In this document: positions 1-64,000 of the stretch, piece by piece
Layout of the letters: every line of letters starts with the position of its first letter
Numbering within the stretch: position 1 is the first letter of the stretch
DNA from: Adineta vaga
Lineage: Eukaryota; Animalia; Rotifera
Reading direction: 5' to 3'
NCBI GenBank assembly: GCA_021613535.1
Contig: CP075496.1
Coordinates: forward strand, 1 to 64,000
Length of the DNA stretch: 64,000 nucleotides
The notes under the pieces: model-generated
What the model was told of the DNA's origin: nothing
Seen by the model: the letters and a program-made list of their open reading frames with translations, nothing else
The model's database searches: none
Position numbers and translations under genes: made by a program

Positions 1-121
1 CCACCCACACCCACACCCACACCACACCCACACCCACACCCACACCCACACCCACCCACACCCACACACCCTCACCCACACCCTCACCCACACCCACCCA
101 CACCCACCCACCCCACACCCA
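1..121 (-). repeat. Telomeric repeat tract, C-rich strand (CCCACA)n, with variants
   Basis: Direct reading of tandem CCCACA/CACCC units; the reverse complement TGTGGG is the known bdelloid (Adineta) telomeric repeat. Confidence 0.95.
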
Positions 122-950
122 CACTCATTCAATTGAGTAGTGGCCAGAAGTCAGCCGATCACCGTCCTTCTTGAGAAAGCAGAATAGAGCTGATTATATC
201 ATACATAAAGTGTTTCTGACATCAGTATCTCAGATGCCACTACTAAGGAGAAAGAAATCATCAACATTTCTGTGTTGGATCTATAAATAAAGAGGCTAAG
301 ATCTGATTTTATACAGGAGGGACGAAAGCAGATAATTGTTGTTTATGAAGAAGAAAAAGAAGACGACTCTCTACAGGTAGTAAAAAAATTTACAAAAAAA
401 AACGAATTTTAATAAACTTACGTGAAACTTACGTGAACTTATTTTAAAGAAAGAACATCATACTGTCGATATTGGCCGATCTTCATTTGCTACATTGAAA
501 CCGCCATATGTTGTACCTAAAGCTGCTTTAGCCGTTTTATTCTCACAGAAATTGTTTATGTGGTCAGCCAGAGACATCATGAGAATATCTCTTCTTGAGA
601 GCAAGCATTACTTATTAAAATCTCTGATAAATACAATGTTACACTGACTGTGGTTCAAGGAGAAAAGAAATGCTGTTATTTAAAGTTAATCATATAAAAT
701 AAAGCGAAACTTTTTATACAGAGCGACAGAAAGCAGATAGTTTAGTTTATGAAGAAGAAGACGTATATATAGCCAATAATGAAGAGTGTATGCTTAAATT
801 TAACTGTTCAACTGTTGCACACTTCGAATACTTACTTAAGCAGAAGAACTGTGATTTTTTACAGAAAAAATTGAAGAAAATTTGACAAACAGTAACCATT
901 GACATATTAATTGGTCACAACGGGTTCAACAAAAAAATGGCTCGAGCTGC

Positions 951-1676
951 TTGAAAAAAAAAGAATTTTCAGGAAATGTTGATGAAGCAGTTTTGCTATT
1001 GAAGTCAAAAATCGGATATTTTCTGTTTCATGTATATGTAAAGCGAGAGCAATCCGAATATTTCGAAAAGTTAAAGAGCGAAGTTAGTGATGAAAAAATA
1101 GTGATGCAGGTAGATTTTGCCGAGAATTTCAATATGAAAGAACAAGACGAAATTCAAAAAGCACACTGGAATACAAAGGCGTTGAGTATTTTTACTGCTT
1201 TTGTATGGTCAACAAATGAAAATTTTTCTTTTGCTTTGCCATCTCCAGATTTAACACACGACAAATTTGTTGTTGATTCTGCTTTAAACATTATATTAAA
1301 TCATATCAAAACAGTTCTTCCAAATGTTAAAGAGATAAGTGTTTTCGATGGAGTAGCCTCCCAGTTCAAACAACGTTTTCATTTTCGAAATCTGTCACAA
1401 ATTGCTTCTGAACGAAAAATTCATTTAAGTTGGCATTTTTTTGCAACTTCACATGGTAAGGGTGTTGTTGATGGAATTGGAGGTACTATAGAGCGACTCG
1501 TGTGGTCAGCAATTTTGGCAGGAGGAGTATGTCGGTCTGCTCAGGATTTTATTAATCTTGCTAAGCAAAAAACTAAGAAAATAATTTTATTTGAAATCAC
1601 CAGAAACGACATTGATAATTCGAAAAAGAAACTTGAAAATTTTTTGAAACGGCAAAAACAGTACCAGAGACATTAA
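951..1676 (+). pseudogene. Sola2-like DDD transposase, C-terminal catalytic part (5' part disrupted, C-terminus frameshifted)
   Basis: Motifs VDFAENF, EIQxAHW, (S)DGVASQFKQRF and FFATSHGKGVVDGIGG are typical of this transposase group; the S before DG appears deleted. Confidence 0.7.
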
Positions 1677-2208
1677 AAATGCATTGAGTTAATGTTGTTG
1701 ATGAAAATACATTAGAATTTCGATATTTCTCAATCCGTTCTGAAAAAAAAACTATAACCTATTGATCAAATATATTTGGATAAATTTTTAGTTCTACTTT
1801 GTTTAGTTATTAAATTTATTTCTGGATATTAGGCGACAAGTGAAAAAAATACTATTAACGAGAAATTTGTAAATAAGATTAGGTAAAGAAAACAAGAAAA
1901 AAAGAACAAAAAAAAACATCTAGCTCGAAAGAGGCCGGGTCTTCGTCCCGGGCTGGAGAAACACTTGAGTGGAGGTGCTTTTATTTACACTCTAGTGGCT
2001 AAGAGCCTCTAAATATGTGTCAAAAGTGAGATATACTCTTTATCAAGATAAAAGACACAGAAGATCGATGAACAAAACGAAGGTACTAATAAAGACTTAT
2101 ATTATCGGTCGACAGCTGAGGTATAGAAATGTTCATTTTAGCGGTGAGATACATGTCAAAATAAATTAGGATCAAATAAAAAGACAATAATGACTTTTCG
2201 AAAAAAAG

Positions 2209-2432
2209 TGTCACACCGTTACGAAAAATGTCATACCGTTACGTTTGTATTTTGGCATTTATTAACCTATAAAAGAAGATAGGAGAGTTTTCTTTTCACC
2301 ATCGTGAAGCGCGTGAAAAGCTCTATAAAACTGGTTGTTATCAACTTACATTTATATTTTAAATTTCGCAGGAAATCAAGGATTAATCATGAACACTCGA
2401 GGTTGAGGGTCCTTCTGTGTCACACCGTTACG
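2209..2432 (+). repeat. Three subterminal 15-bp direct repeats TGTCAYACCGTTACG
   Basis: Copies at 2209-2223, 2229-2243 and 2418-2432. Confidence 0.8.
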
Positions 2433-2540
2433 CGACCTAAGAATCTTCCCGGAAAATCGGACGATTGATGGAAATCATTCATTTTTACAGTGAACGTAGA
2501 GTATGCCAAGCTACGTCGAATGACCTTTGAACGAACTCTA

Positions 2541-2708
2541 GGGTGGGTGTGTGGGTGTGGGTGTGGGTGTGGGTGTGGGTGTGGGTGTGGGTGTGGGTGT
2601 GTGTGTGTGTGTGGGTGTGGTGGGTGTGGGTGTGGGTGTGGGTGTGGGTGTGGGTGTGGGTGTGGGTGTGGGTGTGGGTGTGGGTGTGGGGTGTGGGTGT
2701 GTGTGTGT
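2541..2708 (+). repeat. Telomeric repeat tract, G-rich strand (GGGTGT)n
   Basis: ~28 units; directly abuts the hammerhead-containing retroelement 3' end at 2709. Confidence 0.97.
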
Positions 2709-2714
2709 TCCAGC

Positions 2715-2759
2715 AGCCATGACGCGTTTCGAACCCGCTACGGTTCTCATCAGATGGCT
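2715..2759 (-). ncRNA. Minimal type-I hammerhead ribozyme, intact
   Basis: Minus strand AGCCAT-CTGATGA-GAACC(gtagcg)GGTTC-GAAA-CGCGTC-ATGGCT: 6-bp stem I, 5-bp stem II, palindromic stem III, GUC cleavage triplet. Confidence 0.93.
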
Positions 2760-2930
2760 TCTAGTTCAAAAATGATCAAAATTGTATCAATTTCAACTTA
2801 AAAAAGTCAAAACTAATTCAATTTAAACATTTCTAAACCAAATACACTGTTATAAATCAAATTTCATAACAAAAAGTCATAAAATTCAACTTATAATGGT
2901 ACTTCTAGCTTGAGCAGTGTGTGTTCCAGC

Positions 2931-2976
2931 AGCCATGACGCGTTTCGACTGAATTTCACGGTTTCATCAGTTGTCA
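2931..2976 (-). ncRNA. Hammerhead ribozyme, degenerate stem I 5' arm and stem II, intact core and substrate arm
   Basis: CTGATGA-aaccgtgaaattcagtc-GAAACGCGTC-ATGGCT; 2917-2948 is identical to 2701-2732. Confidence 0.75.
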
Positions 2977-4218
2977 TAAGTCATTTTATCGGCAGAAAGA
3001 TGAATTTTAAGAAAATGTTAAAATCCGACTAATGAAATCATTCTTCAGTGGATGTTGAGTGGTATGGACTAACCTGAATGTGATTATAAATTTGGATGAT
3101 ATTTCGATAAATTATTGCGGTTGCTGTTGGAAGTTGTTTTATAACAGCCTGATGGTTTGTAGTGACTAAATGTAATCGGTAATAAGATGAATATATATAG
3201 ATTGTATTGAGAGATGCTTACTTGTTGATGAAGCTTTGTTGAATGATATGGAGAGTGAAGAAAGCTAGTGTTTTATATAGGCAGGAGAGAGCGAGAGGAA
3301 GAGGGTGGAGAACATCACGGAATTGCTATAGAAATTGTATATTTTTTATGGGAAAATTCCTGTGCCCACCATTTTATATGATCAAAGTCTGTGGAATGCT
3401 GTTTTCATGGGAGAAAATGCACTGAATAGATTCTTTTTGGGCACCAGATCAAAGTTTAACTTCGACGTGACTTAATACAGCAACGCAAATTGATCCGAAA
3501 GGAATCTGGCATTTGCTAGAAGGAATCTTTCTTTTGTCCTGACTACGTGATTTTGTCTTGTTTATGAAAGAAAGATTATAGCGTTGGTAGAGAGAAAGAG
3601 GCTAGAGGCTACTATAGATGATGTTACTTTTTTCTTTACATTTTCATTCTTCTTTTAGGTTCTGGGACAATGATTACATTTATGTTCCAAACGGTTACCA
3701 ATTTAAGATGAATTCATCTTTTGTTAATTATTAAACTATAATAATAATAAAAGCAATCTTTTCTGTTTCATTTAGAAATAAATCAATGGAACATTCTCAT
3801 ACTTACAATCATTTTATGATCAATCTATTTAAAAAAGATCAAGTTACTTCCAGAGAACAGATGGTAAAAAGTAATAGTTATGATTAGTCACAATATTGGT
3901 TAGATTATAATTTTCAATAACATATATTCAATCACTACTTATTTTTTTTTTGTTCTGGATCTTAATAGATAGGCAATATTATATTGTTTGAACATATACA
4001 TGGACAACATTAATCATTGTATTAACACTTTGTGCTGTTGTCGGTTTTGATTAATATTATGGCTTGTAAACGATTGCAAAATAGTTAACATCACATGCGT
4101 TTCATTTAATTATATTGAATTATTATTTTCTGTCAATTTAACTTTTGTATTTGGTTCATTGTATTAATGACAAGGCGAACAGCACATGCAGAATAAAATG
4201 AAGAATAGTATTTTTTCC

Positions 4219-4253
4219 TTTCGACCTTACTCAAAGGTCTCATCAGCTGTTTG
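4219..4253 (-). ncRNA. Hammerhead catalytic half (CUGAUGA-stem II-GAAA); stem III/substrate arm disrupted
   Basis: CTGATGA-GACCTT(tgagt)AAGGTC-GAAA with a perfect 6-bp stem II. Confidence 0.6.
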
Positions 4254-4427
4254 AAGTCTTAACATGATCTAAAACACTAAATTTAAACTCAAAAGTTCAG
4301 ACTATGTCTTTTCAATCACATATCAAGATATCTGTAGTGTATCGCAACTGAATTTAATTCAAATCGAAATTTGAACTAATTTCACTTAGTAATGACATTG
4401 TTATCACTTACAAAAGTCAGACAACTT

Positions 4428-4470
4428 GCCATGGTTATTTCAATTCTGCTCAAAGATCTCATCGGATGGT
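4428..4470 (-). ncRNA. Highly degenerate hammerhead relic
   Basis: ACCAT-CCGATGA-gatctttgagcagaatt-GAAA-taacc-ATGGC; lies 219 nt from the 4219 copy. Confidence 0.45.
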
Positions 4471-5041
4471 TCTATATATGATAGAATTGATCAGAATGTT
4501 TTGCTTCATTCAACATAGAATAAAACCAATTTAATTTAAAATAAAAGTAATTGAATGTAAATGAGAAGAGTTTTAGTTTATTTGAATATAAAATAAATTT
4601 GACGATCATTGAATGGAAATAATGAAGAAAATTTGAAGACATGTAAGATAATCGAAAAGTAAATCTAGAATAATCTAATAGAATAATACTAAAATATACA
4701 TATATATATATATATATATGAATTCTGGACATATGTGTTGAACAAGAGAGAATAAATGTTATCTGTAAGTAATATTCTTTTGAGAGATAAGTAAAATTAT
4801 GTACTTATAGAAAAAAAAAGAATTATTCATTAAGTATTTTTCGGACATATAGAGGCCTTGGATATACCATCATTTTAATAACAGAACATGTAACATTCCA
4901 TCGATAATCACGTAGAGATAAGGCAGACTGTATATATTTTTTTCTTTGCTTTAATTCATTTATTCTAAGAAAAGGTTTGTCTCTTATTCCTTTTTTTTGT
5001 TGCCATCATATAACGTTTCTTTATAGTTTTTACCAATTAAA

Positions 5042-5347
5042 ATGTCAACACCAGTACGACGATCTACTTTTCGTGCAAATCTACATGCCGAAGTAAATAA
5101 ATTAAAATAAACTCTTGAATATTAATTAATTTAATTTTAGTATATACCAAATTCTCCATTATCATCGCATTATGTTCAAGTTATTTGTAACAACAATGCA
5201 TCAAAATCAACTGAGGTTCCAAACTTGGTTACTGTCGAATCGAATAATGAACTTCGTCAAGTACCAGATGTTAATATTAAATGTGAAATATTTTCTGAAA
5301 AAATTGAAAAAACAAATGAAAAAAACATTGATCAATTAGCACCATAA
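5042..5347 (+). CDS. Small 2-exon ORF (85 aa, unknown), antisense to the retroelement
   Basis: ATG at 5042, exon 1 to 5092, GT..AG intron 5093-5140, open exon 2 to TAA at 5347, AATAAA at 5395; absent from the ORF track. Confidence 0.55.
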
Positions 5348-5501
5348 TATTATCTGAAAGTTTTTTTATAGTTTCAATTTTCGAACGTCATTTCAATAAA
5401 AAGAAAGTAACAATGCAAATAAAAATGTTCATTATAAAAATATCAAAAGAAAATAGAAAAATGAATCAAAAGAATTAAATAAAAGATGTAACATCTACAT
5501 A

Positions 5502-5519
5502 GGGTGTGGGTGTGGGTGT
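5502..5519 (+). repeat. Short telomeric stub (GGGTGT)x3 between Terminon units
   Basis: gggtgtgggtgtgggtgt immediately before the second 3' end. Confidence 0.9.
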
Positions 5520-5525
5520 TCCAGC

Positions 5526-5570
5526 AGCCATGACGCGTTTTGAACCCGCTACGGTTCTCATTAGATGGCT
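5526..5570 (-). ncRNA. Hammerhead ribozyme copy with two core mutations (CUAAUGA, AAAA)
   Basis: Identical to 2715-2759 except C>T at 5541 and 5562 on the plus strand. Confidence 0.85.
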
Positions 5571-6358
5571 TCTAGTCTAAAATTGATCAAAATCTAATTA
5601 ATTCTAACTTAAAAAAGTCAAAATCAACTCAATTTTATCGTTCTTAAACGAAGTTTAATGTTACCAGTGCTATAAAATAAGATGGAGTAGATAAGTTTGA
5701 TTAATTATGATGTTAGTTTGGAATTGTAGATGTTTATATGGAATTGATTGAAACAGTAGTCAGGTTGAATCGCTTTGTTGCAGAAAATGTTGATGGATAA
5801 TGTTATCAAAATGGTGGTTTTTCGGTTTGATTGGAACTTATGATGTAGTTAGTCAATGATTCATTGTAAGGGATTTATTTAATGTAATCTTACTGTCTAT
5901 ATGAGACTAGTTTATCCTTTTAGTACAATACATGTGGATTTAGTGGATTATTACTTATTCATTGTTCAATATTCGAATCTTTTGAATGGTTTTAATATTG
6001 AAAATATAGAATGAACGGTTATAAACAGGTTCTTATTCTTAATTGTGACCGGTTTTGAATCCATGGTTACGCTAGAAAATGAGATCTTCGTATAATCCAT
6101 GTATGTCTCAGGATTTTTAATATTATTAAGTCGAAAATTCAAATTAAGTTGAAATTTTATGTTTTCAGTGTTTTTCATGTATTCTATACATTTTAGTCGC
6201 GTATAAACCGAAGAAGATTTCTTATCATTGTACAGAAAGAAGAAACAGAACATTTGTTCTGGAAAAAATACCATAGGAAAGAAATAAAAGAGAGAAAAGG
6301 AATATAAAGTCCAAGAGGCAGAGAATCATTTTATTTTTTCCTCATTTATATAAAGAAA

Positions 6359-6763
6359 ATGCCTAAAGTAAGTCGACGTTCTCATCGATGTGCATGTAGT
6401 GGTGCTGCTTCAAACGGAAGCAGTGGTGATGGTGTTCACACTGAAGCACCTATCAATGCTCAATACAAGAAGGTGTGTATTGAGCATAACAAAATGGTGA
6501 TCTTGTACGAACATCGTAAAAACAATGATGGTCATGCAAGCTTTACTCGTTTACACATCAGTAAACGAGGAGCACTTGGTCCACCACCACCGCGACCACC
6601 ACGACCACCAGTAACAATTACTGGAAATAATCAACAACAGAATGGACACCGGGCAACAACCGTGGTCATTAACAATGATCATGGTGGTATAACACTCGAC
6701 GTTTCGTCGAGAAAAAACGAACATAATTCGTTGGACATCACTATCACGAATGGTGGTAGTTAA
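6359..6763 (+). CDS. Unknown 134-aa protein with a Pro-rich patch, antisense within the Terminon 3' region
   Basis: GC-richer open frame in an AT-rich context; TATAAA at 6303; basic N-terminus and PPPPRPPRPP. Confidence 0.55.
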   Translation: MPKVSRRSHRCACSGAASNGSSGDGVHTEAPINAQYKKVCIEHNKMVILYEHRKNNDGHASFTRLHISKRGALGPPPPRPPRPPVTITGNNQQQNGHRATTVVINNDHGGITLDVSSRKNEHNSLDITITNGGS

Positions 6764-7717
6764 TTTTTTTTTTGTTCTTCTTTTATTTTTGCTTGTGCGC
6801 GTGGTAGTGCCGCTTATCATTTTTGCATTAGATAGTTTTTTTTGTGGCACGTGCATGTGCTTTGTCTTCATTGAAGAATGAAGACATTCTAATTTTGTTT
6901 TTTTTTTGTTTGATTTATTTTAATCCAGCAATAAATATCTTTTTTTCTTCAATATAAATTCTTATTATTTTCAATATCATTGAATCATATAAATGAATAA
7001 ATGTTGACCATACCTTTTTAGCAGACTTAACAGTAGTAATTGAGATTATATTTTGATTATTATGATGTAAGAATAAGATATATATATATAGTTGTTGGAT
7101 ATAGACAATATGATTGTCATCTAAAAAAAAAGGAGAAAATATTTCATTTTCATTAAAATACAAAATAAATTACTCTTAATAATTGCTTGTGGACCTCAAT
7201 TATAATGAATCAGATTGATTGTCGGCTTTTTAGATTTGTTTATATTGTGTTCGAACTTCTATTAAAGCATAAAACACTGAAAAGAACGATTAATCATAAT
7301 AAAAACTATTTACTCAATAATTTTAAACATTACTTTTTGATTGGAATATTCTTTGAAAGATGGTTCAGAATCATAAAAATGGATTTCGAATGAATTAAAA
7401 TTAACTTGAAATGAAAATGACACTGTAACATAATCTATTTTCAGACAAATTCCATAAAAAATGATTAAATTCATTGAAAAATTCAATTTAATTATGTTTT
7501 AATCGAATTTAGATGATATTTTGCTGCATAATATATAGTATATTGAAGTAGTTTGTATTGTTGATCTAGAATAGAATAAAGAAATATACATTAGATTATA
7601 TTTTCGAAATCAAAAACGCCACAAGAAATGATTTATTAACAAGAAAAACATAGAAATACTATTTCCATTGCATGAATAAATAGGATTAAATGAGAAAAGC
7701 ATTAGTAATTTGTTCTA

Positions 7718-10700
7718 TCAATGTTTAGTTGATGAAAATTTCAAACGTTTGATTTTCATCTGTTTGTTCAATAGCATATATTGTTTTGGACGTTTATGAA
7801 TCAACTCTTGCTTACCATCTCGACGATTTCGATTGCCAACAACCATTCTAACTGCCATTGCCGGTGTATTCTGGAATACGTTTCGGTATAATTGATGCAT
7901 ATCTCTTTTGAACGAAGGAAATCGTTTTTCATGTGTATAATGAATAAAGAAGCGATCTTGCAAATGCATTACATTTTCACGCTTTGTAACTGTTGAATCA
8001 TCTGGTTGTTCATCATTTGCATCAGCTGAAGCTATACTTTTGGTCACTTGTGTTTGACGAATCGTGGGTTGAGCCAACATTTTCTGACGTAATAGGCAAA
8101 GTTGTGTCGTATCTGTGATAAGTGACGAAAAAGAGTTGATATTGATATATTCGAGCATATATTTATAGAATTTATCATTAATAAATGATGAAGAATAACT
8201 AAAATAGATTTTTCTGATGTAATTTCATTGATTTTGTTCTAATAAGGAACGAAATGCTTACCCATTATACAATAACATGAGTTTTATTTCTTTTTGTTCA
8301 CAATGAAATGCCTCCAATGTTGATGAATATCGAATAGCTCGTGCCAAGGCAGTTTGGATAACGTTTTGGTATACATATGGATGATGATCGGATGTAAATG
8401 GTACCACATATGGTTCTGCACTTGGTTTATGATAAACTGATGTTAAAAGAACACCATCACTATTTGTTAGAACTATATCTAGAAATGGAAGACTTTGACT
8501 AATTTTATAATCTAATTTAATATTTGGATGCCATTGATTTGCTTCATCTAATAGTTTTCTTAACTGTTGTTCAGATTTATTCCATGTCATGAAAACATCA
8601 TCAATATATCTATAAGAATTATAATTAATGTTTCTATATTCTATGATATTTACCTGCCAAAGAATTCACTAGTAATATCTTGATAACGAACCAATTCCTT
8701 CTGCCATTTCCACATAAATATATTAGCTAATGTTAAAGTAAATGAAGAACCCATTGCACCACCTGTTGTTTGCTTATAGATTTTGTTGCCATAGACAAAT
8801 ACATTTTCTTTAATTACTATCGAGGCCAGTTTCCGAATGGTATCAAGTGCAATTCCTTTCACTTTTCGATAACCATGGACATAAAGAAATTCTACCAGAG
8901 TATTCAATGCTTCTTCCTGTGGTAACATAGTATATAAATTATGAATATCAAAAGTACAGAATAAAGTTGATGGTTTAAAAATGTCGGTTCTGATATATCT
9001 ATTGATTCGTTTGATTAAATGGGCACCATCGATAATAGTGGTAGTATAACAATGTTTATCAAATATAGGACGAATAATCTTATCAAGAAAATCTGATATT
9101 TTTGTTGTTGGAGCACGAATTGTATTTTCAATCGGTCGAACTGGTATATTATTCTAAATACAAAGAAGATGTAATTATAATTATTCCGAGATAGCTATTA
9201 CTACACCTTATGTGTTTTAGGATTGAAATATAAATGAGCTAATTCACATTTGGTTCGATTAGGCATCATTTGTTCATATTGCCATTTTAAAACGAGTTTT
9301 TTTGAATAAAAAGTGTTAAGTAATTGAATAACTTTATTTAAAATTTCATTGAATGGATTCTCTGTTAATTCTATGAAGGCATTTGTATCAGAAAAGAACT
9401 TTTGACCTTTCTTTTCAAATTCACTTGCTAAACCAATATAGAAATTATGACCTTTATCAGTAAGACGTATAACAAGATGATTTTGTTGAATCTTCTTTCG
9501 GATAGATGCAACAGTTTGTGCTTGTTTATGTGCTTCGATACGATCTTTATATGGTATAGATGAAAAATAACATTGTTGAAGATAATCAAGAAGTTGATCA
9601 GAATATTCTTGAAAAATAGACACTGTTCTTGGTATACGACAAAGTTTGACTAGATAATCTTGAACTTTAGTAAAAATATCGTTATGTTCATTTTTAATTA
9701 TAGTTTCTTGTTGTTTTCGAGAACAAAGTGCACTTTGATTTAGTCGAATAAATGATGGACCTATAACAATTTGATTAATTCTAGTCAATGTCAAATCTCA
9801 CTGAATGCAACAAATTCTACCTAGTTTTAGATAACTCCATTCAAGTGTAGTAAATGGATTCGACATTAAATCGAGATATGGTTCAGGTGAAACACCAATC
9901 ATATTCTTTGCTACAGATGAACGTTGACGATTACGACGCAGTTTTCTTCGATATAATGGCATTCTATTCAAAATATCTTGTTTTAATTGACTGGTACGAT
10001 ACGTCATATACCGGTTAATATCATTTACAATATTACCATTTGCTGTATATGTAGCAGTTGATGCGACTGATGTTAATTCTTCTAATATTTGTTGATATTG
10101 ACAATCATATTCTTGTAATTTAACTTCATAGCTGGTTAAAAATAGATGTAACCATTGACGTTTTGCTTCCTGAATGATTTGTAATCGTTCATTTTTCAAT
10201 CGAATATTTCTTTGTTCATTATTCATGGTTATAGGCATAATAGGTGAAATAAAATTTTCCAAATGATCAAAATTGGGTGGTAAAAATTGACAGATGATTC
10301 GCATTTCTAGCATTAATTGTTCTTCCCATACTTCTACTTGTCGTTGTCTTATTGTAATTAATTGATCTAGGATAACAGCAACTGGAGAATGAACAATTAT
10401 AGTTTCATATAAGTTTTTCTGTTCCATATCAACCTTAAATTTAATTATTTGATTTTGATTTCTTTTCGATAAATATTTTCGTTCGAAATCAACATATTCT
10501 TTCAAACAACGATCAATTCGATCAAAGGATATTGGCAGAATTGGACATAAGGTAGATTGTTCATATAATTTAATAGCATACTGTTCCATCATGCTTTTTA
10601 AGTGTGCTATATAATTGATAAGATACTCTTGGCATATAACAAAATCGTTACTTTTTGCTATCAGATACAATTGTTTCTTTTTGTTTAAATATAAAAGAAA

Positions 10701-11423
10701 GAAAAATAATAAGAAATTATCATGAATCAAATGCGTAACTTACTGGCCATTGATGTTGTTCACGTCCAATATTTAAATATAATTCCCATAATTCTATATC
10801 AGCTTTCAAACAATAATACCGATCCAATAGATCTAAGCGTCGATGAATAAATATTTGTAGATCTTTTTGCTTTACAGAATAATTTAACTTTTTGCTTAAC
10901 ATTTGAAAAAGTATTATAGGTGACCGTTTCAGATACATTGGTCTTCTATAAATAGAAATAAGTATATATGTTATGAATAAATAATAAATAAATATATAAA
11001 TATAAACCGATATTTCATATTGGTCGAAGGAATATTCTCCCTGATCATATGCATTTCTGCTGTGGATTTCCTATTGTCTATTTTCTTCTTTGTTGATTGA
11101 GCAACTGACGATGAACTAGTTGATTTTGATATTGCTGAAACCGAAGTTATTTCTTGTAATGATATATCTCGTTTCCTTTTATTTAAATTTGTTGGTATTG
11201 TTGTTATGGTATCAAAAACAATACCATTCATAATATCTTGGATATAATCATTCATTCGATTATTTTGACTATTGATTTGTCTTCGTTCATTGATTAATTT
11301 TTCAATTCTAGATGATTTCATTCCACGTTTACGACATTTTCTTCGAAAGCATTGATTTTTTCGATTACCATGACATTTCTTTCGTCGTCGTCGTCGTCGT
11401 CGTCGTTCATTAGTAGTATCCAT
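7718..11423 (-). CDS. Athena (Penelope-like) reverse transcriptase with N-terminal basic/coiled-coil region, 7 exons, ~1118 aa, apparently intact
   Basis: Exons 11423-11008, 10945-10744, 10676-9821, 9760-9207, 9153-8654, 8609-8262 and 8198-7718 splice in phase (the 10677 acceptor is the least certain); motifs DKG, YFNPKTHK, RPI, FCTFDIHNLYT, GGAMGS, RYIDD, LPFLD, YHKP; no C-terminal endonuclease. Confidence 0.92.
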
Positions 11424-11577
11424 TTGTAGACTTTTGTTAGTATGGTTTAATAAATCTGAAATAAATGAAAAATCGATAAAATTTTGTTTAGAATAGAAAT
11501 ATGAATATATGAATGATAGAATAGTTTGAAAGAAGAAACAAATTAGAAATAGTTTTTGTATAATCAATCTCATCGTT

Positions 11578-12861
11578 TTACATATAGTTGAATTGGTTGC
11601 TGAAGATGAATTCATGTTTTAGTTTGTGGTTCAGGATAAAGTTGGCATATTTGACCATGTGTAATCGACGAGCTTCAATTGCTTTTAATGCAGCTTTATT
11701 ATGTTTAATTTCGGATCTAGTAGGATCTTCCTTTGGTGAACCTATGTCTTGCTGATATTGAATTGTTTCTGCTAATTTGCTCTTCTGTTTATGATTTTCT
11801 TCGATTTCTTTGAAGATAATATCTCTTTTGAGAGTTTGCAATCGGTTCATTTCGTCTGAGATAACGTCACTAGCTATTTCATTGACTGTTACATCATCTT
11901 GTGTACGTTTTATAAAGTAATCGATGTCATTTAATGTACGATGGATCGAATTAGGTGACAAACATGGTTGTAATGAATTAAGACGATATTGCAACAAAGC
12001 CGTTTCTCCTGCTATTTTCACTTGTGTAATTGTCATATCCCAAATACGTTCAGCTGCACGGGTCTAAAATCAAATCAAATCAAATTAAATTAAATACATA
12101 GAAACATGAAATACAATAAAGTTTATAGATAAATGTCTTACATATGTACTTTTTCGTTTTATCTTGAGAAACTGTTGAAGTAATTCATGATCGGTAACAT
12201 CCAACTTTAAGCAGGCCTGTTTGAATTCAAATTCATCTCGTAATATTTTTTGTTTTTCTTCAACAAATGTAAGAATAGTAATGAAAATTCTGTATCTGTA
12301 ATAATCTACGTCGTTGTCACCTTCATAATCCGGAAACTTTGCATATTCGAAATCATCAATTGCATTTCTACCCTTTTCTTCATAGTATTGGATTCGTGCG
12401 AGATATTTTTCAATAGCTGCTTTAGATCGACCATATGTTTGACAAATTGAGTACTTCTTTGCCAGATATTTTGTTACTTGACCATTCCAAATATTTTCCA
12501 TTTTACCAAGATGATAATAATATTCCCAATGTTTTCTTTGTAGTTTCAGAAAAGAAAAGTGATCCAGTAATTTTGTATATTGACGAATACATTTTATTTT
12601 CTCGTCTTCATATACACGCCAATCAGTAGATTCATGTTTATCAAAAGCATCGAATATTAAGTCCAAGAATACTGAATCAGGTATTGAATCATAGTTATAG
12701 AAGTAGTCCATGATTATCGAAGGTATTGACGTAGAATCATTTGATTTGCTTTTCTTTTTCTTTGTTTTGTTGACTAATGTTGATGAATCGACGATAATTT
12801 CACTTACATATGACGAAGTCGACTCGTGATCATCTTGAAACGAAGCGTCGTTTATATTCAT
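11578..12861 (-). CDS. Stand-alone coiled-coil ORF (Athena ORF1-like), 2 exons
   Basis: ATG at 12861, intron 12064-12141; helical; shares W..Y..LG...W and E..LL..R features with the other CC ORFs. Confidence 0.7.
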
Positions 12862-12940
12862 TTGTAATGATAATAAGAATGAGAACAATTTTCAAGTTTA
12901 TCTGAAATAGATGGAAAAATTTTTAAAGAAAAAGTAATTC

Positions 12941-14353
12941 CTAAGAAATAGTTGAACGTTGAACTAAAGTTTGTTGTATTTTATATTTATAGATACATTG
13001 TAGCCGTTCACTTATTATTTGACAACGTTGATCGATTAGTTGAACCATCGTTTGAGATATGTTTTGATTACTATCACCTGCGTGATAATTAGACCACATA
13101 TTTTTCACTAAATCATTATATTTCTTTGTATATTCTTCTTTTTCCTCTTCCATTGAGTTCATATAAATCTGGAATAATTTTGTTTGTGATTGCAAAGCAA
13201 TCTCTTTGTATCGATTTGAAAGATATTCTCGTTTGTCAACATTTTGAATTGAATTAATTAATTCTGATTGAGCTATGGGTGTTTTTTCAAATGATTGACT
13301 TGGTAAATTGTAATAGATGATTTGTTGGTTCACTAAATGATATTCTTGTTCTATAAATTCTTGTGCATATTTCGTCTGACATAATTCTTTCATGAGTAGA
13401 ACCTAGAATGTAATATAGATAAAACTAACAAAATAATTTTAAAGAGTAGTAATTTACTCGCCTGGTATTCATTTGGATTATGTCGAAAGTATTCCAATTT
13501 CAATGCTCGAATTTGATAATCGTAATGGAGAAGTTCAATTTGATGTTCGATATCACTACGAAAGGTTTGTAGATTCTTTTCAATATATACTTCAATCAAA
13601 TTTTGGATTGTAAAGGAATAACCAGGATAATGATTGGCTTTTGTGTTCATTGCACATTGATATGCTTTCAATTGACAATCCAGTTTATGTATGTGTTTAT
13701 TAACAAAATTATATTGAACTCTTTTTTCTTCAGTTTTATCTATATTTTTCATTGGTACCATTGATTTGACTTGTGTTGGCCACATTGAGAAATTCATAGC
13801 ACAGATAGATTCTGTTTGTTGTATCTGAGGAAAAAGTTGTCCTGTACCAGATTTAAACAAAGATGTCCAGAGATAATGATATGTTTGAATGATCATTATT
13901 TTGTAAATTAGGATAATAATTTCGATTAATTTGTCTTTATCATTACTTGGAATCATTTGGATAGTTGTCGATTGTATTTGATTGAGTAGTTGTTGAAAAG
14001 GTGTATGCTGTTCCATTAGATATCTGGGGATTTCATTATTTTAGTCTTCTGATCTGCTATTGAGAATTTTTTGTGAGCAGTTGTTAAATGCATTGACATT
14101 TGTTTAATTGGCTAAAAATAGAGAGATATGTATGTTTTTTAAATCATGAAATGTGTTCAAATAGAGTGACCTGCACTTGTTCTATCTGCTTTTCTGTTGT
14201 AGTAGAAGTTTTAATATTCCATGGAAGATCAATTGCCATTTTTTCGAATACCATCATCGTATTGCATTCATCCATATTTGCAACAGTACTTGTCATTGTA
14301 GTACGATGTGCCAATAAAGGTGATCCAGTGAGGGTACGATTAGGTTTCTCCAT
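12941..14353 (-). CDS. Stand-alone coiled-coil ORF (Athena ORF1-like), 3 exons, probably frameshifted near 14030-14100
   Basis: LWTSLFKSGTGQL...MWP motif shared with the CC ORFs at 21-26 kb; GC-AG intron at 13403-13461. Confidence 0.7.
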
Positions 14354-14809
14354 AATCTTGAGGTTAAATTATTAATCGAGGAAAAAGAATACAAATCTAA
14401 AGACTAAACAAAGATCAAATAAAAGGCTTAGATTAGTTTGTGTTCATGTAAACGTTTTCTATTTAGTTTAATCAATACTAAAAGAAGATTTGATTGCATA
14501 TATGCGGTTTTGTGAACTTCTACTACTTCTGGATTATACTTTGTATCATTTAAGATATGGTAAGAATTCATTGTAGGAACTGATCACTTGAATCACCTAG
14601 AAATAAAATAAACAATTTCAAACTCTCACAGAATTGAAGTATTTGATATAATGATGTTTGTTTGTTTGTTTGTTGAGTAGAAATAAAATATTATCTGGAA
14701 TAAATGACAAAAAATATTATAAGGAGTAAAATAAACTTCTGAATTAGAATATAAACTGATATGATTAATTATAACATATTAAGAGAAGAAAAAATGAAAT
14801 AGAATATAA

Positions 14810-16800
14810 TTAGCAATATTGAATGACTACATTACGACACCAATCACCGCGATCCTTCACTTGTGCTTCGATGATGTCCTTGTTGTTACCATTCTTATTC
14901 CTATTATTATCATCATCATCATCATCATCATCATCGTTGTTGTTGTTGTAATGAAACCGACCGGCTGTATTCAATCTACTATCAGTATGAATAATAAATA
15001 AGGATTTAACAAATCGTCGAACAAAATCAACTGCATCATTTGGTACTAAAGATTTAAATGGAATAGAAGAATGAATATATTACAATATCAACTACTTTGT
15101 GATACTTACAAACAGCAATCACTGCCACATTGAATAAATCGATGGATCCATTTAGTTTGACTTTTGTATCCGACAGGTTTTTAAAATATTGAAACTGTTC
15201 AATACGTTGACGAATTGAAAATGTATAACCTGTTGGTAATGGTGGTATTTGTCGCATACAGGTTCGAACCTGTTCATCGGAACGAGTATTCTGTGTTTTC
15301 TGAATATCATAGCGATTGCGCGAACCAATTGAAGTTGGATTGACATTATCATGTAGAATTAAATGTTTAGGTAAAACATAATTGCGATCGTGTTGCATTG
15401 CTTCGTTGATAGTTACTGGAATAAAACGCCAATAACTTGGATTATATTGTAGAAATAATTGAATAGTCCATGGACATCGAGCAGCATGTTTATATAGAGA
15501 CATGCGATCTTTTCGAATTGATCTATTGGACAAAAGTTGATGATTTAGCAAATTTGTCTGTTAAACAAAAACTATTCTATAAATGACTTACTCAGAATCT
15601 TTCTCTCCCATTCTGGTGAGTTTAACATTTTCTTCACCAATTAAAAATTCATGTATAATTCGATTGAAATGTTGACGATGATCTTTGAAAGAGAGACAGA
15701 GATTAAATAATAAAATAGCTGGTAACTTACAGCATAAACAATCGCCTAATTTTTGACTTGTTTCACCAATATATTCAACGTTATTACAAGGACAAGTCAT
15801 GACATAGATAATGTTTTGTGTTTCACAATCAGCTGGACAATTAAGAATAGCTTCATAACCATTGGTAAAGCGGAACTTTTGACTTGGACCATAACGAATG
15901 TTTGATTGTTGGTGACGATCTGAATTCATCAGTGGTACACATAGTGGACACTTATTGCAAGGAACTAATCCATATCGAACATCTGGTTCATCAATACAGT
16001 AGAGACCTTCACCTGTCGATCGTGGATTAGCAGAACGAAATGAACATGTTTTCATAAAAAAAAGATCAACTATAAACAAATAAAAAAAGGCTAATATAAT
16101 ACAGAAGAAAACTTATTCTTTTACCATCAATCTGTAGATAGAATTCGAATGCATAGAGTTTTTGTTTTGTTGAAAGTTCAAGATTTTCAAGAGAACATCG
16201 ATGATGATAATAACAGTATTCATTAGTAAACATATTATAACAGTTTTTGAAACGAGCTAAATTATGATCCAATACTGATTCATCAACATTGTATTTGTTA
16301 ATTAAATTATTCATTATTTGGCGATAACCATCAACAAAGTAGGATGCAATATCAGAACATTCTGGTTTAATAGTATATACCAGTGGATAGCGATCTGATT
16401 GACGAGATGACACTTGTTTCCGATTGAGTTTATGTTCTCGATATTCAATATATATATATATATATATATATATATTTCGAAAAGAAGAAAACATACTTGG
16501 TACATTAGCCAATAATAATGGTGGTCGATCATCAAAAAATGGAGATGGAAATGCTGGTAAAATACGATATCGATCACTAGATCCTTGTAATGTATGTGGT
16601 AGATACGGTGTCGGTGCCAATACAAAATGTGGTGATGGTGATTGAAGTGGTAATTCATCTATGACAATTGATACGCCCATTAGATCGGTAATCAAAGACG
16701 TCGTAACTGATGGTGATGAAGTTCGATTATTCACTGGCAAGTCATTCTCCTCTGCATCTTGAAGAGATTGTTCAAAGCTTAATGATCGACGAGAAAACAT
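14810..16800 (-). CDS. GIY-YIG-like endonuclease with Cys-rich (Zn) motifs, copy 3, multi-exon
   Basis: CPADCETQNIIYVMTCPCNNVEYIGET; C-terminal exon FVKSLFIIHTDSRLN...WC; paralogous to 28299-29927. Confidence 0.8.
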
Positions 16801-16955
16801 GTGTGTTAATCTAGAATAGATGAAATATGAAGAACTTCTTCTTTTCACTGATACATGCATAATTTCAGAAATGGTTAACTGATTCAATAAAATAAGAAAA
16901 CTGAAAAGAAAAAAAAAAGCATAGAACGAAAGTTTGATTAAAGTTATATAAATAA

Positions 16956-18950
16956 TTATGGTAATCGCCGATGGAAAACGTGAGCACACCATGTATTGCG
17001 TAGAGCTACATTCGGATCACTTTTATCATAGACCAGATTTCCAATTTGATTCAATTTGCATTCAGCATGCGTGACAAATAATGATTCAACGAAGAAGCGA
17101 AATAATTCAGATGATTGATCAGGTACTAGTAGTAAAGAATAGAATTGAAATAGAGATGAATGTGAAGAAGAAAGAATTCTATGTTATGCTTACAAACAGC
17201 AACAATATCTGCATTGTAAAGATCAGGATTTTCACTTGGTACAATACGATCTTTAGCACATTTGAAAAATTGTGCTTGTTGTTGACGTTGTTGCATTGAA
17301 AATGTAAAGCCAATTGGTGGTTTTGGTACATTTTCAATTAAAAAATGAACTTCTTCAGCATCTCGAGTCCATACAGGTTGTTCAGTTACCGATGACCATG
17401 TTTCATTTTCACTTGTTCGACGAAATGGTGAACGTCGATATTCGGCATTGACCAAATTAATTCCCATGAGTCGTATCGGTACCAAGCACCAATAATCAGG
17501 ATTTTCATCCAGGAATAATTGCATAGCGGTTGAACAACGTGTTGAATGTTGATAGAGCCATGATTGATCATTAGCACGTTTTCTATAATAGATTCGGAGA
17601 AAAAGAAGAAGAAGAAAAAGAAGAAGTTTGTACTCAGTAGATTTACGACCATTTGTAAGATGTTCAACATTGATTTCACCAATGAGAAATTCTCGAATAA
17701 TTCGATTACCTTCTTCTCGATGATCTACAATCAAAGAATAGGATAATCTTGAAGATGATAATGTCCTGAGAAGAAGAGAGAGAGAGATGAATCATAACTA
17801 ACATGCTAATGTTGTACTAAATGGTAATGCTGTTTGACCAACAAAATCAAATTGATCACATGGACAAGTTAAGGTATAGATGCAATTTGTTGTTTCACAT
17901 GTTGCTGGACAATTTAGAATAGCTTCATAACTATTGACAAATCGATGAATATGTGGATTCGAAAAAGGAATAATTATGTTTTGTTCTGGATTCGTTGCAA
18001 AACGACGTGGACATGTTGGATGACAACATAGACAATAGCGTTTATTGCATGGTGTAATAGCAAATCGTGCTTCTGGATCAATACCACAGAAGAGACCTTC
18101 ATGAAAACGATTAAACAAAATACGTGGTTCAGCATTATTAAATGAACATGTCTTGAGAAAGAACATATCAACTAGAAATAAGCATATGGAATAATCTCAT
18201 CTAGGACAACTATTTTATTACTTACCATCAGTTTGTAAATAGAATTCCAATGCTAATGACATTTCATTGAAACTTAACATAGTTGGACCATAACCACGTT
18301 GTATAGCAACTTTTTCAATACATTGTTGAAGCCGTTTTAAATTAAAATCAATAATTGACGGGTCGATTTTTAACCGTTTTCTTGTATTGACATAGACAGT
18401 TCGATGGAAATCCCACATATATGAATTGTGAACACATGTTGAAAGAATATTTTGATTTGCTTGAATCTGTGTATCCACTGTCAATTTGAATAGTGGAAGA
18501 TATGCACTATGACGAATACGATTAAATTGTTCATCTGTTAATCGTTCGACTAGTCAATAAAAACACAGAATTAATTATGAAAATTCAGAATGACTTACTC
18601 CAGACATTGGCTAGTAACAAATGAAGTGTTTCTATATTTGTCATCGTTGTTGCTGTAGATAATGCTGAAGATGATAGTGAAACTGGAGGAAAAACTGGTA
18701 AAACTGATGCACGAGCCAGATTATGTTCACCAAGTGTACGTATTTGATATGGTTCAATAACAGTACCAATTGAATCATTAGCATCAGTCGTATTCATAGG
18801 AGCTAACGTTGGCAAAGTTGGACTATTACGTGCAGTTGCTGTTGGTGAAAGAGGATTCATATAAGCCATATAGAGTTCTTCACTTTCCAAATACATTGCC
18901 AACAATTCATCTGCAATAGTCGCTGTTGTTGATGGCTGTTGTTGGGCCAT
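16956..18950 (-). CDS. GIY-YIG-like endonuclease, copy 2, multi-exon
   Basis: CPATCETTNCIYTLTCPCDQFDFVGQT; last exon FVESLFVTHAECKLN...WC. Confidence 0.8.
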
Positions 18951-19079
18951 AATTGTTTGATTCAATTACAAAATCTACAATTGCAAACAAAAATTAGAAA
19001 GAGAAAAGTGAATCAATTGAATTTAGATGAAAACTTTAAAATAAAAAGCATGCAAACAAACGAGCAAAAAGCAAAATCT

Positions 19080-21017
19080 CTATTGAGCTAAGAGAGTATT
19101 AGATGAATAGCAATGTTTAGTTGTAAGACGAATTTGTAGGCCTGCTTTTTGAAAACTAGGATCTTGATTAAGAATCGTAGACCAAATGTGATAAAATTTC
19201 TGATTAAATTCATATCTTCCGCCCCAATCATATAAATAATAGAATTCAATGGAACGATATTTTTGTTGTTGTTCTTCTCCTAATGTATATTTTTGTTCAT
19301 TGAAATATTGGAAGAATTGAGTACGAAATGAATTGTATTGTGTTCGATTGAGATACAATGAATTTTGAGATGGATAGAATCGCTGAAGAAATTGTTGTTC
19401 AAGATATTCAATAAAATCCAATGAATAACCATTGGCAAGAAATGTTAATTCAATTTGTAGTCGTTCTTCTTGAAAATCAGCTAGAAAAGAACAATAGTGA
19501 ATAGCACGTGCAAGTGCAAATCGAAACCATTGCCGATGAGTAATTCTTGGATGTTTGCTTGCATATGGTAATAGAAAGAATTGTTTATGATTAATATCAT
19601 GATAAACACATGTCATTAAACGTCCATTGACATTTTCAATATATGCATCAAGAAAATGTACATAACTACCACTTGATTCTGTTAATTGTACGTCTGGATG
19701 TTGTTCATTCAATTCAAGAATACATGTACTGAATGAGTCCGTTGAATTGTTCCATGTCAGAATACCTTTTTGATGATATCGTCCATAGAATCCATGATTC
19801 AAACGAACAAGACGAACAAGTGGTAATTGCCAATATTGCAGATAAATATCAATTAATAATTCTATTAAAGGTAAGTTCATTGGACCACCACGACGATATC
19901 GATAGATTTTTTTTCCATCATAGATAAACATATTATTGGATAAAACTAAACCAACTAATTCCATAATGCGAATAACTTTTGATTGATCTTGAGGCTTGGT
20001 AGTATTGAATTGATGATCTAAGAAACGTTTTAATGTATTGAGTAAATCTGTATGTGTTACTCTTGTTGATAAATTATGAATTTCATATGTAATAAAACGT
20101 GTATTTAATGTAAAAGAATCACTTTGTGAAGTAAACTGTTGTAGTTTTTGTATAAAATCAACACCATTAATTAATTTTGTTGATTGAGCAAATTTCTCAA
20201 ATAATGGTCGTAAAAAGTGATCAAGATATGTTGATAATTTGTAGATAGGAGACTTGAGACATGATGAAAGTCTTGGCTTTACTAACGTATTATCATCGGA
20301 CGGTTGTGGTAAAAAATAAAGATATGATAATTTCATTTTTGATGAATCATTAATATGAAATTTTTCTAAATATTCCATCGATATAAGACGTTTCAGTTCC
20401 AATTGATTCAAAGTCATATTGAATGTTTTTATTATTTGATTTAAATGCTGCTCTTCTGAATTCAATTCATCAATAGTATGAATCATTTCATAACAATTCT
20501 GATTATTTTCCATATAATTCAAAGATTTCATTTGGAATTCGATTCGATCACCAAGATAATATGTATTATAGTCATCTGCAGTTCGTTTGAGGATTAGTTG
20601 ATCTTTTTCTAATTGATATTGAATTGATTGAATGACTTCATTTTCATAACGAACTCGTTTTTCAAGTGGAACAGATATAGGTTGTGTAAATGATTTGACA
20701 AATTCTCGTTCGATTTGTCGTCGAAAAGTACTTTGACGTTCACGATCAATAGAATATCGATTGAAAAGTGTTGTTAATTGTCGACGAAGTGGCATAATTT
20801 GTTTGGTAAGAATTTGACCCATTGTTGTTGATGATGTTGATAAGAGATGCATTTGACATGGTATGACATAGCATGGTCCACGATTGAGAAATTGTAGTTG
20901 TTCATAAGATAGATGATGTAATACATTTTGAAACATACTTGGTGAACAATTAATATTGGAGAAAAGGCTCCGACGGTTCAAATCGAGTTTTTGACCGTCG
21001 GAGCATTGACGAAAAAA
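19080..21017 (-). CDS. Catalytically dead Athena RT homolog B (intronless), translated by -1 frameshift from the upstream CC ORF
   Basis: RT-fold motifs are colinear with the active RT, but motif A reads ITYEIHNL and YIDD is replaced by YHQK; long open frame (646 aa). Confidence 0.85.
   Translation of the reverse strand, partial: FFRQCSDGQKLDLNRRSLFSNINCSPSMFQNVLHHLSYEQLQFLNRGPCYVIPCQMHLLSTSSTTMGQILTKQIMPLRRQLTTLFNRYSIDRERQSTFRRQIEREFVKSFTQPISVPLEKRVRYENEVIQSIQYQLEKDQLILKRTADDYNTYYLGDRIEFQMKSLNYMENNQNCYEMIHTIDELNSEEQHLNQIIKTFNMTLNQLELKRLISMEYLEKFHINDSSKMKLSYLYFLPQPSDDNTLVKPRLSSCLKSPIYKLSTYLDHFLRPLFEKFAQSTKLINGVDFIQKLQQFTSQSDSFTLNTRFITYEIHNLSTRVTHTDLLNTLKRFLDHQFNTTKPQDQSKVIRIMELVGLVLSNNMFIYDGKKIYRYRRGGPMNLPLIELLIDIYLQYWQLPLVRLVRLNHGFYGRYHQKGILTWNNSTDSFSTCILELNEQHPDVQLTESSGSYVHFLDAYIENVNGRLMTCVYHDINHKQFFLLPYASKHPRITHRQWFRFALARAIHYCSFLADFQEERLQIELTFLANGYSLDFIEYLEQQFLQRFYPSQNSLYLNRTQYNSFRTQFFQYFNEQKYTLGEEQQQKYRSIEFYYLYDWGGRYEFNQKFYHIWSTILNQDPSFQKAGLQIRLTTKHCYSSNTLLAQ
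20967..21017 (-). promoter_or_regulatory. -1 programmed ribosomal frameshift signal B
   Basis: Slippery T_TTT_TTC, 6-nt spacer, 11-bp hairpin GCTCCGACGGT/ACCGTCGGAGC. Confidence 0.85.
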
Positions 21018-22435
21018 CATACTTTAAGATCATAGAGAGTTTGAAGACGTTCATCAATATTTTTAAAACGTTGTTTCATAATATGGCACATTTGTTCAGT
21101 AAGTTTTCCATCGGCTAAATAAGCACGTTGTCGTTGTTCAAATTGTTTATATTCCATATCAAATCTTTGTGTATACTCTTCCATTTTAGCTTCAGCTGTT
21201 CGAATATGAATTACTAACATGTCAGATTTCGTTCGTTCTAATAATTGTTCATAACGATAGATTAAACGTTGTCGAACATCTTTATCTTGAACCGTTGTTA
21301 ATGTTAATGGTGCTGGTATTCGAACAGTATGAAATAAATCAGAATAATGCTGATGAGCAACACGTTGTTTCAATAGAGCAACTTCCATTGTAGCCGTTTC
21401 TTTATTTAATTTACTTTGAGAAAGATTTTCAAATATTTTAAGCTAGAATTAAGAAAAAGAAAGAGATATCTAGTTAGTAGGAGAAAGAAAAAGTATCGAA
21501 CTTACTTGATCAGCATAGTAAGTTTCATGATGAAAATCAGATACAAACAATCCATCATAATAATCATATTTAATTATTGCAATTTGACTTTCAATGAATA
21601 TTTGATGTAATGCGATTCCATATTCTTGAACATAATTTTTGATTGTTTCATTTATTTCTGATGTAAAACGATAATTCAATTTTACTTTGCAATCATTTAG
21701 TTGACTTTCAAGAGTTCGAGATTGTTTTCGTAGATCAGTCAATTTTTGTGAAACATAATTAGAACATGTTTCATAAGTTATTTGATTGATTTGAGTACTG
21801 TTGTGGTTAGGATCGGCCAATATAATTGATTTCAATTTTTCTGGCCAAATACGAAGTGGTGTCCGTGTCGTTGTATGAAGTATTGTAGACATAGATATTT
21901 GCCATACAGATGGTTCAGTATTAATCAATTGACCTGTACCTGAATGTAAATAAGTTTTCCAAAGTGAAACATGTAAATTGAGTAATGCCAATTGATGTTC
22001 AAGATATGCAACTTGTCGTAAATCTTCTATTGTTAAATTACTTGTATTTGCTTGAAGATATGGATGCATAATTTGTTCAAATGTTTTACTATCATTTAAT
22101 AAATAATCAGGCATTTCATCTGTTGTTGATATGGGTTGAATCAAGTCACTTTTTAATTTTTTCATAATTGATGTTGGTGATGAAGGTGTTAATAATGGAC
22201 GTTTTGTTGTTGTTGTTGCTGTCGTTTGTTCATTTGAAGGCGATAGTTGATTTAATTTCTGTGATAAATGTTGTTCAGTATCATTATTGTCATTATCATC
22301 ATCATCACGATTGTTAGAATTTTTACTAGGATTGGTAAAGTGTTCTAAAAAATCAATATCTAGATCATCTTTTTCATCCAAATCATCACCATAATCATGA
22401 AAGATATCATCGAAACGATTTAATTCGCCTGACAT
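20978..22435 (-). CDS. Coiled-coil ORF B (Athena ORF1-like), 2 exons
   Basis: In-phase intron 21443-21505; ends FFVNAPT overlapping RT-B in the -1 frame. Confidence 0.8.
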
Positions 22436-22661
22436 TTCTTTGTCGAAGTGTTAATTAAAATCTAGAATAAAAAAGAAAGATCAAATGAAAAGAATAACAA
22501 ATAATTTTCTTGATTAAAATGATATATAAGTTGATTATATTTTACTTTGAAAAGAAAAGATTAGAAAAAAAACATGCACAGAAGGTAGAAGCAAGAATCT
22601 AAATAAAAAACAAAACAAAGGATAAGTAATGATTGAGAATAAGATGTTCGAAAACTTACAT

Positions 22662-24696
22662 TTAAGCTTGATTATTGAAATGTTGTTGAACCAAAAGAGT
22701 ATATGATGAATAGCAATGTTTCGAATTTAAAATAATTTTAAAGCCATTTACTTTCACTTTAGGATCTTGATTAATAATTTCAGACCAGAGCTTATGAAAT
22801 TGTGCATTGAATCGGCAACGATTGCCCCAATCATACAAATAATATAAAGAAATCAATCGATGATTTCGAATGAGTTGTTTTTCTTCATCTCGAACCGTTT
22901 TTTGTTGTTGTACATAGCGAAGTAATTGTTGTCGAAGACCTATGAACTGATCTTGATTTAAATGAACATTCGTTTGATTGGTAATTGTATATCGTTTGAA
23001 AAATTTGCGTAGATGATATTCAACAAAATCCAATGAATAACCATTGGCAAGAAATGTTAATTCAATGTATTGTCGTTCTTGTTGAAAATCTTCTAAATGA
23101 GTACAATATTGACCAGCACGTTGTAGAGCATAATGAAACCACTGTCGATGTATTAATCGTGGATGATCATAAGCATAGGGTAATAAAAATAATTGTTTCA
23201 TTGGATCATGATAGACATTTGTGTATAATTGACCATTTTGATTTTCAATATAAGCATTTAAAAAATAAGCACTTTTACCAATAGTTGTTTTTAATTTCAG
23301 TTCAGTTGGTAAAGAAATTTTGATTTTATTGATTACATGTTGTAGTTTTTCTTTTGTACCATTCCAAGTAAAGAAACCCATATTATGATAACGTGCATAG
23401 AATTCGGTTCCAAGACGAATATCTCGAATCAATCGAATTTGCCAACGATGCATATAAATACTACCTAAGACTTCTGCGAATGATAAATTCAATGGACATC
23501 CTTGAAGATATTTATGAAGTTTTTTCTCATAAATAAAATAATTATTTTGTAAAACGATTTTTGCTAATTCTTCAATTGTATCGACTGTAAATTGAGCAAA
23601 TCGACCAGTCAATGTTTGACTGCGTAAGAATTGATTTAAAGCCAATAATAAACTTGAATGGGCAATTTGAGAATAAAGATCAGGAACTTCAAATGTAACA
23701 AAATATGTATTTGCTGTTAGATGATTTGCTTGTTTACAAAAATAAGCCAGTTTTTGTATAAAATCACTACCATCATTCATAACTGTTGCTTGACAACTAC
23801 TTTCTAGCATTGGTCGAATATATTCATCCAGATACATAGATAATGCATAGATTGGACTTTGACGACATGATGAAAGTCTTGCTTGTAATAAAGAGATATC
23901 ACCATTCTAAGTAGAGAAGAAGCAAAATGGAAAGTTAATTTAGGAAAAATAACATTACTTGATTCATTTCTGGTAGAAAATACATGTATGGTAATTCGAA
24001 ATTTGTTTTTTTACCAAGACGAAATTTTTCGAAATATTCTTCTGTAATCATTTTATTTTTATATAATTTTTCGAAATTAGAATCAATTGATTTGATAATT
24101 TCATTGAGTTGTTGTTCTTTTGTAGAATTAATTTCATCGATAACACATAATAATTTATAACGTTTTGAATTTTGAATATAATATTCAGCTAAGTTGTAAA
24201 AATCTTGTGTTGAACCAAGATAATATGTATTATAATCATCTTGGGTTCGTTGTAAGATTAATTGATCCTGTCGAATTTGTTTTTGTATTGATTCAATTAA
24301 TTGTCGTTCGTACAATGTACGTTCTTTAACAGATGATGGTAATGGTACAGAAAATGATTCCAAGAATTCTTTTTCAATCATTTGATTAAAATTCATTTGT
24401 CTTGAAATATCAATTGAATGTTTTTTAAAAACTTTTGCTAATTGATGTCGTAATGATGTCATTTGTTTGAAGACGATTTGATTTAACATTGAATCAGTTG
24501 GAATTAAATGCATTTGACCTGGTGATACATATGTTGGACCACGTTGAAGAAATTGTAATTGTTCATCAGATAAATGATGTTTGGCATTTTGAAACATTGT
24601 TGGTGAATAGAACAGAAAGGATGATTTGTGATTAGAAATAATGCTCCGACGGTGAATCAAATCTAATTCATATCCGTCGGAGCTTTGACGAAAAAA
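22662..24696 (-). CDS. Catalytically dead Athena RT homolog A, 2 exons, reached by -1 frameshift
   Basis: Intron 23907-23958; motif A FVTFEVPDLY; YIDD replaced by YHNM; clearly paralogous to RT-B. Confidence 0.85.
24643..24696 (-). promoter_or_regulatory. -1 programmed ribosomal frameshift signal A
   Basis: Slippery T_TTT_TTC, 6-nt spacer, 10-bp hairpin GCTCCGACGG/CCGTCGGAGC plus an inner TGAAT/ATTCA stem. Confidence 0.85.
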
Positions 24697-26217
24697 CGTA
24701 ATTGTATTTTGTAAATCGTTAAAATCCGTTGACTTTGATTTGTAAAACAACGATTCATAATATCACACATGGTTTTTGTTAATTTTTTATATGTTGGACC
24801 ATGTACTTGATCAGCTTTAAATTGTGCCATATCATTATTAAATTTCTTTTCAGTTTCATTCATCTGTACTTCCATAGTAGCCAGTTGAACAGACGTCATA
24901 TCAGATATCGTTCGTTGCAAAATTTTATCATATCGTTCAATTAATCGTAAACGCATATGTTCATCTGTAATAGCATCCAATGCTTCTGGTCTCGGTAAAT
25001 CAAATGTTCTAATATTATCTGGTAAATAATTATGAACAATACGTTGTTTTAACATAGCTACATCCATTTTTGTTGTTTCTTTTGCTAAATGAGCTTGTAA
25101 CAGATTTTGAAATGTATTGATCTGTAGAAGAAAAACAGAACTTATAAATACTAATATAAGAAATTGATAACATACATGATCTTGAAATGGATTTTCTCGT
25201 TTAAATTCCCATTCCAATGCATGATCAGTATAATGAAATTGAATTCGAGCTATTTCTTGTTCAATTCGAAGACGATGTCAAACAATACCATGTTGTTCAA
25301 CAAATTGATCAATTGTTTTTTCCATTTCCGAAGTAAAATGTGGATGAATCGTTTGTTTCAAGTGTTCTAATTGACCTTGATAATGTGTTTGTTGGATTTG
25401 TAATTGTTCCAATTTTTTATGCACATAACTTAAACATGCTCGGAGATCGACTGTTTCCATGTCAGCCGAAGTAGTACTAAGACGTTCTTCTTCAACCATA
25501 CGCATTTTTACTTCTTTTGGCCAAAGAGGAAGATGAGTTTGTGATTCTACCTGTTTTTGATTGACTTTCAAGTGACCCATACCAGATTGTAAATAAATTG
25601 TCCAGAGTGTTTGATTGAGATCAACTAATGCTAATTTATGTTTTAAAATAGCAATTGATCGCAATGTTTCCATTGGTAAATTAATGCCTGATTGTTCAAT
25701 AATAGGAACAATAAAACGTTCAAAAAATTTACTCTTCAATGATAGATATTGCGGTGCATCATCCACTGGTTGTTCTATTACCACTTTTAATTTTTTTGGT
25801 GCTGTTGCTGCTCGTGTTGGTGTTGATGGTGTTAATACTGGTCGTTTTGTTCCACTCGCTTGTACTTGTTGTTGTTGTTGTTTGTTGTTGTGATGCTGAT
25901 AATTGACGAAATTGTTGTGATAAACGTCCTTCTTCTTGTGGAATAGTTGTAGAAGCAGCAGCAGCAACAGGAATTGTTTCATCCAATTCATTGGATTCCA
26001 ATTGTACTGGAATAATTTGTTCGTTTCGACCAAAATTCATAAAATGATAATCAAAATCAACAGGTTGATCTTCATTTTCATCAGCATCATCATTTTGACC
26101 ATGATAAATATCAAGAAATCGATTGATTTCACTACCACCCTATAACAATGCAGAAATACAAATGAATTAAAAGTATATTAAGAGAAAAAAACATACTTTT
26201 TTATTTGAACCAGCCAT
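24663..26217 (-). pseudogene. Coiled-coil ORF A, 3 exons, with a +1 indel (~25882) and an in-frame TGA (25278-25280) in this copy
   Basis: Introns 26140-26196 and 25122-25175; colinear with CC-B across both lesions. Confidence 0.75.
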
Positions 26218-26339
26218 TGTGAACAAAGAGAAAAATAATCTAGTATTAATTATATCTGAAAAAAACAAATAAACAACTAAGAATGAAAATATAAGTGAAA
26301 TAAAATAAAAAAGCAAAACAAAAACTCATATTACAAATA

Positions 26340-27335
26340 CTAGTGTATTAATGGTGAGCGAACTAAAAAGAGAAAGACAAAGAAACGTACAGCAAAAAGA
26401 AAATTGAAGTGTGAACTTACAAGATATGATGGTCCAATGATTGAAGCTAATTTAGTTGTTGCAAAACAATCATTCGTGGCATAATTGATTAATTTTAATC
26501 GTTCTTGATTTTCTTTTTCTGTTAATGATGATTTCATCAGACGAATATCCAAGCCAATTCCCCAATTACTGACTGTAAGAGATTTATCCAAAAATTCTTC
26601 CAGAACATTGGCTACAGCTCTTTGTAAAGCCCATGGGTTATTCTGTTGTTTGTAAGGTCGATGAGAACATGTACAGCTTGGATCATCTTCTTTGTCTTTG
26701 ACTATGGCCATAGAACAGTAGGAATCATGTGGATATGTATCATTGTACCAATATTTGAATTCATCTTGTACATTAATGATTTCTAACTGATGTAATGGTA
26801 TGCATTTAAATAAGGGATAGATATTAAATTTGATTAACTCTTTTTTTTCATTTCCCCATGCAAATAATGTTTTCGATGGATGAAATATGGTGTTGATTAG
26901 CCGTTGGATTTGTAAATAAATTGGTGATTTGATTGATGGCATATGAAACATTTCAAATACAATAATATGTTTCTTTTGTTCATTTTTGTCACTTTCTACT
27001 AGAGATGACACAAATTCTACTTGTATTAAAGCTGGTTGTTTTGAAAAGTCATCAATTTCTGTGTCCACAGTAAAATAAGCTGTTCGATGAGCCAATTCCC
27101 GTAATCGAATAAGACCAAAGAAAAACGACATCGAATTAATAAATATAAGTTCATATGTTTGTTTATATGAAAAGATTGGTAATTGACGACTTAATTCTTC
27201 ATTGAGTTGACTTTTTTTCTTATTATGATTCCATTGTCGTTTTCGTTGTTGTAAAGTTTTCGATTTTTTCTTCGAGCTTTGTAGAACATCAAGTAATGAC
27301 ATGAGGACAATTTCATCATTAATTAATGTAGCCAT
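26340..27335 (-). CDS. DEDDy 3'-5' exonuclease (RNase D/WRN-like)
   Basis: ExoI motif FTVDTE, ExoIII motif YATND, FAWG; the true C-terminus is probably cut at the GTAAGT donor at 26420. Confidence 0.82.
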   Translation of the reverse strand: MATLINDEIVLMSLLDVLQSSKKKSKTLQQRKRQWNHNKKKSQLNEELSRQLPIFSYKQTYELIFINSMSFFFGLIRLRELAHRTAYFTVDTEIDDFSKQPALIQVEFVSSLVESDKNEQKKHIIVFEMFHMPSIKSPIYLQIQRLINTIFHPSKTLFAWGNEKKELIKFNIYPLFKCIPLHQLEIINVQDEFKYWYNDTYPHDSYCSMAIVKDKEDDPSCTCSHRPYKQQNNPWALQRAVANVLEEFLDKSLTVSNWGIGLDIRLMKSSLTEKENQERLKLINYATNDCFATTKLASIIGPSYLVSSHFNFLFAVRFFVFLFLVRSPLIH

Positions 27336-27535
27336 TTGATTGATAAAGTAGAAAATTCGAGTTTAGAGTAAGATTTGTGAAATAATCTAGAATAAAAAGC
27401 GAGAAAGAAAAATGATAATATAAGATTCAAATGAACTGATTATATGAGATATGAGATATAGTTGAAATGAAAACATGCATGTATGAATAAAAATGAAAGT
27501 TCGATGAGTTCTGTAAATGTTGATTGATATCTTCT

Positions 27536-28162
27536 CTAGGCGGACATGTAGCCATGGTTAATTCTGGTAATTTCACCTTCCAATGATTGTAATGATGATT
27601 GTAATGGTGTTTTGGGTTGGCGTTGTTGTTTAATAGACGATTTTCGGTTTGATGGTGTTACTGATTGTTGTTGTTGTTGCTGTTGTTGTGCACGATTAAT
27701 GATTCGCTGGCAAAAACATGAAATGAGCCAATCACATAGATTAAAGCCACTTCGAAAGACGCAAAAATAGACAAATATACCAATAAACGATGTGATGGTA
27801 AATATAGCAACAATGTCTCGCCAACTTGAAAGGATTGGACCAGTTTTTGTATGATGATCGTTGATAGCATCAGCAACAAATGTAGCATTGATTGAGTTGT
27901 TGATGAGATAATTGATCATTGTTCGATGATCATTGATGGTTGTTTGTAATGCATGTATATTAAGATTACCTGCATCTGTATTCCGTTTTTGTCGATGCTG
28001 ATGAGTTATATTTTCGAATATAGGTACACAAGGTGTTTGTTTTAACAGAATGATTATTTGTTGTAGAGTCATTGTATGTGAACATGTAAAGACTTGACTG
28101 GTTAGCTGACAATTGACCAAACCCATAATAAGACATAAACCAATATAATGAATACTAATCAT
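27536..28162 (-). CDS. Small type-I membrane protein: signal peptide, RQKR site, heptad-like segment, TM helix
   Basis: Hydrophobic N-terminus, RQKR at aa ~57-60, TM IVAIFTITSFIGIFVYFCVF, Cys-rich juxtamembrane tail. Confidence 0.75.
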   Translation of the reverse strand: MISIHYIGLCLIMGLVNCQLTSQVFTCSHTMTLQQIIILLKQTPCVPIFENITHQHRQKRNTDAGNLNIHALQTTINDHRTMINYLINNSINATFVADAINDHHTKTGPILSSWRDIVAIFTITSFIGIFVYFCVFRSGFNLCDWLISCFCQRIINRAQQQQQQQQSVTPSNRKSSIKQQRQPKTPLQSSLQSLEGEITRINHGYMSA

Positions 28163-28298
28163 TCTGAACTAAATTTGCTTTGTGTAATTGCTTGAGGGTG
28201 ATGAAAACGATCGATATATCTAAAATAGTAAAACAAATAGGAAGAATAGATAAAATAGAATAAAATAGCAAATGAAAAGAAAAATATATTAAGAAGAA

Positions 28299-29927
28299 TT
28301 AGTTATCTTGAGGATGGCATAGATTTTCACACCAAACACCTTGATTTACAGGAGTTCGAAGAGGATATTTGAAAATATGACCTAATTTATTCAGTTTTGC
28401 TTCAGTATGTGTAACAAATAACGAATGAACAATTTGACGAAATGTTTCCGATGAATTCGATGGTAAAACAGCAATCATTGTTGCTGTATAAACATTATAT
28501 CGAATATCATTAAAATTTTCATGTAATTTATATTGAAAGAATTCATATTGTTGATGAAGTTGTTGTTTAGTAAATTTAAAACCTTGTGTTGGTGGTGGTA
28601 CATTATTAACTAGTTGTTGTATGTGTTTATCATACTTTTGATGTTCAGTTGTTCCTAATTGATATTGTTGATTTGCTTGATGAGCGAGTGCATTTGATAC
28701 TGGAACAAATATCCAATAACTGTCGTTAACATCCAGAAATGATTGGATTGCACTTGAACAACGTTTTGGATGTTGATACAGACGACAAGAATCTTTTTTC
28801 GTCATATTCAATGTTCTCTTACCAAAGCATTTTTCATAATTTGCCGAACCCATTAACTGTTCAATGATAAGTCGATGAGTAATGGCATGATGAGTTGCTA
28901 AACGTTGCCATAATAGACCACTAGTTTCTCCAATAAAATCATATTCACCACAATGGCATGTCAAAGTATAAATTATATTTTTTGTATTACATGTAGCTGG
29001 GCAATTTAAAATTGATTCATATCCATTAACAAAACGATGTTTTTGATAACTATTAAATTGTACATCATATTTTTGTTGTTTTTTTCTTGGACTACATGAT
29101 GAACATATTTCGCAGGCTATTTGATTGCACCGTTTCATAACATAACGACATTCAGGCATTTCTGAACAGAAAATTCCTTCAGTTTGTGATCGAGGTTGTG
29201 CTTGACGAAATGAACATGTTTTCATATAAAATAAATCGACATCAATTTGTAAATAAAATTCAATTAATTGTTTAAACTCACTATCATTTAAAGTAAGAAT
29301 AATATTAGATGAACGGAATTCTTGTAGAATACGAACATATGCATTTTCACATAATTGAATAACTTTTTTTAATCTTGAATAACTATAATCCAAAAGAGTA
29401 AAACCAATATTGAATCGTTCCATTATGTCTGGTCCATAATATTTATGATAAAAATCTGCTAAATGTGATGCTGTAATAGTAGATGGTTTTTCGATGGGAA
29501 TAGAACATACAATTTTATCTGGATGTCGTCGTGCAACTTCTTTTTCAGATAAGTGTTGTACTGGAACACTGGATAATAATAAAAATACTGTTCGATCAGA
29601 TTCAGAATCGAAAGCCATATCATCATCAACAACAACATTGATATGTTGATTAGATATTTGATCTGACGGTGGATAAATAGGTAAAATTGTTAATCGTTCT
29701 TGATTACATGCTTCCAATGTAAATGGTTGATAAGATGGTTGTGCTAAACCAATGGGTGATGGATTTGCATTGATCATTGATGTAGTTGAATGAGTAGTAG
29801 TAGTAGCAGCAGCAGCAGCAGCAGCAGCATTAAGACAATGTGCATTATCATTATCATCTGATGATGAAGATAATTCGATCAGATCGATTGTACGCTTAGA
29901 AGGATTAGGGCGATGTGAATGTGCCAT
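28299..29927 (-). CDS. GIY-YIG-like endonuclease, copy 1, intronless, 542 aa
   Basis: CPATCNTKNIIYTLTCHCGEYDFIGET...QRLATH, CxxxxCxxC, KLN. Confidence 0.85.
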   Translation of the reverse strand: MAHSHRPNPSKRTIDLIELSSSSDDNDNAHCLNAAAAAAAATTTTHSTTSMINANPSPIGLAQPSYQPFTLEACNQERLTILPIYPPSDQISNQHINVVVDDDMAFDSESDRTVFLLLSSVPVQHLSEKEVARRHPDKIVCSIPIEKPSTITASHLADFYHKYYGPDIMERFNIGFTLLDYSYSRLKKVIQLCENAYVRILQEFRSSNIILTLNDSEFKQLIEFYLQIDVDLFYMKTCSFRQAQPRSQTEGIFCSEMPECRYVMKRCNQIACEICSSCSPRKKQQKYDVQFNSYQKHRFVNGYESILNCPATCNTKNIIYTLTCHCGEYDFIGETSGLLWQRLATHHAITHRLIIEQLMGSANYEKCFGKRTLNMTKKDSCRLYQHPKRCSSAIQSFLDVNDSYWIFVPVSNALAHQANQQYQLGTTEHQKYDKHIQQLVNNVPPPTQGFKFTKQQLHQQYEFFQYKLHENFNDIRYNVYTATMIAVLPSNSSETFRQIVHSLFVTHTEAKLNKLGHIFKYPLRTPVNQGVWCENLCHPQDN

Positions 29928-30029
29928 TGTTATAAGAAAATGTATATCTACAATAAAAATAAAAGAGCATTATAAATTTGACGAATTAAAATAAACACAA
30001 AAAGAAAAAGAAAAAGAAAAAATTGATCA

Positions 30030-30518
30030 TTATTTATCCTCATCCGAAAGATAATGTACATCTTCGACTATATGAGTTGATGTGTGTATATGTGAAGTTT
30101 TAAGCCTTTTACATGTTATATCACTGAGATAACTTTGTTCGTAAGATCGTTTTGATTCGTTAACCACTGTAATTTCTTGTTCACAGTCGACATCATTGAC
30201 GACTTTGATTAGCGATTCAAATAAATCATTTTGAAGAATTCGTTGAAAATATTGAGGCGGAATACAGATGCTATGCTTGGCCAAGATTCTTTGAATTCGA
30301 TCGTTTCTTTCAGTTTCATTTTCAATTGTTAATATAATATCACCAAGTAAGCCACTTCTTGCCATTCGCTTTCGATAAGCATGTGGAATGAACACATTTT
30401 TTAAATGGGACAGACGCTTGAGTTGTTTTCTTTCATTATATTCTTCTTCTAAAAAATCTTCTATTGTCGATGCAGTTTCAATTGAATCGATTGATGGAGA
30501 TGAAGATAAACTTGTCAT
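30030..30518 (-). CDS. Unknown 162-aa protein, first cistron of the array
   Basis: Open frame with good ATG context, ~80 nt downstream of a TATA box. Confidence 0.6.
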   Translation of the reverse strand: MTSLSSSPSIDSIETASTIEDFLEEEYNERKQLKRLSHLKNVFIPHAYRKRMARSGLLGDIILTIENETERNDRIQRILAKHSICIPPQYFQRILQNDLFESLIKVVNDVDCEQEITVVNESKRSYEQSYLSDITCKRLKTSHIHTSTHIVEDVHYLSDEDK

Positions 30519-30559
30519 TGTTGTATAGAAGTAACACCAGTATAGTTGATATAATTTTG

Positions 30560-30935
30560 TTGAAATGGTATATAGACAATGAAAAAACTCAGGCTTTATA
30601 TAGGCTGAGAAGAGAGAGAGAGGAATGCAACTTTAATTGCGCATTTTATTAAGGGGAAATTCCATTGGCTTCTGATTTCAGTTGCTAAAGTCCATAGAAT
30701 GTTCTTTTTCTTTAGGGAGTGCTATATTTTGCACCCCCTTTTCTACAAAAGATCATAGTCCAAATCGAATGTGAGAAAATGCAACGACGTAAATCAACCA
30801 GATCCAGTTTATTTTTAGAGTGGGAGTCTGTTTTTTCTCTCTAGAATATTCTAGAGAGAGAATTAGAGAATTAGAGAATCAGAGATTCAGAGAGGGTATA
30901 TAAACGGTAGTTTTTATACAATCCTTTTCATTTTC
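30560..30935. promoter_or_regulatory. Putative divergent promoter pair
   Basis: TATATAAA on the minus strand at 30602-30595 and on the plus strand at 30897-30904 (TCATT ~33 nt downstream); short AGAGAATY repeats between them. Confidence 0.5.
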
Positions 30936-31647
30936 TATTTTGTTATTTAGACATCCACATCCAAATTCATCATATTCTAAATCGAAACTTCATTGGTAAC
31001 TTATAAACATATATAATTGCATTTTCTATGACTTTAATAGGTAATTTAACTGAAAAATGAGTGGTGAAAATATCTTCAAATACAGCTGAAATAATCAATC
31101 TACAAAATAAAAAGTAAATTGTAAGATGAAAGTTCTTTTATTTCTAGACAGAAACAAAAGTTTATCCAAAATATATAACCCATGAAATCACATGTATTGA
31201 ATACAATCCATGTTACAATCATTTATCAAAATTATATGATTACATAATGAACAGAGAATAGGACAAGCCATACCGGATGATAAAACAAAGTGCAATATAA
31301 ACAGGTAATGGTTTATTTTCTTTAATAAATAATATAATTATTATAGAAATGACTGTTTATTGAAAAAATAATACATGGGAATAAGTATTACAAGCAAAAC
31401 AAATGTGATTATGAGGATGGTGAAGAAAATAACAAAAATCATGTTCACGGTGGCCACATACATATTGAACAAAACCATTATTCACATCAGATTGAATTGG
31501 CAAGTGACATGTGAAGCAAAGAATCGATCGAGCCATCTTGAGGGTATGAATTAATTATCTAAAGAAAATGAGCAATCAAGTTCGTTTCATTTAGACTTCA
31601 AAAGTTCAAAAGAGAAAAGAAAATTTCAGTATTCGTTGTGGTTTATT

Positions 31648-32644
31648 TTATTTACGAAATTTACGTCTTAATTCATAAGCAGCATCACGAATGGCATTTT
31701 CGAAGAGGGCATCCAGATAGTAGGATGCACACTCTTCGCGTTTCATTATTTCGAACAAGTCACGTGTCGATGGAAGTCCAGCTCGTTCAATCACTTTTTC
31801 GACACATGTCGAGAATACTTCTTGATTGAGAACTTCTCCTTTTGTATAATATTTGCACGTCTGATATACTCTTGTGTTTGGTTCACGTTCATTCGAACGC
31901 TGACGTTTGATCGATGATGATGATGATTTTTGTCCAACAATAGTAATTGTTGACGATGACAAACCCTTGTTCAACACTGTATCATATCTGTCACATTCGG
32001 TTTCCGACACCATCCGAATTGTCGGTATCACATTGAGTGAACCATGTGATATCGACTCTTGCGAGGGTGTCGTTGACAAGCATGTAACAGACATGGTACA
32101 GTGTCGATCTCGTGTTGTCATTGAATCATTACCACCAGTTGATGTTTTTGATTTGTTTAGTCTTCCGACACTTCTTTTTGATTTAGTTGCATCAGTAACA
32201 TCATCACGATCATCATCATCACCACCACCACCACCACCACCAGTATCCACATGAGCAGCAGCAGCAGTCGTTGTTTTGGTTTTTGGTACACCACGATCAT
32301 TTCGTTTAATACCACCACCACCAGCCGCAGCAGTAACATCTTCGATGTCCATATCATCGACTGTTGGTGTTGTTGATGGTTCTCCACGTTGACAAGCAAA
32401 CAGCTTTCGAGCAGCCACGACCTACAAGGAGAAAAAAAAACAACAATAATAATCAACTGCTTTTTATGATCTCAAAATGTGTACAAACCTTTCGCATGTT
32501 CGTCGTCAATGGTACTTTTTCACCGGCTAATTTTTTGGTGTTTTTTGCGCCGGTTGGAGAACCAGATTGATTGTCGATCAGTTGAATATATTCCTCCATT
32601 GGAATAATGATGGAATGACTTGATATAGTTGTAATTCGGTTCAT
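31648..32644 (-). CDS. Unknown low-complexity protein with helical C-terminal domain, 2 exons
   Basis: TATAAAA at 32727, ATG at 32644, intron ~32422-32488, long open second exon. Confidence 0.6.
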
Positions 32645-33337
32645 GATGATCAATTTGAGTAGTTGAAGTAGTTGAGACGATAATGAAGATTTGTGATTCT
32701 ACACTAAAAAATCCTTCCCTTTTTATACTCTCGAAAATGTATGAATATTGCGCACATTAAATTCCAACACATATTCATATAAATTTATCTAAAGAACAGT
32801 TCAGAGTGTGAATTCCATGACGCAATTCAAGTTCAAATCGTCAATAATTCGTTCTGTTATTAATCATTTCAAATGAAAAAACATTCTTGTGATAGACAAT
32901 TTTATACTCTACAAATCAATAACCAAGGTCATTGTGAACAAATGCTTCCAGAATGAATTATTCATTAAGTACAAATATTATTATTCATAATTTCCAAGTT
33001 CAAAGTCCAAAAAAAATACAATCGTATCATTGCATATATTTCATGAAGAAAAACAGGCTTACATTCTATCTTCTTAAGAAGAAAAAAACAGACAAACATT
33101 CTATTTGAGAAGAAAAAGAAAAAAAAATATAACGAAGATAAAAAAAAGACAAGTCAAGAATTATTATACAATTCAAAATGAGCTCAAAAACAACATTTGT
33201 TAACATACACCAAGCAAAAACAATTATAATCAACAATATAAAATTCAAAAAACTAACGATAGAAAAACAAAATCATCATTTCATCACAGTCATCAGAGCG
33301 ATTCGTGATTGAATATTCGTCATCTCATATATCAATC

Positions 33338-33920
33338 GATAGATCTTGACGGGATACATGTAAAATATACATGGTGGAACATTGTGACATGCTCTGATGA
33401 GTAGTTTCCGAATGAACTCCGTGAAGATCTCCGATTTTGGATCTTACGATCTCCGAAATAGATAGTTCACCGTCTGATAAATCATTTGATAGATAATTTG
33501 ACGAGAAACAAATCATTCATCGAACATTTGTTTCTAGAACCTTTCGTTCAGGAGTTGTTCTTCGAAAGAAATTGAACGGTAATTCGTATTAGGTGTTTTA
33601 CAGAGCACTTTTCTAACTCCTGAACCAAACGAGATACAGACATATTTCCCGTATTTGAACGATAGATCTCGACGAGATGCATCTAAAAGGTACACGGTGG
33701 AACACGGTAAAGTGCTTCGTTGAGGAGTTTTTGGAGGAGCTCTGTGGAGATCTGAGACTTTGGATCTTCGGATCTCAGGGATAGATAGATCACCGAGTGA
33801 TATACCATTCGATAGAGAATATGACGACGAACAAATCACCCATTGAACATTTGTTTCTAAGACCTTTCGTTCAAGTGTTATTCTTGGAAAGACGTTGAAC
33901 AGTAAATGTGTTACGCAGTT
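33338..33920. repeat. Diverged tandem duplication, period ~323 bp
   Basis: GATAGATCTYGACG...GAACATTTGTTTCTA...CCTTTCGTTCA recurs at 33338 and 33661. Confidence 0.8.
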
Positions 33921-34399
33921 TCAGAAACATCTTATTTATCTTCTAAACTAAAAGAGTTCTCAATTATACATGCAATGCTTGAATTACTGGTCCAATAGTG
34001 GGACATCTGGAAATCGAAAAGTCCGAAAATAAAATATCAAAATGTAAAGAATATGTTTCTCGTTGATATTGATTAGAAACCGCTTCAGTTCAACATGAAA
34101 AATAGGATTGTTGATAAGGTTCGAATCGTTATTGAATGATATGAAGAAATACAGTGAAGCGAAAAGTGGAATAATTTACTTCGGTATTTAACATGAAGAA
34201 GAAGAAAAAATTTAACAGATTGTTGCGTGTATTTGCGTTGAAACGGTTATGTTGCACATGGGTCAATAGCTTTTAACAACTGTTGATTGTGAAAATGCTG
34301 ACTCTACGTCAGCTTTTCTAAATGGTAAAGAATATAAAAGTACACATTTCTCGGAATTTAGGTGTTCAGTAAGATAAAATCTATATTGAGACATGATCG

Positions 34400-36520
34400 G
34401 ATCTCACAATTCTGTTTTTCAGGTGCTCATTTTCATTAACAGCATACTTTTGTTCATTACATTCATCGGTTGTTGCTATAGCATCGTGTTTAGTAACAAC
34501 TTTTTAGATTTTGTCATAAATAGAAATACGTGGTTGTAAACTGATCGAATAGACTGTCTTCATTCATACTTCTAATTATCGAGAGATCAACACATTCACC
34601 TAATTGGTCTCACGTGAAGGATTCATTGGTTTGAAAATCTAAATAACTAATCTTTCAATAAAGTGTAACATTTCGATCAAAATAAGAATCAATATAACAA
34701 ATAATCTTTTGTAAAAATTCAATTATCGATATTTCTATTGTTTTTTGTACATCAAGATGGTGAATATGGTAATCTATATCAAGGAGCTATTCCAAAGAAA
34801 TCTGCATCTTTGCGTTCTTGGAATTTAGTTTTAATCAATGTGATGATTCTATATAAAATAACTAATGTTGTGTCAGGAAGCTGTAGTGCAAGGGTTTTCG
34901 TGTGACTTTCGAATAACATTTGGTGTAAAAAAAAACGTATTACACAAGGAGATTCAGTACATTCAAAGAATTCTTTTTTACTCTTGGATAATTGGTTTCT
35001 TTAATCAAATATTTTTAATAAATGCATAAACGTCAGCTACACGTTCTATAGAAAGTATAAACTCAACCATCTGAGCTTGAGGTGTTCTATGATCGGCTGC
35101 AATAAAATAAATATAATAAATTAAGACATTATGTATCTCTGACTGACTAAAAATAATTAATCTTACTTAAAAATCTTGCTCGTAAAATTCATAGCATTGT
35201 TCACGTTTACTGATGCGTTTAACTGGGCGTGAAAAGTATGCATATATAGAAAGTAGTATTTGTTTAATATCAATTGATACTACACTATGTGTGTGCTTAA
35301 CAAACTTGTGCATTATATATCTAAAGCAATTCTCTATAAATATAGATTAAAAAAGAATTTGACGTTCTTAAAAACACTACTAGTTATCTTTCCAATAAGA
35401 AACAAAGTGCATACAAAGAGTTTAGAACTATTTCTTTTAGAAGAATTCAAAACTTAATTATCATACTCACTTAATGCTTATCATTAATCATGTGAAGCTG
35501 TTAAAAATAGAACATGAAAAGTGGCAAAAATATAACTTTCTTTATTAAACAAGACTTTTATGCATTTTAGAATATTAGGTAAATCTTGTTTGAACAATGA
35601 ATTAACTGAATGGTTTTTACCAACATTTACATTCGTATTATTAATTCCTATTGCTATGAATGCATTCAAATTCAAATGATTATCGATAATTAACTGAAGT
35701 ATATTAGCCAACACTCCAGTAGTTGATTCGTCAGTATCATCTATTTAAAATAAACAATCAATAAAATGCTAAAAACTGAACAATAGATAACTATATTACT
35801 AAAGATACATTTTTAACACCTGATGATGATAAATATTGTACACGAAAAGAATATAGTTCCATATTTCCTTTATTGCTTGCATCGAAGTGCATAGAATAAT
35901 AAAAGAATTGTTTTAAACTATCAATTAGACATTGAGTAAAGTATGGGGCCATAAGATTCGATGTAATCAATATTGTTTTTGTTCGATCATATAACAAATT
36001 ATTTGCTGTAGCTGGTAAAGAAAATACTGTCTTACAAACATTTGTTAAACAAAGGTGTGAAAGATACGCATATCCAAGTTTAACATCATCATAAACGATA
36101 ACTCACTGCTTCCGTAGCACAAACTTTATCTTTTTCTTTAGAAAGTTTGATTGCATCTATTATTGATTGTTGATTCATATTGAACAATTGTATATTCTTC
36201 TGATGCTTCTATGTCTTCATATGATTATCAAGGTCAGTTTTTCCATGATAATATATAGAAAATTGTTGAGTATAAGCAGTAACACGTTGCTTGATTTGAA
36301 TCAAGTTTATATTCTATTAAAAATCCTTGATATTCGTTGATTTTCAACCATTTCCTGTTGAATGCATCGTTTTTCGATTTTCTCTTTTTTTTTTGTTCAA
36401 CACCTATTAATGTCAGCGTTTTTGCAATTGTTCAAATTTCTAGTTTATGTTCATCAATATCACTACCTTCATCATTGATTCGTTTTCTTTTTACAACATA
36501 AATATCCACCGTATTCACGT
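34400..36520 (-). pseudogene. Heavily decayed hAT-like transposase
   Basis: Fragments YYSMHFDASNKGNM..YSFRVQY and NNTNVNVGKNHSV (D-A-S-N and DNTN-type hAT motifs); many stops and frameshifts. Confidence 0.55.
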
Positions 36521-37903
36521 TTATTATTTGTTTTCGTTCATCCAACAAACATACAAAAAAATATATATATATCGGTTTCTATGAATTCTATAAACTATGG
36601 AAAGAATGACGAAAGAGAAATAGATATAGAATGGAATAAAAATTAAATAAGTACATTGGATTCGTTTTTAGCCACTAGAAAACAGGAATTGTATAAATGT
36701 AGTTGAACCAGGACGAAAACGTAATATCAGTCATTATTGATCAAAGATTGTTTTAAAAATTCAAAAAACGATCATGCATGTTATAGTTAAAGATTACAAA
36801 TAAGAATGAATATGAATGACTCAATATTTTTATAAAACAGAAAGATTTTAATGAGATGTACAGTTGTTTCCTAAGATTCAAGAAAACAAGCTATTTCTTT
36901 TGTCATTTATCAATGAAGTTAATTCTTGATGAGATATTTTGCACCGTTCCAAAGACATTTCATATGTATCACATTAAGATTAAATAATTATGTAATACTT
37001 TAAAAATTACTTACTAAAATATAAAAACTACTAATATGAGCGAGTTTGTGAGATATTATTTATCGAAGTAGTCTCACACTCATTTAAAATGTAGTCATAT
37101 ATTAAAAAAATCAAATATACTTATGAATTAGTGAGTAGAATAGATTATTTTTAATTGTTGCATCGTTTTATACTTTGGATAGGATGAAAATAAATGTATT
37201 TGTCTGATTGATTGAAATTGTTTAAAAGAGTAACACAATAACGATTGTAGACAATAGGAAAATTTATTAAAATAGATGACTTTTAAAGTTATATCAGACG
37301 TTTTATCTATAGATCAAATCGAATTAAAATACTATATAAAAACTTTTGACTCTTTGAGGATCGAACCATTTACTTTTGAATGACTACAGCGCATAAAGTG
37401 TAACAAAATCCATCAAATAAATTATTTACTAAACGCGTTTCACTACTCGATTGATCTGTACGAAATTACTTTTGAAGAAGTGTAAACGAACTCACATATA
37501 GTTTCTTGGTCGTCAAAGGCTTACACATATGAATCAATTGGATAATGACGCTTTATTATATATGGATAAATTTGACAAACTTCTTTTGTATATTATGTGT
37601 GTTCAAGCATATTAAATAATTTATAGTAAGAATTCAATTGTTAATATGATCTTCAACGTCCATTAAACACATACCAACTTGATAATCATTAGCGAATTTC
37701 ACGACAAGGCTCTCAAGTACGAGAGTAAACTTTCTACTTTATTGAAACAGAAAAAAAACAAAACAAAATTAACTGAATTAGATAATGAATAACACAAGAA
37801 AGAAAAACCGACAAAAAATTAGCTTGATTAACAATGAGTAACATAATAAAGAAAAAAGAAAAAAGAACACAAACTACATAACACAAAAGAAAAAAAGCCA
37901 ACT

Positions 37904-38827
37904 TCAGCATTCCATGATGGAATCATCACCCATGTTGGCTGTAGCGAACGAATCGTTGCTACTTGAATTTGATAAGTCATCAAATTCAACATCAATATTT
38001 GGATTTGGTGTCAAATCCAAGACATTTGCTTCGTCCAGGTCAACATCAATCAATGACTCAAGGTAATCCCTGATATGTTTGTCAACATTGATATTACCTC
38101 TTGGTAATTTAAGCTTGTTTGCAGTTGATTTTGTTTTTTGTTTTGTTATTTTTCTTCCGGTTTTAGTTGTCTTCTTTTTTTTGTTTTTTTGTTTTTCAGT
38201 GCCAAATCGTTGAGGCGCCTTGCGTGGGCGCGGCTCCAACGAAAGGCGTTGGGCAATTGTGCCAGAATTTGCGCGTTGTGGTGTCACCAAAACTGGTGAA
38301 GCAATTGGCATGGGCGGATTGAGAGCGGACGTGGTGATGAGATGAGTGTTGGTGTTGGTACGGACTCATCCATGTTTATCATTTGTTCGAGCCTCTTCGA
38401 CATTTGAGATACGACGACCATACAGTCCACATTTACGTCGTCAAGGCTGAGGCTGTGAACGGTTGCTGTTTCGACAACAACTGTTTCTAGAAAAACGAAC
38501 ATTATCTATGCTATTACACACAAAAGTTTAGTACTCACGTGCTGCTGGTGCAACAACAACATCCATGGTCATTTCAGTGACCTGTTGTGCTTCATTTTGA
38601 GCTTGACATGCACGTACCAATTCGCCTGTCAAGCGATGTAGATGGGCAGCCAATTGATATAATTCGGCTGTTGAAGACAAGTCGTCTGTTTGCGTCGCAC
38701 GAATATAAGTACTCATACTGATGCTTGATGATTTTGTAGTTGTTGTTGATGGTTGTTGCATCATGGAAGAATTGGATAATTGAATGGTTGGAAGTGGAAT
38801 GAAATAATTCTGAGATTGCTTCCTCAT
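37904..38827 (-). pseudogene. Unknown S/T/P-rich protein with basic and acidic C-terminal patches; one intron and one apparent frameshift
   Basis: Three consecutive ORF pieces; intron ~38488-38537. Confidence 0.4.
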
Positions 38828-39390
38828 TATATAGGCATAGCAGATAAAGGCGACTTTATTCTGAACAATCTTTGTGGCGATTGACCACTCAAATTGGGGG
38901 TGTAAAAGAGGGCGCTATAAAAAGGGAGGCTAGTGTGTGGCAACAGCGAGGGTGTAGGCATAGGTGTGGGTGCAGCACTGTTGAGTCCGAAACTATTTTG
39001 ACAAAAATTTAAATTTAACAAAAATCGTAAAAGTTTAGGACGTTTATAAACCGGGTCGAGATTGATAATTTAATGAGTTTAGAAATTCAAAGTTCTCTAT
39101 ATGTCTACTATAAATTTATGACAATAATATTTTTACATTTGGTAAAATCGTATTCCAGCATCAGGATGTTTTTTTTACAGATATTGGCTTATATAACATA
39201 CTCGCATCTATTTACAAAGTATTCATTTATAAATAAGCTAGAATTATAAATCGAGTAAATATTCATAAATCATTCAGATATTTATAAACTAAAAATATGT
39301 TTATAAATAAGATAGATTTATAAATCGAGTAAGCATTTATAAACTACAAATACATTTATAAATGGAATGGATTTATAAATGAGTACATTA

Positions 39391-42300
39391 CAGAGATGGG
39401 CACGGTTCGCGGTTTTCACAATTTAAACCGGAACCGAAACCGAGAGAAAGTTGAGTAATTTTGAACCGAACCGAACCGAAAAAAGTGTAAAATTTAATCG
39501 CAGATAACTAAGCTATGTCATCTTTATTTGAACTCGCTTATTCTGTATTAAATTATTATTATCTATTATATTTATGAATATATGTATATAAAACTACATC
39601 TTCGTCAATAACATCTTATTTTATTTTATTTCTGTTCTAAATATTGAAGTTCATATAAATTTCTATCGCACAAAAATGATAACAAAATTATTCGAGCACA
39701 TATATAAATAAACACAAAAAAGCAAAAAAGAGATATAAATAAAATTTCTCAAAAGACTCGAAAACATCTTTTCTTGATATCGTCTAATTGTTTTGAACAT
39801 TTTTCTTTTTATATCTTTCAAATGAATTTTGAAAAATAATATCGTTCACTGTTTCAGGAGATAATCGTGAACGCTTTTTCGTAACAATATTTCCTGCCAA
39901 TGAAAACTCCCGTTCCACTGCAGCACTAGTTGCTGGTACTGAAAAAATACGTTTGGCAATTTTTGCTAAACGTGGATATAGTCTATGATTATGTTTCCAA
40001 AAGTTTAACGAATTGTATTCATCCCCATGTATAGAAGAATTTGAAGAACGTGATTCGTTTTGTTTATCTATTCCAAACTTTAGATAGTTTTCGATTTCTA
40101 TTTGATGTATAGCAGCTGTTGTAGTTGGTACATCATCTTGTTCATCTTCTTCTTCGTAATAACTCTGCATAATTCGAAAAGCTTGATTTGCTTCACCACC
40201 TCGTCGTCTTGTCGATTTGCTGTTGTAACTGTTCTCTTCCGGTTGTTTGTCATTATCAAGTGAATCAAATACAATCATTTCTTGTTTTATATATTCTAAA
40301 CATAAATTTCGTTGATCAATCGTGCATTGTTTCATTTTTCTAGTTCTTGGATTCAAAAATAAAGCCATAAAATGGATAGGATGATAATCGAACATAGCTT
40401 CTAGTAATATTTTTGCACGTTGTCGAAAAAACAATATATCTACAGTGAAAATAATCAAAGTGTTGTTGACATATATAAATCAGAAATAATAAACAATTTT
40501 ACCTCGTTCACTCGATAGCTTCGCATCATTTGACATCCATTCCAAATTTGCTTTTACACTTTCAATACCTGGCACAACAACATGAATAGATGGTATATTT
40601 GTTGATTGTAAACGTGTTGAGATATGTTTCCATGGCTTCAAAAACTCAATAATCTTTTCTAATAAGAAAACGTTGATCTTTTCTAATCGCTTTTTGTCCA
40701 ATTGTCGTTCGTCGAATATTTCATTTAATGGAAGATATGACTTATGCACCGATTCAAGAGAGTTAGACATTGATAACCATCGAACGACGGTGCTTTGCAC
40801 CAACCTTGAAGCTTCTTTATCTTCAAGAGCTTGATTAAGATTTATCTAAAGAAAAGGAAGATAATCGTTTATTTTTAAACTTAAGAATATAAGAAATTTT
40901 ATAAACTACATACGAGTTTTACATATTTAATCAATTGTTTTGCGGACAAAATTAAGGTAATAATACGTTTTGCTCCAGGTGGAATCTCTGATTTCAATAT
41001 GGTCAAATAATTCACTTTCATTGAGATTGAGTTTAAAGTCGCATGAATCACTTTTTGTGGATGATGATGTTGTCGTCGTGGATTTGTTGATGGATGTTGT
41101 TGTAAATTTAAATCATCATTATCATAATCTTCACCTGATTCTTCAGAATCACTCATTTTTTCATCTTCATCTTCTTCTTCGCCTTCATCTTCATCTTGAA
41201 CTTGAGTTTTTGGTTGTTGATTTTTCTTTTTCTTTTCACTTTGAAAGAAAAGTCTTTCAAGGATATTATTCAATCTATGTGCTGAACAAAAAACGACTTC
41301 ATATTCTTGTAATATTTTTTTTATATTAGACCCACGATCCGAAACCCAAACAATATCTTTCATATATCGGATAAGATCATAAATACCTAGTCCTTCTTTC
41401 AATACCTAAAGTTTTAGAGAAAAATGAGATTTGCTTATTAATAGAATAGGAAATTTCAGATTCTCTCACCTTCAACACATTAGGTGCTTTTTTATTCGGA
41501 GTATTAAATGGAATACAAAATATTTCGAACGAATGTAACGTCCAATTATCATCAGTCCAATGAGCAGTACATCCCAAATATGATTGTTGACGATAAGCAT
41601 CTGACCAAATATCAGGTGATACAACTAGACATCGTTCACGTACAGCTTTCAATAAAACGGTTTTTATTTGTTCACGTCCACTAGAAGCATTCGATTTAAT
41701 TAATTTGGAAACGGTTTTTCTAGATGATAAAATTGATTCAGCTTTGATTGGACCACAAGTATATCCTAGACGAAAAAAGATGGTGATATTCAAATTATGA
41801 GTAGTTTCAAGACGACAAGTACCTATATGAATTGCTTCTTCGATTATTTTCTTGAATCCTGTATCTTCAGCAATACCTAATGGACGTATATTCGAACATA
41901 TCCATCCACCTAACAAATGTGTCATTTTTTGCTTATGAGATCCAAAATTCTTGTTGATCGAAGCAGGTGAAGTTTGTGATTTAATTAATTGTGATGAATT
42001 GGTTGATGTTAATGTTGAAATATGAGTTTGCTTTGGGTTAAAACCATCACACACTCGCATATGTTTATTCATATTCCTGGTGCTAGATGAATATGTATAT
42101 GTTATACTGCAATACTTGCACGATACAAATCTATCGTATGTTTCGTTCTCATTTTCATTAGTTTTTCGAGCCGGAATACCAAAACATCGCCAACAATCAG
42201 ATTTTTTGTATTTGATATCAACAACAAACCAATCTTTTTTATTATATTTCAAGTTCGAACTAATAATTTCGGCAGATAAGTGTTGATAAGAACGAGATAT

Positions 42301-42733
42301 ATTTGATGAAGAATTTGATGAAGATGTAGATGGTGAATCAGAAGATGAATTTGTTAGTTGAACATCCATAGAACTTGATGGAGAATCAAGATCAATTACA
42401 TCAGGTGTGTTTGATAAAGAAGAGATATTCATGTTGAATTTTTTTGTATTTGTTTGGTTATCACTAAAAGTACTTCGATACTTTTTCTACATGTGTTATA
42501 CCATTGGCTAGCTCCTTTCATGTTCTTCTTGGACGAAGAAAGTAAAGAAATATATATATATATATATATATATACATTTTCATTGGTATGTACGACATCT
42601 ATTGATTCCTCCGTTTAACTTTTCATTTCTATACACTAATTTCAGTTGCATCAATTCAGCTGAAAACCGAACCGAACCGAACCGAAACCGAGATCGATTT
42701 GAAAAGGTGTGAACCGAACCGTGCCCATCTCTG
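39391..42733 (-). mobile_element. Full-length hAT DNA transposon
   Basis: 18-bp TIR CAGAGATGGGCACGGTTC; 8-bp TSD GTACATTA at 39383-39390 and 42734-42741; subterminal GAACC repeats. Confidence 0.95.
39784..42432 (-). CDS. hAT transposase with BED zinc finger, ~5 exons, apparently intact
   Basis: BED finger (W..F, C..C, H...C), SPDIWSD, VSDRGSN, CSAH, RW, W...YPRLAKIA...PATSAAVEREFS. Confidence 0.92.
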
Positions 42734-42913
42734 GTACATTATTTATAAATTATTCGAGCATTTATAAATGGTTCAAAGATTTATAAATAGGCTCGATTTA
42801 TAAATACCAAAAATATTTATAACTATTTTAAATTTTCGGTTCAAAAATTTATGATTTATAAATCAATATAAATAAATCGATTTATAAATCCCCTAATTTC
42901 GGACTCAACAGTG

Positions 42914-43800
42914 GGGTGCAGGTGTGAGTGCAGGTGAGGGTGTAGGCGAGGGAGAAGTTACCAGTGTCGTGTGCACTGTTCCATTTTGAGGGTGGGTGTA
43001 GGTGTGATTATTCCTCTTTCTGTTCCACCCACACCCTGGTTCCATTCTTTGTGTTGTGGTTTGCTCGCAGAGCTTCACTAATTTTTCGTAGGTTCTCTTT
43101 CACTTCCCGGACGTCGGACGTCAGAGTGTTCCATTTCTCTTCATTCTCTCCTATCGTTGCCGTGGTCGTATTTTGCCATTCTCGTGTTTGTGCTTGGATG
43201 GTTTCTATTTGGCTGGTCATCGCGATTTGTAAATTCTCCACTTCGCTGGCGAGATGATCTGCTGTTCCTCTGTTTTGTTCTGTGACATTACGGCGTATTT
43301 CGTCTAGTTTACTTTCCAGGTCGGCTAGCCGGGCACTATTGCTGTTGCTGGTTTCGGCTATTTTCTGAACGGCTTGTTCCACTGATAATCTTTCTGAAGT
43401 CATGATTTGTCTCATTGTGTACTTTCTATATCTTCTGCTTGATGTTTTGTACGGGCAGGGCTTAGTTTGCCAGGGTCACAATGTAACAACAAACTTGTGT
43501 TATCTCCAACTCTGTTTATTTCAATCCCCTCTTCCTCCTTCTATACAATCGACTTGACAGCCACTCCTCGCTCTATCAACCGATGCGAGGTGAGTGTCGA
43601 GTCATATCATAAGCACACATAAGAGAACGATAGAGAACAGAATGAAAGTGGATAATATACGATGTCTATGTACAAAAAAGAGAACGCTCAATCAATCAAT
43701 CACTTGAGATATTATCAAGTGCTCTGGCTCTTGATACCTATCTCGCAATCTTCATCTCGTAATATATCTTTATGATTGGCTGAGGTCATGTGGTTATCGG
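42914..43800 (-). mobile_element. LTR retrotransposon 5' remnant: partial LTR (43482-~43800), PBS-like site, N-terminal coiled-coil gag fragment (43008-43415)
   Basis: Minus-strand ...GTTACA LTR end preceded by AATAAA, then TTGTGACCCTGG (one mismatch to a TGGTGACCC tRNA-Trp-type PBS), then a coiled-coil ORF running into Pro/Thr repeats that continue beyond the MITE at 38975. Confidence 0.5.
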
Positions 43801-43847
43801 CACGCACACCCTCACCCACAGCCACAGCCACAGCCACACCCACCCTC
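43801..43847 (-). repeat. Degenerate C-rich telomeric tract
   Basis: cacaccctcacccacagccacagccacagccacacccaccc. Confidence 0.75.
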
Positions 43848-43975
43848 AAGGTTGATTCGAATGAAAAGGAATTTGACTCGAAGCATACGACACATCAAAA
43901 TGAACAGAATGTCAAAAATTATGATGAAAATCTAAGACGATGATCAGTAAAGCTCGACGAGAAACTTCTGCAAGA

Positions 43976-45820
43976 TTAGTTCCATCGTAAGTAAAGATTG
44001 TCTTTGTCGAGACGTTGGAGAAGATAAGTGTTAAGTAATCGATGTTGATCGATGATTGTTCGAAGTTGTTCGATTACTTGATCGTTGTCTTGATTAACAT
44101 AGAGGCATAATGCAGAGAAACGACTTGGGTCTTGAGGATTTCTCTTTAGAATGGCTTGTAAAAAGTGTTCGAAATCGATCTGTTTCGTCAAGTCGATTTG
44201 GAGATATTCGAGGTAAGGAAAAAGATCGAGAAGGAATTGAATCTGTTGAAATTCCGTTAGTTCCATTAGACTGATGCTCGAAATTCGATTGTTCATCTTC
44301 ACCAGCTGAATCATTTCCTTGTCTTGATCAGATAAACAGTCCATTTGTAAGAGTAATTGACAAGAAAGCTTCAACGAATGAAGATTAGGCAACTGTCCGA
44401 GCAATCGAAGCAATGTCTGAAGAAACATTCGTCGAAAAGTAACTTCCAAATGAGTCACTGGCACCAGACTAAAAATTGATTCAAATTTGTAAATTAATAA
44501 ATGATTATCTTGAGGCTTTTCAAAAGCTTGGTTCGTACGTTGATTGAGAATCAGATGAATATTTGTCGCATATGGAATGTCACTTAACCATTGTGTTGAA
44601 CATGTTTGAGAGAATTTCTCTTGTCGGATGTGTTCGTACACTTGATGCCATCGTTTTCTGAAGGAAAAAGAAAATGTTTGCAAGTGAAAGTAGAAATTCA
44701 TCAGTGAATATTACTTTGCTTTCCATGGTTCAATCTGAAAGACAATCGATGCAGAAAACTCAGACGTAGCATCAATTAAAATTTCAAGTAACCATTGTCG
44801 TTCGATCCAAAAATGCGAAGTGAATTGATGCAGATGATGATAATGTGATCTCAACATAAATCGATGTCGAATTTTCTCTTCACTTCGAAAGTAGAACTGA
44901 TGTAAAGAAGGAAAAAATTTCGAAAAGAATTGTTCCCATCGATGAGCATCAAGGTAAGTACTATTTTCTGTTGTTGTCACACGTAAGCATTGAAGATTAG
45001 CCGACAGACACGTCATGAATGTTTCAAATCCATCAAAATCTAAGTGACAATGTCCGAATGACATACTTCTTAAATTGGATAGTATTAGTTTTGTCGAAGT
45101 CGAAGAAGGTCCGTAAAGATGTTCACAAGTGACACGACGTAGAAAAGGTGTTGAGGAGAATAGAGTAAACAGTTCACTAACCGAACAACGATGATTGAGG
45201 ATGAGATGTTCGAGACGAGTGAATTGCTCATTCGGAGGAATTGAGAATGAGAAACGAATTTCCGATCTGTGACATGTGACATGAACGTATTTGAGAAAAG
45301 GTAAACGAAATACGAATTGATACAGATTGAAATGATCATTGATGTCGTTTTGAAGAGTCATTTTCAATGAGATCAGACGAGGTACAGAGATTAAATTGAT
45401 CAGAAGAGATTCAAGGTTTTTTGAAGGAATATTATTCAGTGTGAGACATTGAAGATAAGTGAAAGAAGAATCAATTGTACCAAATCGGGAAATTGATTGA
45501 TAACTTAATCGATCCGGCAAGCATAGTGATATGACTCGATGTCGATGAGGAAAGATGACACGCCAAGAACGATTGCGAACTGTGGACGAATAACTTGACG
45601 AAAGACGGATTTTCAAGAGCATACATGAACAAATCAGATGATGAAAACGATCATTGAGTGTTGAGAACGCATCGAATACATCGAAACCATTCAGATAATC
45701 GAAAATCTCCATCAAAACTTCGTTGGACAAATCTTCCAGAAAACTTCTTGATTTTCTTATGTCAATTTTTCGAAAGGAACACGTTTCTTTATCGATATTG
45801 GTTTGCAAATCAGACATCAT
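43976..45820 (-). CDS. F-box / LRR-like protein of the bdelloid-expanded type, 2 exons
   Basis: LEDLSNEVLMEIFDYL...F..LN.RF F-box; repeated LxxLxL; W..FF...P.L..F and FW.ERQW motifs; intron ~44658-44714. Confidence 0.85.
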
Positions 45821-46218
45821 CGACAGAGATTTGAAATATGCAATACTTCGTCTAAATCGAACAAACTATTACCAACAGAGAAAGAGAAATTTACATCATG
45901 TGTCATCAGCGTCGTTTTCTTTTTTTCTTCCTGCCATTACAGAACGTAAACAATGTGATGTTTTTTCTTTCCTTCGTACACTGTAATGATGTGTATCGCT
46001 TCATTCTCTTTCGATCCATCTGCTAAGGGAGACGATCGCTTTGGTGGAGAATCAAACCATTCACTGGTATAACACGTGTTTTGGCCTTTTTCTTCCGTAA
46101 ACGTACGTAAAGGCTGTATTAGCAATCATTGTGATATAAAGCAAAAGCAACGTACATTAAGACGTATTAGATACAATTCGGTCGCATAGAATCAAAAGCA
46201 AAAAAGTGTCGATTAAAC

Positions 46219-46968
46219 ATGGGTAAACTGGACGGAAAAATTGCTCTTGTTACTGGTGGATCGGAGGGTATTGGTTTTGCTACTGCTGAAATATTTGTTA
46301 GTGAAGGTGCTTATGTTTTCATTACTGAACTTCGTAAAGAGTTACTTGATTCAGCAGTGAAACAAATTGGTAGAAATGTTTATGCAATTCAAGCTGATTC
46401 ATCCAAATTAGATGACCTTGATAATGTTTACAAAATCATTAATGAAGAAAAAGAAAAGTAAGATGTACTCTTTGTTAATGCTGGTATTCCTGGTTTAATG
46501 CCATTAGGATTGATTACCGAAAAATTTTATGATGACATTTTCGATGTAAATGTAAAAGGTGCACTGTTTACTGTTCAAAAAGCGTTACCAATTTTAAATA
46601 ATAGGGCGTCGATTACAGTGAATGGATCATGTTTTTCAATCAAAGGAATACCAGCAACGAGTATTTATAGTGCGACTAAAGCTGCTCTTCGTTCATTTGC
46701 TCGTTGTTGGTCTGTGGATTTGAAAGATCGACAGATTCGAGTGAATACGCTTAGTCCCGGCCCTACTGACACCCCACTTTTAAACAACTTAGCTGATACG
46801 AAAGAATCGTCACAGGAAATTCTTGACAATTTCGCGAAAATGACTGTTATGGATAGACTTGCTCAACCGATTGAAATTGCGAATTTCGCTCTATTTTTAG
46901 CTTCTGATGACAGTTCATACATTACTGGTATTGAACTTTTTGCTGATGGCGGTGCCTCACAAATCTAA
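46219..46968 (+). pseudogene. Bacterial-type classical short-chain dehydrogenase/reductase with a premature TAA (46459-46461)
   Basis: TGGSEGIG, (L)DVLFVNAG, YSATK, IRVNTLSPGPTDT, YITGIELFADGG; intronless; same frame on both sides of the stop. Confidence 0.9.
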
Positions 46969-47369
46969 ACTTTTTCTTTTTATTCATTTACTTTTCATTT
47001 TACTATTTTATCAAATAAACTATACTTTATCTGACAGGGGAAGATTTCAATGAAAACGCTATAAGATTGTCAAGCCAGGTATACCGATCTTGGCTGTGAA
47101 ACAATTCCGTACGCTTACTAGTTTGGTAAAAATTATAGGAAAAACATTTTTTTCAAAAACTTGATACATATTTGCTTTATTGTACAGATTTTTCCTTGAG
47201 AGCCGTTAAAAATGCTAGTGCACTTGTTTCCTGGATGTTATATATCTCATTTAGTTCGTGTGTTCTGTGTGCTAGAAATCCAATTAGAACGTGATTTTGT
47301 AGGCCTGTCTTTCTTTAATGTTCATATCCTAATGGTGACAATGGCTAGCAAAATAACGCATCTAAACAA

Positions 47370-47598
47370 TGTGGGTGTGAGTATAGATGTGAGTAATAAA
47401 AAAATACCCACACCCTCAATACGAACTTCTCACTTGTAATGGGTTCAAAAAATGTTAACAAATGATTTCAGGGTATTTTATAAAGGTTTTCCCATCTGTT
47501 TTTGTCAACCGCTGCAAACAAAGGGTGTGGGTGTGGGTGTGTGATATTTATATCGTATCCATACCCACGCCCACCCACCCCACACCCACCCCACACCC
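47370..47598. repeat. Two head-to-head pairs of short telomeric tracts (G-rich then C-rich)
   Basis: G-rich 47370-47394 / C-rich 47406-47415; G-rich 47523-47543 / C-rich 47563-47598. Confidence 0.8.
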
Positions 47599-48400
47599 AG
47601 CACGGACTTTTCGGACAAGGGGATATGTATCCCTCATATGTGGATATTGCCTCAGGCTGATTCCAAAAAAATAGCCAATTAACACAGTTTTATCTATTTT
47701 TCTTGGCCACATAATATCAAGTGTTTTCAATTTTGGATATCCATTAGATTATTGACATTCTAATATTTCTCACGATATTCTTCATTAGTCTAAAAAATCT
47801 CTTTCTGAAACGAATCTCTTTATCGCAACGCTCTCTGTGATCATCCACGTTTTTGTTGTTGAATAAATTGTTCCACAGAAAGAAGTTCCCTTGTAAATAT
47901 CAGATAATCATATTTGCATGATTTATTATTCCATTGATGTAAAATAATTACCTTTCTTCTTGACGTCGAAAACTAGAAATAATTAAATGTTATTCAAAAG
48001 GCAAGAAAATTTTCATGTGTTAAAAAAGAACGTTAATAATGAAACCAAGAGCAGATGGCAAACATTTTTACTACTGAAAAAGAAAGTGGCAATGTAGATC
48101 ATGTAGAATCAGATCTTTTTATCTTTGTGTTACTAATGGAATAAAAAAAAGCAAACGTTTGTTTCAAAGAGTTATGTTCCTGTAAAAGATTACAACGTTG
48201 TGAAAATGAGAATATTCCTGGGACATGTGTGTGTGTGATAATTCTGTATTAAAAGATTCAGAGAAAAATAACTATTCTCTCTGGTAATATGCTCTACTTT
48301 ATCTTTCTACAAAGTCAGTGTTATTCATTCTTCAATGTTCTAAAGATCGTATAGACGGTCCGGAGACGACAAATATCAATTGAATATCGATGATTTAACA

Positions 48401-51400
48401 ATGACACGATTGGCAATACAATTATGTTTCCTTTGTCTATGTTCTATTTTATCAACCAATTACTGCTCAGACTTATCAGGTTTTCATCTGTATTATACAC
48501 ATACATTTGTGCATAGTTATGATCATGATTGCTTATACTATAATGTTCCTAGAAAAGGTTTTGCCTTTCAATTCATTCAATATTGCCAACGTGCTTCATT
48601 TAATGAAATGCTATTTGATTCTGTCGATAATGATGATTATGATCAGAATGAGAACACATTCACATTTGATGAATTACGCCGAAAAAATGTAAGTAGTGAA
48701 CAACTATATCAATGGCCAGCAGCGATTGATATTATTGAACAGTATGAGCATTATTTCGAGACGAACATATCAATGGATAAAATACGATTTTATAATTGTA
48801 CGTATCCATGGTTTGGTTCTCGTTGCGAATATCATTTCGATGAACCACAATCGGATTTTGATGATCAAGTGGCGACAATATTTGATGAGAAAGTATTTTA
48901 TAGTCCGACAGAGTTGAATATATTATCGTGTTATGAACATTTACAATGTGATCGTGTTGGCAATCATGGTCAAACACCAGGTGCATGTTTAGATTGGCGT
49001 GAAATATGCGATGGAAAAGTTGACTGTGTTAATGGTGGATCTGATGAAGAATTCTGTTTACAATTAGAGATGAATCATTGTGATAAAAACACAGAATACC
49101 GATGTCATAATGGCTTGTGTATTCCTTTAGTATTTCTTCATGATGATGAATGGAATGCCGATTGTTTAGATAGAACGGATGAAAATTTAGTGCAAACTTC
49201 CCGATCATACCAACAGGCCACTATTTGTACTCGTGATCCAGCATTTCGATGTGAAGATCATCGGTGTCATACATCACTATATCAGAAGTATACACTCGAA
49301 TGTGGCGATGGTTCATGTACACTATATACTTTCGGTTGTCAGAATAAACGTGATTTCATCTTGTACAATGCGCTTTGGTCAAAAAGAAATGTTTCAAACG
49401 AGTGTCGTTTCGCTATTGCATGTTTTATCAAAATGCCATGGTTTCTTGATTATTATGGTTATGAACATTGTCTGCCACCATCGTACATATTTATGAATGA
49501 GATCAAACAATATTGTCCTCAATTTGTCGAAATTCCACCAATATTATTTGGTCATGTACGAATGATCTACACCAATAATCAAACTTTAGTATGTCATTGA
49601 ATAATAACTACGGAACTGCTGAGAAAATCTAAAGCGATGTTAGATTTTGTGAAATTGACATATATTTTTGAAGAAAATAGTAAGATGAACTTTTGAATCG
49701 ATATGTTTTGAACTAGAAGTCTTGACAACAACACATATTTGTTTTGTAGACAACACGAATGTATAACAATCGATGATTTTACTATTAGACATAATCGCAT
49801 GTCTGAGAACTTTAACCATGACGTTCGAGTTTAGTGTTAGTAGATGAGGCCGAGAAAAAATTATTATCGATATTCTTTTAGTTCATTGATCTGTTCTCAG
49901 TTACAAAACAGTTTTAGAATTTTATCTAAATATTTTCTATCAAAGATATTTTGCTATTTAGAACAAGTTATCAAACCGTTCCATAGAAATTTTTGTTGAA
50001 CCAGACTACATTTGCTATGCAGATCATCTGTGTGATCAGAATCTGTTCTCCAGTTCATCACATCCTTCGATCGATCTCTTCGGTGACAATAGTATTTGTC
50101 GACCATTCCGTGCATTTCAAATTTTAAATAGCATGACCTTTGCGTGGGAGCAAGTGTGGACTGAACTATATAAAATATTTCATAAATGCTCTACCTATCA
50201 TCAGTCATGGCCATTAATCGATTATTCTCATTCATATCGATGTATGAATACATCTAAAGTCATTTCATCATATCGTCTCATCGATGGAATTGAAGATCGT
50301 TTACATGGAGATGATGAATCGTATGAAGAAAGTTGTTCATTGAAACATTTTAATCATCGTTTTCAATGTGATCATAATAAGAATATGAAATGTCTATCTC
50401 AATTACTAGTAATGAATGGTCAAATGAATTGTGAAGATAAATCTGATGAAAAAGATCAATTTGATAATAAACAATCAACATCACTTTCATTTCAAATTTT
50501 GTGTGATGGTTATATTCATGTTCAACCAATAATAATCGATGGTCGTAACGAAACAGATGAAAATGAATGTATGCATTTTCCATGTAATAATACTTATACT
50601 CGATGTGATGGCTTTTGGAATTGTCGTGATGGTGCTGATGAAGTGAATTGTGAATGGCCACCATTGTGTCCTTTATTTCATCATTTATGTCTTTCGCCTT
50701 TGTCTGGTCATCTCATTTGTTTACCTATGAGTTCTATCAATGATGGTGTAGATGATTGTTTGGGTGCATCTGATGAACGGTATTTCTGTCGACAACAAAC
50801 TACCTCTCTACCCGCTACTCGTTATCGTTGTTTGCATACAAATAGATGTATCAGTAGTCGAATAGTTTGTGTAAAACCGTATCTGTGTCCCGTTTATAAT
50901 AATAACTCGATGCGTTTCTGTCAAGAGATAGAAGGAGTATTAGATCTGCGTTGTGATTCAGGAACAAATCTTAGTCGTATAGAACAACATTTATGTACAT
51001 TAACAGATTTAAAGTATTTAATCACGATATATTTTACACTTGTTGGTTCAACGTCTTATGCAAAACTGAAGATGCCACGTAAGTATCTAATATCATGTTC
51101 AATAAATCTCTTTTGATTTGAAGGCAAAACAAACAAAAAAGACATCATCATTCAAGCAGACGATTTCTTTTTTGATTCGCGTTTAGAAATAACATAAAAA
51201 TATTTATTCATGGAGCTATATCTATTTGATTATCTGAAAACTGAATGATGATTTAGGATTTAGATTGCGTATACTAACTTAGGTATATGTTTAATGATAC
51301 ATCGGTAGTAAACTTTAAACACCGATGATTTCAACAGTTGTTTTCTTGTTGAGTAAGATAAACATATTTGTTCAAGAATGAAATTAGAAGTATATAGACT

Positions 51401-53922
51401 AATAATCATCATTTGATGATTTTTTTCCACCTCTAGGATATCCTTATCCCGTAGCTCCACATGCCAATCAGAAAAGAAGTCGTGATTCTACTCGGAAAGA
51501 AGGTTATCTGGCGTGGTTTTGCAATCGAGGTCTCGTGGTTCATCATCGTAAAAATAGTCACAGCGTCACAATCGCCACCAGCAACAATATTCAGCTAGTT
51601 TGTCTTTGTCCACCAGCGTACTACGGACAATGGTGTCAATATCAAAATCAACGTGTTAGTTTGACATTGAAAGTGCGCGCAGCATTCGAGTTTCGTACTT
51701 TGTTTGCTATTGTGATTAGACTGCGTGATAACCAAGACAATCGTATCGAATCATTTGATCAGGTTTATTATTATTACGAGCGTGATTGTCATAATAAGTT
51801 TAATATCTATCTTTTGTATGCGACACGTCCAAAAAGTGTCTCAACAAATCACAGTGTACGAATTGATATCTTCAACAAGCAAACACTCGAACATCATGCG
51901 AGTTGGCTATTTCCTATTCTGTTTTCGTTTTTACCAGTATATCGTATGGCTATTCAATTGCAAATTCCACCGAAAAAAGTTACTGCATTCAAGTGTACCG
52001 AATTGAATTGTGGGCTTCATGGTCGGTGTTTGCAGTATGTAAATACACCTAGTGTCTATTGTTTTTGTGACAAAGGATGGTCTGGTAAGTACTGCGATGT
52101 TCTACATACGTGTCATTGTTCATCGGATTCACTTTGTGTTGCTTCAAATATATGTGTTTGTCCATTGAATAAGTTTGGTCCTCGTTGTTATCTTAAACAT
52201 CTGAGATGTTCATGTCAACATGGTGGAACATGTATACCAAACGATGAACATATACGAAAAGGAGAAAGCGTATGTCTATGTCCTAAAGGTTATTCTGGTG
52301 CTAAATGTGAAAAACTTGACACACGAATTACATTATCATTTGCATCTGAGATACCTATACCATCGTCAATACTGGTACATTTCATCGAAGTATTTGGCAA
52401 ACATCAATCTCCTCTTCGATCAACAAGTTTTAAAAAAATTGAAATCAATCGAGAAACCATATCTTTTCTCACATCTTTACGATTTCATCTTGTTTTCATT
52501 GAAATGGCACAATCGAAAATCTATTATTTAACTATATTCCAACAAGAATTCATTCCAGATTCGAATATCTCAGTCACTATCAAAGTCTCAGATCGTTGTT
52601 TATCAATTACAAAACTCTTTAATGACACATTGGTAAGATGGCATTTTCTTCGCCGTATGAAATACTATCATCTACTGTGTCAAGAACGAACAGAACTTCG
52701 ATGCTTCTATGATGAGATACATCTATGTATCTGTTATGAAGATATTCGGCAAGCAAATTGTTTGATATTTAATCATTCGAAATCGTATGATTGTGAAGAA
52801 CAGAATCCATGTGAAAATCATGGTCAATGTTTTCGTGATGATCCTAATTGTCCAACATCATTCATGTGTGTTTGTAATGAATGTTCATATGGAACGCGTT
52901 GTCAATTTTCGACAAAAGGTATTGGTCTTTCATTAGATGCTATTCTTGGTTATCATATTCAATCGAATCGATCATTTCGAAATCAACGTTTTATCATTCA
53001 TCTGACGACCATTATTGTGACAATTATGTTGATAGTTGGTATGATTGGTAGTTTATTGTGTGTAATGACTTTTTATACAAAGAAAACACTCAAAGCAGGC
53101 TGTGGTTATTATCTTCTTGTGTCCTCGATCACATCAGCAATGACGCTTGTTATATTTTCTCTAAAATTCTATTTTCTTCTTGTTTCACAAATGGGTATAA
53201 TTACCAGTCGTCAATATATGTCATTCAATTGTATATCAATTGAATATATGCTGAAAGTTCTCTTGAGTGTCAGTGATTGGCTCAATAGTTTTGTTGGTGT
53301 CGAACGAGCCATTACTGTGCAGAAAGGTGTCAAGTTTGATAAAATGCAAACGAAAAGAATGGCCAAATGGATAATCATCAGTACTTATATATTTACTACT
53401 GTAACTTATGTACACGATCCAATCTATCGTCGACTAATCGATGATAATGAAGATGGAGATGAAGAAGACGAACGCCGAACATGGTGCCATGTACAGTTCA
53501 GTTCATCTCTACAATTATTTAATTCAATCGTTTCTGCATGTCATTTCTTTTTGCCGTTTTTTTTGAATATTCTTTCCGCTCTATATATTATTACATATAC
53601 TGCTAGTCAACGATCCCAAGCACAAAGACAACAATCTAACAATCAGCAATTACGACGACAATTATATGAACTAAAGCATTTATTAATTAGTCCAGCTATT
53701 CTAATTCTATTAGCTTCACCTCGACTTGTTATTTCGTTTGTATCCGGTTGTATGAAAACAACAAGACGTTATCTAGCGATCTATCTGAGTGGTTATCTGA
53801 TCTCGTTTCTACCACCAATGCTTTTATTTGTCGTTTTCGTGATACCATCGAAAACCTACAAAGAAGAACTGAATCAGACAATCGTACGCATTAAACAATA
53901 TATATTTACACGTTGTCACTGA
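48401..53922 (+). CDS. LDL-receptor class A repeat + EGF repeat + rhodopsin-like 7TM receptor (bdelloid-expanded family)
   Basis: Signal peptide, CDGKVDC..GSDE-type LDLa repeats, EGF repeats, 7 hydrophobic helices with DW...VGVERA; intron 51079-51437; ~390-bp interruption at 49590-49985 is an unresolved intron or insertion. Confidence 0.85.
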
Positions 53923-56362
53923 TGATATTCTTCTTCTGTCATTTCAATTCAGATTATCGATGATAGAGACTAAATGAAGACAGACAGCGGCATTCAATTC
54001 AGTGCTAAATATATTGTATCACTTGTATTTCTTATTTGTTGTTCTTTATCTAGTATAAAACGAACCATATTTTCGTCTAAATCGTATTGGAAAATGAGAG
54101 TGAGATACAGCAAAGAATGCACTCCTAAGTATATTCTGATGATATCTATGTTGATATTTTCTGGCTGCGATCTAATTTTTTTCAGATGAATTGTTTTGTG
54201 ATGTTCTAAAAAAATAATGCATTTCATTTTGTTTGAATAAGTTTCATCGCTTTCTAGAAGATGCTTTAGTTATATTATTGCGTTCGTATAGATGAATATC
54301 AATTTTATCCACGATCACACGGTTGTACAATTGTTTTATGAAATATTTCACTTGTCTATTATAGAAACAATCCAAAGGTTGAAGCTCAATGGTCGTCTTT
54401 TTTGGTATTGTTAATTATTTCACACGGATTATATTGTGATAGGAAGTACTAAAATTGTATTCGAAAATCCTGTGCAGATTTTCGAACGGCATCATAATCG
54501 TCAATTTCGTGGCGTGTAACAATATTCGTGATTCGCCGAGAAACTATATGATGTTTTCTTTTAAAACTATCAAGTTATCCCTGAGATGCATGAAAATTTT
54601 CTATAGCACCCTTCAATGCTCATCTTTGTATATCAAAATCATGAACAGCAAGGCTTGGCAGCAGAAACTCCTTTTCCATATGCATTTAGGAATATCTTCT
54701 TTACTGATGTGTCGATTGACATCATTTTTTCTTTCTGTCTTTACACGATTGAATTTTTGTTTAAAAAGTTAGGTTGCTGTCGATCGTTATCTCATCATTC
54801 TTTTACCTAATTCATATACTTTTAAGAACGTTCGTTTTGCAGTGCGATTGACAGTTATGACTTTAATTATTCTTCTTGTAATGCATATTCATGAATTATC
54901 ATTCCACAGGTTTATCTATGTGTGTAACATATATTAATATTGGTTTTGTATCAGTTTATGATCGCATATCGACTCCTCTTCATTATATTCTACCAGTTTT
55001 TATTCAAAGAATCAGTATTACACTTTTGATTATCTTTGCTTTTACATGTTTTGCCGTCAACACAACATAGAAAAACATTTGCTGAAACATCAATTGGGAA
55101 AAAATTGAGTCAATCGTGCTTTAAAAAACAAAACTGTCCGAATCATTTCTCTTGCTTTTCGTGTTGTTTGTATCGGTACTAAAAAGTGGGATATAGATAC
55201 GATTGCTTTACTATTTATTAGATAATACAGAGTAGATTAAAGTTACTCGAGCTGATGTCAAACTTAATTAATGTTTTGCCATTCAAAACCTGAAAAATTC
55301 ATTTAATCAAAAAGAACAATTAACCCATGTAAAAAAAAACACAAAAAATCTGATTTTTATAGATTCTTTCCCTGTTCACCAATTTTTGTTATTTTTACCC
55401 ATGCATATGATTTTATTCGATTTTTATCTGGTCACCGATTTTAATCCATTATTTCTTAGAAAATCACCGTTAATAATTTTTTAGGAGTATTCTTTTTCCT
55501 AGATTCGAACACGATATCTTTAGAATATAAAGTCCAGAATTTTGCCACTGATCTAAAACTTCACGTATATACTAAGTTTAAAACTGGTATATATGTTGTT
55601 TTAAATTGAGATGGTGCAATTACAAAAAAAATCGATTAAAATCTATTAATTATGGAAAAATCGATTAAAATCTATTATTCCACGCTCTTTTCAAGATTAA
55701 AATCGATAAAAATCAATTTTTTGCTAATATTTGATCAGAAAATGCAGCATTAATCAGATTTTTATGTTTTTCTTATATGGGATATAACAGATTTAATCAG
55801 ATAGTGCTGCAATAAATCAGATTTTTCTTATTTTTCTAGAAAAATCGATTTTAATCTCTTATTATTTTTTTCACTAATTGAGAAAATTAGTTAATTAAGT
55901 GAGGCATCATTTACTTTAGCTACAGATTTACATTGAACCCAATTCCAAGCGCCATCTATGTATGAAGAAGTAAATTACTTTTTCAATTTTTCTTTATTTT
56001 ACAATTTTTCATCATAATAATACGTTAAACTATAGAAGACCATTTTTCCAACAAAAATACATAATATTAGCAGTTGATCAGTATGCGTTCATTAATCCTC
56101 CTTAATGATCATTTCATGGACAAAGAAATGTTTACTGTATGTTAACTATTCATTGTATTTATAAGAATATTGTTGCTTGGCTTTTCAGTCGTTCATATAA
56201 TTTGAATTCCGTGTTCTTCTCGTTTGTAATAAGATATCGAGAAACGCTGTTCATATTCTTGTGTCGATGTTTCAATATATATTACAATTTGATGTCATTA
56301 TGTCGACTAATATATATCTTTTTTAACTGTTTTAGATCATCATCACATTTAGTATTATTTAC

Positions 56363-57955
56363 AATGGCACCAAAATCTACCAGTACTCGAAAAAAAAATA
56401 TTGAAAAGGAAAATGAAGAACAAATGGTTTTGATCCGAGATGAGACATCAGAAGTACTTATGCTTGTTGATTCGAGTAAGGCATTACCGGTGAAAAAAGG
56501 TACTCAATTGGCACCAGGTATTGTAGTATCCTGGCAAGATAATAATCGACAACGTTGGCGTGGACCAGTATTAACTTTTGGTTAGTTTAGACTAAAATTT
56601 ATTTATTTATTTTTAATCAGTTAGATTTAAGGAACGGAATCACATTGCTCGAAAATTATGTCAACAATCAAAAGAAATTCGATTATTAATGATCCTGAAG
56701 ATACTATTCCGAAAGAAAATGAAGGACCAAAACCTAAATCAACAATAGTGATTGAATCACGTGATACAGAACAAGTTCTCGTTAACGAAGAAGAAAGTAA
56801 TGAATTATCAGAAATTTATTCCACTGATAATGAAAACGACAAATCATCACAAGATGAAATGAACGATGAAGAAGAAATTGATGAAGATACGAAAGCAAAG
56901 AATTCACCATTAATTCAAACGACTGATAATCCAAGTAGTTTTTTTTTCTGAAATAACTTAATATTGTACATTTGCTTTTCGAAGGTTCAAACCGTTTAAA
57001 ACGACGATCTCAAGAAAACTCGACCAGTTCAACGAAGAAAAAGAAATTTTCTACCAGTTCGTTGACTGTTCCATATGCAACATATTCAAAACTGGAACAA
57101 AAGTGTTTACGATTGGAAGCTCAACTTGCTCGTTACGAACAGGAATATATGCGTATGTATATAATTTTCTTAACTTGTACATTCAGAAGATTTTGTATTT
57201 AAATACATGCATGTGTATAGTACATGCAATATGTCGAACAAAATGATACTTCTAAAAATATTGACACTGTAAAAAGTTCTATAATATAGCAGTGATGGTG
57301 AAAATGAATTTCTTTCTTCAATAAACGAAGTTGAAGATTAATACTTTGAACATTAACTGATCTTTGTAGTTTATGAATTAATAGGGATTATAATTGTTTT
57401 ATAGTAGCGGAAGTCAATTTTTCAAATGGAGAATAATACATAACATGAATTTATTTTGTATCTCATTTTTATTTCATTTTTTTCTCTCTTTAGCTGGTCC
57501 TAAAGATCCAAAGGTAATCCACTATTTCATCGAAGTTACTGATATTCTACGTGGAGTCCATAACAACGAAGACGATGAAGATCGTGAAAATCTATTTGAA
57601 ATGATTATAAAGGAATTAAGTATGGATGAAAAACAACTATTGAAATGTCATAGTAAAACAGCAACAGCTACTGCTCGACAAATTATGAAACATTTGTATC
57701 CAATTCCTACACAAGAATGTAAAGACAGATTAAGCGACGAATCATTTTGGAAGGCGGTCGTGAGTGAGTAAACACTCATTTTTATTTTATCTTAAAAATG
57801 ATTTGTACTTGTAGAATACACACGACTTTCCAATCCAGCTGATCCCACTACTGATGTGGAAATTTGACACGCAATGGGCAACTACGTTGCTGCTTTTGAA
57901 TATAAGATTCGACGAAGTAATGGTGTTCCTATTGACAATCAATAAATCAATTAGT
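56363..57955 (+). CDS. Accessory ORF of the CACTA element (multi-exon; acidic region, NLS, coiled coil)
   Basis: Consecutive exons MAPKSTST..., KRRS..KKKK, KTATATARQIMKHLYP with GT-AG junctions. Confidence 0.55.
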
Positions 57956-58341
57956 TCTATTTTCACTGTGATTTCTTCTTCTGAAATTTCTTCTTCTTCT
58001 TTTTTCGCTGTTATAATTATTGATATTATGTATTTGTTTTTTCTATAACTGGTGCATATGGTATAGGAATTGTACACTCACTTCTGTCGCACTCTTTTTG
58101 AACAAAGTGCATTGCAGATTGATCTCTTCTATTGTCAGATATATTTGAACTTAAAGAAAACGTTTTTATTGATGCAACTATAGTTATTTTCGATTGGTTA
58201 TTATTCCAGATATTTTTCTTTGTGAACTTGTTCTCATATATATATACTATTTATTAAGCACTTTGTGTTTGTACTCATGACATATAAATAAAAAGATATT
58301 TGATTATTTAATTCAATTTTTTGTTCTTATTTAAAAGTTCA

Positions 58342-61300
58342 ATGTCAAGTAAAAGATCCGTGTACAGAAAGAGGAAGATTCAGCAACGAAATATAGAATT
58401 AGGTAAATCTTTTGAATCTGTTAAAACAAAATTATTAATTTATAAAAGGTAGGCTATGCTTTAACTCGTTATCATGATTTTTCAAGCACAATGAATGATG
58501 TAGCGGCTAATGAGATCCAGAGACACAAGGTCCTTGATAAAAAGGAAGAAACTGATATTGATATAGAAGTTTCATCACATAATGCTTCATTAAATGTTGA
58601 CAATGAATTTAATATAGATGATTTGATGGACATTGATCAAACGGACACAGACGTTAATATGCATGATAGGTATTATTTTACTATATGTAGTTTTATTTTC
58701 AGTGATTAACATGTACTTGCTATTATCTCATGTTTGAATTCTATGCACTTGTTCAATTTATAAAATTTAACTGATTATATTTTTTATACATTTTGTTAAT
58801 TTTTAGGCATCAAAGAGATACAACTTCCACAAACCACCCTTTCACCATGAAAGATATCGCTGGTATTTTAATTGTCTTTAAACATCGTCATCATCTTTCC
58901 ACTGAATGTATGTCAGATCTCTTATCTTTATTAATTTCTCTTGGAGTTGATAACATACCGCGTTCATGGTATCAACTAAAATAGCAAATTACTCCGATTA
59001 AACCAACTCGCCGTTATTTTACTCCATGTGAATGTTGTATGTCAGCCTCCACAAATGCGTCAAAATGTTCTAATTGTGGACAGAATATACCAACTTCTTG
59101 CTATGAGAAAACTTTTATTAATTTTTCAATTACAGATCAGTTGGAAATCATATTGAACAACAATGATATATTTGGTCTTTCCTTTATCATGCACAAATGA
59201 TGCGATTACGGATATTAAGCATGGTGATGTTTACAAACGATTAAAGCAAGTTTGTAATGATCGTTTTTTAACATTTACTGTAAATATTGATGGCGTTGAA
59301 ACAAAAAAGAAAACAAAGAAGTCGATTTGGCCAGTTTTGTTAGTCATAAATGAGCTGCCAGTTAGTCAACGTTATAATCTAGAAAACACAATTATAGCTG
59401 GCGTATGGACAGCACCTAAGAAACCTTCTCGAATAGAAATGAAATATTTATTGTCACCTGTGGTGGAAGAATTACGTTTGTTAGAAAATGGATATATGTT
59501 TAACGATTATCGAAATTTGTCTAATAGTCAAGATATTATAATAAAATGCTTTTTAATTTCTGCATGTTGTGATAAACCTGCTCAAGCATTAGTACAAAAT
59601 ATCCCTGAACCAATTGCACAATTTGGTTGTGGTCGTTGTGAGATTCAAGGTAAAAACGCTACTAGAGCAGTCACTATTAGATTAAGTTGTGCCACACTTC
59701 AATATGTGATACTCGAATCAGAGATGAACTGAATGTTTTATATGACATCGACGCAAGTGAAAATTCGTCCAATATTGTTTTTTATTTAAATATCCACGTA
59801 TTGCAAGACATCTTTGTTAACCGAATCTAAACATATATACACCATATTCATTGAAAGATGAATATTACCAGGTTGGTCAAAAAGTTCTGCAACACTTCAT
59901 AAGATAAACTCTTTAACAAGTGTTGCAGAACTTTTTGACCAACCTAATAACTTGGAACTTTCTGACCACCTTTAATATGACTGGTAGTTTATATTTATAG
60001 ATGTTGTGAAAACAAATATCATATTTTAAAAATTGAAAGTGATTTAAAAGGGAACAATATAAAACTTAGATTTCTTCTTTGCAATAAGTCTAGTACAGAT
60101 GAAATGCATATTCTGTTTATGCCTAAAATCAACCCTAAGAGTTTATGTAAATTCGTATTCTAGGAGAATGCGTGGATGTACTAGAATGTAATAAGTTTTA
60201 ATCAATTCTTCTAACTTTGATCAATTTTGTAAATGTAAACTGACTTTAATCGACTTCTAATCATGAAAACATGGCTGAAACTAAATTTTCATGAATGTTT
60301 ATCAGAATATGATACAATCATATTCTATTAAAAATTAAACATAAAGCTTTTCTCTTGACTATTTTATATATAGGTGAAATGATTAAAGCATCAACTAAAG
60401 GTTTTGTAAGGTCATTTGCAGTGAACAATACTGGTTTAAAACAGATCCAATTGCGTGCAAATCAACGATATGATATTCTACTAAATTTGAAATATCTTAA
60501 TGAACAGAAGATGAATGGTTTTCTTAATAATTCCAAAAAACAGCAGGAAATTCAGAAAAAAAAATATGAAATTGCTGAGAAAGGAATTTTAGGAGAATGT
60601 ATTTTTCGATCATTGGCATTTTTAGATGTTGGTATCTCGTTTATGGCCGATAGTTTGCATAATGTTTATCTGGGCACTTTTGTAAGAAAACGTTTCGAAA
60701 ACCATACATCATCTATTTTTATTTATAGAAGCGAATGCTGTACTTATGGTTTGATAAAAAATATTCTGCTGAAAAGTGGAATATTAGGAAACACCTACGT
60801 GAATTATCAGCTTTGTTTCTTCTTTTACGTCTGCCTTCAACCACAATCAGATTACCCAGAAATTTACTCGAATATACAAGTCTTAAAGGCAACGAATTAC
60901 GTACTTTACTTTTATTTGGTCGTACAATTTTTTCTCAGGCTCTGAAGCAGGAGTATTATTCACATCTTCTGCAGTTAGTAGTACTTATGCATTTGGCAGA
61001 ATCCAGACAGATGACACCACATGATTTGTCTGTTATTGAAAAACTCTCAGAGTCTTTCGTTGTTCATTTCTCCGAATTATACACACAAAGGCATGTTGTT
61101 CAAGTGGTACACTCTGTTCTTCATATTCCAGCAACAGTCCGAGACTTTGGCCCTCTCACAAATTTTACCACCTTTAATTTCGAAGGTGTCTTAGGTGAGA
61201 GTTTTCATAATAATATTCAATCATTTGTCGAACAGAACCATAGTTCTACTTGCATTCTATTATATATTTTTAGCTCTAAAAATAACTCATGCATAACAAT

Positions 61301-62232
61301 ACGAAAATAATAGTGCAAAACTGTAGAATAAAATCAATTTGAGAAACGACAAAAAATATCTTATTCTCTATGCTTCTATCAATCAAAATCGATTAAGATT
61401 AAAACAATTTATCAAAATCAGTTATTATCTTTAAGCATGTATAAAATACTTTAATATCAGTGATTTGATCGATAAATATCGATTTATATTTTAAAAACTG
61501 GTTATCCAAAGCACTTTAATCTTTTTGAATATAAGTTTCGCCCATATTTGATCTGATCTTTCTATATGTGTTCTATGTACAAATACTATATAGCAGTTGC
61601 CTTTTATTGTAGGTAAAATTACTCGTGCAACTAAAGGTACACGACGTCACGCTGTGGAAATAATATCTACAGTTCATTATCTTCAAGCTGCGCTTGTACA
61701 TCTGAAACGGTCTTCGTTGGACATTCATCTCGATAACTTTATTTCGAATGAACTTGGTTATTCTCTGATCAAGATCGATTTTGGAATCCGGTTAATGCAC
61801 AAGACAGACCAACGTCATCCATTGGCTTCAATATTTTTTCCTACGCAGGATATTAGATGTTTCGACGTATTATACATTGGGCATGTAAGAATAACAACTA
61901 CTGAATATACTGACATGAAAAAAGCAGATGACAGTACTATCATATTTCGACTTAACAATACTCCAACATTTGGCCGCGTTTGTTCGATATTTTCAGTAAA
62001 AAATGATCAACCTATGTTATTAGTTGATTATTATGAGAAAACACAACCTATTGAATGCACAACTGCTGCTAATGAACAAAAATTTCAATATAAATATATA
62101 AGATGTGTTGATACGAGGACCAAAGCAACCTGTTTGATTGAAACTTACGATTTCATCGAAAAATGTGTTTTTTTTTCAAGCCTGCAACAATGTTGCTCAC
62201 TTTTATCGATTTCCTACACTTCATCACAGTAC
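58342..62232 (+). pseudogene. CACTA/EnSpm (TnpD-like) transposase, multi-exon, with premature TAG at 58982
   Basis: NIDG...SIWPV...NELP, CDKPA...FGCGRC, ADSLHNVYLG, KGNELR, VHSVLH....FGPL..F..FNFE. Confidence 0.85.
59863..59949. mobile_element. Tiny mariner-derived palindromic MITE (MADE1-like architecture) inside a transposase intron
   Basis: Perfect 28-bp arms AGGTTGGTCAAAAAGTTCTGCAACACTT at 59870-59897 and 59918-59945 with a 20-bp spacer; right end AACCTAATA. Confidence 0.8.
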
Positions 62233-62751
62233 ATAGATGTTCAAACTTTATACTTTATCAAAGAAGATGGTATATTTATTTTTAAATAAACTTCTAAACT
62301 GTGTCAGTTTGTCCATAAAAACAATCTACTTCATCTCAATAAGAAATATTTAAATTTAAGGAGCACTCATTTATAACGTTACATTGCAGTAATCTAGTTT
62401 TCTATTCTACAAACCGACCAAAATTTTACCAACTTTTGTTCTAAAACAATTGTCATTATTATATCTCTAAAAATAAATTATATTCACTATTTCAAGGCAC
62501 TTCAACATAATCGTTCACCTCTTCAAACACCGACGACGTTTGATGAAAGAATATTTCACAGAGTTCAGCTGATAAAAAGCGACTCTTCTTATACAAATCG
62601 ATTAAAATTCCAAAAATCCATTAAAATCAATTTTCTGTCGATATTTAATCAGAAAATGTAACATTAATCAGATTTTTCTGATTTTCAACAAAAAATCGAT
62701 TTTAATCAGATTTTTTATATGTTTTTTTTACATGGGTAGTGACCTCTGTAC

Positions 62752-63113
62752 ATGTCTCAGTATTCTAAAATACAATATTTGAATCCTAAAACAACACTAA
62801 GGAAAATAGAAAACGTTACAAAAAATCACCCTGACTGCGATGGAGATTTCATTTATTTGAATGGAAAATGTGGTAATGGTGGAAGTGTTGGTCAGACTGA
62901 CACACGCACACCATTCGATGTGCTCTATGGTGCTACGTAAAAAATGTTCTATCCTAACTCTGAAATAGTTGCAGTGCTCTCAACTGGTTGGTATAATTGA
63001 GGACGTCGATGTGGAAAAATGACAACTATTTATGAAAATGGAAAGTCAACAAAAGCTATGGTTGTATCGATGAATGTGATTCCATATATGATTGTGATGA
63101 TGAATATACATAC
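62752..63113 (+). pseudogene. Kiwellin / ripening-related protein-like (double-psi beta-barrel) pseudogene
   Basis: Manual translation from 62941: EIVAVLSTGWYN*GRRCGKMTTIYENGKSTKAMVV/DECDSIYDCDDEY; stops and a frameshift. Confidence 0.75.
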
Positions 63114-63143
63114 TCGTTCTTAATTCTAAGGGTGTTATTAGAA

Positions 63144-63230
63144 GGGTGAAGGTGTGGGTGTTTGTAACACTACTACATCATTGTATTCGTCTCACACCCA
63201 CTTACATCCACCCACACCCACACCCACACC
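63144..63230. repeat. Head-to-head short telomeric tracts (G-rich 63144-63161, C-rich 63193-63230)
   Basis: gggtgaaggtgtgggtgt ... cacacccacttacatccacccacacccacacccacaccc. Confidence 0.8.
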
Positions 63231-63613
63231 CTATTTAGACCGATGAGAAAAATTAAAACAACTAGATAGGTCGACATTTTATTATCTAAAGTGACAAATA
63301 CCGGATACTTTAGTGTATTATATCTCGAAAGACATCTATTTATAATTTGATAGGGACGTATTGCATACACATTAGCGGTAATTTTGTCAAGGTACATCAA
63401 AAATCGAGTTTCCTGGAAGAATTTATTCTTTGATATGTTGAGAAAACAGAAGTGAAGGATATTTTTATACTATTTAATGAAGAACTCAGCCTTCACGGTA
63501 ACTCCAATTGTGATACTACTCATTCTTACGCACCCGTTAATAGTTTATAGTTTGAAGCATTTATTTCGAGATAAATATGACCCTATAATGAATAAAACGG
63601 GTGTGTACTAGCT

Positions 63614-63656
63614 GCCATGACGCGTTTCGATCCAGCTACGGATCTCATCAGATGGC
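63614..63656 (-). ncRNA. Minimal type-I hammerhead ribozyme, intact
   Basis: GCCAT-CTGATGA-GATCC(gtagct)GGATC-GAAA-CGCGTC-ATGGC; compensatory A-T to T-A swap in stem II relative to the 2715 copy. Confidence 0.92.
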
Positions 63657-63830
63657 TTATTACCCTAATTCTGATCAAAATTCAATCAACGAAATTTATA
63701 AAAATCTAGTCAGTTAAAATTCAAAACAAAATCAAAACCCTCTATTCGGTTATAAAATGAATTCCTCCTAATTAAAGGAAAAAATCAATTCTATAATGAT
63801 AGAATAATTTTAGCGGTGTGAGTAAGATCC

Positions 63831-63875
63831 ACGATGATCGGTTTCGACTGAATTCCACAGTCTCATCAGAAGGCT
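63831..63875 (-). ncRNA. Hammerhead motif with intact core and stem II, degenerate stems I and III
   Basis: CTGATGA-GACTG(tggaatt)CAGTC-GAAA-CCGATC. Confidence 0.65.
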
Positions 63876-64000
63876 TATAGGTTAACTCTGATCAAAAATC
63901 TCAATCAACCAAATTTATGAAAATCGAGTCAATTAAAATTCAAATCATACTCGTTTGGCTTTCGGTTTAGTCGTAAAATCAAGGGAAGTTTTAGGAGAAT

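Follow-up and report, generated by a model that had tools for sequence, protein, structure and literature searches.

The left chromosome end of Adineta vaga very probably carries two retroelements of the Terminon type, endonuclease-deficient Penelope-like elements (PLEs) of the Athena kind, linked head to tail in a chain; this judgement covers the chain together with its proposed assembly and our reading of its larger member, unit C. The window analyzed comprised bases 1-64000 of A. vaga AV20 chromosome CP075496.1 (window coordinates equal record coordinates). The layout proposed in the initial annotation was confirmed on the minus strand: a telomere tract, a truncated unit, a stub and a unit of about 25 kb, with hammerhead-type 3' ends (Table 1). 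The assignment of the chain at 2541-30600 to the Terminons, made in the same annotation, is supported because every testable Terminon feature was found, namely a bdelloid host, hammerheads with reverse-complement telomere repeats, abutment on G-rich repeats, 5' truncation, an RT without an endonuclease, and cargo ORFs. The definition of the class was taken from section 8 of the review PMC6431247. In the account given there, the Terminons of A. vaga (Arkhipova, Yushenova and Rodriguez 2017) share with the chain its host, the 3' Athena-type endonuclease-less RT, the hammerhead with reverse-complement telomere repeats after it, the attachment to G-rich repeats, the 5' truncation marked by short telomere stubs and the head-to-tail order. 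No class-level difference appears from that account. GDSL or Rep ORFs are absent from unit C. The class is already described, in the same species, and the size of ~25 kb lies inside the published range. Unit C had also been called unusually rich, which was not borne out: according to the same account, units reach 40 kb and carry the same types of ORF (DEDDy, stand-alone GIY-YIG-like, coiled-coil and TM cargo).

Table 1. Features of the chain and its surroundings.
Feature	Position	Strand	Details
Terminal telomere	1..120	+	(CCCACA)n with variants, C-rich; contig and chromosome end; context only
Interstitial telomere tract	2541..2708	+	G-rich (GGGTGT)n, ~167 bp; unit B attached to it
Unit B	2709..5501	-	3' remnant of a related Terminon, 5'-truncated and non-coding, 2.8 kb
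Hammerhead a, unit B	2709..2765	-	CUGAUGA and GAAA core intact; 5-bp helix II, 6-bp helix I
Hammerhead b, unit B	2925..2985	-	upstream member of tandem pair; core present, weaker helices
Telomere stub	5502..5519	+	(GGGTGT)3, 18 bp; joins 5' truncation point of unit B to 3' end of unit C
Hammerhead, unit C	5520..5576	-	fold kept; two G-to-A core changes (CUAAUGA; CAAAAC)
3' untranslated region, unit C	5577..7720	-	
O10-RT3	7721..10739	-	Athena-type RT, long N-terminal extension; PKTHK, PVRPI, FDIHNLY, RYIDD motifs
O12, O11b, O11	10974..12891	-	basic R/K run in O11; homologues in L002
CC3	12944..14040	-	third copy of coiled-coil-like ORF pair
GIY3	14813..17016	-	GIY-YIG-like, about 4 exons; YIGET, Arg lost, Glu to Asp
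O18 and GIY2	16959..18965	-	GIY-YIG-like, several exons; FVGQT, Arg lost
RT2	19083..21023	-	intact 646-aa RT-like ORF, catalytic residues lost; motif A E for D, motif C RYHQKG
Putative -1 frameshift cassette, CC2/RT2 overlap	20967..21017	-	U UUU UUC, 6-nt spacer, 10-bp stem, 18-nt loop; z = -4.9
CC2	20981..22435	-	coiled-coil-like, NCBI model 464 aa; 63-nt intron 21505-21443
RT1	22665..24762	-	second dead RT-like gene; motif A E, motif C RYHNMG; one 52-nt intron 23958-23907
Putative -1 frameshift cassette, CC1/RT1 overlap	24643..24696	-	slippery site and stem arms as in CC2/RT2, 21-nt loop; z = -6.6
CC1	24666..26217	-	coiled-coil-like, NCBI model 428 aa
DEDDy 3'-5' exonuclease	26343..27335	-	annotated I4U23_017156; conserved DTE and Y-x3-D motifs
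TM protein	27539..28162	-	N-terminal hydrophobic segment (signal peptide), one TM segment (residues 115-138), then poly-Q tail
GIY1	28302..29927	-	intact 542-aa GIY-YIG-like protein, CxxC linker; motifs IIY, FIGET, R, H, THTE, KLN
O1	30033..30518	-	first ORF of unit C, 162 aa, ATG at 30518; homologue upstream of GIY in L007
Putative TATA box	30590..30598	-	TATATAAAG, ~75 nt upstream of O1 ATG; read by eye

The GGGTGT hexamer was matched 29 times in the window, where none is expected by chance, and the 21-nt 3' half of the hammerhead occurs exactly at 2709, 2925 and 5520 (0 expected in the window). At each site the minus strand reads helix I, CUGAUGA, helix II, GAAAC, the palindrome ACGCGU and then ACAC(CC) repeats, the core varying in unit C, and all three of these ends adjoin G-rich repeats. 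It was noted that the motifs are of the minimal type-I kind, with a computed fold, and they are predicted to dimerise via the ACGCGU palindrome; the Rfam hammerhead models did not detect them, even at E = 10. Canonical Penelope/Poseidon/Neptune PLEs likewise carry minimal type-I hammerheads in tandem, able to act as dimers. An ORF scan of the minus strand of unit B found none reaching 80 aa; over its final ~145 nt this unit shares 83.5% identity with the 3' end of unit C. The 3' 32 nt of hammerhead b are identical to hammerhead a, and 2709-5501 is probably one truncated unit with tandem hammerheads ~215 nt apart; the same pair and spacer were seen again in another unit, at 63601-63880.

With regard to orientation, element cDNA had been proposed to extend the G-rich strand. 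The chain is indeed attached to a G-rich tract, but this tract is interstitial, and the chain is oriented away from base 1, the present chromosome end, where the terminal telomere has the opposite polarity. Because the polarity of the chain contradicts this telomere, a rearrangement or an assembly error must be assumed. Elsewhere in the window, head-to-head telomere relics were also seen at 47.5 kb and 63.2 kb. The inversion of the chain, and the presence of both telomere polarities within 2.7 kb, could be an artefact of assembling a chromosome end rich in repeats, a reading that would suit the C-rich tract at 1-120 facing the G-rich tract at 2541-2707, the relics at 47.5 and 63.2 kb, and the concentration in subtelomeres of most rearrangements and uncollapsed haplotigs of the A. 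vaga assembly (PMC8494291). We consider this unlikely: the elements form a coherent whole with their junctions and ORFs, the stub and hammerhead junctions are biological signatures and not assembler products, and A. vaga has documented interstitial telomere repeats and neotelomeres. Such an artefact would in any case alter the context of the elements and not their identity. The genuine chain that we favor is now a relic, being interstitial and pointing away from the current terminal telomere, and the hammerhead of unit C has two core mutations, both at positions that are essential in studied hammerheads.

Unit C occupies ~25 kb of the minus strand, from 5520 to about 30600, and ORFs crowd this strand between 30632 and 7721. 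We counted about 13-15 co-oriented, intron-bearing ORFs (13 when each frameshift fusion is counted once), and the 11 cistrons given in the initial annotation were therefore too few. The putative TATA box at 30598-30590 is likely the promoter and approximate 5' limit of the unit; no telomere stub was found at this 5' end, and for this reason the boundary near 30600 rests on the box and on the last homologous ORF. The unit comprises three paralogous modules, each with coiled-coil-like ORFs and an RT-like gene. Athena elements, about 6 kb as first cloned, match its 3' module (CC3 to O10-RT3, 3' UTR, hammerhead and telomere repeats) and also keep introns, whereas this Athena-like module makes up only the 3' third of unit C.

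The three RT-fold proteins reported earlier correspond to three RT-like genes, although the catalytic aspartates are absent from two of them. O10-RT3, the 3'-most, is the only one keeping the catalytic D...DD and is by its motifs, intact across its exons, the active RT; no endonuclease domain was found in it. Its likely short GT-AG introns are at 9811-9761, 9206-9154, 8653-8610 and 8261-8214, its O10 and RT parts are continuous in L002, and its nearest relatives (65-76% identity) include P0052 and P0053 (RYIDD, PF00078). Among the rows scored for D...DD (109 database RT cores and four pieces from the window), the residues were kept in 7 of 113. A tree of 107 rows separated 9 active from 98 dead RTs by a single branch (SH-aLRT 99), with RT1 and RT2 in different dead subclades, and intact dead-RT homologues of about 600-625 aa were found in Adineta steineri, A. 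ricciae and Rotaria species. Sequence comparison places RT1 and RT2 in a clade of dead RTs that is old and conserved.

The repeated modules raise the question of whether unit C could instead be a head-to-tail stack of three older elements of the Athena type, each contributing coiled-coil ORFs and its own RT; the hammerhead and telomere stub junctions would then have eroded and two of the RTs decayed. The paralogous CC-CC-RT modules would be expected from this, Terminons generally occur as chains of 5'-truncated units in the account of PMC6431247, and related loci differ in gene order. Against stacking, the dead RTs are intact ORFs that retain 45-60% identity and identical catalytic substitutions across three genera; the gaps after RT1 and RT2 span only about 120-215 nt, without 3' UTR, hammerhead or telomere trace, and no internal stub or hammerhead was found anywhere between 5577 and 30600. 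In unrelated contigs, too, dead-RT modules precede further modules with the order preserved, and we regard stacking as very unlikely. In favor of the single unit that we prefer, blocks of its ORF order recur in other bdelloid contigs: O1-GIY-TM-DEDDy-CC-deadRT in L007, CC-deadRT-GIY2-GIY3 in L014-18, L022-27 and L029, and CC-deadRT-CC3-O11/O10-RT3 in L002. No foreign locus, however, covers the whole order or reaches a hammerhead or telomere end. A second copy of unit C was not found in A. vaga, and exact O1, TM and GIY1 products are on record only on CP075496.1.

The three GIY-YIG-like genes, the coiled-coil-like ORFs and the membrane protein of the initial annotation were recovered by ORF reading, and its DEDDy exonuclease by fold. 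PF01541 was matched by 13 of 30 GIY-YIG homologues and PF01612 touched by 4 of 11 DEDDy homologues. The DEDDy fold is confirmed at the level of an AF2 model (pLDDT 77), for which the best Foldseek matches were Nibbler, RNase D, RRP6 and WRN exonucleases (E from 1e-5). A homologue of the TM protein, 59% identical, holds the same position in L007. We propose that the exonuclease, the three GIY-YIG-like proteins and the membrane protein are accessory.

Host genes trapped between Terminon units are known, and the ORFs upstream of RT3 might accordingly be host or domesticated genes adjoining a short Athena element. Their spliceosomal-type introns would agree with this, as would the annotation of several as ordinary A. 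vaga genes and the one exact copy on record. PLEs, however, reportedly keep introns themselves. The ORFs moreover all share one orientation, lie close together and show paralogy among themselves as well as with the RT. Every bdelloid genome sampled has multiple copies of their homologues, spread over many contigs and always adjoining RT-like ORFs. As DEDDy, GIY-YIG, CC and TM ORFs are also Terminon cargo in the account of PMC6431247, a host origin appears highly improbable, and we retain the ORFs as parts of the element.

For the assembly of the chain, we suggest that the element RNA would have at its end a minimal type-I hammerhead fold and, after it, (ACACCC)n repeats that may pair with the G-rich telomeric 3' overhang. 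O10-RT3, the element's own RT, would then copy the RNA onto the chromosomal 3' end, and an endonuclease cut would therefore be unnecessary. Unit B would have been laid down first and left 5'-truncated; three telomere repeats would have capped it, and the ~25-kb unit C would have been added onto these. Unit C seems to be one transcription unit, with its TATA box at about 30598 and genes that keep short introns, and may yield a single transcript. Drosophila HeT-A/TART/TAHRE are similarly added to chromosome ends through end-primed reverse transcription and form head-to-tail arrays whose 3' ends face the centromere, but they are of the non-LTR LINE type, have poly(A) tails and no hammerhead, and replace telomerase repeats instead of pairing with them. 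Canonical PLEs have in common with unit C the PLE-type RT motifs and a GIY-YIG nuclease type with CxxC and CCHH-like motifs; however, they fuse the endonuclease to the RT in a single ORF, where unit C has three stand-alone GIY-YIG genes and an RT without endonuclease, and they insert inside chromosomes with pseudo-LTRs, unlike the chain.

Each dead RT overlaps its upstream coiled-coil ORF and lies in the -1 frame relative to it. Nine distinct versions of the overlap cassette have the same slippery site and the same two stem arms, despite variable loops and a protein identity of only ~45-55%, and the fold z-scores range from -3.6 to -6.6. Neither dead RT paralogues nor such a cassette are mentioned in the account of Terminons in PMC6431247. 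The cassette resembles that of retroviral and LTR-retrotransposon gag-pol -1 frameshifting in its X XXY YYZ heptamer, its 6-nt spacer and its stable stem-loop in an overlap of structural and polymerase-like ORFs. In contrast to those systems, the downstream 'pol' in unit C is a catalytically dead RT, and the predicted active RT3 does not lie behind such a cassette. We consider it probable that RT1 and RT2 are translated through -1 ribosomal frameshifting, fused to the coiled-coil ORFs in the manner of gag-pol, and the dead RTs may serve these elements as RNA-binding or particle-forming pseudo-enzymes.

The telomere hexamer was matched 29 times in the window against an expectation of 0. An exact-product look-up found the 542-aa ORF GIY1 on CP075496.1 of Adineta vaga assembly GCA_021613535.1 (AV20), with coordinates matching those in the window, so the window covers the leading 64 kb of this 15.2-Mb chromosome. 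The layout of telomere tracts, hammerhead ends and a telomere stub described in the initial annotation was found to be real, as judged from the hexamer matches, the tracts, three motif copies and the minus-strand reading of that motif as a hammerhead. Both the 5'-truncated, non-coding unit B (2709-5501, minus) and the larger unit C (5520 to about 30600, minus) are attached to G-rich telomeric repeats and lie antisense on the G strand. A hammerhead 3' end followed immediately by (ACACCC)n was found at 2709, at 5520, also at 63601 and, within a hammerhead pair, at 2925. Unit B stops short at 5501, where (GGGTGT)3 caps it, and unit C begins beyond this stub. Unit C itself is of giant size and has several accessory ORFs in the same orientation, and the host (Adineta vaga) is a bdelloid. 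Every testable feature of the class was thus found, and the locus is a Terminon.

Coordinates of telomeric, hammerhead, coding and frameshift features in the window, and of the frameshift cassette in related loci (L numbers) from other bdelloids or metagenomes
Feature	Position	Strand	Remark
Telomere tract, C-rich	1-120		chromosome end
Telomere tract (GGGTGT)n, G-rich	2541-2707	plus	directly precedes antisense unit B 3' end; interstitial today
Telomere stub (GGGTGT)3	5502-5519	plus	directly precedes antisense unit C 3' end
Frameshift cassettes	20967-21017, 24643-24696	minus	coiled-coil/RT overlaps
GIY1	28299-29927		542 aa
Telomere relics	near 43.8, 47.5, 63.2 kb
Intact hammerhead of far-end unit	63601-63663	minus
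Second hammerhead of far-end unit	near 63830-63880	minus
Cassette in L002	~8381
Cassette in L006	~2672
Cassette in L007	~9914
Cassette in L008	~3531
Cassette in L012, L014-L021, L023-L025

Exact copies of a 21-nt motif were located at 2709, 2925 and 5520, and on the minus strand this motif reads as the 3' half of a minimal hammerhead. The order at the hammerheads is helix I, CUGAUGA, helix II, GAAAC, a palindromic ACGCGU, the cleavage triplet and ACAC(CC) repeats, and the features of a minimal type-I hammerhead (a CUGAUGA...GAAA core with helices I and II) were found at 2709-2765 and in the intact copy at the far end of the window. In minimal PLE hammerheads helix III is a palindromic loop that permits dimers; the ACGCGU palindrome is present here, and dimer folds formed through it are predicted to be favoured by 6-10 kcal/mol. 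In this respect the hammerheads fit the PLE-type minimal hammerheads of the literature (PMC7761336). Rfam gave no match at the gathering threshold across the whole window and no hammerhead match at E up to 10 in the region 2400-6000, which is expected because these variants are without helix III (PMC7761336). Compared with the unit B hammerhead, that of unit C (5520) carries two changes in its core, which reads CUAAUGA and CAAAAC. In hammerhead mutational studies, changes at these two positions abolish cleavage. A G-to-A editing bias behind the changes was considered and rejected, as G>A and A>G numbered 8 and 7 among 32 differences. It was also noted that a hammerhead-like core inside unit B (4215-4265, minus; CUGAUGAG) is followed by a 6-bp helix II and then GAAAG, with neither adjacent telomere repeats nor a convincing helix I.

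No ORF of at least 80 aa was present on the sense strand of unit B. Its resemblance to unit C covers only the last ~145 nt (83.5% identity); as no similarity extends further in, homology between its body and the 3' UTR of unit C was rejected. A further Terminon-type 3' end, carrying GGGTGTGT, lies at 63599-64000 on the minus strand and runs off the window. This far-end unit is ~70% identical to the unit B 3' end over ~275 nt, with 78% mean column identity in a 431-column alignment. From 63601 onward it has the same two hammerheads at a spacing of about 215-230 nt, with a homologous spacer and homology extending beyond. The hammerhead at 2925 had first been read as a separate junction, and this was dropped given the matching pair in the far-end unit. 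Because that pair and its spacer are shared, the simplest reading of the sequence would make unit B a single truncated unit carrying two hammerheads in tandem. Tandem hammerhead pairs are usual in PLEs.

The gene order of unit C was derived from stop-to-stop ORFs together with an all-against-all comparison. On the minus strand, the 5' part comprises O1, GIY1 (a GIY-YIG-like gene), TM (a membrane protein) and DEDDy, then the coiled-coil ORF CC1 with the RT-like gene RT1, then CC2 with RT2. The 3' part follows as O18/GIY2, GIY3, CC3, O12, O11b, O11 and O10-RT3, with a 2.1-kb 3' UTR and the hammerhead downstream. The unit spans ~25 kb and carries 13-15 ORFs on one strand, rather than the 11 cistrons initially counted. 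Many apparent ORF breaks are predicted short GT-AG introns of 44-69 nt, and a 63-nt intron in CC2 agrees with the NCBI gene model. Exons were searched, aligned and placed individually by reference. A TATA box lies about 75 nt upstream of the first ATG, and neither a telomere stub nor a hammerhead core was found between 5577 and 30600. Pfam searches of 30 stop-to-stop ORF pieces returned nothing at E < 0.01 beyond two sub-threshold, chance-like matches.

Terminon accessory ORFs vary in their set and include DEDDy, GIY-YIG-like, coiled-coil, TM, GDSL and Rep (PMC6431247); no GDSL or Rep ORFs were found in unit C. The DEDDy ORF, which is the annotated gene I4U23_017156 of Adineta vaga, was confirmed as an exonuclease-like gene. 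Its family keeps the DTE (ExoI DxE) and Y-x3-D (ExoIII) motifs, and its AlphaFold (AF2) model (pLDDT 77) matches the Nibbler, RNase D, RRP6 and WRN exonucleases with E from 1e-5, so that a 3'-5' exonuclease fold of the RNase D/WRN type is supported at the level of the predicted structure. PF01612 was touched by 4 of 11 DEDDy homologues; the window copy had no Pfam match, and neither single-sequence phmmer nor a profile search against PDB returned anything meaningful for DEDDy.

The three GIY-YIG-like genes of the initial annotation were upheld in part. In GIY-YIG nucleases, the GIY and YIG strands are followed by Arg, His/Tyr, Glu and Asn. GIY1 carries a CxxC linker, IIY, FIGET, R, H, THTE and KLN, with the second Y replaced by F; its secondary-structure order fits the GIY-YIG core (beta-beta-alpha ... 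beta-alpha), and PF01541 was matched by 13 of 30 GIY-YIG homologues (best E 3.9e-5). GIY2 and GIY3, however, have lost the conserved Arg. The window copy of GIY1 had no Pfam match and single-sequence phmmer against PDB gave nothing meaningful for it. A whole-protein fold search with GIY1 found nothing better than E 2.6, an outcome in line with the "large unique insertions" described in the nucleases of Terminons (PMC8557442). The TM and coiled-coil calls come from a crude hydropathy and heptad scan.

We then consider the reverse transcriptases. RT3, the 3'-most, has PLE-type motifs including FDIHNLY and RYIDD (the latter across an intron) and is without an endonuclease domain. Bdelloid proteins with RYIDD and PF00078 share 65-76% identity with its exons, and RT3 groups with active bdelloid RTs; an exon searched against PDB by single-sequence phmmer gave nothing meaningful. 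The polymerase of Terminons is an endonuclease-deficient RT of the Athena clade, and RT3 is a candidate member of that clade. The initial annotation of three RT-fold proteins holds insofar as three RT-like genes are present, but two of them, RT1 and RT2, are without the catalytic aspartates. These two share about 30% identity with RT3; in them E replaces the motif A aspartate, and HNMG or HQKG stands in place of the motif C xDD. RT3, which keeps the motif A Asp and the motif C DD, is accordingly the one predicted to be catalytically competent, and RT1 and RT2 are predicted not to be.

This loss is not decay, as judged from related sequences, because 53 homologues, which come from Adineta steineri, A. 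ricciae, Rotaria species and metagenomes, show the same loss in ORFs that are for the most part intact (about 600-625 aa). An exhaustive search yielded 130 representatives at E <= 1e-30, and D...DD was kept in 7 of 113 scored rows (109 database cores and four window pieces). For the tree of 107 rows, six rows with broken motif columns were left out and the active-RT database homologues P0052 and P0053 were added. One branch (SH-aLRT 99) splits 9 active from 98 dead rows in this unrooted tree, whose sampling is centred on the dead query. The dead RT clade has at least 98 representatives at 50% clustering, with RT1 and RT2 belonging to separate subclades of it. It was noted that RT1 (22665-24762) and RT2 (19083-21023) are missing from the recorded gene models of the chromosome while their neighbours are present, and the exact RT2 product had no record on look-up. 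The dead RT genes were probably left out of the gene models through repeat masking.

In both cases the dead RT runs in the -1 frame and shares an overlap with the coiled-coil ORF before it. Both overlaps contain a putative -1 frameshift site: a 0-frame heptamer of the X XXY YYZ type (U UUU UUC), a 6-nt spacer within the 5-8 nt range, a stable structure (10-bp stem; fold z-scores -3.6 to -6.6) and a -1 ORF. The cassette is conserved at every coiled-coil/dead-RT junction. Nine distinct versions were compared, taken from the window and from eight other lineages. All have an identical slippery site and identical stem arms on both sides, whereas the loops vary both in size and in sequence, and protein identity is only ~45-55%. 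The stems offer no covariation to count; since both arms are without synonymous change, the alignment argues for selection on the cassette at the RNA level. The coiled-coil protein and dead RT would then be made as a gag-pol-like fusion by -1 frameshifting. We advance as a tentative reading, held with rather low confidence, that the ancient dead-RT clade is a conserved and selected part of Terminons, made as -1 coiled-coil/RT fusions by way of an unchanged cassette. Neither the clade nor the cassette was mentioned in the Terminon and PLE literature searched; the primary Terminon description, outside that scope, may have them.

In the A. vaga genome, which was covered by exact-protein look-ups, the O1, TM and GIY1 products were recorded only at the window locus. 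Gene-order blocks overlapping unit C nevertheless recur across bdelloids, namely O1-GIY-TM-DEDDy-DEDDy-CC-deadRT in L007, (TM)-CC-deadRT-GIY2-GIY3 in three metagenome contig groups and CC-deadRT-CC3-O11/O10-RT3 in L002. The comparison supports, without proving, that unit C is one composite unit rather than three fused elements. None of the related contigs compared spans all 25 kb, gene order varies in some of them (for example L008), and none of the foreign loci reaches a hammerhead, a telomere or the 3' end. Two further observations were made in these loci. L002, a related element of another bdelloid, has a (TCACCC)2 stub at 2205-2216 between two RT-like ORFs, possibly marking a junction of units at which no hammerhead can be recognised. 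In the metagenome contig L026 (1-10000, 16106-19856), the deadRT-GIY2-GIY3 block begins inside the RT at residue 106, and the flanks had no match to any window ORF, no telomere repeat and no hammerhead.

The terminal and chain tracts lie 2.4 kb apart in opposite polarity. The chain carries its G-rich tracts on the plus strand and so grew rightwards, contrary to the chromosome, which ends on the left with a C-rich tract; given the opposite polarities, the chain faces away from today's chromosome end. This reversal is compatible with a subterminal inversion of about 30 kb, with the joining of telomere-capped fragments and with a misassembly. In AV20, (TGTGGG)n is present at every scaffold end and subtelomeres are rearranged and TE-rich (PMC8494291). 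Two of the relics (47523-47599 and 63151-63231) are head-to-head, with a short G-rich tract and then a C-rich one 17-30 nt on, and have the appearance of scars left where capped fragments were joined end to end. Given these relics and the published neotelomeres with Athena fragments (PMC13564844), a biological origin of the reversed polarity is plausible.

Other features were noted between the telomeric tracts and beyond the chain. A 241-aa ORF (951-1676, plus) between two telomere tracts had no Pfam match and carries an SHGKGxxDGxGG-like motif, presumably that of uncharacterised transposon-like proteins. A hAT-type DNA transposon remnant (39784-42432, minus) has a hAT dimerisation domain (E 2e-20) and a weak BED finger. 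ORFs at 48380-53922 (plus) with LDL-receptor class A and EGF-like domains represent host-type genes between telomere relics.

The Terminon class, its A. vaga host and its accessory cargo are published and units up to 40 kb are known (PMC6431247, PMC8557442), so the finding at this level is already known and the initial description of the unit as unusually rich is unsupported. The locus mainly confirms published Terminon work and shows the class clearly in a chromosome-level assembly. The reversed chain and the nearby head-to-head relics form a record of bdelloid chromosome ends breaking, capping and rejoining. Unit C illustrates how a giant retroelement is built, from repeated coiled-coil and RT modules in which enzymatic function survives in the last one alone. 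Together with the invariant cassette, the dead RTs provide a testable handle on Terminon expression and packaging. If unreported, they would imply that gag-pol-like pseudo-polymerase modules are carried by giant PLEs beside a single working RT, probably with a role in RNA packaging or particle assembly.

Follow-up and report, generated by a model that had tools for sequence, protein, structure and literature searches.

Terminons, giant Penelope-like retroelements of bdelloid rotifers, are described in the available portions of four reports (PMC6431247, PMC5408684, PMC5072296, PMC8557442) as tens of kilobases long, with co-oriented ORFs and an intron-containing reverse transcriptase (RT), and as lying beside telomeric repeats. 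According to the same portions (PMC6431247, PMC5408684, PMC5072296, PMC8557442), their accessory ORFs are stand-alone GIY-YIG-like, DEDDy-like, coiled-coil and membrane types, and a 3′ hammerhead occurs with ACACCC repeats. Spliced-leader (SL) trans-splicing with a 23-nt leader exists in rotifers (PMC3795323, in part), and the classical SL substrate is an acceptor without a donor (PMC5832876, in part). The SL operons of C. elegans, Ciona, Oikopleura and chaetognaths have median spacers of ~30–110 nt in the sections available of PMC7986045 and PMC12460157. Within the available portions of the four Terminon reports, neither Terminon ORF expression, nor donor-less YAG/ATW sites (the slash marks the predicted junction; W is A or T), nor TGCATG enrichment is mentioned; Arkhipova et al. 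2017, Gladyshev and Arkhipova 2007 and Pouchkina-Stantcheva 2005 lie outside the scope of this comparison and may state trans-splicing. The question addressed here is how a dozen ORFs can be expressed by a retroelement of 25–40 kb whose RNA must also remain intact.

Judged from its sequence features, a region of the window (the 64,000-nt stretch of Adineta vaga contig CP075496.1 analysed here) is most of a bdelloid Terminon on the minus strand, from ~30.6 kb to 5.5 kb. Its ~25 kb hold 11 cistrons (C0 to C10), all on the minus strand and spanning 30518–7718, and it resembles Terminons and Athena in size, orientation, RT introns, accessory ORFs, 3′ end and telomeric neighbourhood. The original prediction of a retroelement is borne out by the Athena-type RT with introns, the co-oriented ORFs, the hammerhead-like 3′ end with ACACCC and the GIY-YIG-like ORFs, and that of a bdelloid by the homologues bearing organism names, all of which are Adineta or Rotaria. 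The Terminon (Athena PLE) family is already known; what seems to be new, judged against the reports consulted, is the donor-less acceptor signal before the cistrons. Telomeric-type hexamer arrays at 2–124 and 2541–2707 fit the telomere association of Terminons. The 3′ end (5503–5572, minus strand) is predicted to form a hammerhead-like fold, its core a variant (CTAATGA...AAAA), with ACACCC repeats after it, and a second, near-identical copy with a canonical core lies at ~2760–2690; Rfam detected neither copy. Pfam named no ORF of the element above cut-off, the window copy showed no recognisable GDSL or Rep ORF, and relatives were absent from viral contigs.

The predicted main promoter is a TATA box (30596–30603, minus strand, CTATATAA) with a CT-rich stretch before it; given as CTATATAAAG at 30603, it stands ahead of the first ORF, C0. 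That a TATA box precedes only this ORF held in part: further CTATAWAW matches between 30.6 and 7.7 kb (15497, 12992, 8168) are all within coding sequence, but two intercistronic spacers contain a loose TATAWA. A small ORF preceded by an acceptor, upstream of the TATA box at 31559, counts against a single-operon reading, as does the compatibility of the sequence with internal promoters within upstream ORFs.

C0 (30030–30518; 162 aa) is an ORF call with no Pfam match. C1 (28299–29927; 542 aa) is an intronless GIY-YIG-like ORF, several of whose 113 homologues are named GIY-YIG domain-containing in UniRef. C2 (27536–28162; 208 aa, none of it named by Pfam above cut-off) has two hydrophobic stretches and was judged by eye to be a predicted membrane protein. 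C3 (26348–27335; 309 aa, last intron 26420–26363) matched neither Pfam nor PDB and is labelled a putative DEDDy-like exonuclease from VDTEI and YATND, which we take to be motifs of that class. C4 (22662–26217) joins a coiled-coil-type ORF, with a frame break near 25770 and a stop at 25280, to an overlapping RT-like ORF without YxDD; C5 (19080–22435) likewise combines a 464-aa coiled-coil-type ORF (one intron) with an overlapping RT-like ORF without YxDD, and every named one of its 59 homologues is bdelloid. C6 (16956–18950; 564 aa, five introns) and C7 (14810–16800; ~550 aa, five modelled introns, the first with an uncertain acceptor) are GIY-YIG-like paralogues matching the same ORFs in relatives. 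A putative 47-codon ORF (14428–14571) occupies the gap between C7 and the coiled-coil-type C8 (12941–14353), which has a frame break near 14020. A TAATG stop-start overlap at 14018–14014 was rejected as a reinitiation signal because the homologous frame extends upstream, making a frame break likelier. C9 (11578–12861; 401 aa, one intron) has no assigned function, and C10 (7718–11423) is a coiled-coil region, with a frame break in its 5′ part, running into an RT with YIDD and four introns. The exons of C10 match P0058, which carries PF00078, and the bdelloid P0055/P0056 (E down to 1e-81). The frame breaks in C4, C8 and C10 of this copy count against our preferred reading.

All ten acceptors listed in the original prediction are confirmed: each position is the G of a minus-strand YAG, with the first ATG 11–58 nt downstream, where ~10–60 nt had been claimed. 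Donor-less acceptors have their G at 29948 (29945–29950, TAG/ATA, ATG 21 nt downstream), 28220 (28217–28222, TAG/ATA, 58 nt), 27387 (27384–27389, TAG/ATT, 52 nt, TGCATG 92 nt upstream), 18975 (18972–18977, TAG/ATT, 25 nt, TGCATG 79 nt upstream), 16811 (16808–16813, TAG/ATT, 11 nt, TGCATG 48 nt upstream), 14397 (14394–14399, TAG/ATT, 44 nt, 31 nt after the stop of the 47-codon ORF), 12902 (12899–12904, CAG/ATA, 41 nt) and 11456 (11453–11458, CAG/ATT, 33 nt). The others are at 26256 (26253–26258, CAG/ATA, ATG 39 nt downstream, with a second TAG/ATT at 26240) and 22462 (22459–22464, TAG/ATT, 27 nt, TGCATG 116 nt upstream). Spacers are indeed short and U-rich, at 74–226 nt from stop to ATG and 43–60% T, and stop-to-AG distances are 31–200 nt across the ten, with the 14397 spacer counted from the 47-codon ORF (~410 nt if that ORF is omitted). 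The claim that every downstream ORF has an acceptor stood for ten ORFs and failed for two RT-like ORFs, at 24597 and 20936, where the 60 nt upstream contain no YAG; the 47-codon ORF (14571) has no ATW site within that distance and a CAG/ATA 124 nt upstream at 14695. C0, the first ORF after the TATA box, is without the acceptor signal (no YAG within 60 nt upstream), an observation counted for the operon reading. AATAAA-like signals upstream of the acceptor are absent from all ten window spacers, which gives the upstream mRNAs no evident 3′ end signal, counts against our reading and differs from C. elegans SL2 operons, with their AATAAA-type 3′ end signal. Such a signal upstream of the acceptor is an SL2 trait of C. 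elegans and is not shared by all SL systems.

The suggested comparison of AG frequency with shuffled spacers gave values above chance, only modestly so for the YAG criterion by itself: dinucleotide shuffling of the ten spacers leaves a YAG 10–60 nt ahead of the ATG in 5.97 of them on average (joint probability 0.003). The extended YAG/AT[A/T] motif, read off the same ten window sites post hoc, was observed in 10/10 against 1.23/10 expected in shuffles and against 1/23 modelled cis introns (Fisher P = 1.2 × 10−7), and plain AT after YAG was likewise found at all ten acceptors compared to 5/23 cis introns (P = 3 × 10−5). T content before the acceptors was only marginally higher than before cis acceptors (0.57 vs. 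0.53, P = 0.055) and was not used as evidence. In a reverse scan of 33.5–5.4 kb, nine of the 14 strict sites on the sense strand were the named acceptors, and the antisense strand had four borderline sites.

We also assessed donors 44–90 nt upstream, where the best score had a median of 1.1 bits at the ten acceptors, 6.7 bits before real introns (Mann–Whitney P = 1.7 × 10−4) and 2.0 bits at random positions, in agreement with the claim that most spacers have no good donor. The acceptor at 28220 has no GT at all in this interval, and the one at 12902 lies 39 nt after the C8 stop with no GT between. The 4.6-bit donor at 22462, the highest among the ten, is plausible and counts against a donor-less reading there, and weak donors (down to ~0–2 bits) are also found in real introns of this element. 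GTAAGT donors had been claimed at 26420 and 22659; both are present, but they were rejected as partners of the start-proximal acceptors, with nearer acceptors at 26363 (58-nt intron) and 22599 (61 nt) making ordinary short introns likely. The latter is a predicted GTAAGT...TTTAG intron-like segment just past the C4 stop (22599–22659, minus strand). All 23 modelled introns are 44–78 nt long.

The signal recurs in relatives, here six diverged elements in non-redundant metagenome loci (38–54% protein identity). Among 20 ATG-started ORFs of at least 100 aa chosen blind to acceptors, YAG/ATW occurred 4–42 nt upstream of 10/10 cistron starts and 0/10 internal ATGs (Fisher P = 1.1 × 10−5). In the relatives’ 14 spacers, with the 10–60 nt window fixed beforehand, it was present in 12 vs. 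1.7 expected in shuffles (P = 2 × 10−10). The best donor at the relatives’ acceptors had a median of −0.8 bits, and three of them, like one in the window, had no GT at intron distance; one of the 14 (L007:3892) has a plausible 5.6-bit donor at 50 nt, which counts against the reading. ORF order varies among elements while the acceptor signal is constant, and A[AT]TAAA lies upstream of the acceptor in 5/14 relative spacers. A 27-nt intron at L008:11567–11593 was rejected as too short, its AG being the start-proximal site.

The RT-like ORFs of C4 and C5 are predicted to be expressed by −1 frameshifting, a route absent from the original prediction, and would need no acceptor because they would be reached from the preceding coiled-coil ORF. 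The putative signals, on the minus strand, are a slippery heptamer T TTT TTC with a hairpin in C4 (24643–24696) and a slippery heptamer with a hairpin in C5 (20967–21017); the slippery site is conserved, and the hairpin is kept in 6/6 sequences, with one compensatory pair.

Four of the runs guessed to be RNA (X5–X13) were compared with the region as contigs of sparse cover and depth 2–7, in which most short matches were unrelated repeats. Contigs of X8 skip the C6 introns 17802–17725 and 17193–17126, with CT..AC ends on the plus strand. Among the matches listed, none of the long pieces (n = 10) runs across an acceptor (chance 0.29), and none touches an intron or an acceptor (chance 0.013). An X7 contig terminates at 28218, at the second position of the predicted exon, with no extra letters, and one X8 contig spans 28171–27451, ending 64 nt before the next acceptor; both were left uncounted, since contigs cannot show ends. 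An SL-like leader was absent from the loose ends shown (24 of 146) of these contigs, which cannot show 5′ ends. Three long-range contig joints without splice ends were discarded. Neither viral nor prokaryotic genome contigs contained a match to the published SL sequence, and a 12-nt part of it was absent from the window.

These patterns suggest that the Terminon probably works as an SL trans-spliced operon, in which each of ten downstream cistrons starts with a donor-less YAG/AT[A/T] acceptor. The promoter at ~30.6 kb would produce one long RNA, from which the host spliceosome would excise the short cis introns (two such excisions are seen, if X8 is RNA), and a capped SL exon would be joined at each donor-less acceptor, yielding one translatable mRNA per cistron. 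RNAs that are left unprocessed would still contain introns, spacers and the 3′ hammerhead-telomere end, and reverse transcription would use them as template, as suggested by the retained introns and the known Terminon model. Of the two branches originally proposed, SL trans-splicing or a common leader, the former is favoured because the acceptors have no donor, depart from the cis pattern at +1 to +3, come after very short spacers and are conserved in relatives. An ORF that brings an acceptor of this kind could be expressed with no promoter of its own; this would account for element growth and reshuffling. We see an even chance that this extends to Terminons at large, such that the host SL serves to express at least ten cistrons of a single genomic RNA by way of a YAG/AT[A/T] acceptor that is dedicated to this task and shared by the whole family, often with TGCATG 50–125 nt upstream replacing a poly(A) signal, that this promoter-free grammar lets genes accumulate and reshuffle up to 40 kb, and that trans-splicing vs. 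no processing acts as a switch between expression and replication.

Real SL sites would look identical if each cassette instead had an internal promoter and outron, often within the upstream ORF, giving monocistronic trans-spliced genes, with the full-length genomic RNA made separately. In favour of this, the cistrons are not linked by any poly(A) signal, the available part of PMC5408684 describes ORF3 of bdelloid LTR elements as being transcribed and spliced as a unit of its own, and internal promoters feed SL sites in other animals according to that of PMC5832876. We nevertheless regard this arrangement as unlikely, given that a clear TATA context precedes an ORF only once in the Terminon, that spacers of only 31 and 39 nt leave no space for a promoter and an intron, and that spacers of 31–39 nt with changing cassette order would require promoters in varying upstream ORFs.

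Alternative splicing from one leader donor has its models in retroviral env and adenovirus late mRNAs. One 5′ leader donor joined in cis to each acceptor would explain donor-less acceptors without an SL, and strong unassigned GT sites do exist in coding regions (e.g. 28822, 7.8 bits). This common leader is disfavoured because no strong donor follows the TATA box: between it and the first ATG, the highest donor score is 3.1 bits, and donors in C0 reach at most 4.8, against the median of 6.7 before introns. Skips of 0.6–19 kb would be needed where modelled introns stay below 80 nt, and the sparsely covering contigs contained no joint of this kind with splice ends, so that we consider virus-like splicing quite improbable. 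We think it very doubtful that the motif marks an RNA cleavage, start or reinitiation site, or the end of a weak-donor 5′ UTR intron, with the long RNA translated by reinitiation; the +1 to +3 bias unlike cis acceptors, the short U-rich spacers and the weak donors of real introns here would all fit, but the invariant YAG behind a T-rich tract fits the local 3′ splice site, one window site and three in relatives have no GT at intron distance, and the downstream ATG of a polycistronic RNA would not be freed by an intron in the 5′ UTR. Chance selection of YAG sites in U-rich spacers accounts for YAG in six of ten shuffled spacers and not for the YAG/ATW excess in window, relatives and acceptor-blind ORFs; the statistics already largely refute it, and we hold it to be extremely improbable.

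If the SL operon reading is true, the Terminon is a retroelement with the layout of an SL operon, immediate expression of captured genes would be possible, and a reason is offered for giant elements growing in a lineage with SL trans-splicing. For one copy, the reading predicts ten junctions to the nucleotide, and the motif, which locates cistron starts in diverged families, is a practical aid to Terminon ORF annotation. In the retroviral model of spliced subgenomic RNAs, the unspliced RNA is the genome. Retroviruses and LTR elements with ORF3 (Juno/Vesta, available part of PMC5408684) likewise reach downstream ORFs via an acceptor while the unspliced RNA is the genome, and express an RT-type ORF by −1 frameshifting, as predicted for C4 and C5; they differ in relying on a donor in cis or on an independent transcription unit, with one or few acceptors, whereas the Terminon is without a strong leader donor. 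The SL operons of C. elegans, Ciona, Oikopleura and chaetognaths (PMC7986045, PMC12460157, in part) share the short spacers, the acceptor before downstream ATGs and a first gene often without one, and the ten downstream cistrons of the Terminon exceed the nine-gene longest chaetognath operon quoted in those sections. Those operons consist of host genes, whereas the Terminon array belongs to a mobile element in which SL addition is proposed and the unprocessed RNA would also be the template.

We assessed the splice acceptors proposed ahead of ten ORFs of the Terminon, a minus-strand Athena Penelope-like retroelement with a TATA box at 30603. As the original prediction held, all ten positions (29948, 28220, 27387, 26256, 22462, 18975, 16811, 14397, 12902 and 11456) were the G of a YAG lying 11–58 nt before the first ATG. 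The comparison with shuffled spacers that it suggested carried little weight for YAG alone, because 5.97 of ten shuffled spacers also yield one (joint probability 0.003), but was strong for an extended consensus that the prediction had not included: AT[A/T] followed the YAG at every site, and this YAG/ATW motif was expected in only 1.23 of ten shuffled spacers. AT[A/T] followed 1/23 modelled cis acceptors as opposed to 10/10 named sites (P = 1.2 × 10−7), with the introns at 16496 and 10743 left out of the 23 for their uncertain acceptors and one from the ORF at 32.5 kb included. Donor strength was scored as the best GT 44–90 nt upstream, using a matrix built from the modelled introns (leave-one-out for introns), and the median was 1.1 bits at the ten sites, 6.7 at introns and 2.0 at random positions. 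No GT occurs in that interval before 28220, while the AG at 12902 lies 39 nt past the upstream stop with no GT in between. The two strong donors noted earlier are best assigned to short introns: 26420 pairs with 26363 (58 nt, the last coding intron of C3), and 22659 pairs with 22599 (61 nt). A strict-site scan of 33.5–5.4 kb returned 14 sense-strand sites, nine of them named acceptors (14397 is missing because its tandem AG fails the filter), and four borderline antisense sites. The acceptor observation is confirmed and sharpened.

The element comprises eleven co-oriented cistrons, C0 to C10, running from 30518 to 7718 on the minus strand, with introns modelled from frame continuity and splice signals. 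C0, the first, encodes 162 aa with no function assigned, followed by a GIY-YIG-like protein (C1), a predicted membrane protein (C2) and a DEDDy-like protein assigned by motif (C3). C4 and C5 each pair a coiled-coil-type ORF, a label borrowed from Terminon descriptions and not from a coiled-coil prediction, with an overlapping RT-like ORF lacking YxDD. C6 and C7 are GIY-YIG-like with five introns each, and C8 and C9 lie between C7 and C10, in which a coiled-coil region continues into an RT with YIDD. All named homologues of the C5 RT-like protein (59 homologues) and of C1 (113) came from Adineta or Rotaria. At its 3′ end (5572–5503) the unit has a hammerhead-like fold and then ACACCC repeats; telomeric hexamer arrays occupy 2541–2707 and 2–124. 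Judging from frame breaks in C4, C8 and C10, the window copy is decaying.

A metagenome scan with the RT-like protein found 14 loci with related elements (38–54% identity). Because five loci (L004, L005, L006, L008 and L009) are one element (98–100% identical), it was represented only by L008, from position 4200 onwards, and by the part of L006 that extends it at the 3′ end. An acceptor-blind list of ATG-started ORFs of at least 100 aa, sorted by homology, contained 20 entries: ten cistron starts (L008, L007, L012, L001, L010 and L013) and ten internal ATGs, four of RT-like ORFs behind the frameshift position and the others of internal exons or truncated frames; L002, L003, L011 and L014 had no cistron start among the listed ORFs. 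YAG/ATW lay 4–42 nt upstream of 10/10 cistron starts and 0/10 internal ATGs (P = 1.1 × 10−5), with three sites less than 10 nt from the ATG, outside the range first described. Since internal ATGs sit within coding sequence, shuffling provided the composition-matched control: among 14 relative spacers, five of which involve small ORFs picked by eye, the motif occurred in 12 at 10–60 nt (1.7 expected) and in all 14 at 3–60 nt (2.0 expected). Best donors in relatives had a median of −0.8 bits (one exception, 5.6), and ATW followed none of the six cis acceptors located in L008/L006. Cistron order varies among relatives, with GIY-YIG-like, DEDDy-like or unassigned ORFs after the RT-like ORF; the signal stays constant across these orders and hence is a property of the start of each cassette, probably maintained by selection. 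Acceptor-like sites were also seen near 3′ ends and between cistrons, before very small ORFs (22–50 codons) or no clear ORF (window 7566 and 7120, minus strand; L006:8165, L008:11401 and L012:349), and these are possibly micro-cistrons or decayed cassettes.

An acceptor before every downstream cistron, as originally claimed, overstated the pattern, as no YAG lies in the 60 nt ahead of the RT-like ORFs at 24597 and 20936. Each starts instead at the heptamer T TTT TTC with a 38–41 nt hairpin behind it, and this heptamer with its GCTCCGACGG...CCGTCGGAGC hairpin (24696–24643 and 21017–20967, minus strand) links the coiled-coil-type ORF to the RT-like ORF. The arrangement recurs in L002, L003, L007 and L008; the hairpin is kept in 6/6 aligned sequences, with one compensatory pair, and in the alignment view the heptamer-like T run is intact in four, with one change in L003. 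From the slippery heptamer and conserved hairpin we predict that the RT-like ORFs of C4 and C5 are read by −1 frameshifting. The first ORF behind the TATA box also has no acceptor, such that acceptors are missing where another expression route exists. In the same window, none precedes the hAT, F-box, 7TM, 43415 or 1104 starts; TAG/ATA lies 49 nt upstream of the SDR start, in purine-rich surroundings, and a T tract followed by TAG/ATC precedes the ORF at 56364.

Contigs (depth 2–7) from four runs, RNA only by guess, were aligned to 11200–31000; no listed run is on record as RNA. In one of them, X8, contigs join 17125 to 17194 and 17724 to 17803 with CT..AC ends, coinciding exactly with two modelled C6 introns. 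If X8 is RNA as guessed, minus-strand transcription and cis-splicing are therefore likely for C6, which is internal to the element and 13 kb away from the TATA box. The 24 loose ends listed, of 146 in these contigs, bore no resemblance to the 23-nt rotifer spliced leader (SL) given in the available text of PMC3795323.

We moderately favor SL trans-splicing of a polycistronic RNA, because a conserved donor-less acceptor precedes each ATG and is missing exactly where another route exists. We infer that a single promoter would yield this RNA, an SL exon would be joined at each acceptor, the RT-like ORFs would be expressed by frameshifting with no acceptor needed, and unprocessed RNA would be the template. 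Internal promoters with outrons would leave an identical donor-less signature, and we consider them unlikely. The original interpretation also offered a common leader spliced in cis to each acceptor; the conserved donor-less acceptors lend that interpretation partial support, in its trans-splicing version. A common leader is improbable: it would depend on a strong 5′ donor, and the best scored 3.1 bits in the leader and 4.8 bits in C0; it would also have to skip several kb, against modelled introns of 44–78 nt. A non-splicing role of the motif seems marginally less probable again, and chance, under which 1.23 of ten window spacers would carry the motif, very improbable.

TGCATG, which matches the RBFOX binding site, was identified post hoc eight times in 24 spacers (0.33 expected), about 50–125 nt before the acceptor. 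Four copies fell in the ten window spacers (27479, 22578, 19054 and 16859, minus strand; 0.17 expected), 48–116 nt upstream of the AG, and four in the 14 relative spacers (L001, L007 twice and L010; 0.16 expected). A[AT]TAAA was absent upstream of the acceptor in all ten window spacers. TGCATG is a candidate processing element, for 3′ end formation or trans-splicing.

Upstream of the TATA box, 31360–32700 (minus strand) holds a one-intron ORF that ends at 31648. Next comes a 59-codon ORF, rich in Cys and His, with TAG/ATA ahead of it at 31559, and a further site lies at 31100; these may form a second acceptor-bearing unit 5′ of the element. A short minus-strand unit at 2690–3500 has a TATA box at 3280, whose CT-rich surroundings resemble those at 30603, then two hammerhead-like motifs and a long ACACCC array. 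Further hammerhead-like motifs lie at about 4470 and 4247, and a pair at 63601–63869 is similar to those at 2.7–3.0 kb and 5.5 kb. On the minus strand, telomere-like repeats precede a stretch at 37742–38834 that has a separate TATA box (38834), a spliced ORF whose end is at 37904 and an AATAAA at 37742; 39784–42432 encodes a hAT transposase that has a BED finger and a dimerisation domain and is flanked by two similar ATTTATAAAT-rich arrays (39187–39385 and 42741–42805). On the plus strand, a stop near 46460 interrupts an intronless short-chain dehydrogenase gene (46219–46968), and the LDL-receptor/EGF/7TM gene at 48401–53922 is fragmented. An 84-nt near-perfect hairpin at 59866–59949 is probably a MITE; its Rfam mir-548 match is weak, below gathering score.

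A full-text literature search, with the primary Terminon and rotifer SL papers and their supplements outside its reach, returned nothing by title or abstract start on trans-spliced ORFs in Terminon, Athena or other bdelloid retroelements. In the accessible portions, 'trans-splic' was absent from PMC8557442 and PMC7943196, and passages with 'splic' in PMC6431247, PMC5408684 and PMC5718144 held nothing on Terminon expression; portions of PMC5537684, PMC5072296, PMC12460157 and PMC7986045 were also covered. The element family is known, and the cistron content, hammerhead and ACACCC end, and telomeric arrays of this copy agree with the Terminon description in the accessible part of PMC6431247. Its conserved expression signal is apparently undescribed, with a loose precedent in the SL sequence reported within six schistosome transposon genes (PMC5832876, in part).
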